DNA from: an uncultured Clostridia bacterium
GTDB taxonomy: Bacteria > Bacillota > Clostridia > Christensenellales > UBA1242
Direction of reading: 5' to 3'
Length of the DNA stretch: 40,267 nucleotides
NCBI GenBank assembly: GCA_947631875.1
Contig: CANRMV010000001.1
Location: 1 to 40,267 of the forward strand
In this document: one piece after another, positions 1 to 40,267 of the stretch
Layout of the letters: each line of letters opens with the position of its first letter
How positions within the stretch are numbered: the stretch's first letter is position 1
Notes under the pieces: model-generated
What the model was told of the DNA's origin: nothing
Databases searched by the model: none
The model's input: only the letters and a program-made list of their open reading frames with translations
Program-made: the position numbers and the translations under genes

Positions 1-38
1 GATAAGCTGTTGACATTCTCATATCTAAAAAATGAGAA

Positions 39-284
39 ATGAACAAACTTGTCGATACTACAAGTTTTGTTGATTGTGAAGACATAGCTGAAAACACCGC
101 AACTTTTGACTTTAATACTAAAGTATTAAAGCAAGGCAAAGCAAATTTGCCCAAAGAGCAAATAAACAGGATTGGCCTAATCATAGCAACCGATTTCAAA
201 AACTTTGCCGAGTCCGGTGGCAACCTTTCAACTCTATCCGCAAATGCAGTTTACACCCATTTGCAAAACACTCAACAAAACTGA
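39..284 (+). CDS. hypothetical small protein (81 aa)
   Basis: Open frame bounded by an in-frame TAA at 3-5 and a TGA at 282-284. A clean intrinsic terminator follows a few nt later. No recognisable motif, and the SD is weak. Confidence 0.35.
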   Translation: MNKLVDTTSFVDCEDIAENTATFDFNTKVLKQGKANLPKEQINRIGLIIATDFKNFAESGGNLSTLSANAVYTHLQNTQQN

Positions 285-289
285 AAAAG

Positions 290-319
290 GAAGAAGTTGC
301 AAAAACTTCTTCTTTTTTT
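290..319 (+). terminator. rho-independent terminator
   Basis: Perfect 9-bp stem GAAGAAGTT (290-298) / AACTTCTTC (304-312), 5-nt loop, then a T7 run at 313-319. Confidence 0.75.
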
Positions 320-348
320 GCAATAAAGTATGATTATTTTTTCCAATA

Positions 349-357
349 TGCTATAAT
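349..357 (+). promoter_or_regulatory. extended -10 promoter (TGcTATAAT) of the EEP gene; leaderless geometry
   Basis: TG at 349-350 and TATAAT at 352-357. The ATG at 364 lies 6 nt after the -10 box, and there is no SD in between. Confidence 0.45.
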
Positions 358-363
358 GAAATT

Positions 364-1176
364 ATGGATACGCTAAAAATTGTATTTTGGAATATACATA
401 ATACAGCCCAACCTTGCCTACTCTCCGAACTAATTAAAGAAGAAGATGTTGGAATTTTAATACTAACTGAAAGCAGTCACATAAATGTTGGCAATTTTGT
501 TAAAAATTTGGAGAATTATGCTTTATACGAAGGTTTGTCAAAAAATAAACTTTGTATAATTGCAAAAGACAATATAGAATTTTCAAATATTTTAACAAAA
601 AATAGATATACGTTGGCAGAGTGCAAGTGGAACAATCTTAGGTTTAATCTTGGTGCCGTTCATTTACAATCACAAAATGTCGAACAGAGCAATGAAAGAG
701 AAGAAACTATTAGAAATTTAAAAAATGACTTGGCGACTTATGAAAACATCACAGATAAGACGATGATAATAGGCGATTTTAATGTCCAGCCTTATTCGAA
801 TGAAATGATAGCATTTAATTATTTTAATGCTGTTGTTTATAAAGATTTGATTAAAAACGAGATAACAACATTTGAAAATGAACAATATAAAAGATTTTAT
901 AACCCTACACTGACATTAATATCAGAAAAAAACAAAGTTTATGGAACCCATTATTATGATAACAGGAATACCTTGTTTTGGGAGTTTTTGGACCAATGCA
1001 TTATTAGGAAATCCCTATTAAAAAATTTTATCAAAGTCGGCATTATGCACAAAATTAGAAACAATTCATTGTTAAAAAACAAAAAACCCAATAACGAAAT
1101 TAGCGATCATTTGCCAATTTATATAATTTTAAAAGGAGAACAAAATGGAAAACGAAGAAAAAAATCTATGGCCTGA
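364..1176 (+). CDS. endonuclease/exonuclease/phosphatase (EEP, DNase I-like) family protein
   Basis: The full ordered EEP motif set is present: N-terminal VFWNI, ILTE, IIGDFN, FLDQCII and C-terminal SDHLPI. There is no signal peptide. Confidence 0.8.
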   Translation: MDTLKIVFWNIHNTAQPCLLSELIKEEDVGILILTESSHINVGNFVKNLENYALYEGLSKNKLCIIAKDNIEFSNILTKNRYTLAECKWNNLRFNLGAVHLQSQNVEQSNEREETIRNLKNDLATYENITDKTMIIGDFNVQPYSNEMIAFNYFNAVVYKDLIKNEITTFENEQYKRFYNPTLTLISEKNKVYGTHYYDNRNTLFWEFLDQCIIRKSLLKNFIKVGIMHKIRNNSLLKNKKPNNEISDHLPIYIILKGEQNGKRRKKSMA

Positions 1177-1654
1177 TTTAAACGACAGAATTGTAAAAAT
1201 TGACGAAATTAAAAATTTTCTTAACAAACAGTGTGATTTTTTAAACAGACAGTATGCCAATAGTATTAATGCTAAATTTGAAGAGATGATTTTCTATCAA
1301 TCGTCATTTTCTTCTCTTGCTCAGACCATGTCAAAATTTGCACAAATAGCCTCTTCAAGTTTTGAAGTTAAAAATGATAGCGATAGCGAGAAACAAGATA
1401 TCAACGAAATTGTAAGTAAAAACAAGTTTGTATTTACAATAACTAACAAAAAGTATAAATTTAATATGTTTTATTTGAGCACTGATCAATACTTTCCTAT
1501 TACATTAGAAATGGATTATGATATTGCTACGAATTTAGGATGTGAAAAGGAGATTAAACTTTTTGATCTTGAAAATTTCAAAAATGAATTTCAGAAAATT
1601 ATAAACACAAACAAAGTTAAAACTGTTTTGTATAAAATGTTAAATGAAAACTAA
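1145..1654 (+). CDS. hypothetical protein (169 aa), overlapping and probably co-translated with the EEP gene
   Basis: Strong SD AAGGAGAA sits 5-6 nt before the ATG at 1145, inside the 3' end of the EEP gene (32-nt overlap). No recognisable motif. Confidence 0.6.
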   Translation: MENEEKNLWPDLNDRIVKIDEIKNFLNKQCDFLNRQYANSINAKFEEMIFYQSSFSSLAQTMSKFAQIASSSFEVKNDSDSEKQDINEIVSKNKFVFTITNKKYKFNMFYLSTDQYFPITLEMDYDIATNLGCEKEIKLFDLENFKNEFQKIINTNKVKTVLYKMLNEN

Positions 1655-1695
1655 ACTTAATAAATAAACTGCCGATATAAACTTTCGTGTTAGGA

Positions 1696-1725
1696 TTGGA
1701 TAGCGGTTGCTCCGCCAAATATGAT
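1696..1725 (+). promoter_or_regulatory. candidate sigma70-type promoter of the NUDIX gene
   Basis: TTGGAT (1696-1701), 18-nt spacer, TATGAT (1720-1725). An SD GGAGG lies downstream, before the TTG start at 1757. Confidence 0.35.
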
Positions 1726-1756
1726 TCAGTTGAACCCATATGAATGGAGGTAATTA

Positions 1757-2203
1757 TTGAAAAAGTTTAATTTTGCCCAAAAAGCATTCATAGTTCATGA
1801 GAACAAAATTCTTTTAGTGAAAAAATCCGAACAAGACCCATCACATCCTAATGAATGGGAAGTTCCAGGTGGGCGCATTGAATTTGGTGAAAATTTGGAA
1901 GATCATATCAAGCGAGAAGTGAAAGAAGAGGTTGGTTTAGATATTATTCTTGGCGTTCCTTTTTCTATGTGGACATGGATTATGCACAGAGGTGAGGATG
2001 ACATTCAAGTTATTGCTGTTGGGCGAATTTGCCAACCGGTTAATACAATAACTGATAGTACAAACAGAGTTGAAGATGATTTTTTATCAGATATTGCTTG
2101 GGTGGACATTGATCAAGTATTTGAATATAAATTAATTCCGGATCTTGTTCCAACTATGCAAAAATTTATAGATATTTATAAAAATCAAAATGCCTTATTA
2201 TAA
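1757..2203 (+). CDS. NUDIX hydrolase
   Basis: Complete Nudix box Gx5Ex7REUxEExGU, read as GRIEFGENLEDHIKREVKEEVGL. TTG start preceded by GGAGG. Confidence 0.85.
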   Translation: MKKFNFAQKAFIVHENKILLVKKSEQDPSHPNEWEVPGGRIEFGENLEDHIKREVKEEVGLDIILGVPFSMWTWIMHRGEDDIQVIAVGRICQPVNTITDSTNRVEDDFLSDIAWVDIDQVFEYKLIPDLVPTMQKFIDIYKNQNALL

Positions 2204-2344
2204 TTAAAATCATTTATTTGAGGTATTCAACTGAGATTGTTTTCTTCCCGACAAAAGGGAGCTGTTTGCACCGTAAACAAAAAACGGGGTGTGAACTTTT
2301 CTTTTTATATGATTGTGTTGGAATTTGTTTTAAAAGGTGATAAA

Positions 2345-3568
2345 ATGTTTCTATACAATCTGCGAAAAAAGTTTGGATGCAAAATGCTTTATGGAGAAAA
2401 TATGAAACATGAGAATATTACAAACAAATTTATCCGCCTTCTTAAAAAAGATAACAATCTTAAAAGATTGGTTGAGAAAGATTTGGAAATAGCAAAACGG
2501 AACAACCCAGACAAAAACTTTAATCCCGCCCAAAGTTTGGAGGAATTGTATGATTTTTTAGATTGGTCTGTTAAATGTATGCCGTGGGAAGTTTTGAAAG
2601 ATGTAAAATATCCAACACTATATAAAAGAATTGAACAGTGCATTGGTTATTTTTGGTACATATTAGACCAACCATTAGATGAGCTCAAAAATTGCGGATT
2701 TTATTATCCTTCGTTGCACTACTTAGAGCCCATTTCAAGTTGGGAAAAAGAATACTGTAAAGCTTGGGGCAAATTTTTATCTTCCAAAAAAAGTTGGAAG
2801 CCCGAATATTACAACAAAATATTGATGGACGAAGGTTTTGGATTGAAATATGGCTGGTATGGCAACACAAACATTTGGAAGTCCTTTAATGAATTTTTTG
2901 CTCGAAAACTGGCAGACAAAAGTTTTAGACCCATTGCACAATGTGATGTTGTGGCACCTGCTGATTCGTCTCCAAAAGGCTATTTCAAGATTGATAAAGA
3001 CAGCAAATTTATTCAACCATCAGGCGTGAAAATAAAATCTGCAAATTTCAACTCTGTCAAGCAACTTATTGGTTTTGATAGCAAATATTGTGATAAATTT
3101 GCGGGTGGAATTTTAACGCATGTTTTTCTTGATGTGAATGATTATCATAGATATCACTTTCCTGTTTCTGGTGAAGTTTTAGAAGTAAGGAAAATTCCTG
3201 CACTAAATGCTGGCGGAGGAATTACACAATGGAATAATTCCACAAAAAATTATGACTATTTCAATGAAACAGGTTTTCAAATGATTGAAACGCGCGATTG
3301 CGTGATTTTGAAAACAAATTTTGGCTTGGTGGCCATTTTGCCGGTTGGCATGTCGCAAATTTGCTCATGCAATTTTGAGAAAAATGTTAAGGTGGGAGCA
3401 AAGGTGTCTAAGGGAGATCCAATGGGCTATTTTCAATTTGGCGGAAGCGATATCGTCATGATTTTTCAAAAGGGAGTAAAATTAAAAAATCTTCTTGCCA
3501 AAGAAAAAGGTGACTACCTTCATGTGTTGATGGGGCAACCCTATGCCGAAATTGAAATGTTAAAATAA
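2345..3568 (+). CDS. phosphatidylserine-decarboxylase-family (pyruvoyl-dependent) decarboxylase with a long soluble N-terminal extension
   Basis: PSD core motifs are present: APADS, DYHRYHFP, VGMSQI, and the self-cleavage-type FQFGGS. The N-terminal ~150 aa (LEELYDFLDWSVKCMPWEV...) resembles the PSD-associated PSDC domain. No TM segment. The start is taken at the ATG after AAGGTGA; the ATG at 2402 (after GGAGAA) is an alternative, and the ORF-track TTG at 2237 is unlikely. Confidence 0.8.
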   Translation: MFLYNLRKKFGCKMLYGENMKHENITNKFIRLLKKDNNLKRLVEKDLEIAKRNNPDKNFNPAQSLEELYDFLDWSVKCMPWEVLKDVKYPTLYKRIEQCIGYFWYILDQPLDELKNCGFYYPSLHYLEPISSWEKEYCKAWGKFLSSKKSWKPEYYNKILMDEGFGLKYGWYGNTNIWKSFNEFFARKLADKSFRPIAQCDVVAPADSSPKGYFKIDKDSKFIQPSGVKIKSANFNSVKQLIGFDSKYCDKFAGGILTHVFLDVNDYHRYHFPVSGEVLEVRKIPALNAGGGITQWNNSTKNYDYFNETGFQMIETRDCVILKTNFGLVAILPVGMSQICSCNFEKNVKVGAKVSKGDPMGYFQFGGSDIVMIFQKGVKLKNLLAKEKGDYLHVLMGQPYAEIEMLK

Positions 3569-3577
3569 GGGGAGATT

Positions 3578-4188
3578 ATGGAATTTAGACAGTTGATGAA
3601 AAAGAACGCAAAAGAATTTTCGGGGCTTATCCAAAACATGTATAACAATCTTGAAAACCTTGAATGGTTTTCGCCAATGCCTTATGAGAAGAAGGGGTGA
3701 AAGAGATAATAGCAAATCCCAGATTTTTTATTCTTGGCGCGTTTGAAAACAATGAGTTGTGTGCGGTGAGTTCTTTTGATTTTAAGTGTGGCAAACTTAT
3801 TGGGCAAAGTTGCTTGCCAACATATTGCACCATAGAGAACACAGCAGAAATTGGTTTTACAATGGTCAAATCCAATTTTAAAGGACGCGGCATCATGAAA
3901 AGTTTAATAAAGCAGTTGGAAAACAGCGCGGCGCTTTTCAACAAAAAATATTTGTTTGGGAAAGTGCATGTTGACAATATTGCAAGTTACAAGTCTTTTA
4001 TAAGTTGCGGGTTCGATGAATTTTCAAGATATGAAAAAACGGTGACAAGAACGGAATTTGAAAAATTTTTAATTTCGGGGTTGTTGTTGCCAGCAACATG
4101 TGCAAAAGCACAAGAAACCTTGAAAAGAAATCGTGGCGACATTTCTGTTCAATATGCGATTTTAATAAAAAATTATAACAACAATTAG
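3578..4188 (+). pseudogene. GNAT-family N-acetyltransferase, apparently split by a 1-nt frameshift at a G4 run (3694-3697)
   Basis: ATG 3578 has a good SD (AAGGGGAG) and encodes 40 aa with a GNAT-like N-terminus, then reaches TGA at 3698-3700. The remaining 163 aa (3697-4188) include the acetyl-CoA motif RGRGIMKS and continue in the -1 frame. The join reads naturally as ...PYEKKG/VKEIIANPRFFILGAF. Confidence 0.55.
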
Positions 4189-4252
4189 TGCCAGCCATTT
4201 GCTCTTTTGATTTTGGGTTGCTATGACGGCATAAAATTTTTACAACAAAGTT

Positions 4253-4282
4253 TTGGACTTTTGTTGCAAAAGATGATATAAT
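4253..4282 (+). promoter_or_regulatory. promoter of the SDR gene
   Basis: TTGGAC (4253-4258), 18-nt spacer, TGaTATAAT (TG 4274-4275, TATAAT 4277-4282). The SD AGAGGTGA follows. Confidence 0.5.
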
Positions 4283-4303
4283 AAGCATAATTAGAGGTGA
4301 AAA

Positions 4304-5020
4304 ATGAGATATGTTTTAATTACAGGTGCAGGAAGCGGACTGGGCAAAGAAACTGCAAAACTTTTGAAAGATGAAAAACTTTTGCTTGTTGGCCGAAACG
4401 AAAAAAATTTGAAAAAAGTGGCTCAGAATTTGGATGCAGATTATTTTATTTGCGATATAACAAACATTGACCAAATAAACGAATTAAAGGCGCATGTTGA
4501 GAAAAATTTTGCCAATCTTGACACAATCATAAATTGTGCAGGAGTTTGGACAAAAGGCGAAATTTCACAACTAAGCGACAAACATTTTGCCGAAATGAAC
4601 ACACTTGAAAAAATTAAAAATGTGCTTGACACAAACACCTTTGGAACAATCGCAATGATTACAACATTTGCGCCAATTTTAATCAAAAACAAAAAGGGGC
4701 AAATAATCAATGTCAATTCTCAAAGTGGCGTTGAAACAGAGGAATTTTGCCCGGTGTATAACGCTTCTAAACATGGCGGGTATTTTTATCGAAAAGCAGT
4801 TCAAAGAGATTTGGCAAAACATAATGTGAAAATCACGGATGTTTGTCCAGGACTTATGAAAACCGACTTTTTTGTCAAGGCTGATGACGGACTTCCACAA
4901 GAAATAATGAAATTAGGACTTTCGCCAGATGAAGTGGCAAAAACAATAAAATATGTGTTTGACATGCCACATGAAATAACAATTCCAAGCATTGAAGTTA
5001 GACATATTAAAAATTATTAA
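4304..5020 (+). CDS. short-chain dehydrogenase/reductase (SDR) family oxidoreductase
   Basis: N-terminal TGAGSGLG (TGxxxGxG) cofactor motif and the catalytic YNASK (YxxxK). Confidence 0.85.
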   Translation: MRYVLITGAGSGLGKETAKLLKDEKLLLVGRNEKNLKKVAQNLDADYFICDITNIDQINELKAHVEKNFANLDTIINCAGVWTKGEISQLSDKHFAEMNTLEKIKNVLDTNTFGTIAMITTFAPILIKNKKGQIINVNSQSGVETEEFCPVYNASKHGGYFYRKAVQRDLAKHNVKITDVCPGLMKTDFFVKADDGLPQEIMKLGLSPDEVAKTIKYVFDMPHEITIPSIEVRHIKNY

Positions 5021-5156
5021 AAAAATTTTTATAATTAAACGAGGAGTTATATGAAAATATTCTTGGCGGGTTCAGTAAGTTCGGCGACAAAAGATCAGAT
5101 GATAAGATGATAAAATGCTAATAGATAAAGAAAAAACCAAACAAACAGAAATGAAA

Positions 5157-5187
5157 AAATTGGACAAAAAAAACAGTCCAATTTTTT
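5157..5187 (+). terminator. intrinsic terminator-like hairpin in the long intergenic region
   Basis: 9-bp stem AAATTGGAC (5157-5165) / GTCCAATTT (5176-5184), 10-nt A-rich loop, T-run to 5187. Confidence 0.5.
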
Positions 5188-5334
5188 AATGTGCATGTTG
5201 GGCAAAAATTTGCGTTGTTTAAGCAAGAGTTGTTACTTTTTATTTGCAAAAACTTTAATGTGCTCGTCTTTTGTTTTTTACTTTATTTTTAATGAAAAAT
5301 TTTTCAAAAAACTGTTTATTTTTTGAAACCTATT

Positions 5335-5343
5335 TGCTATAAT
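5335..5343 (+). promoter_or_regulatory. extended -10 promoter (TGcTATAAT) of the M60-like gene
   Basis: TG at 5335-5336 and TATAAT at 5338-5343. The SD GGGGTGA (5361-5367) lies before the ATG at 5371. Confidence 0.4.
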
Positions 5344-5370
5344 GCAAATATAGAGTTAATGGGGTGATGT

Positions 5371-8300
5371 ATGAGAAAAAAGAAAAATATCTTTTATCTT
5401 GAACAAAGAAGTCTCTCACACAAAAAAGGAGCAAATCGAGTTGTTGGATTTGTGCTTTCCTTAATGCTTTCTTCCACTTTGTTTGGAAATGCTGGGCTGA
5501 TGATTAAAGAAAGTTTGCCTTCTTTCGAGCCGGCTGTTTCTGCGGATGCAACCTTTGCATCGGTGTCATCGGCAACGGATGCGGTGGACTTGCAAAAAGA
5601 AGGTGTTGTTCGCCCAGAGGATTTGGACGAAGGCCTTTCGCGCAAAAGTTTTGAGGACATGGAAGGTCGCCGTGTGACATTGCGTGAACCATATATGGAA
5701 GTTACAAGCAGAGAGGTGGCAAGGCAAGAGGTTGTTGGCACGCTTGATGACACCTTCCAATTTATTGACCCAACCACAGGTGATTTTTATGACGGCCCAG
5801 CAAAAGAAATTGCAAAAGTGGATTTTGTGCAAGATGGAAAAGAAGGAAACGAGATTGGCAACAAGACAAATCCGCGTTATCCAATGAGAGGATTGGCAAA
5901 CAGCAAAGACAACTCGCCAAAAATCTTTTCCGATTTTGAAAAATACATGCTTTTGCGACAAGCATGGTATTATAGAAAAAAGATAAACACCATGTTGGAA
6001 AATCACCAATTAGGCGATTATTTGAAAAAGCATCCAGCAGCCGAAGGAATTTATGGCGCGATTGATGCTGGGGCAAAGGCGGTTAGCAAAACAATAATAT
6101 CCGACCCAATTTACAACTCGCCACTCACAACGGGCCTGTATCTTGCACCAGGCGAAGTGGTAACGGTGACGGTTTCTGAATTGAAAAGTGGCGAAACGGT
6201 TAAGTTGACAACGCATCAACAGGATTCGCTTGGCTATGACGGTGGTTTTCCTGACGGCTTTAAGGCAGAAGAATATTTTTCCGCAGAGCAATATAAGATT
6301 TATAAAACATTAAACAGCACAGAAAAATATTTCATGTATTGGGACAGCGAATTGATTAAAGAAGCAGAGCGCGCCCAAACAGCCCACACAAAGCCGGACT
6401 ACACAAAATTTAGTTTCAAACTTCAAGGGCAATGGCAATGGCAAAATCAAAAAGTGCCATGCATGGGTTCGGTTTTTGAATTTACGCATAATGGCACTTA
6501 TGAAATTGGCAGCATATATGGCGGCCCGCTTTATTTGCAACCAACCAATTCGGTTGTGAAACTTGAAATCACGGGTGCGGTTGAAACACCACACTTCATT
6601 TTGGGAGTTACAACAAAGGAAGAGTTTGACAAGCATCTCAAAACTGCGCCAGGCCTTATTGCAACACTTGATGTTGAAAACGGGCAACTTATTGGTCTTG
6701 CGGACTATATGCGAAATTGTGATGATATTGAAAAACTTGCATATTTTTGGCATTCAGTTTTTGCAATCAATTCCTCTTTAAATGGAAGGGAATATAATTA
6801 CAACATAACGATGGCGTATGACATACACGTTCCAGCAGGCGAAGCGGTTGCGCTAAATTCGTCCTTTGCAGCACAGCCTTTTGGCTGGTTTGAGGCGTGC
6901 ATGAATTACAAAACCCTAACAACCAAAGGAAATTGGGGAACGTTTCACGAACTTGGACACATTCAGGCCAAAACCTATGGCGTGAATTGGGGAATGTGTG
7001 GCAGCAACTGCAAAAATCCATGTGAGGGCGAAGTTTGGAACAACACGCTTATCATTTTGATGTATTCCATGCTTTGCAACATGGACCCAAGAGTGATACA
7101 GGTTGAACATGGCGAATATGTTCACCCATACACAGCCATAAATGCATCTATGAATTTGCCAGATGTGCAAGATTATCACGATTATAACAACACAAGCAAT
7201 CCTCACTTCCCACAACTGTCGCTGTATTCCACATTAATCCACTCTTTTGGGCCAGAAAGATTTATTGACTTTTTCTACACCTACAAAATTAACCCATCAT
7301 ATTGTAACAATGCGCGTGCGGATTTCATATATCGCATTGGGCTTGTTGACCATGTGAACATTTTGGAATGGATAAATCACAACTATCACGGAAATGTGAA
7401 TGCCCACACAGATTTCAGTGCGGAGCAGTTGGAATTTCTTAACACTTTGCCAACATTTTATCCTATTGCTTATGAATGGGCAAATGGAATAGATGGCAAC
7501 GAAACGGCAAGGAAATATGATGTTGACGGAAAATATAACACCATATTTGATTTGTCGCCAAAGAGTTTTGTAAGTTATAAGCCATTCACAATAATTGAGG
7601 TTACAAATCCTGTTCATGGCACAATAGAGTATAAAGAGGAAGAACAAAAAGCAATTTACACGCCTCCAACCGAAATAACCGAAAATGACGAGTTTTCCAT
7701 TGTTGTTTCAACAGAAGGTGGAAGAATTGTAACACTAAATGTTCGCATGCGCCTTGTGTATAATGGGGCACACATAGAAATGTTTAAACTTGACAGCGAT
7801 ACGCCAGTGCAAGACATAACGAATATAATTGCATCTCAAAAAGATAAAGACCCTTTCCGCACAGAAGAAAGTGCAATCGCCGGCAAAGCATCCTTTAACA
7901 GCAAGGAAAAGGAATATTATCACATTCAATTCAGTTTCAAAGCAACAAAAGCAGGTTTGCATAAGTTTACAATTTGTGGTGACGATGCAAAGATATGTTA
8001 TTTCAAAAAAGATAACGAATACATCACAAATGGGCAAGGCGGAATAAAATATTCAAACCCTAATTCATATGTTGCTTACAATGCCACAGACAACAATTTT
8101 GCAAGTGCAATCCTTCAAGTTGGAGATATAGTGGATATGGATCTCCACTTGGTGAATTGGGCAGGCGCGGGATATGCAAAAGTTGGAGTTGTTTTTCCTG
8201 ATGCAACAGCCGTTGTGGACATTCCGGCGGAAAATATTGTGAACACAAGAGTTTCCAGCCAAGACCTTGAACAAACACAAAAGTTTGAAGGCTGGCAGCC

Positions 8301-10044
8301 AAAATTTTTGGACAGCATAAAAGACGAAACTGTGGACTATGTTGAAGAAAAAGAAAATTGGCAAGTTTTAAAATATCCAGAGTTTCAAGCAAATGACGGG
8401 CAAGGCGTGGGCGCTTTGTTGGACGGCAAAAAAGAAACATTTTTCCATTCAAAATACAGCCCAAGCAAGGTTGCTTTGCCACACGAATTCATCATTGATT
8501 GCAGAAAAAACATATCGGCCAATTATTTTGACATTGTGCGCCGCGAAAATGGAAATGACCGAATAACCGAAATTGCTTTGTATGGCGCAGCCGACAACGG
8601 CAAGGAAGGCATTCCGGAAGAAAACGAGTTTTTCCGCTTGTTTGAAGGGCCGATTGAAAATCCAAATGTTGGAACTTACAGAATAACTTTTGACGAACAA
8701 GAAATCAGGTTTTTCAAACTGATTGTGAAGAAAAACCAAGACCAAACAGTTATCAGAGAGTTGACGGCAGGAAGAGCGGTTGAGTTGGGACAGACGGTGA
8801 AGCCAAAAAATTTTGAAAAGGACCAAAGTGGCTTTGAAGAAAACAAATCCAACGGAAAACTGTCCACACAAACACAAAACGCTTTTTATCAATTTGAATT
8901 TTTGGGTTCGGGATTTGACGTGTTTGCCGACACCGACCGAGACTATGGCACTGCTGAGGTCTTTTTGGATGACATCAAGATTGGAGAGATAAATCTTTCC
9001 GACAAACCTCTTTTCAACAAATGCGTGTTTAGAAAACGAGATTTGGATGTGAAAAATCATGTTGTTAAGATTGTCACAACCTTAAACAAAAAATTTAACA
9101 TTTCGTTTATAAATGTGAATTATGAAACGCCGGTTGATAAGGAGGATTATCCAGCCGAAGCCAACGATTTTGGAGATGAAAGCCCACTCACATTTTCAAC
9201 AAATTGGCGAACACTCATCAAAGATTACAAAAATCTTACGCGCATTGATTTTGTTAAAAGCATTCCAGAAGGATATGTTGACACATATCTCCGCATGAAC
9301 AAATACATTCATGTTTATCAAAAGCAAAATGATGAAAGCAAAATAGCATTTGTATATGCTGGAAAAATCCTTGCGCCAAGCGATGCATCATCACTCTTTG
9401 CTGGCTGCACCTCGTTGCAGGAAATAAACTTTGAAAATTTTGACACATCAAACATGCTCTTTGCCACATCCATGTTCAATGGCTGTGCAGCAATTCAGCA
9501 ACTTGATTTGTCTAGTTTCAACACACAAAAAGTGCTGTATTTAAGCACGTTGTTGGAAAACTGTGAAAATTTGCAAGAACTCAATCTTTCAGGTTTTGCT
9601 ATAAAGGATGCGGCACAAGTTGCCAATTTGTTGAGGGGTTGCCACAATCTTGCAATTTTGCACGTTCCAAATGTTTTGGAGAACGGAATACAACTTCCAT
9701 TCCATTTCCTAGACCCAGAACTTGGCAAACGCGCAACAGTGGCATCTGCTGAAAATGCTGGGCACACTTTGCTCATACACGAAGCGCACCCAAATTTGAA
9801 ACATTGTGACTATGTTCCTGCCACGCGCAACACAGACGGGATTGTGGAACACGACGAGTGCATCGATTGTGGCGCAGTGCTTTTGGATGGAGTTGAAGTT
9901 GAACAAGGCAAAATTGTTATCCATGCAACAGGATATTTGGACATAATAATTCCATGTGTAGCGGGCGCGGTGATTGCCGTTGGCGGTGTTGCAACTGTTA
10001 TGGCAATCCGCAAGAAAAAGAAGAAAAAACAATACAACAAATAA
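5371..10044 (+). CDS. secreted multidomain M60-like (enhancin-type) zinc metallopeptidase with discoidin-like domain, BspA-type leucine-rich repeats and C-terminal TM anchor
   Basis: N-terminal signal sequence. HELGH zinc motif at nt 6946-6960 in a WGTFHELGHIQ context. F5/8-type-C-like segment (about 8357-8600). BspA/DUF285-type LRRs (FAGCTSLQEINFENFDTSN..., about 9391-9670). C-terminal hydrophobic span followed by RKKKKKK. Confidence 0.85.
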   Translation: MRKKKNIFYLEQRSLSHKKGANRVVGFVLSLMLSSTLFGNAGLMIKESLPSFEPAVSADATFASVSSATDAVDLQKEGVVRPEDLDEGLSRKSFEDMEGRRVTLREPYMEVTSREVARQEVVGTLDDTFQFIDPTTGDFYDGPAKEIAKVDFVQDGKEGNEIGNKTNPRYPMRGLANSKDNSPKIFSDFEKYMLLRQAWYYRKKINTMLENHQLGDYLKKHPAAEGIYGAIDAGAKAVSKTIISDPIYNSPLTTGLYLAPGEVVTVTVSELKSGETVKLTTHQQDSLGYDGGFPDGFKAEEYFSAEQYKIYKTLNSTEKYFMYWDSELIKEAERAQTAHTKPDYTKFSFKLQGQWQWQNQKVPCMGSVFEFTHNGTYEIGSIYGGPLYLQPTNSVVKLEITGAVETPHFILGVTTKEEFDKHLKTAPGLIATLDVENGQLIGLADYMRNCDDIEKLAYFWHSVFAINSSLNGREYNYNITMAYDIHVPAGEAVALNSSFAAQPFGWFEACMNYKTLTTKGNWGTFHELGHIQAKTYGVNWGMCGSNCKNPCEGEVWNNTLIILMYSMLCNMDPRVIQVEHGEYVHPYTAINASMNLPDVQDYHDYNNTSNPHFPQLSLYSTLIHSFGPERFIDFFYTYKINPSYCNNARADFIYRIGLVDHVNILEWINHNYHGNVNAHTDFSAEQLEFLNTLPTFYPIAYEWANGIDGNETARKYDVDGKYNTIFDLSPKSFVSYKPFTIIEVTNPVHGTIEYKEEEQKAIYTPPTEITENDEFSIVVSTEGGRIVTLNVRMRLVYNGAHIEMFKLDSDTPVQDITNIIASQKDKDPFRTEESAIAGKASFNSKEKEYYHIQFSFKATKAGLHKFTICGDDAKICYFKKDNEYITNGQGGIKYSNPNSYVAYNATDNNFASAILQVGDIVDMDLHLVNWAGAGYAKVGVVFPDATAVVDIPAENIVNTRVSSQDLEQTQKFEGWQPKFLDSIKDETVDYVEEKENWQVLKYPEFQANDGQGVGALLDGKKETFFHSKYSPSKVALPHEFIIDCRKNISANYFDIVRRENGNDRITEIALYGAADNGKEGIPEENEFFRLFEGPIENPNVGTYRITFDEQEIRFFKLIVKKNQDQTVIRELTAGRAVELGQTVKPKNFEKDQSGFEENKSNGKLSTQTQNAFYQFEFLGSGFDVFADTDRDYGTAEVFLDDIKIGEINLSDKPLFNKCVFRKRDLDVKNHVVKIVTTLNKKFNISFINVNYETPVDKEDYPAEANDFGDESPLTFSTNWRTLIKDYKNLTRIDFVKSIPEGYVDTYLRMNKYIHVYQKQNDESKIAFVYAGKILAPSDASSLFAGCTSLQEINFENFDTSNMLFATSMFNGCAAIQQLDLSSFNTQKVLYLSTLLENCENLQELNLSGFAIKDAAQVANLLRGCHNLAILHVPNVLENGIQLPFHFLDPELGKRATVASAENAGHTLLIHEAHPNLKHCDYVPATRNTDGIVEHDECIDCGAVLLDGVEVEQGKIVIHATGYLDIIIPCVAGAVIAVGGVATVMAIRKKKKKKQYNK

Positions 10045-10077
10045 GCGTTTTAGGCAAAAAAGTTAAAAAACAAATTT

Positions 10078-10106
10078 GATGTCCAGATTTTTGGACATCT
10101 TTTTTG
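10078..10106 (+). terminator. rho-independent terminator
   Basis: 8-bp stem GATGTCCA (10078-10085) / TGGACATC (10092-10099) followed by a T6 run. Confidence 0.75.
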
Positions 10107-10132
10107 TTATCCTTTGGGTGTTAAAAGGAGAA

Positions 10133-12130
10133 ATGTTTATGGTTATTTACAATTTCAAATACAAAAACAAAGGTGAAGAGGACACCCAAAAGTTGCCTTC
10201 TCCGCTTGAAATTCAGGAAGCTTGCGCAAACAACGGAGGAATGGAAAGAGACGATTTGTCTTTTTACGTTTATTTTTTAAGCGAGAAATGTTTGCGTTTT
10301 GACCTTGCCTATGATGGCGAGCCGGGACAGGAGAAAATTGTGCAGGAGTGTGCGCAAAAGTTTTTAAATTCTCTTGACCTTGCCACCTACAAATTTTACG
10401 AAATGAAGGAAATAAACTTGGACATTTTTTATTCAGACCTTCAACTTGCAAGAAAACTGGAATATATCGAAAGTGAGCGTTCTGTGAAACGTCACTTGGG
10501 GCTTCCCGTAAATGACCCATATTTTAAAGAGATAGCAATTAAGTCGCATTCAAAAACCAAAGAGGAAATTTTGGAACAGGTGCACAACCTGCCCTCTGAG
10601 GACTATTTAAAAGATGAGATTGAAAGAATTTACGCTCCGGTTGTTACACCTAACAAATTTGGCGTTCCCGCACATTACATAGTTAATTGTTCAGACAAAC
10701 AAGGGGGTCAAGAAGTTTTGGATGTTTTGACAAAAAGCCTTGTCAGCAACAAAAGGTGTTTGCGAAACAAATATGCTGTCATAAATTTGGACGATGCAAT
10801 TTCGCCTTTTGATGCGCCAAATAAAGTTGAAAGTGATATGCAAGCAGCATATTGTTTAAATGAATATGGCCTTGTGGCGTTGATGTGTTCATATGAAATT
10901 AGGGAGGACGATAGATACAGCCAAGAATATGACATAATTAAGCGAGCGGCAAAATGCATCTCCTATTACAGCACAAACACAACAACGGTTTTGTGCTTAA
11001 TTTCAGCATCGGCAGGGGTGAAAAAAGTGTTTAAGCAATTTTTGCCGGATATGCTGTTTATCACCATATCTGATGACGAATTGTCTGGCGAAAAGGCACA
11101 AAAATATTTGGAAAAATTGGCCGAAAACAAGAAAGTGCAACTGCCAGCAAATTTTAATGACATAAATTACGAACAATCTTACAAGCCAAAAGAAATTAAA
11201 AAGATTTTTGATAATTGGTATGCAAAGTATATCAAAATTTGTGCATTTCCTCAATATTTGGAATATGTTGAAGAGAAAGAGGAAACAAGCGAGGACAACA
11301 AGCACGCGTTTGATGACCTTGAAAAGTTGGTTGGACTTAAAGAGATTAAAAAAGTTGTTAAGGACTATATAAATTATTCCAAACTTCAAAGGGCGTGTGA
11401 AAAACTTGGTAAACCTGCCGGCAATTATTGCAGGCACATGCTGTTCACGGGAAATCCTGGCACTGCAAAAACCACAGTGGCAAGAATAATCGCGCAAATC
11501 ATGAAAGAAAATGGCCTGCTTTCGCGAGGAAATTTGATTGAAGTTGGCAGGTCGGATTTGGTTTCCAAATTTGTTGGCGGAACAGCACCAAAAGTTAAAG
11601 ATGTTTTCCAAAGTGCAAAAGGCAATGTTCTTTTCATAGATGAGGCGTATTCTTTGTGCGAAGGGAAAGAGGGGTTGTATGGCGATGAGGCAATAAACAC
11701 CATTGTGCAAGAGATGGAAAACAATCGCGAGGACATGGTGGTGATTTTTGCGGGCTATAAAAAAGAGATGCAAGAATTTATCAACAGAAATTCCGGCTTG
11801 AAAAGCAGGGTGGCATATGAAGTGGATTTTCCGGATTATTCCATAGACGAACTTATGCAAATTGCACATTTGCAAGCGCAAAAAATGGGTGTTGACATTT
11901 CTTTGTGCGAGCCCGTTTTGAGGGACATTTTAAAGGCCGGGAAAGAAAGCCTAAATTTTGGAAACGGAAGGTTTGTTAGGAAAGTGCTGGAAAGGGCAAG
12001 AATGAAACAAGCCAGCCGTCTTGTTGAACAAAATCTTTTAAACGAGGAGCAAATTGGATTGCTTCAAAATGAAGATTTTGAAAGCCCAACACTTTCACAA
12101 AACAAAGCAAAAATGGGATTTCAAATTTGA
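10133..12130 (+). CDS. AAA+ ATPase of the SpoVK/CbbX/EccA type with a large N-terminal region
   Basis: Walker A GNPGTAKTT and Walker B VLFIDEAYSL in the C-terminal half. The N-terminal ~400 aa carry a degenerate P-loop-like stretch (NCSDKQGG). The start is set at the ATG after AAAGGAG, because the ORF-track start at 10076 lies inside the upstream terminator. Confidence 0.8.
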   Translation: MFMVIYNFKYKNKGEEDTQKLPSPLEIQEACANNGGMERDDLSFYVYFLSEKCLRFDLAYDGEPGQEKIVQECAQKFLNSLDLATYKFYEMKEINLDIFYSDLQLARKLEYIESERSVKRHLGLPVNDPYFKEIAIKSHSKTKEEILEQVHNLPSEDYLKDEIERIYAPVVTPNKFGVPAHYIVNCSDKQGGQEVLDVLTKSLVSNKRCLRNKYAVINLDDAISPFDAPNKVESDMQAAYCLNEYGLVALMCSYEIREDDRYSQEYDIIKRAAKCISYYSTNTTTVLCLISASAGVKKVFKQFLPDMLFITISDDELSGEKAQKYLEKLAENKKVQLPANFNDINYEQSYKPKEIKKIFDNWYAKYIKICAFPQYLEYVEEKEETSEDNKHAFDDLEKLVGLKEIKKVVKDYINYSKLQRACEKLGKPAGNYCRHMLFTGNPGTAKTTVARIIAQIMKENGLLSRGNLIEVGRSDLVSKFVGGTAPKVKDVFQSAKGNVLFIDEAYSLCEGKEGLYGDEAINTIVQEMENNREDMVVIFAGYKKEMQEFINRNSGLKSRVAYEVDFPDYSIDELMQIAHLQAQKMGVDISLCEPVLRDILKAGKESLNFGNGRFVRKVLERARMKQASRLVEQNLLNEEQIGLLQNEDFESPTLSQNKAKMGFQI

Positions 12131-12168
12131 ATAAAAACTCACAAAAATTTGGAGGGAAACAAACTTTG

Positions 12169-12177
12169 TGCTATAAT
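12169..12177 (+). promoter_or_regulatory. extended -10 promoter (TGcTATAAT) of the WYL regulator gene
   Basis: TG at 12169-12170 and TATAAT at 12172-12177, with TTGGAG 17 nt upstream. Confidence 0.4.
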
Positions 12178-12198
12178 GAAAATCGGAGAACAAAAACT

Positions 12199-13188
12199 GT
12201 GAACAAGAAACTTTCTGCTTTTTGCATTTTAAATGTTTTGAAAGAATATTCGGATGAAAATCATCCACTTTCTCAGGCGCAAATCATAGACAAAATTTAT
12301 TATTCTTATGGCTTAGACCTTGAAAGAAAATCTGTCAGTTCAAACCTTGACAGCCTTATAGATTTTGGCTTCGACATTGTGAAAAACAAAACGGGGTGCT
12401 ATTTGGCATCGCGTGAGTTTGAGCCAAGCGAAATTTCTTTTTTGATTGATGCCGTGTTTTCAAGCAGGGCGATTGACAGTTCTCATTCGCAAAAATTGGC
12501 AAAAAAATTGTCGGATTTTTTAAGCACATATCAGCAAAGAAAATTTAAATACATTTGCAAGGCGGACCAGATTGTTAGAACAAATCAAAAACAACTTTTT
12601 TACACGATTGACGTTTTGAATGAAGCCATTGAAAAAGGAAAGCAGGTTGAATTTAATTACAACAGGTTTTATTTTGACAAAGACACCGCAACCCAAAGAA
12701 GCCAAAAAACATATCTCATAAATCCATACTTTTTGATAAACAATCAAGGAAGATATTATCTTGTTTGCAACCTTAATCAATTTGACGAAATTGCCAACTA
12801 CAAGGTTGAACTCATATCAAACATCAAAATTTTGGAAACTGACAGAAAGCCAATCACGGCGCTCAAAAACTGTGAAAAGGGCGTGGACATGGCAAAGTAT
12901 GCCAATGAAAACATATATATGTTCCACAACAAAACAATAAATGCAACATTAAAAATTGAAAAGGAATATGCAGCGGAATATGTTTTTGAGTGGTTTGGCA
13001 AAAACGCAAGATTTTACACCAAAAACGGGGAAACCTATGCGGACATCACCGCAAACGAACAGGCACTTGTGTATTGGTGCTTGCAATATGGTGACAGTTT
13101 GGAGTTGATAAGTCCACAAAGCATTCGGGAAGAAATTTCAAAAGAAGTTGAAAATTTGGCAACGAAATATTGCGAAACAAAAAAGTAA
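12199..13188 (+). CDS. WYL-domain transcriptional regulator (N-terminal winged HTH)
   Basis: The N-terminus (LSAFCILNVLKEYSDENHPLSQAQIIDKI) is typical of the wHTH in WYL regulators. The WYL-like core is GRYYLVCN...NYKVELISNIKIL. The GTG start at 12199 follows GGAGAA, but the exact start is uncertain. Confidence 0.7.
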   Translation: MNKKLSAFCILNVLKEYSDENHPLSQAQIIDKIYYSYGLDLERKSVSSNLDSLIDFGFDIVKNKTGCYLASREFEPSEISFLIDAVFSSRAIDSSHSQKLAKKLSDFLSTYQQRKFKYICKADQIVRTNQKQLFYTIDVLNEAIEKGKQVEFNYNRFYFDKDTATQRSQKTYLINPYFLINNQGRYYLVCNLNQFDEIANYKVELISNIKILETDRKPITALKNCEKGVDMAKYANENIYMFHNKTINATLKIEKEYAAEYVFEWFGKNARFYTKNGETYADITANEQALVYWCLQYGDSLELISPQSIREEISKEVENLATKYCETKK

Positions 13189-13205
13189 GGTGCCCACAAA
13201 AACAC

Positions 13206-13241
13206 AAAAATCTGTGGCTTTTTCAGTGTCACAGATTTTTT
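13206..13241. terminator. bidirectional intrinsic terminator between convergent genes
   Basis: 11-bp stem AAAAATCTGTG (13206-13216) / CACAGATTTTT (13230-13240), with A/T runs on both sides. Confidence 0.7.
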
Positions 13242-13308
13242 AATATAAAAAAAATCCAACTGTTCGGTAGGGCGGTTTTCATAAGCCCTCCACAATTTTT
13301 CACAGTTT

Positions 13309-13902
13309 TCAATTTTGAGGCTTTTCGGCATTTTTTCTTTTCACAAAACAGTTGTAGCACATGCTTTCATAACTTTCGTCCGCACCAATAACCACCTCAT
13401 CACCCTCAGTTGCAATTCTTCCATTCACAATTCTGGCGTTGACGGTTGCTTTTCGACCACATCTGCACACGGATTTTATTTCGGCAAGGCTGTCCGCAAT
13501 TTCCACAAGTCGCTTGCTGCCTTCAAACAACTCTGTTTTAAAATTGGTCAAAAGCCCATAACACAAAACGGGAACTTGCCTGCTTGCCTCTTTGAGTTCG
13601 TTCACTTGGTCTCGCGTCAAAAATTGAGCCTCGTCAATGATTATCACGCTGTTTGGATGCAAAATATCATATTTTTTGCAAAGGTCCGCAAAACTGTCAG
13701 TGTCGGCAAATTCCAAGCACTCGCTTGTTAGGCCGATGCGGGTGCTGACCATAGGAACGCCGTTAACCACGCATCTTGTGTCCTTTTTAGGCTTAAACAG
13801 AAAAACCTTAAATCCTTTTGTTATGTAATTATATCTGCACATAAGCGCCTGAGCGGTTTTCGAACTTCCCATAGCACCATACTTAAAATATAATTTGTTC
13901 AT
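13309..13902 (-). CDS. tdk: thymidine kinase
   Basis: N-terminal P-loop GAMGSSKT and C-terminal zinc-ribbon cysteines (CRCG...CYNC). SD GGAGGAGGG. Confidence 0.9.
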   Translation of the reverse strand: MNKLYFKYGAMGSSKTAQALMCRYNYITKGFKVFLFKPKKDTRCVVNGVPMVSTRIGLTSECLEFADTDSFADLCKKYDILHPNSVIIIDEAQFLTRDQVNELKEASRQVPVLCYGLLTNFKTELFEGSKRLVEIADSLAEIKSVCRCGRKATVNARIVNGRIATEGDEVVIGADESYESMCYNCFVKRKNAEKPQN

Positions 13903-13924
13903 TTTTGCCCTCCTCCAAAATTGA

Positions 13925-15151
13925 TTATTTCACATACTTTTTCATAAGGGCGACTGCTTGCTTTTTGACAGCAGGAATTGCCTTTTCTTTTTCAACAACA
14001 ATTTTGTGTATCATGTGGGCAATTTCTTTCATGTCATCCTCTTTCATTCCAAGCGTTGTCACGGCAGCCGTGCCAAGACGAAGGCCGCTTGTGACGGTTG
14101 GGCTTAACTTTTCATTTGGAATGGAATTTTTGTTTGCAGTGATGTTTGCGGCGTGCAGAAGGTCGGCAATTTCTTTGCCCGTTGCACCAAATGGAGTGAG
14201 GTCAACCAAAATAAGGTGGTTGTCAGTTCCGCCAGAAACAAGCCTAAAACCAAGTTTTTTAAGTTCGCTGGCAAGGGCTTTGCAGTTTTTAATCACTTGT
14301 TTTTGATATTCTTTAAACTCGGGCGACATAGCCTCTTTTAACATAACCGCTTTGCCGGCAATCACATGTTCAAGTGGGCCACCCTGAGTTCCTGGAAAAA
14401 CGGCACTGTCAATCTTTTTTGCAAGTTCGGCTTTACACAAAATCATGCCACCTCTTGGGCCGCGCAGTGTTTTGTGTGTGGTGGTTGTGACAACATCGGC
14501 ATATTTGCAAGGATTTGGATGCAATCCCGCTGCAACCAATCCAGCAATATGTGCCATATCCACCATAAGATAAGCGCCAACACTGTCCGCAATTTCACGG
14601 AAGCGGGCAAAATCAATTTTTCTTGGATAAGCGCTTGCGCCAGCAACAATCAATTTTGGCTTATATTCTTTTGCAAGGCGCTCCACTTCATCGTAATCAA
14701 TTAGTTCAGTTTTTTCGTTAAGGCCATAGGCAACAGCATTGAAAACTTTTCCCGATGCATTCACTTTTGTGCCATGAGTGAGGTGTCCGCCCGCTGGCAA
14801 AGACATTCCAAGCAAAGTGTCGCCAGGCTTTAACAATGCCATGTAAACAGCAAAGTTTGCATTTGCACCAGAGTGTGGCTGAACGTTTGCATGCTCTGCA
14901 TGAAAAAGTTTTTTTGCGCGCTCAATGGCAAGGCTTTCAATGACGTCCACATTTTCACAGCCGCAGTAATAGCGTTTTGCAGGATAGCCCTCTGCATACT
15001 TGTTTGTCAGCACGCTGCCAACCGCCTCTCGAACAGCACCACTTACAATATTTTCGCTTGCGATAAGTTCAATCGTTTCCCTTTGACGCTTTTCTTCTTG
15101 CTTAATTGCGGCATAAACTTCCGCATCAACATTTTTTAAATTATTTGTCAT
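13925..15151 (-). CDS. glyA: serine hydroxymethyltransferase
   Basis: IELIASENI, the PLP-lysine motif [14 protein letters not shown], and overall SHMT collinearity. The start is taken at the ATG (MTNN...) after GAGGAGG. Confidence 0.92.
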
Positions 15152-15178
15152 TTTCCACCTCCTCAAATTACCAAAACC

Positions 15179-15187
15179 ATTTTAACA
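15179..15187 (-). promoter_or_regulatory. extended -10 promoter (TGtTAAAAT) of glyA-tdk
   Basis: The reverse complement reads TGTTAAAAT, about 15 nt upstream of the glyA SD. Confidence 0.4.
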
Positions 15188-15199
15188 TAAAAAGTTGAA

Positions 15200-15218
15200 A
15201 AACAAAAACTTTTTGTTT
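15200..15218. promoter_or_regulatory. 19-nt perfect palindrome between the divergent glyA and folD promoters (candidate operator)
   Basis: AAACAAAAA-C-TTTTTGTTT has 9-bp arms centred on C15209. It overlaps the -35 region of the folD promoter. Confidence 0.3.
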
Positions 15219-15245
15219 GTAAAAAAATATTTTTTATGATACAAT
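15217..15245 (+). promoter_or_regulatory. folD promoter; leaderless geometry
   Basis: TTGTAA (15217-15222), 17-nt spacer containing TG (15237-15238), TACAAT (15240-15245). The ATG at 15252 lies 6 nt downstream, with no SD. Confidence 0.5.
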
Positions 15246-15251
15246 TTGAAT

Positions 15252-16088
15252 ATGGAAATTTTAAACGGTAAAGAATTTGCACAAGAGATGAGAAACAATG
15301 TAAAAACTGCCGTTGGCAAACTGAAAAACAAGCCAACTCTTGCTTGTATTATTGTGGAAGGAGACAAAGCAAGCGAAATTTATGTGGCTTCAAAACAAAG
15401 GGCTTGTGCCGAGTGTGGCATAAACTCCAAAGTGATAAAATTGCCAAATGATATAAGCCAAATTCAACTTGAAAAAGAGATTGAAAAATTAAACAAAAGC
15501 AAAGAAATAACCGCCATTTTGCTGCAACTGCCGTTGCCAAAACAACTTAATGAAGAAAGGGCGATAAACAAAATAAGTCCAGAGAAAGATGCGGATTGCC
15601 TTACTTTTCACAACTTTGGAAAGATGTTTGCGGGGCATAGCGATTTTGCACCTTGCACCGCATATGGAATAATCAAACTTCTTGAAAAACACAATGTGGA
15701 AATTGAAGGTAAACACGCGGTTGTTGTGGGAAGGAGCAATTTGGTTGGGCGAAGTGTTGCGGCTCTTTTGGAGCATGAAAATGCCACAGTCACCATTTGC
15801 CACAGCCGAACGCAAAATTTAAAAAAGTTCACAAAAGATGCCGACATTTTGGTTGTTGCAATAGGCAAGCCAAAGTTTATAACAGCCGATTATGTTAAAA
15901 AAGGCGCTGTTGTTGTGGATGTTGGAATAAACAGGGTTGACGGCAAAATTTATGGCGATGTGGATTTTGAAAATGTTGCACCAAAATGCAGTAAAATCAC
16001 GCCTGTTCCGGGCGGGGTTGGGCCACTTACTGTCGCATCTTTAATGCAAAACACTTGCTTGCTGTTTGACGAGCAAAACAAAAAATAA
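15252..16088 (+). CDS. folD: bifunctional 5,10-methylene-THF dehydrogenase / 5,10-methenyl-THF cyclohydrolase
   Basis: N-terminus MEILNGKEFA, the ILLQLPLP motif, VVVGRSNLVGRS and GGVGPLT. Confidence 0.9.
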   Translation: MEILNGKEFAQEMRNNVKTAVGKLKNKPTLACIIVEGDKASEIYVASKQRACAECGINSKVIKLPNDISQIQLEKEIEKLNKSKEITAILLQLPLPKQLNEERAINKISPEKDADCLTFHNFGKMFAGHSDFAPCTAYGIIKLLEKHNVEIEGKHAVVVGRSNLVGRSVAALLEHENATVTICHSRTQNLKKFTKDADILVVAIGKPKFITADYVKKGAVVVDVGINRVDGKIYGDVDFENVAPKCSKITPVPGGVGPLTVASLMQNTCLLFDEQNKK

Positions 16089-16103
16089 GAGGAGGATTTT
16101 ATT

Positions 16104-16934
16104 ATGAGTTATGCGGATAAAGTGTTTGTTCAAAATGTGAAGGAAATTTTAAAAGACGGCGTGTGGGACACAGGCAAAGATGTTCGCCCAAAATGGCAAG
16201 ACGGAACGCCTGCGCACACAATAAAGAAGTTTTGTTTGGTGAACAGATATGATTTGTCAAAAGAATTTCCAATCATCACATTAAGAAAAACCGCATACAA
16301 AAGTGCGATTGATGAAATCCTTTGGATTTGGCAAAAAAAGAGCAACAAAATTGCCGATTTACATAGTCACATTTGGGACAGTTGGGCAGACGAAAATGGA
16401 ACAATAGGAAAAGCCTATGGCTATCAGTTGGGTGTCAAGCACAAATATAAAGAAGGGATGTTTGACCAAGTTGACAGAGTTTTGTATGACTTAAAGCACA
16501 ATCCAACATCAAGAAGAATTATGACAAACATATATAATCATGCCGACCTTTCCGAAATGGGGTTGTATCCATGTGCATATTCAATGACGTTTAACATAAC
16601 AGGCAACAAATTGAACGCCATCTTAAATCAACGCAGCCAGGACATGCTAACAGCAAATAATTGGAATGTTTGCCAATACGCAGTTTTGGTGCACATGTTT
16701 GCACAGGTGAGTGGCTTGGAGGTTGGAGAACTTGTGCATGTGATTGCAGATGCACACATTTATGACAGGCACATTCCAATCGTGGAAGAGATAATCAAAA
16801 TGAAACAGTATGATGCGCCACAGTTTGTAATCGACCCAAATGTAAAAGATTTTTATGATTTTAAAGTGGACAGTTTTAAGTTTATCAATTATGTTTGCAA
16901 CGAGAAAAAATACAAAATTGAGGTTGCAATTTAA
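16104..16934 (+). CDS. thyA: thymidylate synthase (ThyA type)
   Basis: Catalytic-cysteine region LYPCAYSMTFN and NQRSQD, with ThyA collinearity. SD GAGGAGG. Confidence 0.9.
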   Translation: MSYADKVFVQNVKEILKDGVWDTGKDVRPKWQDGTPAHTIKKFCLVNRYDLSKEFPIITLRKTAYKSAIDEILWIWQKKSNKIADLHSHIWDSWADENGTIGKAYGYQLGVKHKYKEGMFDQVDRVLYDLKHNPTSRRIMTNIYNHADLSEMGLYPCAYSMTFNITGNKLNAILNQRSQDMLTANNWNVCQYAVLVHMFAQVSGLEVGELVHVIADAHIYDRHIPIVEEIIKMKQYDAPQFVIDPNVKDFYDFKVDSFKFINYVCNEKKYKIEVAI

Positions 16935-16943
16935 GGAGAGAAC

Positions 16944-17447
16944 ATGAATTTGATTGTTGCTGTAACAAAAGATTATGCGATAGGGAAAAACAACAATTTG
17001 CTTTTTCACCTTCCTTCCGATCTTGCATATTTCAAAAAAACAACAACTGGAAAAGTTGTCATTTTTGGAGAGAGAACATTTCTGTCACTTCCCAAAAGGC
17101 CTCTGCCAAATCGCATCAACATTGTGCTAAGTGACAATCCAAATTTTGTGGCTGAGGGAGCAACGGTTGTGCACAACTTGCCGGATTTATTTCAAAAAAT
17201 TAAAAAGTTTGATGACAACGAAATTTTTGTGTGTGGCGGGGCAAGCATATACAATTTGATGATGCCTTATTGCAAAACTGCTTATATAACCATGATTGAC
17301 AAAATTGTCCCAGCGGACACCTATATAAAAGATATAACAAAAGAAGGCTATGTTTTGCAAAGTGAAACTGAAAAACAAACCGAAAATGGAATTGATTTCA
17401 CTTTTCAAATTTATAAAAACAAAAATATCAAAAAATATAAAAATTAA
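16944..17447 (+). CDS. folA: dihydrofolate reductase
   Basis: IVAVTKDYAIGKNNNLLFHLPSDLAYFKKTT and VCGGASIY motifs. SD AAGGAGAG. Confidence 0.9.
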   Translation: MNLIVAVTKDYAIGKNNNLLFHLPSDLAYFKKTTTGKVVIFGERTFLSLPKRPLPNRINIVLSDNPNFVAEGATVVHNLPDLFQKIKKFDDNEIFVCGGASIYNLMMPYCKTAYITMIDKIVPADTYIKDITKEGYVLQSETEKQTENGIDFTFQIYKNKNIKKYKN

Positions 17448-17506
17448 ATAAAAATTATTAAAAATATCAAAAAAATAGGTTAAAAATATCAAAAAAATGC
17501 GAAAAA
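17421..17506. repeat. AT-rich phased A-tract region containing a 19-nt perfect direct repeat
   Basis: TTAAAAATATCAAAAAAAT occurs at 17458-17476 and 17480-17498, with a partial copy at 17421-17436. A5-7 tracts start about every 9-13 nt. Confidence 0.7.
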
Positions 17507-17518
17507 TCGCATTTTTTA
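17491..17518. terminator. bidirectional intrinsic terminator (folA / glyQS)
   Basis: Stem ATGCGA (17497-17502) / TCGCAT (17507-17512), extended by flanking A and T runs. Confidence 0.7.
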
Positions 17519-17596
17519 TTATTTTTTTGAATTAAAAATTAGTTTTTAATTATTTTTTTTGAATTTTTGACCAATTTTTAATTATATTTATTTTTA

Positions 17597-18964
17597 TTAA
17601 AAGAATATTTTTTCTGATATATAAGAAACCAATTTTGATGTTTCCAAACGAATTTGTTGCATGGTGTCTCTATCACGAATCGTCACTGAATTGTCATTTA
17701 AAGTGTCAAAATCAATGGTCACACAGAAAGGTGTTCCAATTTCGTCTTGTCTGCGATAACGTTTTCCTATTGAGCCTGCCTCGTCATAGTCGCACATGAA
17801 ATATTTTGAAAGGGTGGCATAAATTTCTTTGGCTTTTTCAGAAAGATTTTTTTGAAGAGGAAGGATTGCCACTTTGTATGGTGCAAGGGCTGGGTGAAAG
17901 CGCATGACAACTCTTGTGTCGCCGCCTTCCAAAGTTTCTTCGTCATAGGCTTCACACAGAACTGCCAGCGTTAATCTGTCTGCGCCTATTGAGTATTCAA
18001 CAACGGTTGGGATATATTTTTCGTTTGTGACAGGGTCAAGATATTGCATAGGCTTGCCACTAAATTCTTGATGGCGAGACAAATCCCAAGTGCTGCGGTG
18101 ATGTATTCCGTTCAACTCTTCCCAACCAATAGGGAATTTGTATTGAATGTCACATGCGGCTTTTGCATAGAATGCAAGTTTTTCGTGATCGTGGAAGCGC
18201 AAATTTTCTGCTTTAAGTCCAACATCTTCAACAAATTGAAGGGCGCGTTTTTTTATTGTGTCATAAGTTTGAAGAGATGTTTCATCCTTACAAAAAGTTT
18301 GATATTCCATTTGTTCAAATTCAACAGTTCTAAACAAAAAGTTTCCAGGAGTAACTTCATTTCTAAATGCTTTTCCAATTTGGGCAATGGCAAATGGCAC
18401 TTTGGCACGAGTTGTTCTTTGAACATTTAAAAAGTTTACATATTCGCCTTGTGCTGTTTCTGGGCGAAGATAAACAGTGTCCTTTTCACCTTCAATAGTT
18501 CCGCGCGATGTTTCAAACATAAGTTTGAATTGACGAATTGAGGACCAATTAAAATTTCCGCAATGAGGACACTTAACTTTGTGCTCGTTGATGTAACTTT
18601 CAAGTTGTTCGTTTGTCATGCCTTCGGCAGAAACAGTTCCTTTGGAGTGTTCTTCAACAAGATTGTCTGCACGAAAACGCTGCTTGCAGGATTTGCAATC
18701 CATTTTAGGGTCTGAAAAACCTTGCACATGTCCACTTGCCTCCCAAACTTTTGGGTTCATCAAAATTGCGGCATCAATTCCATAAGAATTTGGGCTTTCT
18801 TGCACAAATCTTTTCCACCAAGCGCGCTTAATATTGTTTTTAAGTTCAACTCCAACAGGGCCAAAATCCCAAGTGTTTGCAAATCCGTTGTAAATTTCAC
18901 TTCCAGGATAAACAAAGCCTCTATTTTTGCAAAGATTTACAATCTTTTCCATTGTTTTTTCCAT
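17597..18964 (-). CDS. glyQS: glycine--tRNA ligase (homodimeric class II GlyQS type)
   Basis: N-terminus CKNRGFVYPGSEIYNGFANTWDFGPVGVELKNNI plus class II motifs. A Gly-specific T-box leader lies upstream. Confidence 0.92.
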   Translation of the reverse strand: MEKTMEKIVNLCKNRGFVYPGSEIYNGFANTWDFGPVGVELKNNIKRAWWKRFVQESPNSYGIDAAILMNPKVWEASGHVQGFSDPKMDCKSCKQRFRADNLVEEHSKGTVSAEGMTNEQLESYINEHKVKCPHCGNFNWSSIRQFKLMFETSRGTIEGEKDTVYLRPETAQGEYVNFLNVQRTTRAKVPFAIAQIGKAFRNEVTPGNFLFRTVEFEQMEYQTFCKDETSLQTYDTIKKRALQFVEDVGLKAENLRFHDHEKLAFYAKAACDIQYKFPIGWEELNGIHHRSTWDLSRHQEFSGKPMQYLDPVTNEKYIPTVVEYSIGADRLTLAVLCEAYDEETLEGGDTRVVMRFHPALAPYKVAILPLQKNLSEKAKEIYATLSKYFMCDYDEAGSIGKRYRRQDEIGTPFCVTIDFDTLNDNSVTIRDRDTMQQIRLETSKLVSYISEKIFF

Positions 18965-19136
18965 ATTTTTATTCTCCTTTTAGTTGCAGTAGAGGAAAAA
19001 CAAAAAGCCTCTATGCAAAATTTTGCATAGGGGCGATTAAATTTCGCTGTTCCACCCTAATTCGTGAGAAACTCACCTCATTATTGTCTTTACGCCGACA
19101 AGCGTTTGCTCGGGAGTTGCCAATTCCGTCATTGCA
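18965..19136 (-). promoter_or_regulatory. T-box riboswitch leader (glycine-specific, compact glyQS type)
   Basis: The minus strand carries the T-box sequence AATTAGGGTGGAACAGCG (19045-19062). The antiterminator has helices UAGGG/CCCUA and GCGA/UCGC with a UGGA bulge. A competing terminator stem (19007-19034) is followed by a U-run. GGC codons are present in the Stem I region. Confidence 0.85.
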
Positions 19137-19142
19137 ATATTT

Positions 19143-19171
19143 ATAATATTAAAATTTTCAAAAAAAGTCAA
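19143..19171 (-). promoter_or_regulatory. promoter of the glyQS T-box leader
   Basis: The minus strand reads TTGACT (19166-19171), 17-nt spacer, TATTAT (19143-19148). Confidence 0.55.
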
Positions 19172-19256
19172 TATTTTAAGCAAATTTTATTGAAAATTTA
19201 CAACTTTTTGATGTTTTTTTAATTTTTTTCACAAAAAAGTTTAAAAACAACTGTTA

Positions 19257-20831
19257 TTATTTTGTTTCCATGTATTCTTCATAGGACATTTGCTTGTCAA
19301 TTATTGTGTTCTCATCAACAATGTCAATTATTCGGTTTGCAACAGTTTCAATTATTTCTTGGTCGCCGGTTGCAAACAGCATTGCGCCTTTAAAATTTGT
19401 CATGCCTTTGTTCAAAGAGGTGATGCTTTCAAGGTCCAAATGGTTGGTTGGCTCATCCAAAATCAAAAAGTTTCCGCTTTCAAGCATAATTTTGGCAAGC
19501 ATACAACGCACTTTTTCGCCACCAGAAAGCACGTTTACTTCTTTTAAACTTTCCTCACCAGAAAACAACATTCTTCCAAGCCAGCCGCGAACATAACTTT
19601 CTGTTTTGTCCTTTGAATATTGCCTAAGCCAATCAACAATAGACAAATGGCAGCCTTCAAAAAACTCGCGATTGTCCTGAGGCAGATAGGAATATTTGAT
19701 TGTTTTTCCAAAGCGAAACTCTCCGCTGTCCGCTTGCTCTATTCCAGCCAAGATGTTGAAAAGTGTTGTTAAAACAAGGCTGTTGTTGGATAAAAACACA
19801 ATTTTTTGCCCATGTTCAACAGTGAAAGACAGGTTTTTGAACATTCCTTTTTTCGTTAGTTTTTCAACCTTTAAAATTTCTTTTCCAATTTCTTGTTCAT
19901 ATTTGAAATCAACATATGGATATTTTCTTGAAGAAGGCTTAAAGTCCTCAATGGTGAGTTTTTCAAGTTCTTTCTTTCTGCTTGTGGCCTGTTTACTTTT
20001 GGAAGCGTTTGCTGAGAAACGAGCAATAAAATCTTTGAGTTCTTTTGCACGCTGCTCTGCCTTTTTGTTTTGTTCTTTGGCTTGTCGGGCAAGAAGTTGG
20101 CTTGTTTCATACCAAAAATCATAGTTTCCAAGATACATATTTATTTGTCCAAAATCCACATCACAAATGTGCGTGCATACTTTGTTTAAAAAGTGACGGT
20201 TATGCGACACAATAATGACAATGTTTTGAAAATCCAGCAAAAAGTTTTCCAGCCACCTGATTGTTTTGAAATCCAAATTGTTTGTTGGCTCATCCAAAAT
20301 CAAAATGTCAGGATTTCCAAAAAGTGCTTGTGCAAGAAGGACTTTCACTTTTATTTTGGCGTCCACATTTGCCATTTGCTCGTAAAACAAACTTTCTTCC
20401 ACGCCCAAACTTTGCAGCAGAGATTTTGCTTCGCCATCGGCTTCCCAGCCGCCAAGTTCTGCAAATTCAGTTTCAAGTTCACCGGCGCGAATGCCGTCTG
20501 CCTCGCTAAAATCAGGTTTAGCATAAAGTTCGTCCTTTTCTTTTTGGATTTCCATAAGCCTTTTATGCCCAAGCAAAACAGTGTCCAGCACAGTTTCGTT
20601 GTCATATTTATTTTGGTTTTGTTCCAGCACCGACATCCTTTCGCCAGGCGTGATTAAAATTTCGCCGGTGTTTGGCTCAATTTCGCCCGTTAAAATTTTA
20701 AGGAAAGTGGATTTTCCTGCCCCGTTTGCTCCAATTATTCCATAACAATTTCCTTTTGTGAATTTCAAATTCACTTCTTTATACAAAGACCTTCCACCAA
20801 ATGCAAGTGAAACGTTGACTGCCTGTATCAT
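19257..20831 (-). CDS. ABC-F family ATPase (YbiT-like), second ATP site degenerate
   Basis: Two ABC domains joined by a charged linker, and no TM domain. NBD1 Walker A is GANGAGKST and NBD2 signature is LSGGE. Both Walker B motifs are ILDEPTN. The NBD2 Walker A position reads LSNNSLVLTT. Confidence 0.88.
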   Translation of the reverse strand: MIQAVNVSLAFGGRSLYKEVNLKFTKGNCYGIIGANGAGKSTFLKILTGEIEPNTGEILITPGERMSVLEQNQNKYDNETVLDTVLLGHKRLMEIQKEKDELYAKPDFSEADGIRAGELETEFAELGGWEADGEAKSLLQSLGVEESLFYEQMANVDAKIKVKVLLAQALFGNPDILILDEPTNNLDFKTIRWLENFLLDFQNIVIIVSHNRHFLNKVCTHICDVDFGQINMYLGNYDFWYETSQLLARQAKEQNKKAEQRAKELKDFIARFSANASKSKQATSRKKELEKLTIEDFKPSSRKYPYVDFKYEQEIGKEILKVEKLTKKGMFKNLSFTVEHGQKIVFLSNNSLVLTTLFNILAGIEQADSGEFRFGKTIKYSYLPQDNREFFEGCHLSIVDWLRQYSKDKTESYVRGWLGRMLFSGEESLKEVNVLSGGEKVRCMLAKIMLESGNFLILDEPTNHLDLESITSLNKGMTNFKGAMLFATGDQEIIETVANRIIDIVDENTIIDKQMSYEEYMETK

Positions 20832-21571
20832 TATTTCTCCTTTTTGTTGCTGGCTTTGGAGTTGGTGTTTTGTTCTCCAATTTCTGCAATTTTTTCATTT
20901 TTATCAATTTTTTGCACATTTTTTTGCGTTTTTTGAGTGTTTTTTTGCACATTTTCTGTTTTTTGAGAATTTTTTAACGCCTCATTGGTTGCAATTTCTT
21001 GTGCAACTTTTTCTTGTTTCTTGGTTTCTTTTTTGTTTATAAGTTTCAGTTGTTGCTCATATGCCAAATTGTATTTTTCTTCTAAACCGTCAAACAATTT
21101 GTCAAAATCCACCTTATCTTCAAACAGCACGTCCATACATCTGCCAAGCACGGGATTGACATTAAAGCATTCGCGATAATATTCAACCTCATCCGCCTCG
21201 TTTGTTTTAAAATCTTTAAGCATTATGTCAAACAAATCCTTCCTTATGTTGAAATACACCAAAACGCGCATGCCAAACTCTTTTGAGCAATATTTTTCAA
21301 AAGGATGATGTTTTATCACATACTGACAGTGTTTTAATCCGTTTTTGAACATTTTTTTTATGTTTTTCTTTTCTTGACCAGCAAAAAAAGGCATAACCGT
21401 TTCATCTTTCATTTGTTCAAGAAGCAAAAGTTCTGTCATGTTTTGTTCGGTTATAACAAAACCTTCTGGCAGAGGACTGTACCTTGTCAGTTTAAAAAGT
21501 TTTCCAAGACGCCTGTTTATGATGTTCAAAAAATTATAGACATCATAATAATTTCCCACTATTTTTTTCAT
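20831..21571 (-). CDS. hypothetical protein with K/N/Q-rich heptad C-terminal tail; leaderless; 1-nt stop/start overlap with the ABC-F gene
   Basis: The ATG at 21569-21571 lies 6 nt after a consensus promoter. The stop overlaps the ABC-F start in TAATG. No recognisable domain. The tail reads QKNTQKT QKNVQKI DKNEKIA. Confidence 0.6.
   Translation of the reverse strand: MKKIVGNYYDVYNFLNIINRRLGKLFKLTRYSPLPEGFVITEQNMTELLLLEQMKDETVMPFFAGQEKKNIKKMFKNGLKHCQYVIKHHPFEKYCSKEFGMRVLVYFNIRKDLFDIMLKDFKTNEADEVEYYRECFNVNPVLGRCMDVLFEDKVDFDKLFDGLEEKYNLAYEQQLKLINKKETKKQEKVAQEIATNEALKNSQKTENVQKNTQKTQKNVQKIDKNEKIAEIGEQNTNSKASNKKEK
20890..20975 (-). repeat. array of about 9 helically phased A-tracts (T-tracts on the + strand)
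   Basis: T4-7 runs start at 20890, 20898, 20908, 20919, 20929, 20940, 20952, 20959 and 20970, a spacing of mostly 10-11 nt. Confidence 0.8.
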
Positions 21572-21577
21572 AATTTT

Positions 21578-21606
21578 ATTATAACCAAATTCCAACAATT
21601 TGTCAA
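21578..21606 (-). promoter_or_regulatory. consensus sigma70 promoter driving a leaderless transcript
   Basis: The minus strand reads TTGACA (21601-21606), 17-nt spacer, TATAAT (21578-21583), then 6 nt and the ATG. Confidence 0.65.
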
Positions 21607-21663
21607 CACAAAATAAATTGTAAAAAATTAAATTTGCAAATTTTGTTTTTATTCGTATTTTGC

Positions 21664-21693
21664 TTGCTTAAAAATATTTAAAAGTTGTATTAT
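21664..21693 (+). promoter_or_regulatory. candidate promoter of the giant gene
   Basis: TTGCTT (21664-21669), 18-nt spacer, TATTAT (21688-21693), in an AT-rich 200-nt divergent intergenic region. This is a weak call. Confidence 0.3.
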
Positions 21694-21809
21694 ATATATG
21701 AGGAAAAAAATAATAAAAAAATATTTTTTAATTCCTTAATTTTGAATTTTTAGTCTAATTTTCGCAGACAATATTTTTGATTTCTCAGGACTAAAAAAAT
21801 GGGGTGTTT

Positions 21810-24800
21810 ATGAAAAGAAAACGTGGCGTCCTAAGTTTGTGGGCAACACTAGCCTTAGTGTTTGTCGCATTTGTTGCAGTGGCGGGTGCAACAGTTTTAG
21901 CTTTGTTCCTTATGGGCAGGTTCTCAAACAATGGTGTTGCGCCAGGCGACGATTTAACTTTTGTTATGACGGGTGGTCTTGGTCACACAGCAGATGTTGA
22001 CGAAGATGGCGGCCCTGTTTTTTACATATCTGAGGACAGTTTCTTTCAAGTGCAAACGGGAGTTGCGGATGTAACGGAAAAAGATTTGAGGCTTTACTTT
22101 GACAACAGCCTGCAAGAAGATGTTGTCTCTCAGCCTGGATACATAACCGACGGCATAATTATTGTGAAAGAGCGTGCCAAAATTGGAGAAAGAATTGAAG
22201 TTAAACTTGCACAAGATGTGGATCATGAAGGATTCCCAAAAGGCGGCATTTCCACACTTTATGTTGGCTCACCAACCAATCCAGACAGTGTGACTGACCG
22301 ACACTGCAAAATTGTTGTGGATGTTCCTGTTGATAAAAGCGGATTTTCAGTGAGCATAAACGGACAAACAGGAAATGAGCAAAATGTGGTTGTCAGCGTT
22401 CCATCCTTTGAAATAGTGCCAACATTCACCCCACAAAAAAGTGGATACTATTTTGCAGATAGCAACAAACCAAGATTGGTGTTTTTTGATATTTTGTCTC
22501 AAAAGATAACACAGGAAGAAGGTTTTGCTTACAATGAATTCAAACCAACAGCCGTTACAAGTGGAACTGCGGAAGTTGTTCGATATTACACATTTAAAAA
22601 CTCCGAATATCAAAGGCAGTTTTTAACTGAAAGAGAACTGACGGAAAATGATGATCGAGAAAAATTAAACGAGGCGTTTCAAGATTACAGATTGGAGCAT
22701 GGCGACCAAGTTGTATTTAATGATGTAAACATATCAATTCAAGGCGTTTCGGTGACGGGCGTTAAAGTTGAGCCTTCCACAACTCTTTCGTTGAGGCTTG
22801 ACAAAAACTTCCGCCTCACCACAAAAAGACCATCTGTCGGACAGGTGGATTTTGGAACATTGAATGTTTCCATTCAACAAGGCAATGAAGCGGCAACACA
22901 ATATGTGAATGCTTTGTATGCAAATCTTGGAATAAAAATTCCAACAGTGGAGCAAGATGGCGTTTTACAAATTCTTCCAGGCTTCCAAATTAGCGGCGGA
23001 AACGTGATTGAAGTTGACAAAACCACTTGGGCCGTTTCCAAGCCAAAAGCAATGACGTTTGAAGATATAAACAACATCTTAAAAGGCGATGGCGGCAAAA
23101 ACAAAATGTTCTATTGCTTGCCATACACAAGAAACATTGTTTCGTGTGATGATTATTATTGGAATATATCTTCTGAAACCACACTCACACAACAAACTCT
23201 CAGCGTAAACTTTTTTGAAGAAAAATCAGGCGGATGGCAAGCGTTCTTCAAATTTAATGATGAAACAGAAACAAAGAAAGATGCAGAACAAACATTTACA
23301 ATAAGTGCATCTTTGCCAGCACAAAAAGAGCCAGAATGGAAAGATAGCAACGCAATTTCGCTGACAATAACGGCAAGTGCAAGTTCTGATGCAGGAAACT
23401 CTGCGCGGGTGAATTTGCCATCGCTTATGTCGGAGATTGATAAGGACAATGTTTACAGAACGATAAGATATTTCCTTGTTAAGCCAACAGGAGAACCAGA
23501 AAAAGTTAATGATTTTGACCCAACCATTTATTTTGACCAAATAGATTCAGGCAAAACTTACACGAAATATTACACAGATGGCGAGGAAGAAGGTGCTGAC
23601 ATTTCAATATCTGGGGTTTCAGCAACAAGTGGCGGCTACACGCTTTACGAATTCACGGGAAACTATTTAATTGCAAAGAAAGAGTTGCCACTTGGCTTGG
23701 AATTTAATATAGTTGCACTTCTTGTTAGAACTGACGCGGCTGGAAATGTGGTTAAAGACGGTGACGGGCGCTATCAAGTTATCAACAACAGTGCAAGCAA
23801 AATTATCACTGTTGAAAGCACACTTTCAATAGAAAACATGGCACCAACTTTTGAAGTGACTGACGGAACATATGGAAAACGAATCAATGGTGAAGGCGAG
23901 GAAGACCCAAACGGAGATTATTACATTCCATCAATGATTAGAGACCCAGAAGTTCCATCTCAACAAAAAGATATTTTGAAATTTAAGTTGACTTTGTCAG
24001 ATGTCACAGAAATTCCACCAGTAAACGATGACAAAATTATTAATGCGTTCACCAATGGCAAAGCCGGAGTGGAAGAGAATGGAGTTGCTTGGCTCACTGT
24101 TGTGGCTATGGATCAAAGCCGAACTCATGACCTAGATTGCATTGAACTTATTTCATTGTCCAGAGTTGAACCATCTCCTGACGCTCATGAAATTGAATAC
24201 ACGGGAACATTTAGCATAAACGAAACGAAATTTTCCGCATTAACTGACGGCATAGACAGCGGAACTTACATCGTTTTGGAACTTAGATACTATGACGGAA
24301 GAGAAGTTTTAACAAAAGCCATCACAGACGAAAACGGAGTTGATCATTTTTATGTTTATTATCAACAACCTCAAAGCATTGAATTTAACAATCCAGGAAC
24401 GGCATATGAATCAGACTCACCTTATGTTTCAGTTACTGTTGATGCAGGAAAACTGACAATCACTTGGGGAAAACAAGAAGGCGGCACTCCACAACCGGTT
24501 AACACGGTGACAGACCTTCAAAAGCTTATATCTTTCACCTTGCTGGACAAATTTGGGCGAACGATAGAGCCTCAACTTGGCTACAAACTCAGGCTGGATG
24601 AAATTCCAGAAGATGGAGAAAGTTCAAATTTGTTGTCCTTTAATGAAGATAGGACAAACATTGGTCAAACATTCAGAGCCACATCTCTCAGCGGAGAAAC
24701 AACAACTTTGGTTGCGCGCGTTGTTGATGCCAGCGGAAATTATCAAACAAAAAATGGCACAGAAAGTGGCGACCAAATAAGATGCAGCACAACAATCAAA

Positions 24801-27800
24801 TTCTTTGTAAAGAGTGTTGGGCTTAAAACAATCAAAAGAGATGTATCCACAGGAACAGACAAGGATTTGCAAGAATATGACGACTTGCAAACAGTTCTTG
24901 CGGCAAGTATGGTGGAAGTTAGAAAATATGTGACAAAAGGCACATCGTTTGCCTTTGCAGATTTGGTTGAATTCTACACATCTTCAAATGAGGACAAGGC
25001 GGTTGATATTAAAGTTGGCGTAAGTGCACCATTCTACAACAATTTGTTAGATAGTCAAAAAACAGATTTGGGCAAAATGCTTACATTTGATTCTGATGTG
25101 AAGAACTTTGGATTGCTTTCCAATATAACCTCTATCACTTTCAATCATCCATTCGGTGAGGACACATTTATTGATTTTATTGTGACAGATGACGGAGCAA
25201 ATTTGTTCTCAATCACTTTGAGGTTGCACATTTTGTCCAATATAACAATGGCTCCATCCTTTGACACCTATTCATCCAAAGAGCACATTCCTTCTCAATA
25301 TTTGGTTAGAAGCACAGAATATGTAAACGCATCACCTGTGTTTGCTGGCGCACAACTTTTGTTTAAAGATTACATGCCTTTGAGTGCAAGGAATGGCGGG
25401 CTGTCTGTTTCATATTCTTGGACAGATGACAACAGTATGTTTATAACAAATATGCAAGGTGTGGAAGAGTGGAAAAAAGACACAGATCCAGGCATTCAAG
25501 TTGACGTTCAATATGAATTCGGTCGCGCTGAGTTTACAGTTTATTATGGTGTTGAATCTCAATATGCACTTCATCAAACAATAACCTTGTATGTTAACCC
25601 AGATGTTCTTGTGGTTAAGTACTTAACAAAAGCAAATGAAAATCCATATGTAAACCTTGAAGGATATTTTGGTGGCCACGAAGAGACAGGCAAAGTGTTT
25701 GGGGTTTATAGATTAACAGACTATATTGAAAAAGGCACGCTTGGCGATGAATTGGAATTGGATTATTCTCTCAATTATACAGGCGAAGAGGGATCTCAAT
25801 TCATTGCAATGAGTGACGAAGACAAATATGTTTTTGTTGGAAACAAGAACCTAGACCTTTATTATGGACAAAAGATAACACAAGAGTTTGGTTTTGCTGT
25901 TTCGGTTTCCTCTGAACCTGGAAGCCAAACAACTTCATCTGCTCTTGAAGGGGCAACAATAACAATGATTGGTGGAGATCTGGGAGAGATTTCACTTGGC
26001 AAAGAGGGAAATCCAATTCAAATTGCCATCGACTTTGGCATAGATCAAAATGAAGGTGAAAGCATCGTTTTCCAAGCAAAAGGTGGAGACACAAGCGGTG
26101 CACTTGCGCCTGTTGTTAAATACAATAAGGACGGGCAAACACAAACTTATGTTGTGATTGAGCCACCATCAGGAAATAACGATGGCTATTATGCAGCAAA
26201 TGGTTATAAAATTTCGTCAGCACAAGGAATTTTAAGTGTTTCAGGGCAAGGAAATCTTGCTCACTTAATTGTTGGCAATCCACCATTTTTGAGTGTTGAC
26301 GGAAATAGTTTTGTTGCAACAAAAACTTTCACAGACAGCAAAGACGGCACGCTCACTATTTCCTTAACTGTTAATGTTATTGTAACGGGCATGGGAAAAG
26401 ACAATGTTTATTACACCAATGATTACACAAATAATGAAAGTGGTGTTGACAAAAAATTCAATGTATTCACCAATGAGGATAGAAAAGAAATGACATATGA
26501 TGTTCTTATGGGCAGTGGTGAAGGACTTGAAAAAGAGAAGGTTTATCAAACTCTCAAAGCGGGACAAGAATACACCATAGTTCACAATTTGAATGGCGCA
26601 GAAACGAGTAAAACTCCTGAGCCTGGCTTCTATTACAACAGTTTTGATGCAAACATTTCTGCTTCTTTGAAAATAGTCAAAGCCACAGCAAACGGCGTTA
26701 CGCAAGATATAAGCGAAGACGGAAAGAGAACAAATCTTGCAACCATTAAAGAGGACAACAAACTTCAAATAAACCATTTGGAAAGCAGTTACACAGAAAC
26801 TTATTTGATTTTGGAACTCACTTTGCAAGAGGCTGGGCTGAACGGAAGAACGTTCACTTGGTATTACAGAATAAAGATTAAGCCAAGTTTCACTGTTGGA
26901 CAACCAACCTATCCTTATGGAGAAAATGGCGAATATCTAGACAAACATTCATCTTATTATAAAGAAGAGACAGACCGCTATGAAATTGACCTGTCTGAAA
27001 CTTTCACATATTCAAACAGCGGACGTCAGGGCGGAACGAGATTTGGAGCCCTCACTTTCAATGAAGAAACGGTTGTCGCAACGCCACAATATGAAATTGC
27101 AAGTGCTTATTTGTCAAAAGAGGCAAATGTTGCACTTGACCCAGCAAATTATGACGAATGTTTTGAAATCAGAGTTGAAAAAGAATTGTTGACAATCAAA
27201 GTTAAAACAGATCAACCGCTCACAATATATCTAAGACAATATTACACGCTTGACGAGATGCGATTGCTTGGCAGCGAACAGAGTTACATTTTGCGCTTCA
27301 ATCAAATGTCCGGCTTTGACCACAGTTTGAGTTATAATTCTGATTATAATCCTGATATAACAAGCAGTAAAAGCGAGCCTCTCACCGCCAAAGACAATGT
27401 TTATGAAGCCGAGTTGGTTCAAACCAAAACGGGCGTGTTCACACCAGACATTCAAAAGAAAGAGGCTGCCGACAGAGTTAGCAACTACCTTGATCTTGAT
27501 GTTTACATCAAGGGCAGTGAGGCCGATTTGAAAGCCGCATTAAAACCTTATGTCACAGTTGAAGCGGGAACAACTTACACTGTTGAAGGCGAAGAAGGCG
27601 GCAAAACTTTTGATGCAACAGCCTCATTCTTTGCAAGCAGCGTTGAGCAAGATGTGGCAACAAGAAATTGGAAGATTGTTGGCGTTGAGCCTGATGCAAA
27701 AACCTATGTGTTCACAGAGACAGAATTTGAAAACGTTTCATACACATATGTTAAAATTGAAAACAATGGTGACGAAAGCGCACCACGCAAACTTCTAACC

Positions 27801-30800
27801 TTTAAAGCACAAGAAACAATCACAAGGGATTATAATTTTGAAGTTGGCGTGTTCAGTGACGAACAAGTTATATTCAAAATAAATCTCACAGTCACAAGCG
27901 TGTATAAATACAAACTAAACACCGAATTTGAGGGTGGCAAAACTTATGACTTCATTGGTGCAAACGGCATTATCAAAGAAATCAACTTGCAAACAGGAGT
28001 TGAGGAATTGAAATTTGATTTGCAAGACAAAACACAGAAAGCCCCATTTGGAAACGACAATGTCACACTTGACAACCTTTTGACAATCGATAATGAAACG
28101 GATAAAAAGATTACTTTTGCCGAACTTTTGGAAGATGTAACATTTACATTTAATGTGTCCATAGAGGAAAAGGTGGGAGAAGCGGTTAAAGTTAAATTCA
28201 CCTTCCCAATAACAATCACGGTTAAGAAAAGTGCAAGCGTTCAAAAGGAATTCACGAATGACCGTTATGAACTTTCTGGCTACACTTTTGAAGTTGGACT
28301 TGAAACGAATTTGACAAACGCCAGCACAAATAAAACCATAAAAGACACATTTGGGCTTACACAACTTGCCCAATTAGATGCTGATGTCAAAAATGGTTAT
28401 GCACTTATGGGCGGGAATTACCCTGTTGAAGACATTTCCATAACGCCAGCAGAAGCATCAAGTGATTTTACACGACAAACACAACAAATGACAATAGGTT
28501 ATTACTTTGATAACATATTAATATTTAATTATGATTTTGAATTTGTTTATTATGTTAACCGCAGTGTAACCCTAACGCCAAACTATCCAGACCCAGACGG
28601 CAACACCAACAACGGAACATTAAACACCGAATATATTGGCACAAATGCGTATGGTGATGGAAGTTATCAATCGGCAACAACACTTTCATTCTTCACCACG
28701 CCAGCAATGTTTGCCAGAGACTCACAAAACAGGGTTGTTCAAGGCTGGACAGACTACTTTATGAGAAGATGGAATGTTGATTGGGATGCTAAATGGAATG
28801 ATGCCCACAAAGATGACGAACCAAAGCCAGAGAAACCACAGCCAGAGGAGCCAACCAACAGCGATGTTGCATTGATATACACAATATCCATAGCAACCAT
28901 AGACACAGGACTTACTGTTTATGCAAATGGAAAAGCATATCCAAACGAGGGGAATTCAACCCTTCTTCAAAACAAAGGTTTCCGAGATGTTGATGCTTTG
29001 AATTTGATGTTCAGATTGGACAGAGAAATTACATCAGCCAAAGTTACTTTCAACATTCAAGTTAATGGCGTATCAACACAATATGTTGTCACAGTTGTTC
29101 AAGGAGATGTGATTAAACTTGTTCAAACTCCAACAAATTACTCTTCATACGAAGGCGCAAATCAAGCCGAAACAATTTATGTTGAGGATTTGAACAAATA
29201 TATCAATGACGATGGCGACACAAAATTATTTGCTCAGAAGCGTCTTGTAACCTACAAATTGCGAGAAAATCAAGTTGGCACCACTTTGTTTGCAAGGTAT
29301 ATTCAAAACAACACAAGTGGACAAGCGGTTGTCATTCAACTAGACACGTCAACATCAGAAAAGGTTTACTTTGACATGGGTCGCAGCCTTGCCAATATGC
29401 GTTTTGATGCAATCTATGGACAAAATTCGAACGGATCAGTGTCTGATAAGAAAGACAATGCTGTTGTGTTTGACACTGAAAACGATGGGCTTATAAAAGA
29501 AACATCCAGACTTACCGCTTATTATTATGAAACAGAAATCATGACGGACATAAGCATTATTCGCCGAAAGAAAACAAATGACGGTTATGAAGATTGGCAA
29601 GCAATTTCTGGCAAGTATGGGACAACAACCGCTGAGGCAATAGAAATAACAAAAGGAGAAAACTATGAACAGTCAGAACAAGGGCTGACAAGTGCTTTGG
29701 GCTATGACAAAACAAACCATGTTGTGAGATACAGTTTTGCAATAGAATATAAAGAATATGACGAAGACGAAACCGAAAACACCATATATTTCTCACCTAT
29801 TGAATACTCAATTCGCGTAACAACCGAACTTTTGGTTACAGGCAACGCAAACACCATTGAGAATAAAACTGATTCACTTGGCAACACAATCAATCCATTA
29901 GACGGATTGCGCATTCAAGAAATTGAGGCAGGCAAAGATCAGAACCTTATGGGTATGACGGGCTTTGGCTTCACAAATGCAAGAACAGGCAAAACAATCG
30001 CACAAATTAATGCTTCCGCAAGAATTGGACTTAAAATTTATGGCTTTGAGGAATGTGCGATTGAGGCAAGCAGCGATGTGCTTACAAATAGTGCATATGT
30101 TTTGCACAATTATCTGACAAATCATTTCATAGGAGACATTTGGTATGAAACAGGGCTGTTGCCACGACATGGCATGGATATTAATGACAACACAGCAGAT
30201 GGCTCTGCGGGCGACAACTACATCATGTATTATGGTGTTGACCAAAAAGACTACACCATCCGAGCGCAACACTGCTCGAATGATGGAAACTATGTTATGA
30301 TAAGAATGCAATACATAGTTAATTGGGGCAGCGAAGATGTCACAGTTACACAAGACAACAACCTCTTGTTTAAAGTTGTTCCAGGCTCAAATATGACAGT
30401 GCAAATAAAAGAGGGTGTAAACTCCACAAGTTATTCTTCAAGTTCACTTGTTGATGAAATTCGCGATGGAAGAACTTACAGGAGCAATGCAAACAATCCA
30501 TACATCTTTGCGATGGGAACAAGTGATCAAGATTTCTATTTGGTTAACGACAACAACACCTCAACCAGCGCAACAGAAATGTCAATCATTAAAGTTCTTA
30601 AAGGCAACAATCAAAGTTATGGTGCAAAAGATTTCACATTCACCTACACGCCAACCAACGGCGAATATAACAACTTTAAAAAATTCGAGGGCACGCTTTC
30701 GGGTTGGACACCAGATCCAAAGGGTTTGGAAACCTCACCAAAGTACACGAGAAAGGATGCCACAGTAAAAGCCACAGCACCTCGTGTTAATCTTGGCACA

Positions 30801-33800
30801 AAGAAGATGTATATCACATTTGAAGATGACTATGGCTACAAAGGCATATTCTATTTCAACATCCAAACCACAGGCATCGAGCCAGCATTTGCTGAAAACA
30901 ATGCACTTGAACTTACTGAGGGCGAGCAATTAACATTCAGCGTTGCATATCAAAATGTTTCTGTTTCCGGCGACGGAAAATCGGATTCGGATGCTGCCCT
31001 TACTGAAACCTCCAAACAATGGGTAACATATGAGGCCTTTGATTACACAAAAGATGCTAAAACGGTAGCAGTGACAGGGCTCCCTGATGGCATTAAAGTT
31101 AATGGGTTAAGAATGATTGCAACTGTGGGCGGACAAGTGTTTACAAAAGAAGCCTTAGCGGAAGATAATAACAGCAAAGACAACTTTAAAGACGCGGAAG
31201 AGGGTGGCAGTTCTTTACTTAGTGGTGGCGCGTATAATAATAAAAGTAAAATTTACATTTGGAGCAAAACAGGAGACGAAACCGAAGAAGGTGATGTTAG
31301 AGGACAAGGTGTAGATCTAGACAAGAACTGGAAACTTGGGCAAGATAAGGAGCCAGGACTTACACTAAAAGAACTTGAAGAGTCAAACACAAAAATCGTG
31401 TTTGAGTTTAGATACACAAAACATATGAAACAAGCGAATGAAAGCAAACAAGTGCCAGGCGATATAACTTCGGGCACAGGCTTGTATACAGCAAAATACG
31501 GGGAAGTTCAATTAAGTCAAACACACACTATTGGCGAAACGCACATTCCAACAAAAGATGAATTGGGAATTACGGGAAACATAACTCCAATAGCAATCAC
31601 AGGAATTGGCGCTTATGCTTATAACAACACGCTGGGAACGCTTGATGAAACCTCTGTTATTAACGCGAAGACCGCTTCTAAATTTATAGGAAACGGCAAT
31701 GAATTTACTGTGAAAGAAGGCAACAAGAAGTATTATGAAGGTGAAATCACAGTTCAAAAAATTGAATTTGTTTTGAAGAGTGATGAAAAAACTCCTGTTA
31801 CGCCAACAACAATAACACCACAAGGAACAGAAACCACACTTTTGGCAGATCCAAACAAGTTCTTTGTGGCAGAGCAAACGCAGGACGGAGGGAGCACTTT
31901 CAAACTTATTCAAGGAAAGGGATATAGTGTAGAAGAAAAGGAAGGAGAAAATATTACAACAGAAGGAACTCAAACCTTCACAGTTCCAGATGTGAAAGGC
32001 TATTTGTATGGCGTGTCAGATCGCATTTCCGGAGTTGAAATGCTTGTCACACTGACAACCAACAACAAAGAATCAGACGACCAAGAAACTCAGGTGCTTA
32101 AACGAGACGTAACAATCAAGAAAAATAATGCAAGTGTGCCATTCTCCAATCTTAATACTCATGATGGAGATCCAATTTCGAAAGACAATGAAGGTTCAAC
32201 TGTTTACAACAACACACTTGAAGTTGTGGTTGATGCTCACACAAAAGGAACAGTCACAATTTTAACAAAAGATAATGGCATATCCGATTCGACATGGACA
32301 AAAGAAACATATGATGTTTCAAATGATGCAGATTTTGCTGTGACAAAATATCTTAAAATTATAGGCGATAATTATTCCTATACAAAAGAAACTATTGGTA
32401 ATGCAAGATTCAAGGTTGAAGCACAAAAAACAAGTACAACAGGCAATATAACGATGCTTTACAACTCTTCGGAATTGGATGAGGAGAATCAAATAGATGA
32501 TTATAATGACCAAATCACCCTTCGCATAAATGACCCATCTGAACTTGGCGGAAACATTAGAGAGAAGGCTTACAAAACTGAAAAACTTTACTTCTTATAT
32601 TATACTACTAGTGTGCAGGGCGAAACGACTGCACGACAATCGGATGAATTATATCGTCAAGAGCCAGAATTTAAGGTTTATCCAAAAATTTCCACTCTTG
32701 TGAATGGTTCAACAATTTCAGTTGATAAATATTTAAGAATTTCCGAAACGGACAAATCGCAATACTATGTAATTCCTTTCCAATCTTGGGCAGAAAATGT
32801 TAAGGTTAAGGATTTTAAAGATGATGAAAATGAAGTGGCATTAAACGGACTTAATGCTTATCAATTCTATTTCGACATCAATGCATATGCCATTGAAGGC
32901 GGAAGTGCGGGTGGTGCTGCATACATCGATGAAAGAGGAACAATAACCACAACCAACTCCTTTAATCCAACAAGTGATGGTATTGCAGTGAATGTTTATG
33001 CCAATGTATCTGGAAACGATGGAATGTATGAAAACGACATTTCTAAGATGGAAAACAAAGATAAGATGTATCTTGGCACTGTTGACTTGGCACTTAGACA
33101 TGTCGATGCCTCTGGCTTTAATAAGATAGCCGATCAAAAGGCGGTATATGACATAATTCAAAGTTCTGTGTGGTCAGAGCAGTTTGTTGCACAATATGAC
33201 AAAATTGAGGCAACAAATAAAACAAATTGGACATCTAGCAACATTTCAAAGATTGTTGAAGAAAATATCACTAATGAAGGCACATTTACAGCAGCGATTG
33301 GCGAAAAAGTTGATTTAAGAAAGATGTTTAAAGATATTGAACTAACCAACGAAACGCCAGGATTTAAGATTACCAACAACAAACATTATCATTTGGTAAA
33401 AATTGATGAAAATTACGTTCCATATAATAATGTTGACTATTACACCTTCACAAACGCCGGGTCCTACACATTAACTATTATGCAAACAGGACGAGAGTCT
33501 GACGCAACATATCGTCGACAACTGTTTACAGTGAATATGATTGTATATTCAAGCGGGACAAGTGCTTTGAAATACACCAGAGTTGTGGAAGACGGCAACG
33601 AATTTAGTTTAAGCACATTAGACACGGCACAATTTGGCGGCGACAAAACCACAGAATGGTTTGTTCTTGACAAGACAACAAATTCGATGACGGATGTTGG
33701 TGGAGATTACACCATTTCCACACAATCTAAATCCGACAACTTTAATTACGGAAGAAATGAACGCTCATTCTTGGCTCAAACAACAGAAGGCTCAACCGTC

Positions 33801-35852
33801 ACAACAAATCTTGTTGATGTTGTGTTCTGGGTTTACAACAACAATGCAAAAGCCAAAACAGATGCATTAAAGAATGATACACAAAATTCGACAACAGACG
33901 GAACATTTGAAATTAATCTCAGAACAAAGCGTGTTTCAACCACACGTGCAGATTACAGATTGTCAAGTTTGTTTGCTCCACAAACAAAACAAGAAACGGT
34001 GGAAGATGTTCAAAAAACATACAACTATTCTTACAGCGTTTACACTTTTGAAAAAGAAAGCGGTTATGACGTGGTGGGAGGAACAACAGGTCAACAAATT
34101 GACATTCAGTCATTGAGTTATGAATCATTTGGCAAAATTGCTCCAAAAACATATGTTGTGGTTGAAAATAGACGTGATACGTCTGGGGTAACCCCACAAG
34201 AGACAATCACAAACTGCTTTGTATATCGTGTTGAGTTCCTTATTAATCAAAACACACAAAATTCCGTTCAAACAGTGAAGAGATCATCCAGAGTTGTCGA
34301 AGGCAAAACAGAAGAATATGTTGCAAAAGAGGATATTAAGACGATACTTCAAAGTGTATTCCATGTTACAACAGCCAATGATTGTTATTTGCGGGATGAA
34401 ATAACGGGAGAACTAAAAGCCATTCAAGATGAAACAGGTCTTAACTCTTACACCTTCACAAGACAATATGTTAAATTGACAAAAGATGCTTCTGGAAAAG
34501 TAACAGGCTTTGAGCAAATACAAATTTTGTTCTACATCTATGACGATGCTGACGGTTCTGATGCAGGCAAAACAAATGACACTCCAACAATCAACATCCA
34601 CACATCGCAAACCACAAGATATTATTTGTCAAATCTTGATGCGTTTGTTAAAAATGAGGCGGCAAAGGCTTTGGAGGGCGCAACTGAACTCACAATTTCA
34701 TATTATGAAATGGGTGAGGACAACATGCCAATGTCACAGCCAACGCCATACATTCCATTGACCGAAAATGTTACAAAACATTTCTATGTTATTGTTAATG
34801 GAAGGTTAAACGGCAGCAATAAGAGTTATTACTTTGATATGACCTTCAATTTTAATGTTGAAGAAGGAATTGCCGGAACCGCAACGCTCAAAAACAAAAA
34901 ACATCATCCGGGAAGTGTAGAGCCTGACAAGATTGAAGGGGATGTGTTAAAAGCAGCAGAGGTTTTGGAAAGTCTTAAAGCAATTTTGGAAGTGCCAGAG
35001 GGCGTGACTGATGCACAACTATATTTCAGCAACAATAACACAATCACGTTCTTTGACGACACAACAAACAAATACATTGCTTTGACAGATGAAGATTTGC
35101 AAAATGGTTTTGTTAACGGCGTTTATGGAATAAGATACACAGAAAACAAAACAACAAATTATGTGTTCACAAACACCAAAATTTACTTCTACGATGTAAC
35201 TAAATTGCCAGCCATCGACAATTTAACAATCGGCTTGCAAAACGCGGACAACAGAACTTTCGAAATGAAAGAACTTGTTTCAACAATAATGAAGATACAA
35301 GAGTTGAATATAACTCCATCAGAAACAGTAGATTACAACTTTTTCAGTTATAGGGAAGTTGTTGGCAGTGGTGCCCAATTCAGCAAAATTGAGGACATCA
35401 GCAAAATGACTGTTGGATTTGGCGAAACCTCTCGCACAATTTTGGTTGGAGTTGAAAAATCTGTCACCAATAACGGCGAAGTGGAAGGTGTTCCAGAGAT
35501 TGAGATAACATATAATTATTATGAATTGACTCTTAAATTCACCGTTCCACTTTCTGCAAACAGGCCAGACCCTATTGAAATTACAAATGATGCAACCGCA
35601 ACTTCTGCTTTCAAAGACAAATTGGTTGAAAATAAGGCTATCACCGCAGAACAAAAAGCGAGTGCAGAGGTTGTGTTCAAATCAGTGACAAATGTAACAG
35701 AGCCAACAACAAGCGGGCTCCAAAAAATTGGTGAGGCGGTTAGTGATAAAGATATTGTTGGGAACACAACCTATTTGGCATATGTAACAATTAAAGACGG
35801 AGAAGAAGAAACAACAACCATTTATAAAGTTTCATTCATTATGGGAGAATAA
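21810..35852 (+). CDS. giant (about 4,680 aa) N-terminally membrane-anchored surface protein of unknown function
   Basis: Uninterrupted frame of about 14 kb. The N-terminus is MKRKRGVLSLWATLALVFVAFVAVAGATVLALFLMG (charged n-region plus hydrophobic span). The remainder is hydrophilic and beta-like, with no repeats or catalytic motifs detectable by eye. Confidence 0.85.
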   Translation: MKRKRGVLSLWATLALVFVAFVAVAGATVLALFLMGRFSNNGVAPGDDLTFVMTGGLGHTADVDEDGGPVFYISEDSFFQVQTGVADVTEKDLRLYFDNSLQEDVVSQPGYITDGIIIVKERAKIGERIEVKLAQDVDHEGFPKGGISTLYVGSPTNPDSVTDRHCKIVVDVPVDKSGFSVSINGQTGNEQNVVVSVPSFEIVPTFTPQKSGYYFADSNKPRLVFFDILSQKITQEEGFAYNEFKPTAVTSGTAEVVRYYTFKNSEYQRQFLTERELTENDDREKLNEAFQDYRLEHGDQVVFNDVNISIQGVSVTGVKVEPSTTLSLRLDKNFRLTTKRPSVGQVDFGTLNVSIQQGNEAATQYVNALYANLGIKIPTVEQDGVLQILPGFQISGGNVIEVDKTTWAVSKPKAMTFEDINNILKGDGGKNKMFYCLPYTRNIVSCDDYYWNISSETTLTQQTLSVNFFEEKSGGWQAFFKFNDETETKKDAEQTFTISASLPAQKEPEWKDSNAISLTITASASSDAGNSARVNLPSLMSEIDKDNVYRTIRYFLVKPTGEPEKVNDFDPTIYFDQIDSGKTYTKYYTDGEEEGADISISGVSATSGGYTLYEFTGNYLIAKKELPLGLEFNIVALLVRTDAAGNVVKDGDGRYQVINNSASKIITVESTLSIENMAPTFEVTDGTYGKRINGEGEEDPNGDYYIPSMIRDPEVPSQQKDILKFKLTLSDVTEIPPVNDDKIINAFTNGKAGVEENGVAWLTVVAMDQSRTHDLDCIELISLSRVEPSPDAHEIEYTGTFSINETKFSALTDGIDSGTYIVLELRYYDGREVLTKAITDENGVDHFYVYYQQPQSIEFNNPGTAYESDSPYVSVTVDAGKLTITWGKQEGGTPQPVNTVTDLQKLISFTLLDKFGRTIEPQLGYKLRLDEIPEDGESSNLLSFNEDRTNIGQTFRATSLSGETTTLVARVVDASGNYQTKNGTESGDQIRCSTTIKFFVKSVGLKTIKRDVSTGTDKDLQEYDDLQTVLAASMVEVRKYVTKGTSFAFADLVEFYTSSNEDKAVDIKVGVSAPFYNNLLDSQKTDLGKMLTFDSDVKNFGLLSNITSITFNHPFGEDTFIDFIVTDDGANLFSITLRLHILSNITMAPSFDTYSSKEHIPSQYLVRSTEYVNASPVFAGAQLLFKDYMPLSARNGGLSVSYSWTDDNSMFITNMQGVEEWKKDTDPGIQVDVQYEFGRAEFTVYYGVESQYALHQTITLYVNPDVLVVKYLTKANENPYVNLEGYFGGHEETGKVFGVYRLTDYIEKGTLGDELELDYSLNYTGEEGSQFIAMSDEDKYVFVGNKNLDLYYGQKITQEFGFAVSVSSEPGSQTTSSALEGATITMIGGDLGEISLGKEGNPIQIAIDFGIDQNEGESIVFQAKGGDTSGALAPVVKYNKDGQTQTYVVIEPPSGNNDGYYAANGYKISSAQGILSVSGQGNLAHLIVGNPPFLSVDGNSFVATKTFTDSKDGTLTISLTVNVIVTGMGKDNVYYTNDYTNNESGVDKKFNVFTNEDRKEMTYDVLMGSGEGLEKEKVYQTLKAGQEYTIVHNLNGAETSKTPEPGFYYNSFDANISASLKIVKATANGVTQDISEDGKRTNLATIKEDNKLQINHLESSYTETYLILELTLQEAGLNGRTFTWYYRIKIKPSFTVGQPTYPYGENGEYLDKHSSYYKEETDRYEIDLSETFTYSNSGRQGGTRFGALTFNEETVVATPQYEIASAYLSKEANVALDPANYDECFEIRVEKELLTIKVKTDQPLTIYLRQYYTLDEMRLLGSEQSYILRFNQMSGFDHSLSYNSDYNPDITSSKSEPLTAKDNVYEAELVQTKTGVFTPDIQKKEAADRVSNYLDLDVYIKGSEADLKAALKPYVTVEAGTTYTVEGEEGGKTFDATASFFASSVEQDVATRNWKIVGVEPDAKTYVFTETEFENVSYTYVKIENNGDESAPRKLLTFKAQETITRDYNFEVGVFSDEQVIFKINLTVTSVYKYKLNTEFEGGKTYDFIGANGIIKEINLQTGVEELKFDLQDKTQKAPFGNDNVTLDNLLTIDNETDKKITFAELLEDVTFTFNVSIEEKVGEAVKVKFTFPITITVKKSASVQKEFTNDRYELSGYTFEVGLETNLTNASTNKTIKDTFGLTQLAQLDADVKNGYALMGGNYPVEDISITPAEASSDFTRQTQQMTIGYYFDNILIFNYDFEFVYYVNRSVTLTPNYPDPDGNTNNGTLNTEYIGTNAYGDGSYQSATTLSFFTTPAMFARDSQNRVVQGWTDYFMRRWNVDWDAKWNDAHKDDEPKPEKPQPEEPTNSDVALIYTISIATIDTGLTVYANGKAYPNEGNSTLLQNKGFRDVDALNLMFRLDREITSAKVTFNIQVNGVSTQYVVTVVQGDVIKLVQTPTNYSSYEGANQAETIYVEDLNKYINDDGDTKLFAQKRLVTYKLRENQVGTTLFARYIQNNTSGQAVVIQLDTSTSEKVYFDMGRSLANMRFDAIYGQNSNGSVSDKKDNAVVFDTENDGLIKETSRLTAYYYETEIMTDISIIRRKKTNDGYEDWQAISGKYGTTTAEAIEITKGENYEQSEQGLTSALGYDKTNHVVRYSFAIEYKEYDEDETENTIYFSPIEYSIRVTTELLVTGNANTIENKTDSLGNTINPLDGLRIQEIEAGKDQNLMGMTGFGFTNARTGKTIAQINASARIGLKIYGFEECAIEASSDVLTNSAYVLHNYLTNHFIGDIWYETGLLPRHGMDINDNTADGSAGDNYIMYYGVDQKDYTIRAQHCSNDGNYVMIRMQYIVNWGSEDVTVTQDNNLLFKVVPGSNMTVQIKEGVNSTSYSSSSLVDEIRDGRTYRSNANNPYIFAMGTSDQDFYLVNDNNTSTSATEMSIIKVLKGNNQSYGAKDFTFTYTPTNGEYNNFKKFEGTLSGWTPDPKGLETSPKYTRKDATVKATAPRVNLGTKKMYITFEDDYGYKGIFYFNIQTTGIEPAFAENNALELTEGEQLTFSVAYQNVSVSGDGKSDSDAALTETSKQWVTYEAFDYTKDAKTVAVTGLPDGIKVNGLRMIATVGGQVFTKEALAEDNNSKDNFKDAEEGGSSLLSGGAYNNKSKIYIWSKTGDETEEGDVRGQGVDLDKNWKLGQDKEPGLTLKELEESNTKIVFEFRYTKHMKQANESKQVPGDITSGTGLYTAKYGEVQLSQTHTIGETHIPTKDELGITGNITPIAITGIGAYAYNNTLGTLDETSVINAKTASKFIGNGNEFTVKEGNKKYYEGEITVQKIEFVLKSDEKTPVTPTTITPQGTETTLLADPNKFFVAEQTQDGGSTFKLIQGKGYSVEEKEGENITTEGTQTFTVPDVKGYLYGVSDRISGVEMLVTLTTNNKESDDQETQVLKRDVTIKKNNASVPFSNLNTHDGDPISKDNEGSTVYNNTLEVVVDAHTKGTVTILTKDNGISDSTWTKETYDVSNDADFAVTKYLKIIGDNYSYTKETIGNARFKVEAQKTSTTGNITMLYNSSELDEENQIDDYNDQITLRINDPSELGGNIREKAYKTEKLYFLYYTTSVQGETTARQSDELYRQEPEFKVYPKISTLVNGSTISVDKYLRISETDKSQYYVIPFQSWAENVKVKDFKDDENEVALNGLNAYQFYFDINAYAIEGGSAGGAAYIDERGTITTTNSFNPTSDGIAVNVYANVSGNDGMYENDISKMENKDKMYLGTVDLALRHVDASGFNKIADQKAVYDIIQSSVWSEQFVAQYDKIEATNKTNWTSSNISKIVEENITNEGTFTAAIGEKVDLRKMFKDIELTNETPGFKITNNKHYHLVKIDENYVPYNNVDYYTFTNAGSYTLTIMQTGRESDATYRRQLFTVNMIVYSSGTSALKYTRVVEDGNEFSLSTLDTAQFGGDKTTEWFVLDKTTNSMTDVGGDYTISTQSKSDNFNYGRNERSFLAQTTEGSTVTTNLVDVVFWVYNNNAKAKTDALKNDTQNSTTDGTFEINLRTKRVSTTRADYRLSSLFAPQTKQETVEDVQKTYNYSYSVYTFEKESGYDVVGGTTGQQIDIQSLSYESFGKIAPKTYVVVENRRDTSGVTPQETITNCFVYRVEFLINQNTQNSVQTVKRSSRVVEGKTEEYVAKEDIKTILQSVFHVTTANDCYLRDEITGELKAIQDETGLNSYTFTRQYVKLTKDASGKVTGFEQIQILFYIYDDADGSDAGKTNDTPTINIHTSQTTRYYLSNLDAFVKNEAAKALEGATELTISYYEMGEDNMPMSQPTPYIPLTENVTKHFYVIVNGRLNGSNKSYYFDMTFNFNVEEGIAGTATLKNKKHHPGSVEPDKIEGDVLKAAEVLESLKAILEVPEGVTDAQLYFSNNNTITFFDDTTNKYIALTDEDLQNGFVNGVYGIRYTENKTTNYVFTNTKIYFYDVTKLPAIDNLTIGLQNADNRTFEMKELVSTIMKIQELNITPSETVDYNFFSYREVVGSGAQFSKIEDISKMTVGFGETSRTILVGVEKSVTNNGEVEGVPEIEITYNYYELTLKFTVPLSANRPDPIEITNDATATSAFKDKLVENKAITAEQKASAEVVFKSVTNVTEPTTSGLQKIGEAVSDKDIVGNTTYLAYVTIKDGEEETTTIYKVSFIMGE

Positions 35853-35855
35853 TAG

Positions 35856-37307
35856 ATGCTGGATGTTTGGTTTTGGGTGTTTATCGCCTACATTAGTTTA
35901 AACTTTTTGCTGTTTCTATTCATGGTGTTTTTGGAACGCAAAAAAATTTCAAGCGTTATCAGTTGGACAACAATCATCACAATTTTGCCTTTTGTGGGCT
36001 ACATCCTTTACATTTGTTTTGGAAGCGGACTGTCCTTTCGTGTTAAACGAATGATTTCGCATCACAAATTGTATGAGGTGGGCTATGACGAGGCAATCAA
36101 CAAATATATGATGGGCTCGGACAGCGAACTTGGCAAGTTGGTGCAAAATGAAGGGCTGATTAAGTGTTGCTACAATTATGGCGCAACACTTTGCCCTTAC
36201 AATGAGGTTAAAATTTTTGTCAACGGGCCGGACAAACTTGAAGCGCTGGCAAAGGACCTTGAAAATGCAAAACAAAGCATAAACATTGAGTATTACATTT
36301 TTGCAGACGATGAAACGGGCTCGCGAATAATGGACATTTTGATTAAAAAAGCCAAAGAAGGTGTGAAAGTAAAATTGATATACGACAGCATTGGTTGCCT
36401 GAAAGCCCCAAGACGCTTTTTTAGAAAATTGACCAAAGCGGGCGGCGAAGTTGCAGAATTTTTCCCACCTTTTGCACATATTCGTTTGATAAATTTGAAA
36501 CTCAATTACAGAAATCACAAAAAAATTGTGGTTGTTGACGGAAAAATTGCCTACACGGGCGGAATAAATTTGCGAGATGACCACATGGGCAAAGAGGAAA
36601 AACTTTCGCCTTGGCGAGACACGCATTTGAGAATTGAGGGAGCGGGGGTTTATCCGCTTCAAAACATTTTCTTAAACGATTGGAGATATGTTAAAAAAGA
36701 AAATTTCACTTCGGGCAAATATATCAATGATGGGCTTTTTCCTGTGCCATCAGTGACGGGCGATGTTTCGCTGCAAGTTGTCACATCTGGGCCGGATAGC
36801 GACATTCAAAGCATAAAAGAGGTTTTCATAAAAATGATAACCAACGCCAAAAAAGAAGTTTTAATCCAAACGCCATATTTCATTCCTGACACATCTTTCA
36901 TGACGGCACTTAGGATTGCACTTGCAAGTGGGGTTAAGGTTAAAATTATGCTGCCAAATAAGCCAGACTACAAAACAATTTTTTGGGTTTCGCTTTCCTA
37001 TTTGAAGGACATTGTGGAACTTGGCGCGGAGGCGTTTTTGTATGACGGATTTTTGCACAGCAAAGCGCTTGTTGTGGATGACAATGTTCTGTCAATAGGA
37101 ACTTGCAATCTAGACCACCGCAGTTTTGGGCTTAACTTTGAGGACACAGTGATTATGTATTCCAAAGAACTGAATGCGGAATATAAAGCCTATTACAAAC
37201 AAGACTTGAAACGTTGCATGAGTGCCGATGTGAAATATTTCAAAAAGAAAAAGTGGTTGACAAAATTTGCGCAAGCAGTATTCAGATTGTTTTCACCAAT
37301 TTTATAA
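35856..37307 (+). CDS. cls: cardiolipin synthase (PLD superfamily, two HKD motifs)
   Basis: Two N-terminal TM helices. HKD motifs HKKIVVVD...GGINL and HSKALVVDD...GTCNLDHRS. The SD GGGAGAA lies inside the giant gene's 3' end, and the ATG lies 3 nt after its stop. Confidence 0.9.
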   Translation: MLDVWFWVFIAYISLNFLLFLFMVFLERKKISSVISWTTIITILPFVGYILYICFGSGLSFRVKRMISHHKLYEVGYDEAINKYMMGSDSELGKLVQNEGLIKCCYNYGATLCPYNEVKIFVNGPDKLEALAKDLENAKQSINIEYYIFADDETGSRIMDILIKKAKEGVKVKLIYDSIGCLKAPRRFFRKLTKAGGEVAEFFPPFAHIRLINLKLNYRNHKKIVVVDGKIAYTGGINLRDDHMGKEEKLSPWRDTHLRIEGAGVYPLQNIFLNDWRYVKKENFTSGKYINDGLFPVPSVTGDVSLQVVTSGPDSDIQSIKEVFIKMITNAKKEVLIQTPYFIPDTSFMTALRIALASGVKVKIMLPNKPDYKTIFWVSLSYLKDIVELGAEAFLYDGFLHSKALVVDDNVLSIGTCNLDHRSFGLNFEDTVIMYSKELNAEYKAYYKQDLKRCMSADVKYFKKKKWLTKFAQAVFRLFSPIL

Positions 37308-37335
37308 ACAATTTTATGTTCAATTCAAAATCAAA

Positions 37336-37363
37336 AAGGTGCTGTATAAAAAGCGCCTTTTTT
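37336..37363 (+). terminator. intrinsic terminator after cls
   Basis: Stem AAGGTGCT (37336-37343) / AGCGCCTT (37352-37359) with one G-U pair, then a T-run to 37363. Confidence 0.6.
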
Positions 37364-37371
37364 GTTAATAT
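37363..37371 (+). promoter_or_regulatory. extended -10 promoter (TGtTAATAT); leaderless geometry
   Basis: TG at 37363-37364 and TAATAT at 37366-37371. The ATG at 37379 lies 7 nt downstream, with no SD. Confidence 0.4.
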
Positions 37372-37378
37372 TCATTTC

Positions 37379-38227
37379 ATGGCAGAGAAAGTTGAAAAAA
37401 GAAAAAATGTGAAAAATGACGAAAAATTGTCAAAAAATACGCAAAAAACACGAAAAAATGCTAAAAAAATCGAAAAAAATCAAGAAAAAACCAATTTTGA
37501 GAGCCAAAATTATGAAAAACTTGATTTTGAAAATGATAAATTTTTTGAAGTTTTTGCAAAACAAAATGGGCTTTTCACAGAAGTCAATCGCCCGCTCAAC
37601 GACATTATGTATGCAAACATCATAATGATTTTTGCAGTTTTTGTTTCCGCTTTCATACCTGTTGTCAGTTTGGCGCTGCCGTTTTTGGTTTTTATTTATT
37701 TTGAGGCTGGCATTTATGGCTTTGTTTATAAAGTTGAAAGTGACAAGCCTTATAAGTTTGAAGAAATTTTTGTTTCACTTAAAAAAGCAATAAAAATTTT
37801 TTGCGTGTTTGTTATTCGAATGTTTTTGACAATATTTTTTGCATGCTTATTTCTTGTGCCGGGCGTGATTGTGATGCTTCAATATTCTTTTTGTCCAATC
37901 ATTCTTTTTGAAAGTGAAAAATTGGATGTGCGGGGAGTGCTTGCCCTTTCAAAAGAAATGACACAAGGCTATAAATGGCAAATTTTCCTAAACAAAATGA
38001 TTGCGCTTGCAACTGTGTGCGTTGCGGTCACCATGATGTTTTTGCTGATTTTGCTTTTTGATGTGTTCTTATTTGTTCCGCCATATTTTTATATTATTTT
38101 CGTGACGCTTGCTGGCGTTCTTGATGTGATTTTGGTGGCGCTGCCTCTTGTGGAAATTGCAGTTGCGGACTGTTATATTTCTTCAAAAAACAGTAAAGTT
38201 GCAAATGCGTTGCAAAAAACAACTTAA
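37379..38227 (+). CDS. polytopic membrane protein (DUF975-like) with K/N/Q-rich heptad N-terminal tail
   Basis: About six hydrophobic helices and a SKEMTQGYKWQIFL segment reminiscent of DUF975. The N-terminal tail reads KNTQKTR KNAKKIE KNQEKTN. The ORF-track start at 37214 overlaps cls and the terminator, so it is rejected. Confidence 0.6.
   Translation: MAEKVEKRKNVKNDEKLSKNTQKTRKNAKKIEKNQEKTNFESQNYEKLDFENDKFFEVFAKQNGLFTEVNRPLNDIMYANIIMIFAVFVSAFIPVVSLALPFLVFIYFEAGIYGFVYKVESDKPYKFEEIFVSLKKAIKIFCVFVIRMFLTIFFACLFLVPGVIVMLQYSFCPIILFESEKLDVRGVLALSKEMTQGYKWQIFLNKMIALATVCVAVTMMFLLILLFDVFLFVPPYFYIIFVTLAGVLDVILVALPLVEIAVADCYISSKNSKVANALQKTT
37395..37490 (+). repeat. array of about 10 helically phased A-tracts
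   Basis: A5-7 runs start at 37395, 37402, 37412, 37422, 37432, 37443, 37453, 37463, 37473 and 37485, a spacing of 10-11 nt for most. Confidence 0.85.
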
Positions 38228-38231
38228 TTGC

Positions 38232-38260
38232 TTGTGTTTTTTGAAAATTTTCGCTATAAT
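38232..38260 (+). promoter_or_regulatory. candidate promoter
   Basis: TTGTGT (38232-38237), 17-nt spacer, TATAAT (38255-38260). Confidence 0.4.
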
Positions 38261-38282
38261 TCACATATAGAAGAGGTGGAAA

Positions 38283-38834
38283 TTGGATTATAACGAGTTT
38301 ACTAAGCGAAAAGATGCCTATAACGAGTTTGTTGAAATGAGGAAAGTTGTGCTTGAAAGCGCACAAAACAAAAAGGTTTTCAACGAGGTTTTTGCTGAAC
38401 TTTGCACAAAGGCATATATGGGTGATTGCGTGGCGCAAGATTGCGTTGCCTACTTTTTCAACAAGGGCATACCAGATAGGTTGACAATAAATTACAATTT
38501 TTATTTGGGCTGGGAAATTTTGGCGGGCGCAAACGGAAACGAGTTTGCACTTGAAAAATTGGAATTTTTCTTAAATTCGGCATTGGAACAAATAATTGAC
38601 GACACCGAACTTCTCACGATTGCCATGCAAAAGAGAAACATAAACAAAAACAACGCTTTGATGGTGATAAGCAATTTGCTTTGTGAGGGGATTGTTGACC
38701 AACTCCAATTAAAGCCAAGCGAGTTAATTGACCTTCAAGCAAAGGCGGTTTTGTATTCGCCAGAGGTGAACAGGCGCTATCTTGACGCGCTTGACAAGTG
38801 CATAACAAAAGTTGCTGAATTTTTGGTTTCGTAA
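38283..38834 (+). CDS. hypothetical protein, possible Sel1-like repeat
   Basis: The TTG start follows AGAGGTGGA. The segment GDCVAQDCVAYFFNKGIP...YLGWEILAGANGNEFALEKLEFF resembles Sel1/TPR-like repeats. Confidence 0.5.
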   Translation: MDYNEFTKRKDAYNEFVEMRKVVLESAQNKKVFNEVFAELCTKAYMGDCVAQDCVAYFFNKGIPDRLTINYNFYLGWEILAGANGNEFALEKLEFFLNSALEQIIDDTELLTIAMQKRNINKNNALMVISNLLCEGIVDQLQLKPSELIDLQAKAVLYSPEVNRRYLDALDKCITKVAEFLVS

Positions 38835-38860
38835 AAGGAAATTAAATTTATAATAAGTTT

Positions 38861-38890
38861 AAAAAAGAGCCTATTCTATGGGCTCAATTT
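38861..38890 (-). terminator. intrinsic terminator overlapping the collagen-like gene's stop codon
   Basis: Stem GAGCC (38867-38871) / GGCTC (38881-38885). On the minus strand it is followed by a U6 run (A-run 38861-38866 on the + strand). Confidence 0.5.
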
Positions 38891-40093
38891 TATTATCACA
38901 ATGCTTGTTAAAACGCTTGTGAAGTAGGATTGCGAAATGGTTTGTGCCAAATCGGCGGCAAACAAATACACGGTTTTTTTGCTCATGTTCACAAGTTCAT
39001 ATTGGGCGTTTGTATCCGAAACAACAAAAACACCTTGACCTGTTGTGGTGGTTGCGCGCTGGTCAGTGCTCCAACTGTTTGAAGCGGCAAGAATGTTGTC
39101 TGTGCCAACCTCACGGAAAGCAAGGGCGGAAAAGTCTTTATAATATGCAAAGTTTTGTTGCCAATCCACATATGGGTTGGCGGTGAAAATGATGAGATAA
39201 GCGCCCGTTGTGTTGAAGGTGATTATGTTGTTTGTGGTGTCAATTTCAATCAAATCGCCGTAGTCGGTTTCCTTTCGCATAAGTGGAACACGGCCGTTTG
39301 GTTGCAGTTCATAGCCCATAGGTCCAAAACCGCTGTAATTTTCATTCCAAGATGTCACATATGCCGCTTTTATTTGATAAGGTCCAGTTGCACCTTGTGG
39401 CCCACGAGGCCCTTGTGCGCCCTGTGGACCTTGTGGCCCGCGCTCGCCTTGCTCACCTTGCTGACCAGGAGTGCCTTGAATGCCCGGCAGCCCTTGTGGC
39501 CCGGCTGGCCCGCGCTCGCCTCTCACGCCTTGCAACCCTTGCGGACCTTGTGGTCCAACGGGACCCATTTCACCAGGAACGCCTTGTATGCCAGGCTCAC
39601 CCTGTGGGCCTCTGTCACCTTGCGGACCTTGCTCGCCGGTTGCACCCATTTCGCCTTGTGGCCCTGTTGGCCCCATAGGAATGAAAACGTCCAAATAGTG
39701 AACGTTGTTTGAAAGCGTGTCGTTAATGTGGGCTGGCTCGCCATTCACCATTTCCACTTTGTTTATCACAATTCTTTCACTTTGTCCAACTTGCCCTTGT
39801 GGACCAGCAGCACCGGTTGGCCCTGTTGCGCCGGTCGGTCCGGTTGCACCGGTTGGTCCCGTTGGTCCATAAGAAGGCCCGGTTGGTCCCATTGGACCGG
39901 TTGCACCCGTTTCGCCTCTTGGCCCGATTGGACCTTGCACACCTTGCATTCCGGTTGCGCCTGTGGCTCCGGTTGCACCAGTTGGTCCAGTTGCGCCGGT
40001 TGGCCCTTGAATGTTGTTTATTCTGTCTATGTATTGTGTGTTTGGCAGGCAGCACTGTGGCGGAACTGCACAAAAATTCTTATTTTTTCTCAT
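38876..40093 (-). CDS. collagen-like triple-helix-repeat protein with BclA/C1q-like C-terminal globular domain
   Basis: Two Gly-X-Y blocks (76 aa and 99 aa) are separated by a 35-aa non-collagenous insert. The Cys-rich N-terminus is FCAVPPQCC. The 166-aa C-terminal domain is beta-rich. The start is the ATG after TGGAG. Confidence 0.85.
39377..39673 (-). repeat. Gly-X-Y repeat block 2 (33 uninterrupted triplets, GPQ/GEx-rich)
   Basis: Direct translation reads [22 protein letters not shown]...GPQGATGPY. The block is locally GC-rich, which creates spurious ORFs in other frames. Confidence 0.9.
39779..40006 (-). repeat. Gly-X-Y repeat block 1 (GPT/GAT-rich, 25 triplets with one single-residue register break)
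   Basis: Direct translation reads [19 protein letters not shown]...[14 protein letters not shown]...GQVGQS. Confidence 0.9.
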
Positions 40094-40109
40094 ATAGTAC
40101 TCCATTTTC

Positions 40110-40139
40110 AATATATGAGAACATTTTTAAAATTGCCAA
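40110..40139 (-). promoter_or_regulatory. candidate promoter of the collagen-like gene
   Basis: The minus strand reads TTGGCA (40134-40139), 18-nt spacer, TATATT (40110-40115). Confidence 0.35.
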
Positions 40140-40172
40140 AAAAACAACTCTCTAAGGAAGTTGTTTTATTTT
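40138..40172. terminator. bidirectional hairpin terminator
   Basis: 9-bp stem AAAACAACT (40141-40149) / AGTTGTTTT (40159-40167) flanked by A and T runs. Confidence 0.5.
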
Positions 40173-40267
40173 TTATTTTTAAAAATTTTCAAGTTCACCA
40201 AAAAGGCAATGCAAACTTCAATAACTTCATACACACCTGCAAGCACAAATATGTATGCCATGTTTGG
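40166..40267 (-). CDS. 3' end of a truncated ORF (hydrophobic C-terminus) running off the window
   Basis: The minus-strand frame reads ...NMAYIFVLAGVYEVIEVCIAFLVNLKIFKNKK and stops at TAA (40166-40168), just before the hairpin. Confidence 0.3.
   Translation of the reverse strand, partial: PNMAYIFVLAGVYEVIEVCIAFLVNLKIFKNKK

Follow-up and report, generated by a model that had tools for sequence, protein, structure and literature searches.

Clusters of A-tracts extending over ~100 bp, which span coding as well as intergenic DNA and receive a contribution from the third codon position, have been described in bacteria (Tolstorukov et al. 2005, PMC1176013, as presented in PMC4132750; PMC3372288), and A-tract periodicity is also the subject of the PerScan work of Mrázek (PMC3372288, PMC3431218). 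Alongside these clusters, a 10–11-nt periodicity of coding sequences spanning ~30 bp is ascribed to amphipathic α-helices (PMC4132750, PMC3372288), an origin that PMC4132750 attributes to Zhurkin 1981 (PMC326816) and to Herzel/Weiss.

In this study, we focus on two coding arrays located in a 40,267-nucleotide stretch of DNA from an uncultured Clostridia bacterium, hereafter the window. Like the described A-tract clusters, the arrays in this DNA consist of A5–7 runs repeated every 10–11 bp over ~90–100 bp, in coding and intergenic sequences, and part of their signal resides at the third position of a codon together with the first of its successor. They differ from these clusters in being unusually regular (8–10 consecutive tracts, coherence ~0.8) and in lying at gene termini or junctions, and in the two coding arrays the amino-acid order of a Lys heptad carries ~75% of the signal. 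As in amphipathic-helix periodicity, a repeat of 3.5 residues multiplied by 3 nt gives 10.5 nt; both tails encoded by the arrays repeat a residue class every 3.5–3.6 residues, and the left one lies within a predicted helix. However, in contrast to the ~30 bp given for that periodicity in the source cited above, the arrays span 90–100 bp, and the repeated residue is Lys instead of a hydrophobic face. Furthermore, the signal is not fully explained by the amino acids, since ~25% of the power of these 86–96-bp arrays is lost on synonymous resampling and A is in excess at third positions across the orthologues. A canonical coiled-coil heptad, with hydrophobic residues at a and d, was considered and rejected: Lys fills both fixed positions of the heptad found here, and T, Q, V or A occupy the others in the tails of the window itself.

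Lys-rich repeat tails also occur in bacterial proteins that bind nucleic acids or membranes, such as the histone-H1-like Hc1, AlgP and the mycobacterial Hlp/HupB. The tails encoded in the window resemble them as low-complexity, strongly cationic, repeat-built terminal extensions of otherwise unrelated domains, but their repeat unit, KNxQKxx, is unlike KPAA/PAKK repeats. Neither sequence nor fold revealed a relationship with these proteins.

Two coding arrays of phased A-tracts

The two arrays are as follows.

20890–20975, minus strand: phased A-tract array on the left, read as T-runs on the plus strand, coding for residues ~199–228 of the left protein (…KNSQKTENVQKNTQKTQKNVQKIDKNEKIAE…)
37395–37490, plus strand: right phased A-tract array, coding for residues ~6–37 of a membrane protein (…KRKNVKNDEKLSKNTQKTRKNAKKIEKNQEK…)

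The left array (86 bp) contains nine T-runs of 4–7 nt, those of at least 4 nt starting at 20890, 20898, 20908, 20919, 20929, 20940, 20952, 20959 and 20970, and the right array (96 bp) ten A-runs of 5–7 nt, starting at 37395, 37402, 37412, 37422, 37432, 37443, 37453, 37463, 37473 and 37485. Every one of these starts agrees with the preliminary description, as does the coding nature of both arrays, whose tails belong to conserved ORFs of 246 aa (left) and 282 aa (right), and the 7-residue periodicity of both tails, which takes the form of a K-N-x-[Q/E/K]-K-[T/I/N]-x heptad.

Run starts are spaced by 10.0 nt on average over the two arrays, and block shuffles yield at most 3–5 runs per 100 nt, compared with 8–10 observed. 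The A-tract Fourier power reaches 9.1 in the right array (period 10.4, at 37411) and 5.6 in the left one (period 10.2, at 20886), the 99th percentile of the window being 3.6, and both are among the three strongest A-tract periodicities of 10–10.5 nt in the window. Tract centres show a phase coherence of 0.76–0.83 for a helical repeat of 10.3–10.5 bp, in line with the spacing of about 10–11 nt and the bent-DNA signature proposed earlier, and the vector sum of in-phase tracts predicts the equivalent of 7–8 coherent A-tracts per array. An A6 tract bends DNA by ~18 degrees, and the predicted net bend at 7–8 coherent tracts would exceed 100 degrees. Judged by their sequence, both arrays bear the signature of intrinsically bent DNA, namely that of a phased A-tract cluster, with regard to run length, helical phasing and a length of ~100 bp in coding and intergenic DNA.

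Genes carrying the arrays

The genes and signals around the two arrays are listed below.

19257–20831, minus strand: gene of an ABC-F family ATPase, in translational coupling with the left gene
20831–21571, minus strand: left gene, coding for a clade-specific 246-aa all-alpha protein
21578–21606, minus strand: predicted TTGACA-17-TATAAT promoter of the left gene, ending 6 nt before its ATG
21804–37307, plus strand: giant 4682-aa ORF and cardiolipin synthase gene (cls), the context between the coding arrays
37333–37372, plus strand: cls terminator hairpin (37333–37362), with an extended −10 element immediately behind it, TGTTAATAT (37364–37372)
37379–38227, plus strand: right gene, coding for a 282-aa multi-pass membrane protein with a Lys-rich N-terminal tail

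The left protein matched no Pfam or NCBIfam family. Its 77 C-terminal residues are predicted to form one long helix with Lys heptads, and in the AlphaFold2 model residues 163–239 make up a single helix, along the tail of which the pLDDT drops from 85 to ~50; Ile/Ala/Ile positions are conserved in the tail throughout the family. The leaderless-type arrangement of promoter and ATG is kept in all orthologues. At the other end, the gene's stop and the ABC-F start share nucleotides (TAATG) just 3' of an AAGGAG sequence, and AAGGAG-N7-ATG forms the Shine-Dalgarno sequence and start of the ABC-F gene. The left array ends ~60 nt before it, occupying positions 60–145 nt upstream of the ABC-F start codon, and no promoter is predicted downstream of the array, between the coupled genes.

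The right protein scores below the family threshold of PF06161 (DUF975; 19.4 bits for a cut-off of 34.8) and reaches 18.8 with the YciC model, whose threshold is 227, while its remote homologs P0017 and P0018 carry PF06161; the resemblance is weak, and "DUF975-like" would be a lead and not a family membership. Four of seven aligned homologs (P0012, P0013, P0015 and P0016) have Ile in place of the following in-frame Met (residue 77), so translation must begin upstream of it. Only 6 nt separate the extended −10 element from the ATG at 37379, an arrangement kept in orthologues, and this geometry suggests a leaderless or near-leaderless mRNA, the 5' end of which is the A-tract array. With this ATG taken as the likely transcription start, the array lies at +17 to +112. 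The model of the tail shows a helix, but a pLDDT of 35–40 lends its helicity no support, and the tail has no conserved hydrophobic positions. Between the arrays, the giant ORF matched no Pfam domain, and cls is recognised by TIGR04265 (433 bits). Nothing in this analysis supports a link of the tails with cardiolipin or ABC-F, as had been proposed.

Related arrays and conservation of the locus

Three further arrays are found in non-coding DNA of the window.

17415–17507, plus strand: phased A-tract array of 10 runs over 93 bp, period 10.5, the strongest periodicity in the window
~17520–17600, plus strand: T-run array of ~80 bp, forming the GlyRS 3' UTR
~19146–19250, unstranded: weaker phased A/T-tract cluster in a spacer (power 5.1, period 10.2)

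The DHFR gene reads into the first of them with no more than its final 11 codons (…YKNKNIKKYKN*), and the T-runs of the second mirror it across a bidirectional terminator hairpin at 17492–17517. The third follows the ABC-F stop codon, in the spacer 5' of the T-box/GlyRS unit. In L005, L016 and L011, arrays are present in the equivalent spacer, and spacer arrays are conserved in position among relatives. Like curved DNA upstream of bacterial promoters, this cluster lies just 5' of a promoter-like TTGAC…TATAAT preceding the T-box/GlyRS unit, in contrast to the left array, which is inside an operon, and the right array, which lies behind the transcription start of its own gene; no recognisable promoter follows either. 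In view of these arrays at other junctions (17415–17600 and ~19146–19250, with counterparts in L005, L011 and L016), the giant-gene/cls locus cannot be regarded as flanked by a matched pair. The arrays are not scattered through many genes, which would have spoken against the finding: in ~250 kb of DNA from the clade, they are rare, and apart from the two tails they occur only in a K/N helix inside the left gene and in a few spacers.

Orthologues of both proteins come from uncultured Clostridia (Christensenellales-like MAGs), and the tails are kept in all of them, down to ~38–47% identity. K214, K221 and K224 are invariant in the left family, and of the 14 tails from the two families, 13 fall into one ungapped register (consensus KxxKNxQKTxKNxQKIxKNxE), with Lys spaced i, i+4, i+7 in both. 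The promoter-to-ATG geometry of the two genes is conserved as well, and so is synteny, with the left gene and ABC-F on one strand diverging from the giant gene, cls and the membrane protein gene on the other. Orthologous loci keep the arrays, except that the distant orthologues L005, L014 and L016 retain a Lys-rich tail and have lost regular phasing; on these alignments, phasing is no universal requirement.

Likeness between the two arrays

The counts given in the preliminary description are reproduced: the reverse complement of 20897–20944 matches 37433–37480 at 39 of 48 nt, and the peptides KNTQKTQKNVQKIDKN and KNTQKTRKNAKKIEKN are identical at 12 of 16 residues, compared with 6.0±0.8 in residue shuffles. 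With regard to the nucleotides, the outcome depends on the null: the core clearly exceeds codon shuffles (30.4±1.5 of 48, p<0.0005), but only marginally the null in which A-runs are fixed and spacer letters shuffled (36.1±1.3 of 48, p=0.04). When left tails from seven species are compared with right tails from five, the match is 36.5±1.9 of 48; pairs from the same genome score 39, 37 and 32 of 48, with no excess over cross-species pairs, and unrelated non-coding arrays score 30–37 by the same measure. The longest exact word common to both arrays is 10 nt. Moreover, the columns common to both tail families all hold either a Lys of the heptad or a codon position that forms an A-tract, whereas family-specific columns differ (R/I/A/Q vs S-T/T-S/R-Q/K). 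The 81% identity thus does not speak for kinship or for a common peptide module; it mostly reflects a shared tract register, not common descent.

Constraint on the peptide and on the nucleotides

Synonymous resampling retains 73–76% of the periodic power, and shuffling the codon order abolishes the signal. The observed codons rank in the top 10–11% of synonymous resamples for each tail, a result from this one species that is marginal alone. At Ile columns of the left family, ATT and ATC vary and the residue is constant, which shows a real constraint on the peptide. Evidence at the nucleotide level comes from codons next to Lys. Among non-redundant tails, 18 of 19 four-fold-box codons preceding Lys end in A (binomial p ~2e-5), as opposed to 48% before AAA and 34% otherwise in the bulk, and they include GTA (8% of bulk Val codons) and CGA (29% of four-fold-box Arg codons). 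Aligned columns before Lys hold residues as disparate as Q/E/K/R/A/V/S/T, with codons alike in ending with A, and those after Lys hold N/T/I, with codons alike in starting with A. Lys itself is coded by AAA and AAG in a ratio of 147:9 in the tails (94% AAA) vs 199:44 in the corresponding gene bodies (82%; p=0.0003). These p-values are optimistic, the orthologue tails being phylogenetically non-independent.

Between strains, the tails differ at no synonymous and 11 non-synonymous positions, compared with 126 and 15, respectively, in flanking codons (Fisher 4e-10), and 8.2 synonymous differences were expected in the tails (P=0.0003), for a comparison comprising ~10 substitution events in two strain pairs. 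The synonymous deficit extends to spacer codons, an outcome foreseen by neither an A-tract nor a peptide model. Two additional close pairs have a deficit of differences, relative to expectation, over the final ~120 nt of the left gene taken together with the initial ~60 nt of ABC-F. Both peptide and nucleotides appear to be under selection. The question of whether DNA shape or a peptide module is selected receives a partial answer, with evidence of constraint at both levels.

Interpretation and alternative explanations

From these comparisons, we consider that each array is probably the nucleotide image of a translated Lys-rich heptad tail, carried by two unrelated proteins and constrained in both peptide and nucleotides, and that the likeness of the two arrays is one of tract register, not of ancestry. 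The arrays might instead be primarily DNA elements, curved A-tract clusters at gene or operon junctions, with tails mostly as read-through by-products. Non-coding arrays of the same 10–10.5 period at neighbouring junctions, conserved in position among relatives, the DHFR ORF likewise ending 11 codons into an array, the codon similarity of chemically disparate residues, the synonymous-site evidence and the predicted 7–8 coherent tracts per array all agree with this reading, but the location of both arrays inside transcription units, the Ile positions, the distant orthologues that hold a Lys-rich tail without phasing, and the share of the signal (~75%) carried by amino-acid order make it unlikely. 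Interaction with nucleoid proteins, supercoil apices and transcription-unit boundaries would be examples of the roles of such curved clusters. Selection could also act on the mRNA, an A-rich, U-poor and unfoldable sequence favouring 70S loading on the leaderless right mRNA and an open Shine-Dalgarno sequence for ABC-F. The right array begins 16 nt into the mRNA, behind a conserved extended −10, and the left one ends shortly before the ABC-F start, which overlaps the stop codon; synonymous sites frozen over the whole tail, spacers included, fit an mRNA role better than a pure tract model, and the two close pairs conserved across the gene junction accord with it. However, it needs neither 10.5-nt phasing nor non-A spacers, leaves the phased arrays of 3' UTRs and spacers unexplained, and does not account for the avoidance of AAG, which would add no RNA structure; we regard it as rather improbable.

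Duplication or transfer of a homologous module, with a common partner such as a cardiolipin-rich membrane or the ribosome/ABC-F, could be proposed from the peptide identity, the in-register consensus over both families in several species and the conserved linkage of both genes to one locus. Such an origin is very unlikely, given that the shared columns are those of the heptad Lys and the tracts, that DNA similarity is marginal once A-runs are fixed and shows no within-genome excess, that conserved hydrophobic positions exist in the left tail but not in the right, and that no further protein with the module is found in the small sample of ~250 kb of clade DNA. Least credible of all is that the arrays are inverted repeats through which the 16.5-kb giant-gene segment undergoes inversion or gene conversion. 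Their opposite orientation and the 81% identity of the 48-nt cores agree with it, but such exchange is unsupported because of the missing within-genome excess and the 10-nt longest shared word; flanking genes have the same order and orientation in every relative examined, and there is no concerted evolution. The arrays were rejected as a recombination substrate on the same grounds, their inverted orientation arising because two divergent genes each have an A-rich sense strand.

Under the preferred explanation, a translated heptad tail imprinted on the DNA, the left tail would be the end of the long predicted C-terminal helix of a protein co-transcribed and translationally coupled with the ABC-F gene, and the right tail the N-terminal, presumably cytoplasmic, extension of a DUF975/YciC-like membrane protein translated from a leaderless-type mRNA. 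Lys every 3–4 residues, coded by AAA and flanked by codons ending in AA or starting with A, produces an A5–7 run every 9–12 nt, ~10.3 nt on average, which is the DNA helical repeat. At the peptide level, the reading frame, the tail length, the invariant Lys and the conserved Ile, which still varies synonymously, are held, and at the nucleotide level, synonymous positions beside Lys codons are kept as A. The tails may be polycationic helical or disordered segments touching an anionic surface. A-tract continuity may be kept in curved-DNA elements of ~100 bp at gene or operon junctions, a view suggested by the non-coding arrays nearby, or alternatively since A-rich, unstructured mRNA aids translation start. 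The arrays would represent a local example of the already known A-tract clusters of bacteria.

Position and statistics of the two coding arrays

The left array lies in the final fifth of a minus-strand ORF whose product ends in …KNSQKTENVQKNTQKTQKNVQKIDKNEKIAEIGEQNTNSKASNKKEK*, and the right array lies within codons 1-37 of an ORF that begins at ATG 37379 and reads MAEKVEKRKNVKNDEKLSKNTQKTRKNAKKIEKNQEKTNF…. The lysine-rich heptad segments they encode, hereafter the tails, are C-terminal in the left protein and N-terminal in the right one. The genes and signals concerned are:

19257-20831 (-), ABC-F gene
20831-21571 (-), left gene (246 aa), left array at 20890-20975
21578-21606 (-), promoter of the left gene
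21804-35852 (+), giant ORF
37364-37372 (+), extended -10 element of the right gene
37379-38227 (+), right gene (282 aa, DUF975-like membrane protein), right array at 37395-37490
38876-40111 (-), gene of a collagen-triple-helix-repeat protein (Pfam Collagen, E=5e-27)

The preliminary description had placed T-runs on the plus strand starting at 20890, 20898, 20908, 20919, 20929, 20940, 20952, 20959 and 20970, and A-runs at 37395, 37402, 37412, 37422, 37432, 37443, 37453, 37463, 37473 and 37485, all of which are exact. Equally exact is its 48-nt core, in which 39 positions agree between 37433-37480 and the reverse complement of 20897-20944, and the 12 of 16 matches between the 16-residue peptides of the two tails were recovered. 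Both arrays are far from chance. They hold 8-10 A5+ runs per 100 nt, a density that never exceeded 5 in block shuffles of the window, and their A-tract Fourier power reaches 9.1 (period 10.4) and 5.6 (period 10.2), the 99th percentile of the window being 3.6. The tract centres, whose phase-coherence sum served as curvature proxy, are 76-83% coherent at a helical repeat of 10.3-10.5 bp. Ribosome sliding and transcriptional slippage on poly-A need runs of 9-11 or more; the runs of the arrays, with 5-7 A, are below this length.

Gene neighbourhood and relatives

The left gene is adjacent to a gene coding for an ABC-F ATPase (NCBIfam ABC-F model, 603 bits), and the right array is preceded by the cardiolipin synthase gene cls (TIGR04265, 433 bits, above the cut-off). 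The left protein has no family match in Pfam or NCBIfam, and a fold search of its model (pLDDT 82) against the PDB returned nothing at E<1; the right protein is weakly DUF975/YciC-like (19.4 bits vs a cut-off of 34.8). A search of 5.8 billion database proteins yielded about eight or nine relatives for each, hosted by uncultured Clostridia, several of them rabbit-gut MAGs, and one Catabacter sp., and no relatives of the right protein were found in metagenome contigs. The gene order, ABC-F <- hypothetical <- | -> giant ORF -> cls -> membrane protein -> 183-aa protein, is constant in the relatives examined, down to those at ~40% identity. GCA_947629895.1, GCA_947631485.1 and GCA_947591785.1 are among the MAGs with this locus.

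The giant ORF measures 4044 to 4682 aa among relatives, the longest length being that of the window, where a Pfam search found zero domains in it. Aligned with two near-identical strains (L010 1-8537 and L018 1-1440), it shows 745 non-synonymous vs 406 synonymous differences over 2775 aligned codons, part of them possibly due to misalignment, and cls shows 4 vs 56 in the strain comparison. Judged from this alignment, between-strain divergence seems much faster in the giant ORF than in the neighbour genes; the ORF was left out of the substitution baseline because of the possible misalignment. The collagen-repeat gene stretch is atypical for the locus in its composition (54% G+C vs a window mean of 38%).

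Starts of the tailed genes

In all orthologues, TTGACA-17-TATAAT precedes the left gene, with 6 nt between it and the ATG. The right gene carries an extended -10 (TGTTAATAT and variants) ending 6 nt before the ATG, and the upstream half of its promoter overlaps the T-run of the cls terminator. Both tailed genes keep a promoter-to-ATG gap of 6-7 nt devoid of a Shine-Dalgarno motif in all orthologous loci compared (L001, L005, L009, L011-L013, L019-L023), and their conserved start is predicted to be of the leaderless type. Met77, the sole alternative start of the right gene further downstream, was considered and rejected, as four homologues have Ile in its place and the preceding segment is conserved as protein. 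At the 3' end of the left gene, the stop codon overlaps the ABC-F start (TAATG) after an AAGGAG motif, an arrangement which is also conserved; past the left array, a search for a promoter of ABC-F's own found none.

The tails as protein

Every full-length orthologue of the left protein has the tail, with the consensus RKNIEKTAKNxQKIEKNxEIQKIK in the subclade of at least 47% identity and with K214, K221 and K224 invariant. Most members of the right family have KNxQKxxKNxKKIEKNxEK-like tails, and conservation at the protein level covers the stretch from the tail to the first membrane helix. Across both families, 13 of 14 tails fit one gapless register, KxxKNxQKTxKNxQKIxKNxE, which amounts to 2.5 copies of the heptad K-N-x-[Q/E/K]-K-[T/I/N]-x; in ~250 kb of clade DNA, a small sample, it was seen on no other protein. 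According to the AlphaFold2 model, the left protein is all-alpha, residues 163-239 forming one long helix along which confidence falls from ~85 to 50. The right tail is modelled with a pLDDT of 35-40, and the right-protein model as a whole (pLDDT 55) is too poor for use. As far as the alignments tell, both tails are translated and conserved.

Origin of the phasing

A lysine heptad written in AAA codons accounts for both the helical phasing and the 81% core. In this genome 79% of Lys codons are AAA; lysines of the tails are spaced i, i+4, i+7, and the neighbour codons end in AA (Q, E, K) or start with A (N, T, I), so that each heptad produces two A5-7 runs, 9-12 nt apart. Shuffling the codon order abolished the periodic power, whereas a synonymous redraw by genome usage kept 73-76% of it, the real tail sequences ranking in the top 10-11% of such redraws; the signal therefore resides mostly in amino-acid order, with a smaller share in codon choice. 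The known 10-11-bp periodicity of bacteria is similar in this respect, since amino-acid order and codon usage both contribute to it, notably via third codon positions and the first position of the codon that follows (PMC4132750). Periodicity over short ranges is known to arise from amphipathic helices (PMC3372288; Zhurkin 1981, cited by PMC4132750).

In distant orthologues (L005, L014 and L015, 10178-10251; L016, 10178-10248), the left-protein tail lacks regular phasing, and an internal K/N-rich helix at codons ~60-80, …NKNEVKKYFKNSIKNIKKMRKN…, carries 6-7 phased A-runs. Periodic lysines thus make a like DNA pattern elsewhere in the left gene.

Core identity: descent or register

By the preliminary description, the finding would fail if the 39 matches of the core were no better than expected for shuffled coding sequence. 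They are better than a shuffle of codons, but with the A-runs held fixed the excess is marginal.

Matches over 48 nt between the left and right cores, and under three nulls
Observed, left vs right core: 39/48
Codon shuffle: 30.4±1.5 (p<0.0005)
Whole tract-plus-spacer units shuffled: 33.3±1.6 (p=0.0015)
Spacer letters shuffled between fixed A-runs: 36.1±1.3 (p=0.04)

Unrelated phased arrays of the clade, non-coding ones included, score 30-37 against either array. When seven left and five right tails from various species were combined, the best 48-nt match averaged 36.5±1.9 and reached 39 in 8 of the 35 combinations, and the three within-genome left/right pairs gave 39, 37 and 32. The longest exact word common to both arrays is 10 nt, and in a codon alignment all columns common to both families are heptad lysines or their A-tract-forming neighbours, while family-specific columns differ. 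On these grounds, neither common descent nor gene conversion nor a usable inversion substrate is indicated, no within-genome excess is seen, and the identity reflects register rather than shared ancestry. The inverted orientation follows from two divergent genes, each with an A-rich sense strand. As a caution, ~80% identity between A-tract arrays is evidence neither of homology nor of an inverted-repeat pair.

Peptide- and nucleotide-level constraint

Comparing synonymous with non-synonymous sites, as had been proposed, gave evidence for both levels. At the peptide level, reading frame and tail length are kept, and Lys positions are invariant; in the Ile columns of the left family the residue is constant and the codon alternates between ATT and ATC, and in more distant orthologues the tail is still Lys-rich though the tract phasing has decayed. 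At the nucleotide level, the three columns before heptad lysines hold chemically disparate residues (Q, E, K, R, A, V, S or T), and in the non-redundant set 18 of their 19 four-fold-box codons end in A, including GTA (8% of bulk Val) and CGA (29% of four-fold-box Arg). The corresponding rate in bulk genes is 48% before AAA and 34% otherwise (binomial p ~2e-5 for the tails), and AAA:AAG is 147:9 in eleven orthologous tails vs 199:44 in the corresponding gene bodies (p=0.0003), the orthologues behind these statistics not being independent. The residues N, T and I, which interchange after Lys, all have A-first codons.

Between near-identical strains (20831-21004 and 37379-37513 vs L018 and L010), the 102 codons of both tails show 11 non-synonymous and 0 synonymous differences, and 1331 flanking codons show 15 and 126; the expectation for the tails was ~8.2 synonymous ones (P=0.0003; Fisher 4e-10), the whole comparison drawing on few substitution events. 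In two more close pairs, differences are likewise depleted at the end of the left gene (~120 nt) together with the start of the ABC-F gene (~60 nt). The synonymous deficit reaches into spacer codons, where a model of tracts alone would not place it, and this pattern of amino-acid changes only is fully explained by neither a pure peptide nor a pure A-tract model. Taken together, the substitution data suggest that constraint acts at both levels.

Other arrays in the window

Further arrays of the same kind were found near the left gene.

Additional phased A/T-tract features of the window
17415-17507, ten A-runs, period 10.5, power 9.5, non-coding; the strongest periodic array of the window
17492-17517, bidirectional terminator hairpin between the A-runs and mirror T-runs
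17520-~17600, mirror set of about seven T-runs, symmetrical to the A-runs of 17415-17507 about the hairpin
~19146-19250, weaker phased A/T-tract cluster, power 5.1, period 10.2, in the spacer past the ABC-F stop

The site at 17415-17600 separates two convergent genes, one for DHFR and one for a class II (glycyl-type) tRNA synthetase (GlyRS), and the final 11 codons of the DHFR ORF run into its A-runs (…YKNKNIKKYKN*). The cluster at 19146-19250 is directly upstream of a promoter-like TTGAC…TATAAT of a T-box/synthetase unit. A compact T-box leader (19026-19141, minus strand) precedes the glycyl-type synthetase gene (43.9 bits, E=1.3e-8); its score is below the Rfam gathering score of 93, hence its absence from the default scan, in which the window gave zero matches at gathering thresholds.

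The two coding arrays are therefore not a unique pair bracketing the giant gene, as further clusters sit at nearby gene ends and junctions: they are two among four or five clusters within 20 kb, all so placed. The idea of a boundary pair around a surface-protein locus loses its basis with them.

Meaning of the nucleotide constraint

What the nucleotide constraint serves may be curved DNA. The GlyRS/DHFR spacer also holds an array in the related locus L011 (8716-8766), and arrays recur in the post-ABC-F spacer of the relatives L005, L016 and L011; since these non-coding arrays, of the same period, are conserved in position at neighbouring junctions, phased tracts as such may be maintained in the clade. 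Clusters of A-tracts of ~100 bp in coding and intergenic DNA are a known class (Tolstorukov et al. 2005, in the account given by PMC4132750), and the arrays described here, coding and intergenic, would match it. Curvature of the promoter type fits less well, neither coding array being upstream of a recognisable promoter. Alternatively, the constraint may be on the mRNA: the right array would lie at the 5' end of a leaderless-type mRNA, the left one precedes a translationally coupled Shine-Dalgarno, and both regions would stay open in an RNA rich in A and poor in U. A cardiolipin-binding module, a link to ABC-F and a surface-locus boundary receive no support from the present findings.

The feature is thus real, was accurately described and is conserved, and it is a case of the A-tract clusters and coding periodicity already known from bacteria; no new system is revealed. 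Its added value is modest, peptide- and nucleotide-level constraint being visible on the same bases. Whether the 10-11-nt periodicity of bacterial coding DNA comes from protein structure or from DNA structure is an old question, for which this locus offers a compact and clean case: a C-terminal tail, an N-terminal tail and non-coding spacers of one small region all have the same tract register, and orthologues have diverged sufficiently for synonymous sites to be read, making the two levels of constraint separable. We regard it as rather unlikely, yet worth stating, that ~100-bp curved-DNA clusters are selected at junctions and that the heptad tails of at least two proteins, together with the DHFR end, are shaped mainly by this DNA requirement. 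If so, codons (xAA-AAA-Axx), and not chemistry, would decide which residues stand at these protein termini.

Follow-up and report, generated by a model that had tools for sequence, protein, structure and literature searches.

The window analysed here, a 40,267-nucleotide stretch of DNA from an uncultured gut Clostridia bacterium, carries on its plus strand a single reading frame of 14 kb for a giant protein, which is preceded by a divergent regulatory region and followed by the cardiolipin synthase gene, cls (Table 1). The coordinates originally predicted for this gene are right, because a Shine-Dalgarno-like GGGG run precedes the ATG at 21810 and the gene call of an ortholog, described below, begins at the equivalent ATG. 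An alternative in-frame GTG start is present at 21804, 5′ of this ATG, and the ortholog contig keeps an equivalent GGAGTG upstream of its start. The putative plus-strand promoter would give the giant gene a 5′ leader of ~115 nt.

The cls gene starts 3 nt past the stop codon of the giant gene, with its GGGAG ribosome-binding site located within the last codons of the latter, and the spacing is the same in the ortholog contig. The best reading of this arrangement is that the two genes are co-transcribed. Scanning the window for Rfam families and tRNAs gave no match. Repeats that might form an invertible promoter or support phase variation upstream of the giant gene were also considered and dropped, as the region holds only AT-rich, low-complexity inverted repeats.

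Table 1. Features of the giant gene and its surroundings, with positions in the window.
Feature	Position	Strand	Basis or remark
Perfect sigma-70 consensus of the upstream operon	21606-21578	-	Promoter scan
Divergent intergenic/regulatory region	21599-21809	.	Promoter scan and sequence
Putative promoter of the giant gene	TTGCTT 21664-21669; TG-TATTAT 21686-21693	+	18 nt spacer; reading of the sequence, no tool match
Shine-Dalgarno-like GGGGTG	21801-21806	+	GGGG run 5 nt 5′ of ATG 21810
Giant open reading frame	21810-35852	+	4,680 aa, 521 kDa, pI 4.6; uninterrupted
Basic n-region MKRKRG, then hydrophobic span of ~29 residues (aa 7-36)	span 21828-21917	+	Kyte-Doolittle scan
Pro/Glu/Lys-rich linker, ...DAHKDDEPKPEKPQPEEPTNSD	28773-28859 (aa ~2322-2350)	+	Sole obvious low-complexity linker (translation)
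Stretch with a third, distant relative	32847-33689 (aa 3680-3960)	+	Only such stretch; two beta-sandwich-like units in the AF2 model
Cardiolipin synthase, cls	35856-37307	+	Pfam (PLDc_2 x2, PLDc_N)
Intrinsic-terminator-like hairpin and T-run	37333-37362	+	11-bp stem, 4 GC pairs, T-rich tail; closes the giant-cls unit

Integrity of the giant gene

At 38% GC, and with a stop frequency of ~0.06 per codon, the estimated probability that 4,680 codons contain no stop is ~e^-290. A rabbit-gut MAG, GCA_947626155.1 ('Lapin-008 bin78', 'uncultured Clostridia bacterium'), encodes in an independent assembly a collinear ortholog of 4,660 aa that is about 47-49% identical in amino acid sequence, within an identical gene order. 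In addition, an ENA contig matches window positions 20811-22076 at 99.76%, the first 89 codons of the giant gene included. The single uninterrupted frame of the original prediction is open and collinear in an independent assembly, with its 5′ end matched by a further one, and is intact rather than chimeric or split. Judged from these comparisons, the gene is genuine, encodes one product and is no artefact.

Topology, motifs and composition

A Kyte-Doolittle scan gave 19-residue means above 1.6 solely in windows starting at aa 4-21, the next-highest value in the protein being 1.45 at aa 2353. As predicted, there is one N-terminal hydrophobic span and none outside aa 4-39. The KRKR sequence ahead of the span fits the positive-inside rule, and both KRKR and the span of ~29 residues are conserved in the ortholog. 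The span is probably an uncleaved signal anchor of N-in/C-out orientation, and it is on the assumption that it remains uncleaved that the protein has been described as tethered. A conserved small-residue site, A-G-A↓T, in the middle of the span could be recognised by signal peptidase, and cleavage there would release the protein instead of leaving it tethered.

Scans of the protein for LP.[TSA][GANS], HExxH, G....GK[ST], H.K....D, GG.G.D and VENN gave no match, and its C-terminus (...YKVSFIMGE) has no hydrophobic span, which bears out the predicted lack of an LPXTG or other C-terminal anchor and of the HExxH, P-loop and HKD catalytic signatures. Cysteines are indeed few (10 of the 4,680 residues, 0.21%). 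The overall composition is acidic, Cys-poor and rich in Thr, Asn, Val and Tyr, with T, V, Y, I and F together making up 34% of residues.

Repeats, beta content and fold

Four kinds of comparison agree with the prediction that the giant contains no tandem repeats. Self-BLASTP at E<=10 returned the identity match alone, phmmer comparison of 160-aa windows against one another did not rise above block-shuffled controls, hhalign of all 2,311 pairs of 140-column two-sequence profiles reached a top probability of 10%, and neither TRF nor direct-repeat scans turned up anything meaningful in the DNA. Ordinary Ig-like tandem repeats were likewise not detectable by sequence. The predicted beta-rich character is supported by runs of four alternating hydrophobic residues, which number 39 versus 15.0 +/- 4.5 in shuffled sequences, and by a beta hydrophobic moment of 0.935 versus 0.858 +/- 0.016. 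In the region of the Pro/Glu/Lys-rich linker, aa 2301-2400 are 23% identical between the two proteins, and the ortholog is without 14 aa at 2322-2335.

The AF2 model of aa 3680-3960 has a mean pLDDT of 47.8, with blocks of 53-74 over model residues 140-236, and its better-modelled beta-sandwich-like unit corresponds to aa ~3816-3915; the AF2 model of aa 40-1239, made from a two-sequence alignment, was unusable (pLDDT 32). DSSP assigned mostly strands in these models of mean pLDDT 48 and 32. The top Foldseek matches of the aa 3680-3960 model were PKD domains (2e7m, 4u6t), cadherin EC arrays and MpAFP, all at E>=2e-3, and this pLDDT-48 model had no match at E<=1e-3. The models are thus a hint that the modules may adopt an Ig-like or beta-sandwich fold. 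Segmentation into ~40 modules, for which the basis is composition, strand periodicity and one low-confidence 281-aa AF2 model, is not established. A 'G-x-Y-x-L' tyrosine-corner motif was tried as a module marker and dropped, having been observed 5 times against 4.7 expected.

Homology searches

Pfam gave nothing above noise, either with the whole giant or, at E<=10, with ten overlapping segments of 468-508 aa, and a family search with the ortholog returned 0 families. The giant had no match in NCBIfam, PHROGs or PADLOC; PDB sequences compared with the giant and with the two-sequence profile gave noise only (tektin, arabinofuranosidase, E>=0.18); and tblastn of both halves of the protein against plasmids and phages found no match. 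The claim that its family cannot be assigned stands, and these searches linked it to no characterised family of adhesins or S-layer proteins.

An exhaustive HMMER scan of 1.84 billion representatives covered the C-terminal 1,200 aa (aa 3481-4680) and returned three matches, namely the giant, the ortholog and one 261-aa fragment. Residues 1-2200 were covered by word-index searches, in which queries of aa 1-1000 and aa 1001-2200 found nothing; the index evidently holds neither the giant nor the ortholog, so that these are weaker negatives. Residues 2201-3480 were covered by the profile-library, PDB, plasmid and phage searches and by alignment-wide pattern scans of genomes, metagenomes and viral contigs. 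Among GTDB species genomes, a single-sequence scan gave no match and an alignment-based scan recovered the ortholog's own contig alone; JGI metagenome and IMG/VR scans gave no match. Together, the word-based, genome and metagenome scans added only the third, distant relative and the ortholog's contig. An exact-match look-up for other strains by way of ABC-F, GlyRS, cls and a 183-aa protein found none on record. The distribution of the giant, as these sequence searches define it, is restricted.

Divergence between the two genomes

The proteins flanking the giant are far better conserved than the giant itself, ABC-F being 97%, cardiolipin synthase 91% and GlyRS 89% identical between the two genomes. 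Nonsynonymous divergence (dN) is 0.46 for the giant versus 0.03-0.08 for ABC-F, cls and GlyRS and 0.13-0.18 for other neighbours, and its coding sequence is 58% identical in nucleotides versus about 85-90% for the upstream intergenic/promoter region. The dN/dS of the giant is 0.22 (NG86), or about 0.42 against 4-fold divergence, values that are rough in that dS is near saturation (1.0-2.1). Because the 4-fold divergence of the giant is 1.5x that of its neighbours, an older allele or a horizontal replacement, and not rate alone, could account for part of its excess divergence.

Conservation is uneven both among residue types and along the chain. Tyr and Phe (73%), Trp (64%) and Leu (62%) are retained in the ortholog far more often than Gln, Glu, Ser, Asp and Lys (31-38%). 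This preference for aromatic over polar residues, together with the dN/dS, forms the core-versus-surface pattern of a protein that is folded and under selection. Identity decreases towards the C-terminus (Spearman -0.47, p=0.001), with 54% in the first quarter and 41-44% in the others; the first 100 aa, at 68%, have the highest value in the protein, and the last ~180 residues are 26% identical. The giant probably looks like an orphan because its divergence is so great that homology has been lost outside the genus, and on this comparison its orphan status is due to extremely fast evolution and not necessarily to unknown parts.

Discussion

We propose as the probable explanation that the giant is a lineage-restricted, Sec-exported, membrane-anchored envelope fibre of unique beta-sandwich-like modules, co-transcribed with cls, whose surface is diversifying fast. 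The basic N-terminus and the hydrophobic span would act as an SRP/Sec signal anchor that leaves the N-terminus in the cytoplasm, while the remaining ~4,640 residues would be threaded to the outside of the cell. This ectodomain would be a long chain of beta-rich modules that are probably sandwiches of the Ig/PKD/cadherin-like type, each with a different sequence, in which the membrane-proximal base would be the most constrained and the distal C-terminal part the most variable. Such a surface fibre might serve gut attachment, spacing or shielding and might bind mucus, host cells or other cells, with host antibody and/or phage pressing continually on the solvent-exposed residues and thereby driving their divergence. 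Transcription of the giant together with cardiolipin synthase would proceed from the strongly conserved promoter and leader. A bolder proposal, which we consider possible and rather doubtful, is that the giant represents a new class of giant surface fibre, made of ~40 all-unique modules unrelated to catalogued domain families. Some of their folds might be absent from the PDB and the AlphaFold DB, their internal dissimilarity might itself be selected (e.g. against recombinational collapse or inter-domain misfolding), and the fibre might work with cardiolipin-dependent membrane organisation.

A different function within the envelope is conceivable. The Ebh protein of S. aureus is reported to be a membrane-anchored giant in or along the wall, with a role in envelope tolerance, and the present protein might similarly be a component of envelope integrity or architecture rather than an adhesin, lying in or along the wall, contributing to envelope spacing or osmotic robustness, and tied to lipid remodelling through co-expression with cls. 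The tight translational coupling of the giant to cls in both genomes, with a terminator after cls only, would suit such a role, as would the greatest conservation being found in the TM helix and membrane-proximal region and the lack of a recognisable ligand-binding domain. However, nonsynonymous divergence 6-15 times faster than that of the neighbours is not what one would expect of a purely structural component, Pfam finds no wall-binding modules (SLH, CWB2, LysM, SH3b), and the close kinship of the two genomes means that the conserved adjacency of cls weighs little. We regard this alternative as unlikely. It is very improbable that the giant is instead a polymorphic toxin or contact-dependent effector, in which a long stalk would present a hypervariable C-terminal toxin domain. 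The low identity of the last ~180 residues, the least conserved part of the protein, is what such an effector would show, but divergence extends along the whole length with no abrupt switch at a C-terminal boundary, the gene downstream is a cardiolipin synthase conserved at 91% and no variable immunity gene, and Pfam, NCBIfam and PADLOC yielded no VENN, Rhs, LXG, PT-TG or other pretoxin or toxin family match.

The last alternative, that the frame is a pseudogene, results from chimeric assembly or arose by chance and encodes no product, might draw on the fact that the window protein was missing from the output of two tools that could have been expected to return it, and on the frameshift and early stop in the distant relative, which lies on a short Logan contig. 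Nevertheless, ~14 kb are open and collinear in two independent assemblies at 49% identity, a third assembly agrees over the 5′ end at 99.8%, substitutions spare aromatic and hydrophobic residues, dN/dS is below 1, and the DNA has no repeats able to mislead an assembler. This alternative is effectively refuted, and we assign it a negligible probability.

The fibre that we favour belongs to a known kind of protein, within which it forms a new family, and is not a demonstrated new "system". The 'cell-surface system' of the original prediction was overstated, in that the genes around the giant have housekeeping functions (GlyRS, ABC-F, cardiolipin synthase) and only one other genome, a close relative whose gene order should be shared in any case, shows them together with the giant. 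As a rule, giant surface proteins of bacteria can be recognised as stacks of near-identical catalogued repeats. Here, half a megadalton of folded, selected protein lacks any repeat or database signal and is restricted to a single lineage of gut Clostridia at the genus level. With neighbours that are 89-97% identical and a giant that is 49% identical, the locus is a clean case of how fast surface evolution generates "orphans". If the modules are Ig-like, they offer a natural test set for fold detection beyond sequence signal; if they are not, they are a source of new folds. Genes of this size can fill a noticeable share of the coding capacity of a small genome, and in uncultured gut bacteria they probably help to determine interactions with hosts or phages.

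Comparison with known giant surface proteins

The giant resembles SiiE, LapA, MpIBP and Ebh in its similar size class, its acidic and Cys-poor composition and its presumed form of an extended fibre, and its model shows a weak Foldseek likeness to an MpAFP region (5k8g) and to Ig-like arrays. Those proteins consist of tens of near-identical BIg or FIVAR-GA repeats; SiiE, LapA and MpIBP use T1SS/RTX signals, and Ebh has YSIRK and a C-terminal TM segment. Unlike the RTX/T1SS adhesins, which combine C-terminal GGxGxD nonapeptide repeats and a T1SS signal with tandem BIg repeats and an N-terminal retention module, the giant has no GGxGxD motif or repeats, and the window contains no T1SS genes. Unlike Ebh and Mrp, it yields no FIVAR or GA match in Pfam and its sole hydrophobic span is N-terminal, and unlike sortase-anchored LPXTG proteins of the MSCRAMM type it has no C-terminal LPXTG or hydrophobic segment. 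With polymorphic toxins (CdiA, Rhs, LXG, MafB) it shares a variable C-terminus only. PKD and cadherin arrays are the best structural matches of the pLDDT-48 model (2e7m and ColH 4u6t, with TM-target 0.37-0.41, and tandem cadherin EC domains), whereas none of the ten overlapping sub-segments gave a Pfam PKD, Cadherin or Big_* match at E<=10. A calcium motif of the Dx[DN]xDG type occurs only once in the 4,680 aa.

West-Roberts et al. (bioRxiv 10.1101/2023.11.21.568195) have described, from mammalian gut metagenomes, giant proteins of Clostridia that are predicted to lie at the cell surface, and binding of host or prey cells has been suggested as their role. These are built from repetitive recognisable domains (RCC1, Listeria-Bacteroides repeat, YG repeat, dockerin, LRR; 10.1101/2023.11.21.568195), and the giant differs from them in that Pfam detects none of these repeat domains in it. 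Giant4 and Giant5 of Apilactobacillus kunkeei, a host-associated Firmicute, are extracellular proteins of 3,000-8,000 aa with a cleaved Sec signal peptide, 13-51 imperfect repeats and C-terminal DUF5776/SH3b-like wall-binding domains (PMC12863079). A Sec signal peptide, imperfect internal repeats and C-terminal DUF5776 domains mark the A. kunkeei Giant1-5 family as a whole (PMC12863079). In contrast, no repeats were found in the present giant, its N-terminal TM span is the only candidate anchor, and DUF5776 appears in it only as noise (E=1.3, 9.7 bits versus a cut-off of 27). The A. kunkeei proteins are found in one species and its close relatives, have an atypical Asn-rich composition and diversify rapidly (PMC12863079), and the present giant resembles them in these respects as well as in size class.

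Results

The giant gene is real. Its ATG is preceded, at a distance of 5 nt, by a Shine-Dalgarno-like GGGG run, and the gene call for a 4,660-aa ortholog (P0002) begins at the equivalent ATG; the predicted coordinates of the frame are therefore correct. When aa 3481–4680, the part covered by exhaustive sequence search, were scanned with HMMER against 1.84 billion representatives, the matches were the protein itself, the ortholog (E=1e-193) and P0003, a 261-aa fragment of a distant relative (E=2e-5). The ortholog, from contig CANQRC010000013.1 of GCA_947626155.1 ('MAG: uncultured Clostridia bacterium isolate Lapin-008__bin78'), aligns collinearly over the full length at 49% identity, and gene order around it is identical to that of the window: GlyRS(-), ABC-F(-), a 245-aa protein(-), giant(+), the cardiolipin synthase gene cls(+), a DUF975-like membrane protein, a 183-aa protein and a collagen-like protein(-). 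Conservation of cls and the DUF975-like gene beside the giant gene, a point raised with the original prediction, holds in one other, closely related genome. A contig from a third assembly (ENA ERZ27249118) is 99.76% identical to window positions 20811–22076, including the first 89 giant codons. A Logan contig (ERR4832176_195415), 23–27% identical to aa 3534–3663 and 3702–3933 in two frames, is more distantly related and carries a frameshift or an assembly error; its split stems either from misassembly or from the decay of a copy in a third lineage.

Features of the window and of the related Logan contig
Feature	Position	Strand	Remarks
Endonuclease/exonuclease/phosphatase-family gene	364–1176	+	overlaps next ORF
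169-aa ORF	1145–1654	+	without family
M60/enhancin-like peptidase	5371–10044	+	1,557 aa; E=1.8e-30
AAA+ ATPase	10076–12130	+	684 aa; weak IetA/TRIP13 PADLOC matches
WYL/WCX-domain protein gene	12127–13188	+	4-nt overlap with AAA+ ATPase gene
Upstream flanking gene	20831–21571	-	
Giant ORF	21804 (GTG) or 21810 (ATG) to 35852	+	single open frame; 4,680 residues from ATG without stop
Terminator-like hairpin	37333–37362		3′ of cls; good
DUF975-like gene	37382–38227	+	multi-TM product; weak Pfam match (E=0.003)
Collagen triple-helix (GXY) repeat protein	38876–40111	-	non-collagen C-terminal domain
Giant-related segments, Logan contig	8–427 and 522–1181		two reading frames; early end

The protein (521 kDa, pI 4.6; D+E 14.4%, K+R 9.1%) has 10 cysteines among its 4,680 residues. 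The only TM-grade Kyte-Doolittle window is at aa 4–39 (next best 1.45 at aa 2353), and a motif scan of the whole protein found no LPXTG-like, HExxH, P-loop, HKD, RTX or VENN motif. What had been read by eye, namely few cysteines, no further hydrophobic span, no LPXTG anchor and no catalytic signature, is borne out.

The family had been called unassignable, and no library or collection searched gave a credible match. Pfam returned only noise for the whole protein, for ten overlapping segments at E<=10, for the ortholog and for the 261-aa fragment; NCBIfam, PHROGs and PADLOC gave no match; PDB sequences, searched with the protein and with a profile, yielded nothing credible; tblastn against plasmids and phages was negative; and genome, metagenome and viral scans added no relatives to the ortholog, the fragment and the Logan contig. 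Word-index protein searches with segments were also negative, a result of less weight because the index misses even the giant protein and its ortholog, both present in the collection. Coverage of aa 2201–3480 comprised profile libraries, PDB sequences, plasmids, phages and alignment-wide pattern scans.

Internal repetition was absent in four independent tests, in agreement with the predicted lack of tandem repeats. Self-BLASTP at E<=10 gave the identity match alone; phmmer comparison of 160-aa windows with each other was no better (best E 1e-4) than block-shuffled controls (6e-6 to 3e-4); with 140-column profiles of the protein aligned to its ortholog, hhalign reached a maximum probability of 10% over all 2,311 non-adjacent pairs; and TRF and direct-repeat scans detected nothing meaningful in the DNA. 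The proposed beta-rich character was confirmed as a genuine beta-type periodicity, with 39 four-residue alternating-hydrophobic runs versus 15.0 ± 4.5 in shuffles and a raised beta hydrophobic moment. A tyrosine-corner-like motif, tried as a candidate marker of modules, was not enriched.

AF2 gave a mean pLDDT of 32 for aa 40–1239 (two-sequence alignment) and of 47.8 for aa 3680–3960 (three sequences), the latter containing a beta-sandwich-like unit at about aa 3816–3915 (pLDDT 53–74) preceded by a weaker beta unit. Its top Foldseek matches in the PDB were PKD domains (2e7m, ColH 4u6t), tandem cadherin EC domains and MpAFP, none at E<=1e-3 and with TM-scores of 0.15–0.41. This resemblance hints at an Ig-like fold for at least some modules, of about 100–130 aa each; units of that size would fit a total of roughly 40.

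Of all the results, the evolutionary behaviour of the protein is the most informative. Amino-acid identity between the window and the ortholog contig is 97% for ABC-F, 91% for cls, 89% for GlyRS, 80% for the 183-aa protein, 75% for both the DUF975-like and the collagen-like proteins, 72% for the 255-aa upstream protein and 47–49% for the giant. NG86 estimates of dN were 0.46 for the giant versus 0.03–0.08 for housekeeping genes and 0.13–0.18 for other neighbours; dS was near saturation throughout (neighbours 1.0–1.4, giant 2.1), and 4-fold-site divergence in conserved codons was 1.09 versus 0.69–0.71. The excess is thus mostly non-synonymous (omega about 0.2–0.4 at near-saturated dS), and a modest share could be due to an older allele or to codon bias being weaker. 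Conservation was 73% for Y and F, 64% for W and 62% for L, versus 31–38% for Q, E, S, D and K, the pattern expected if folded domains keep their cores and leave their surfaces free. Identity peaks at 67–68% over the 200 N-terminal residues, TM span included, falls to 26% in the last 180 aa and declines from N to C terminus (Spearman -0.47, p=0.001); no segment approaches the neighbours' identity, and hence nothing indicates a recent exchange. The coding sequence (58% nucleotide identity) contrasts sharply with the intergenic region, the putative promoter and the ~115-nt 5′ leader (window 21572–21830, ortholog contig 5806–6070), which are ~85–90% identical. This leader, which contains …TTTTGAATTTTTAGTC.AATTTTCGCAGACAATATT… and matched no Rfam family, might be regulatory.

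A single TAG separates the giant stop codon TAA from the cls ATG, with a GGGAG ribosome-binding site for cls inside the last giant codons and identical spacing at the ortholog locus; together with the hairpin after cls, this junction points to a predicted giant-cls transcription unit. Upstream genes are divergently transcribed, with a perfect sigma-70 consensus. No secretion, sortase or glycosylation genes lie near the giant gene in the window. Besides an F5/8 type C domain and a DUF285/BspA-LRR region, the M60/enhancin-like protein has an N-terminal signal peptide and, at its C terminus, a TM helix with a KKKKKK tail. It is probably a membrane-anchored mucinase, suggests a mucus-associated lifestyle, and shows that the source organism uses simple TM anchoring of large exoproteins.

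Elsewhere in the window, the AAA+ ATPase and WYL/WCX genes may form a defence or regulatory pair, and positions 364–1654, where GC is lowest (~30%), might represent a small island of accessory or defence genes. The collagen-like gene (local GC ~46%, window 38%) may encode a BclA/exosporium-like filament protein. Both flanking genes, DUF975-like and upstream, encode Lys/Gln/Asn-rich low-complexity tails (KNxQK-type) in products 72–75% identical to their orthologs.

Discussion

We propose that the protein would be targeted via SRP/Sec by an uncleaved N-terminal signal anchor, with KRKR inside, and that its acidic, Cys-poor ectodomain of ~4,640 aa would be exported and fold into a chain of beta-rich modules that do not repeat. 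Its conserved base would lie next to the membrane and its most variable portion distally, and the resulting fibre would be an adhesive or shielding surface whose exposed residues diversify fast. We hold this reading, taken whole, to be probable, with appreciable room for doubt. An envelope-architecture protein with a role tied to cardiolipin, whose synthase gene lies directly 3′, is an unlikely competitor. A polymorphic toxin is highly improbable, because the protein lacks a pretoxin motif or domain, no immunity gene adjoins it, and its divergence is diffuse. An artefact, whether an assembly chimera, a pseudogene or a chance ORF, is next to inconceivable for an ORF that is collinear over its full length in an independent MAG and whose 5′ end recurs in a third assembly.

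Fast-evolving orphan surface proteins are an expected phenomenon; what is unusual about the proposed fibre is that its 4,680 aa contain neither repeats nor domains and that its rate contrasts with that of its neighbours. In size and proposed function it resembles the giant Gram-positive surface proteins, which as such are already known. It has no repeats, DUF5776/SH3b, LPXTG or RTX, and so lacks the sequence hallmarks of each family considered; unlike the Ig-type families, it matches no recognised Ig-type HMM, and the giant proteins of Clostridia reported from gut metagenomes are, in contrast, repeat-based (10.1101/2023.11.21.568195). We therefore class it as a new family of a known type. Closest in evolutionary behaviour are Giant4/5 of A. 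kunkeei, which are lineage-restricted, diversifying beta-domain arrays (PMC12863079).
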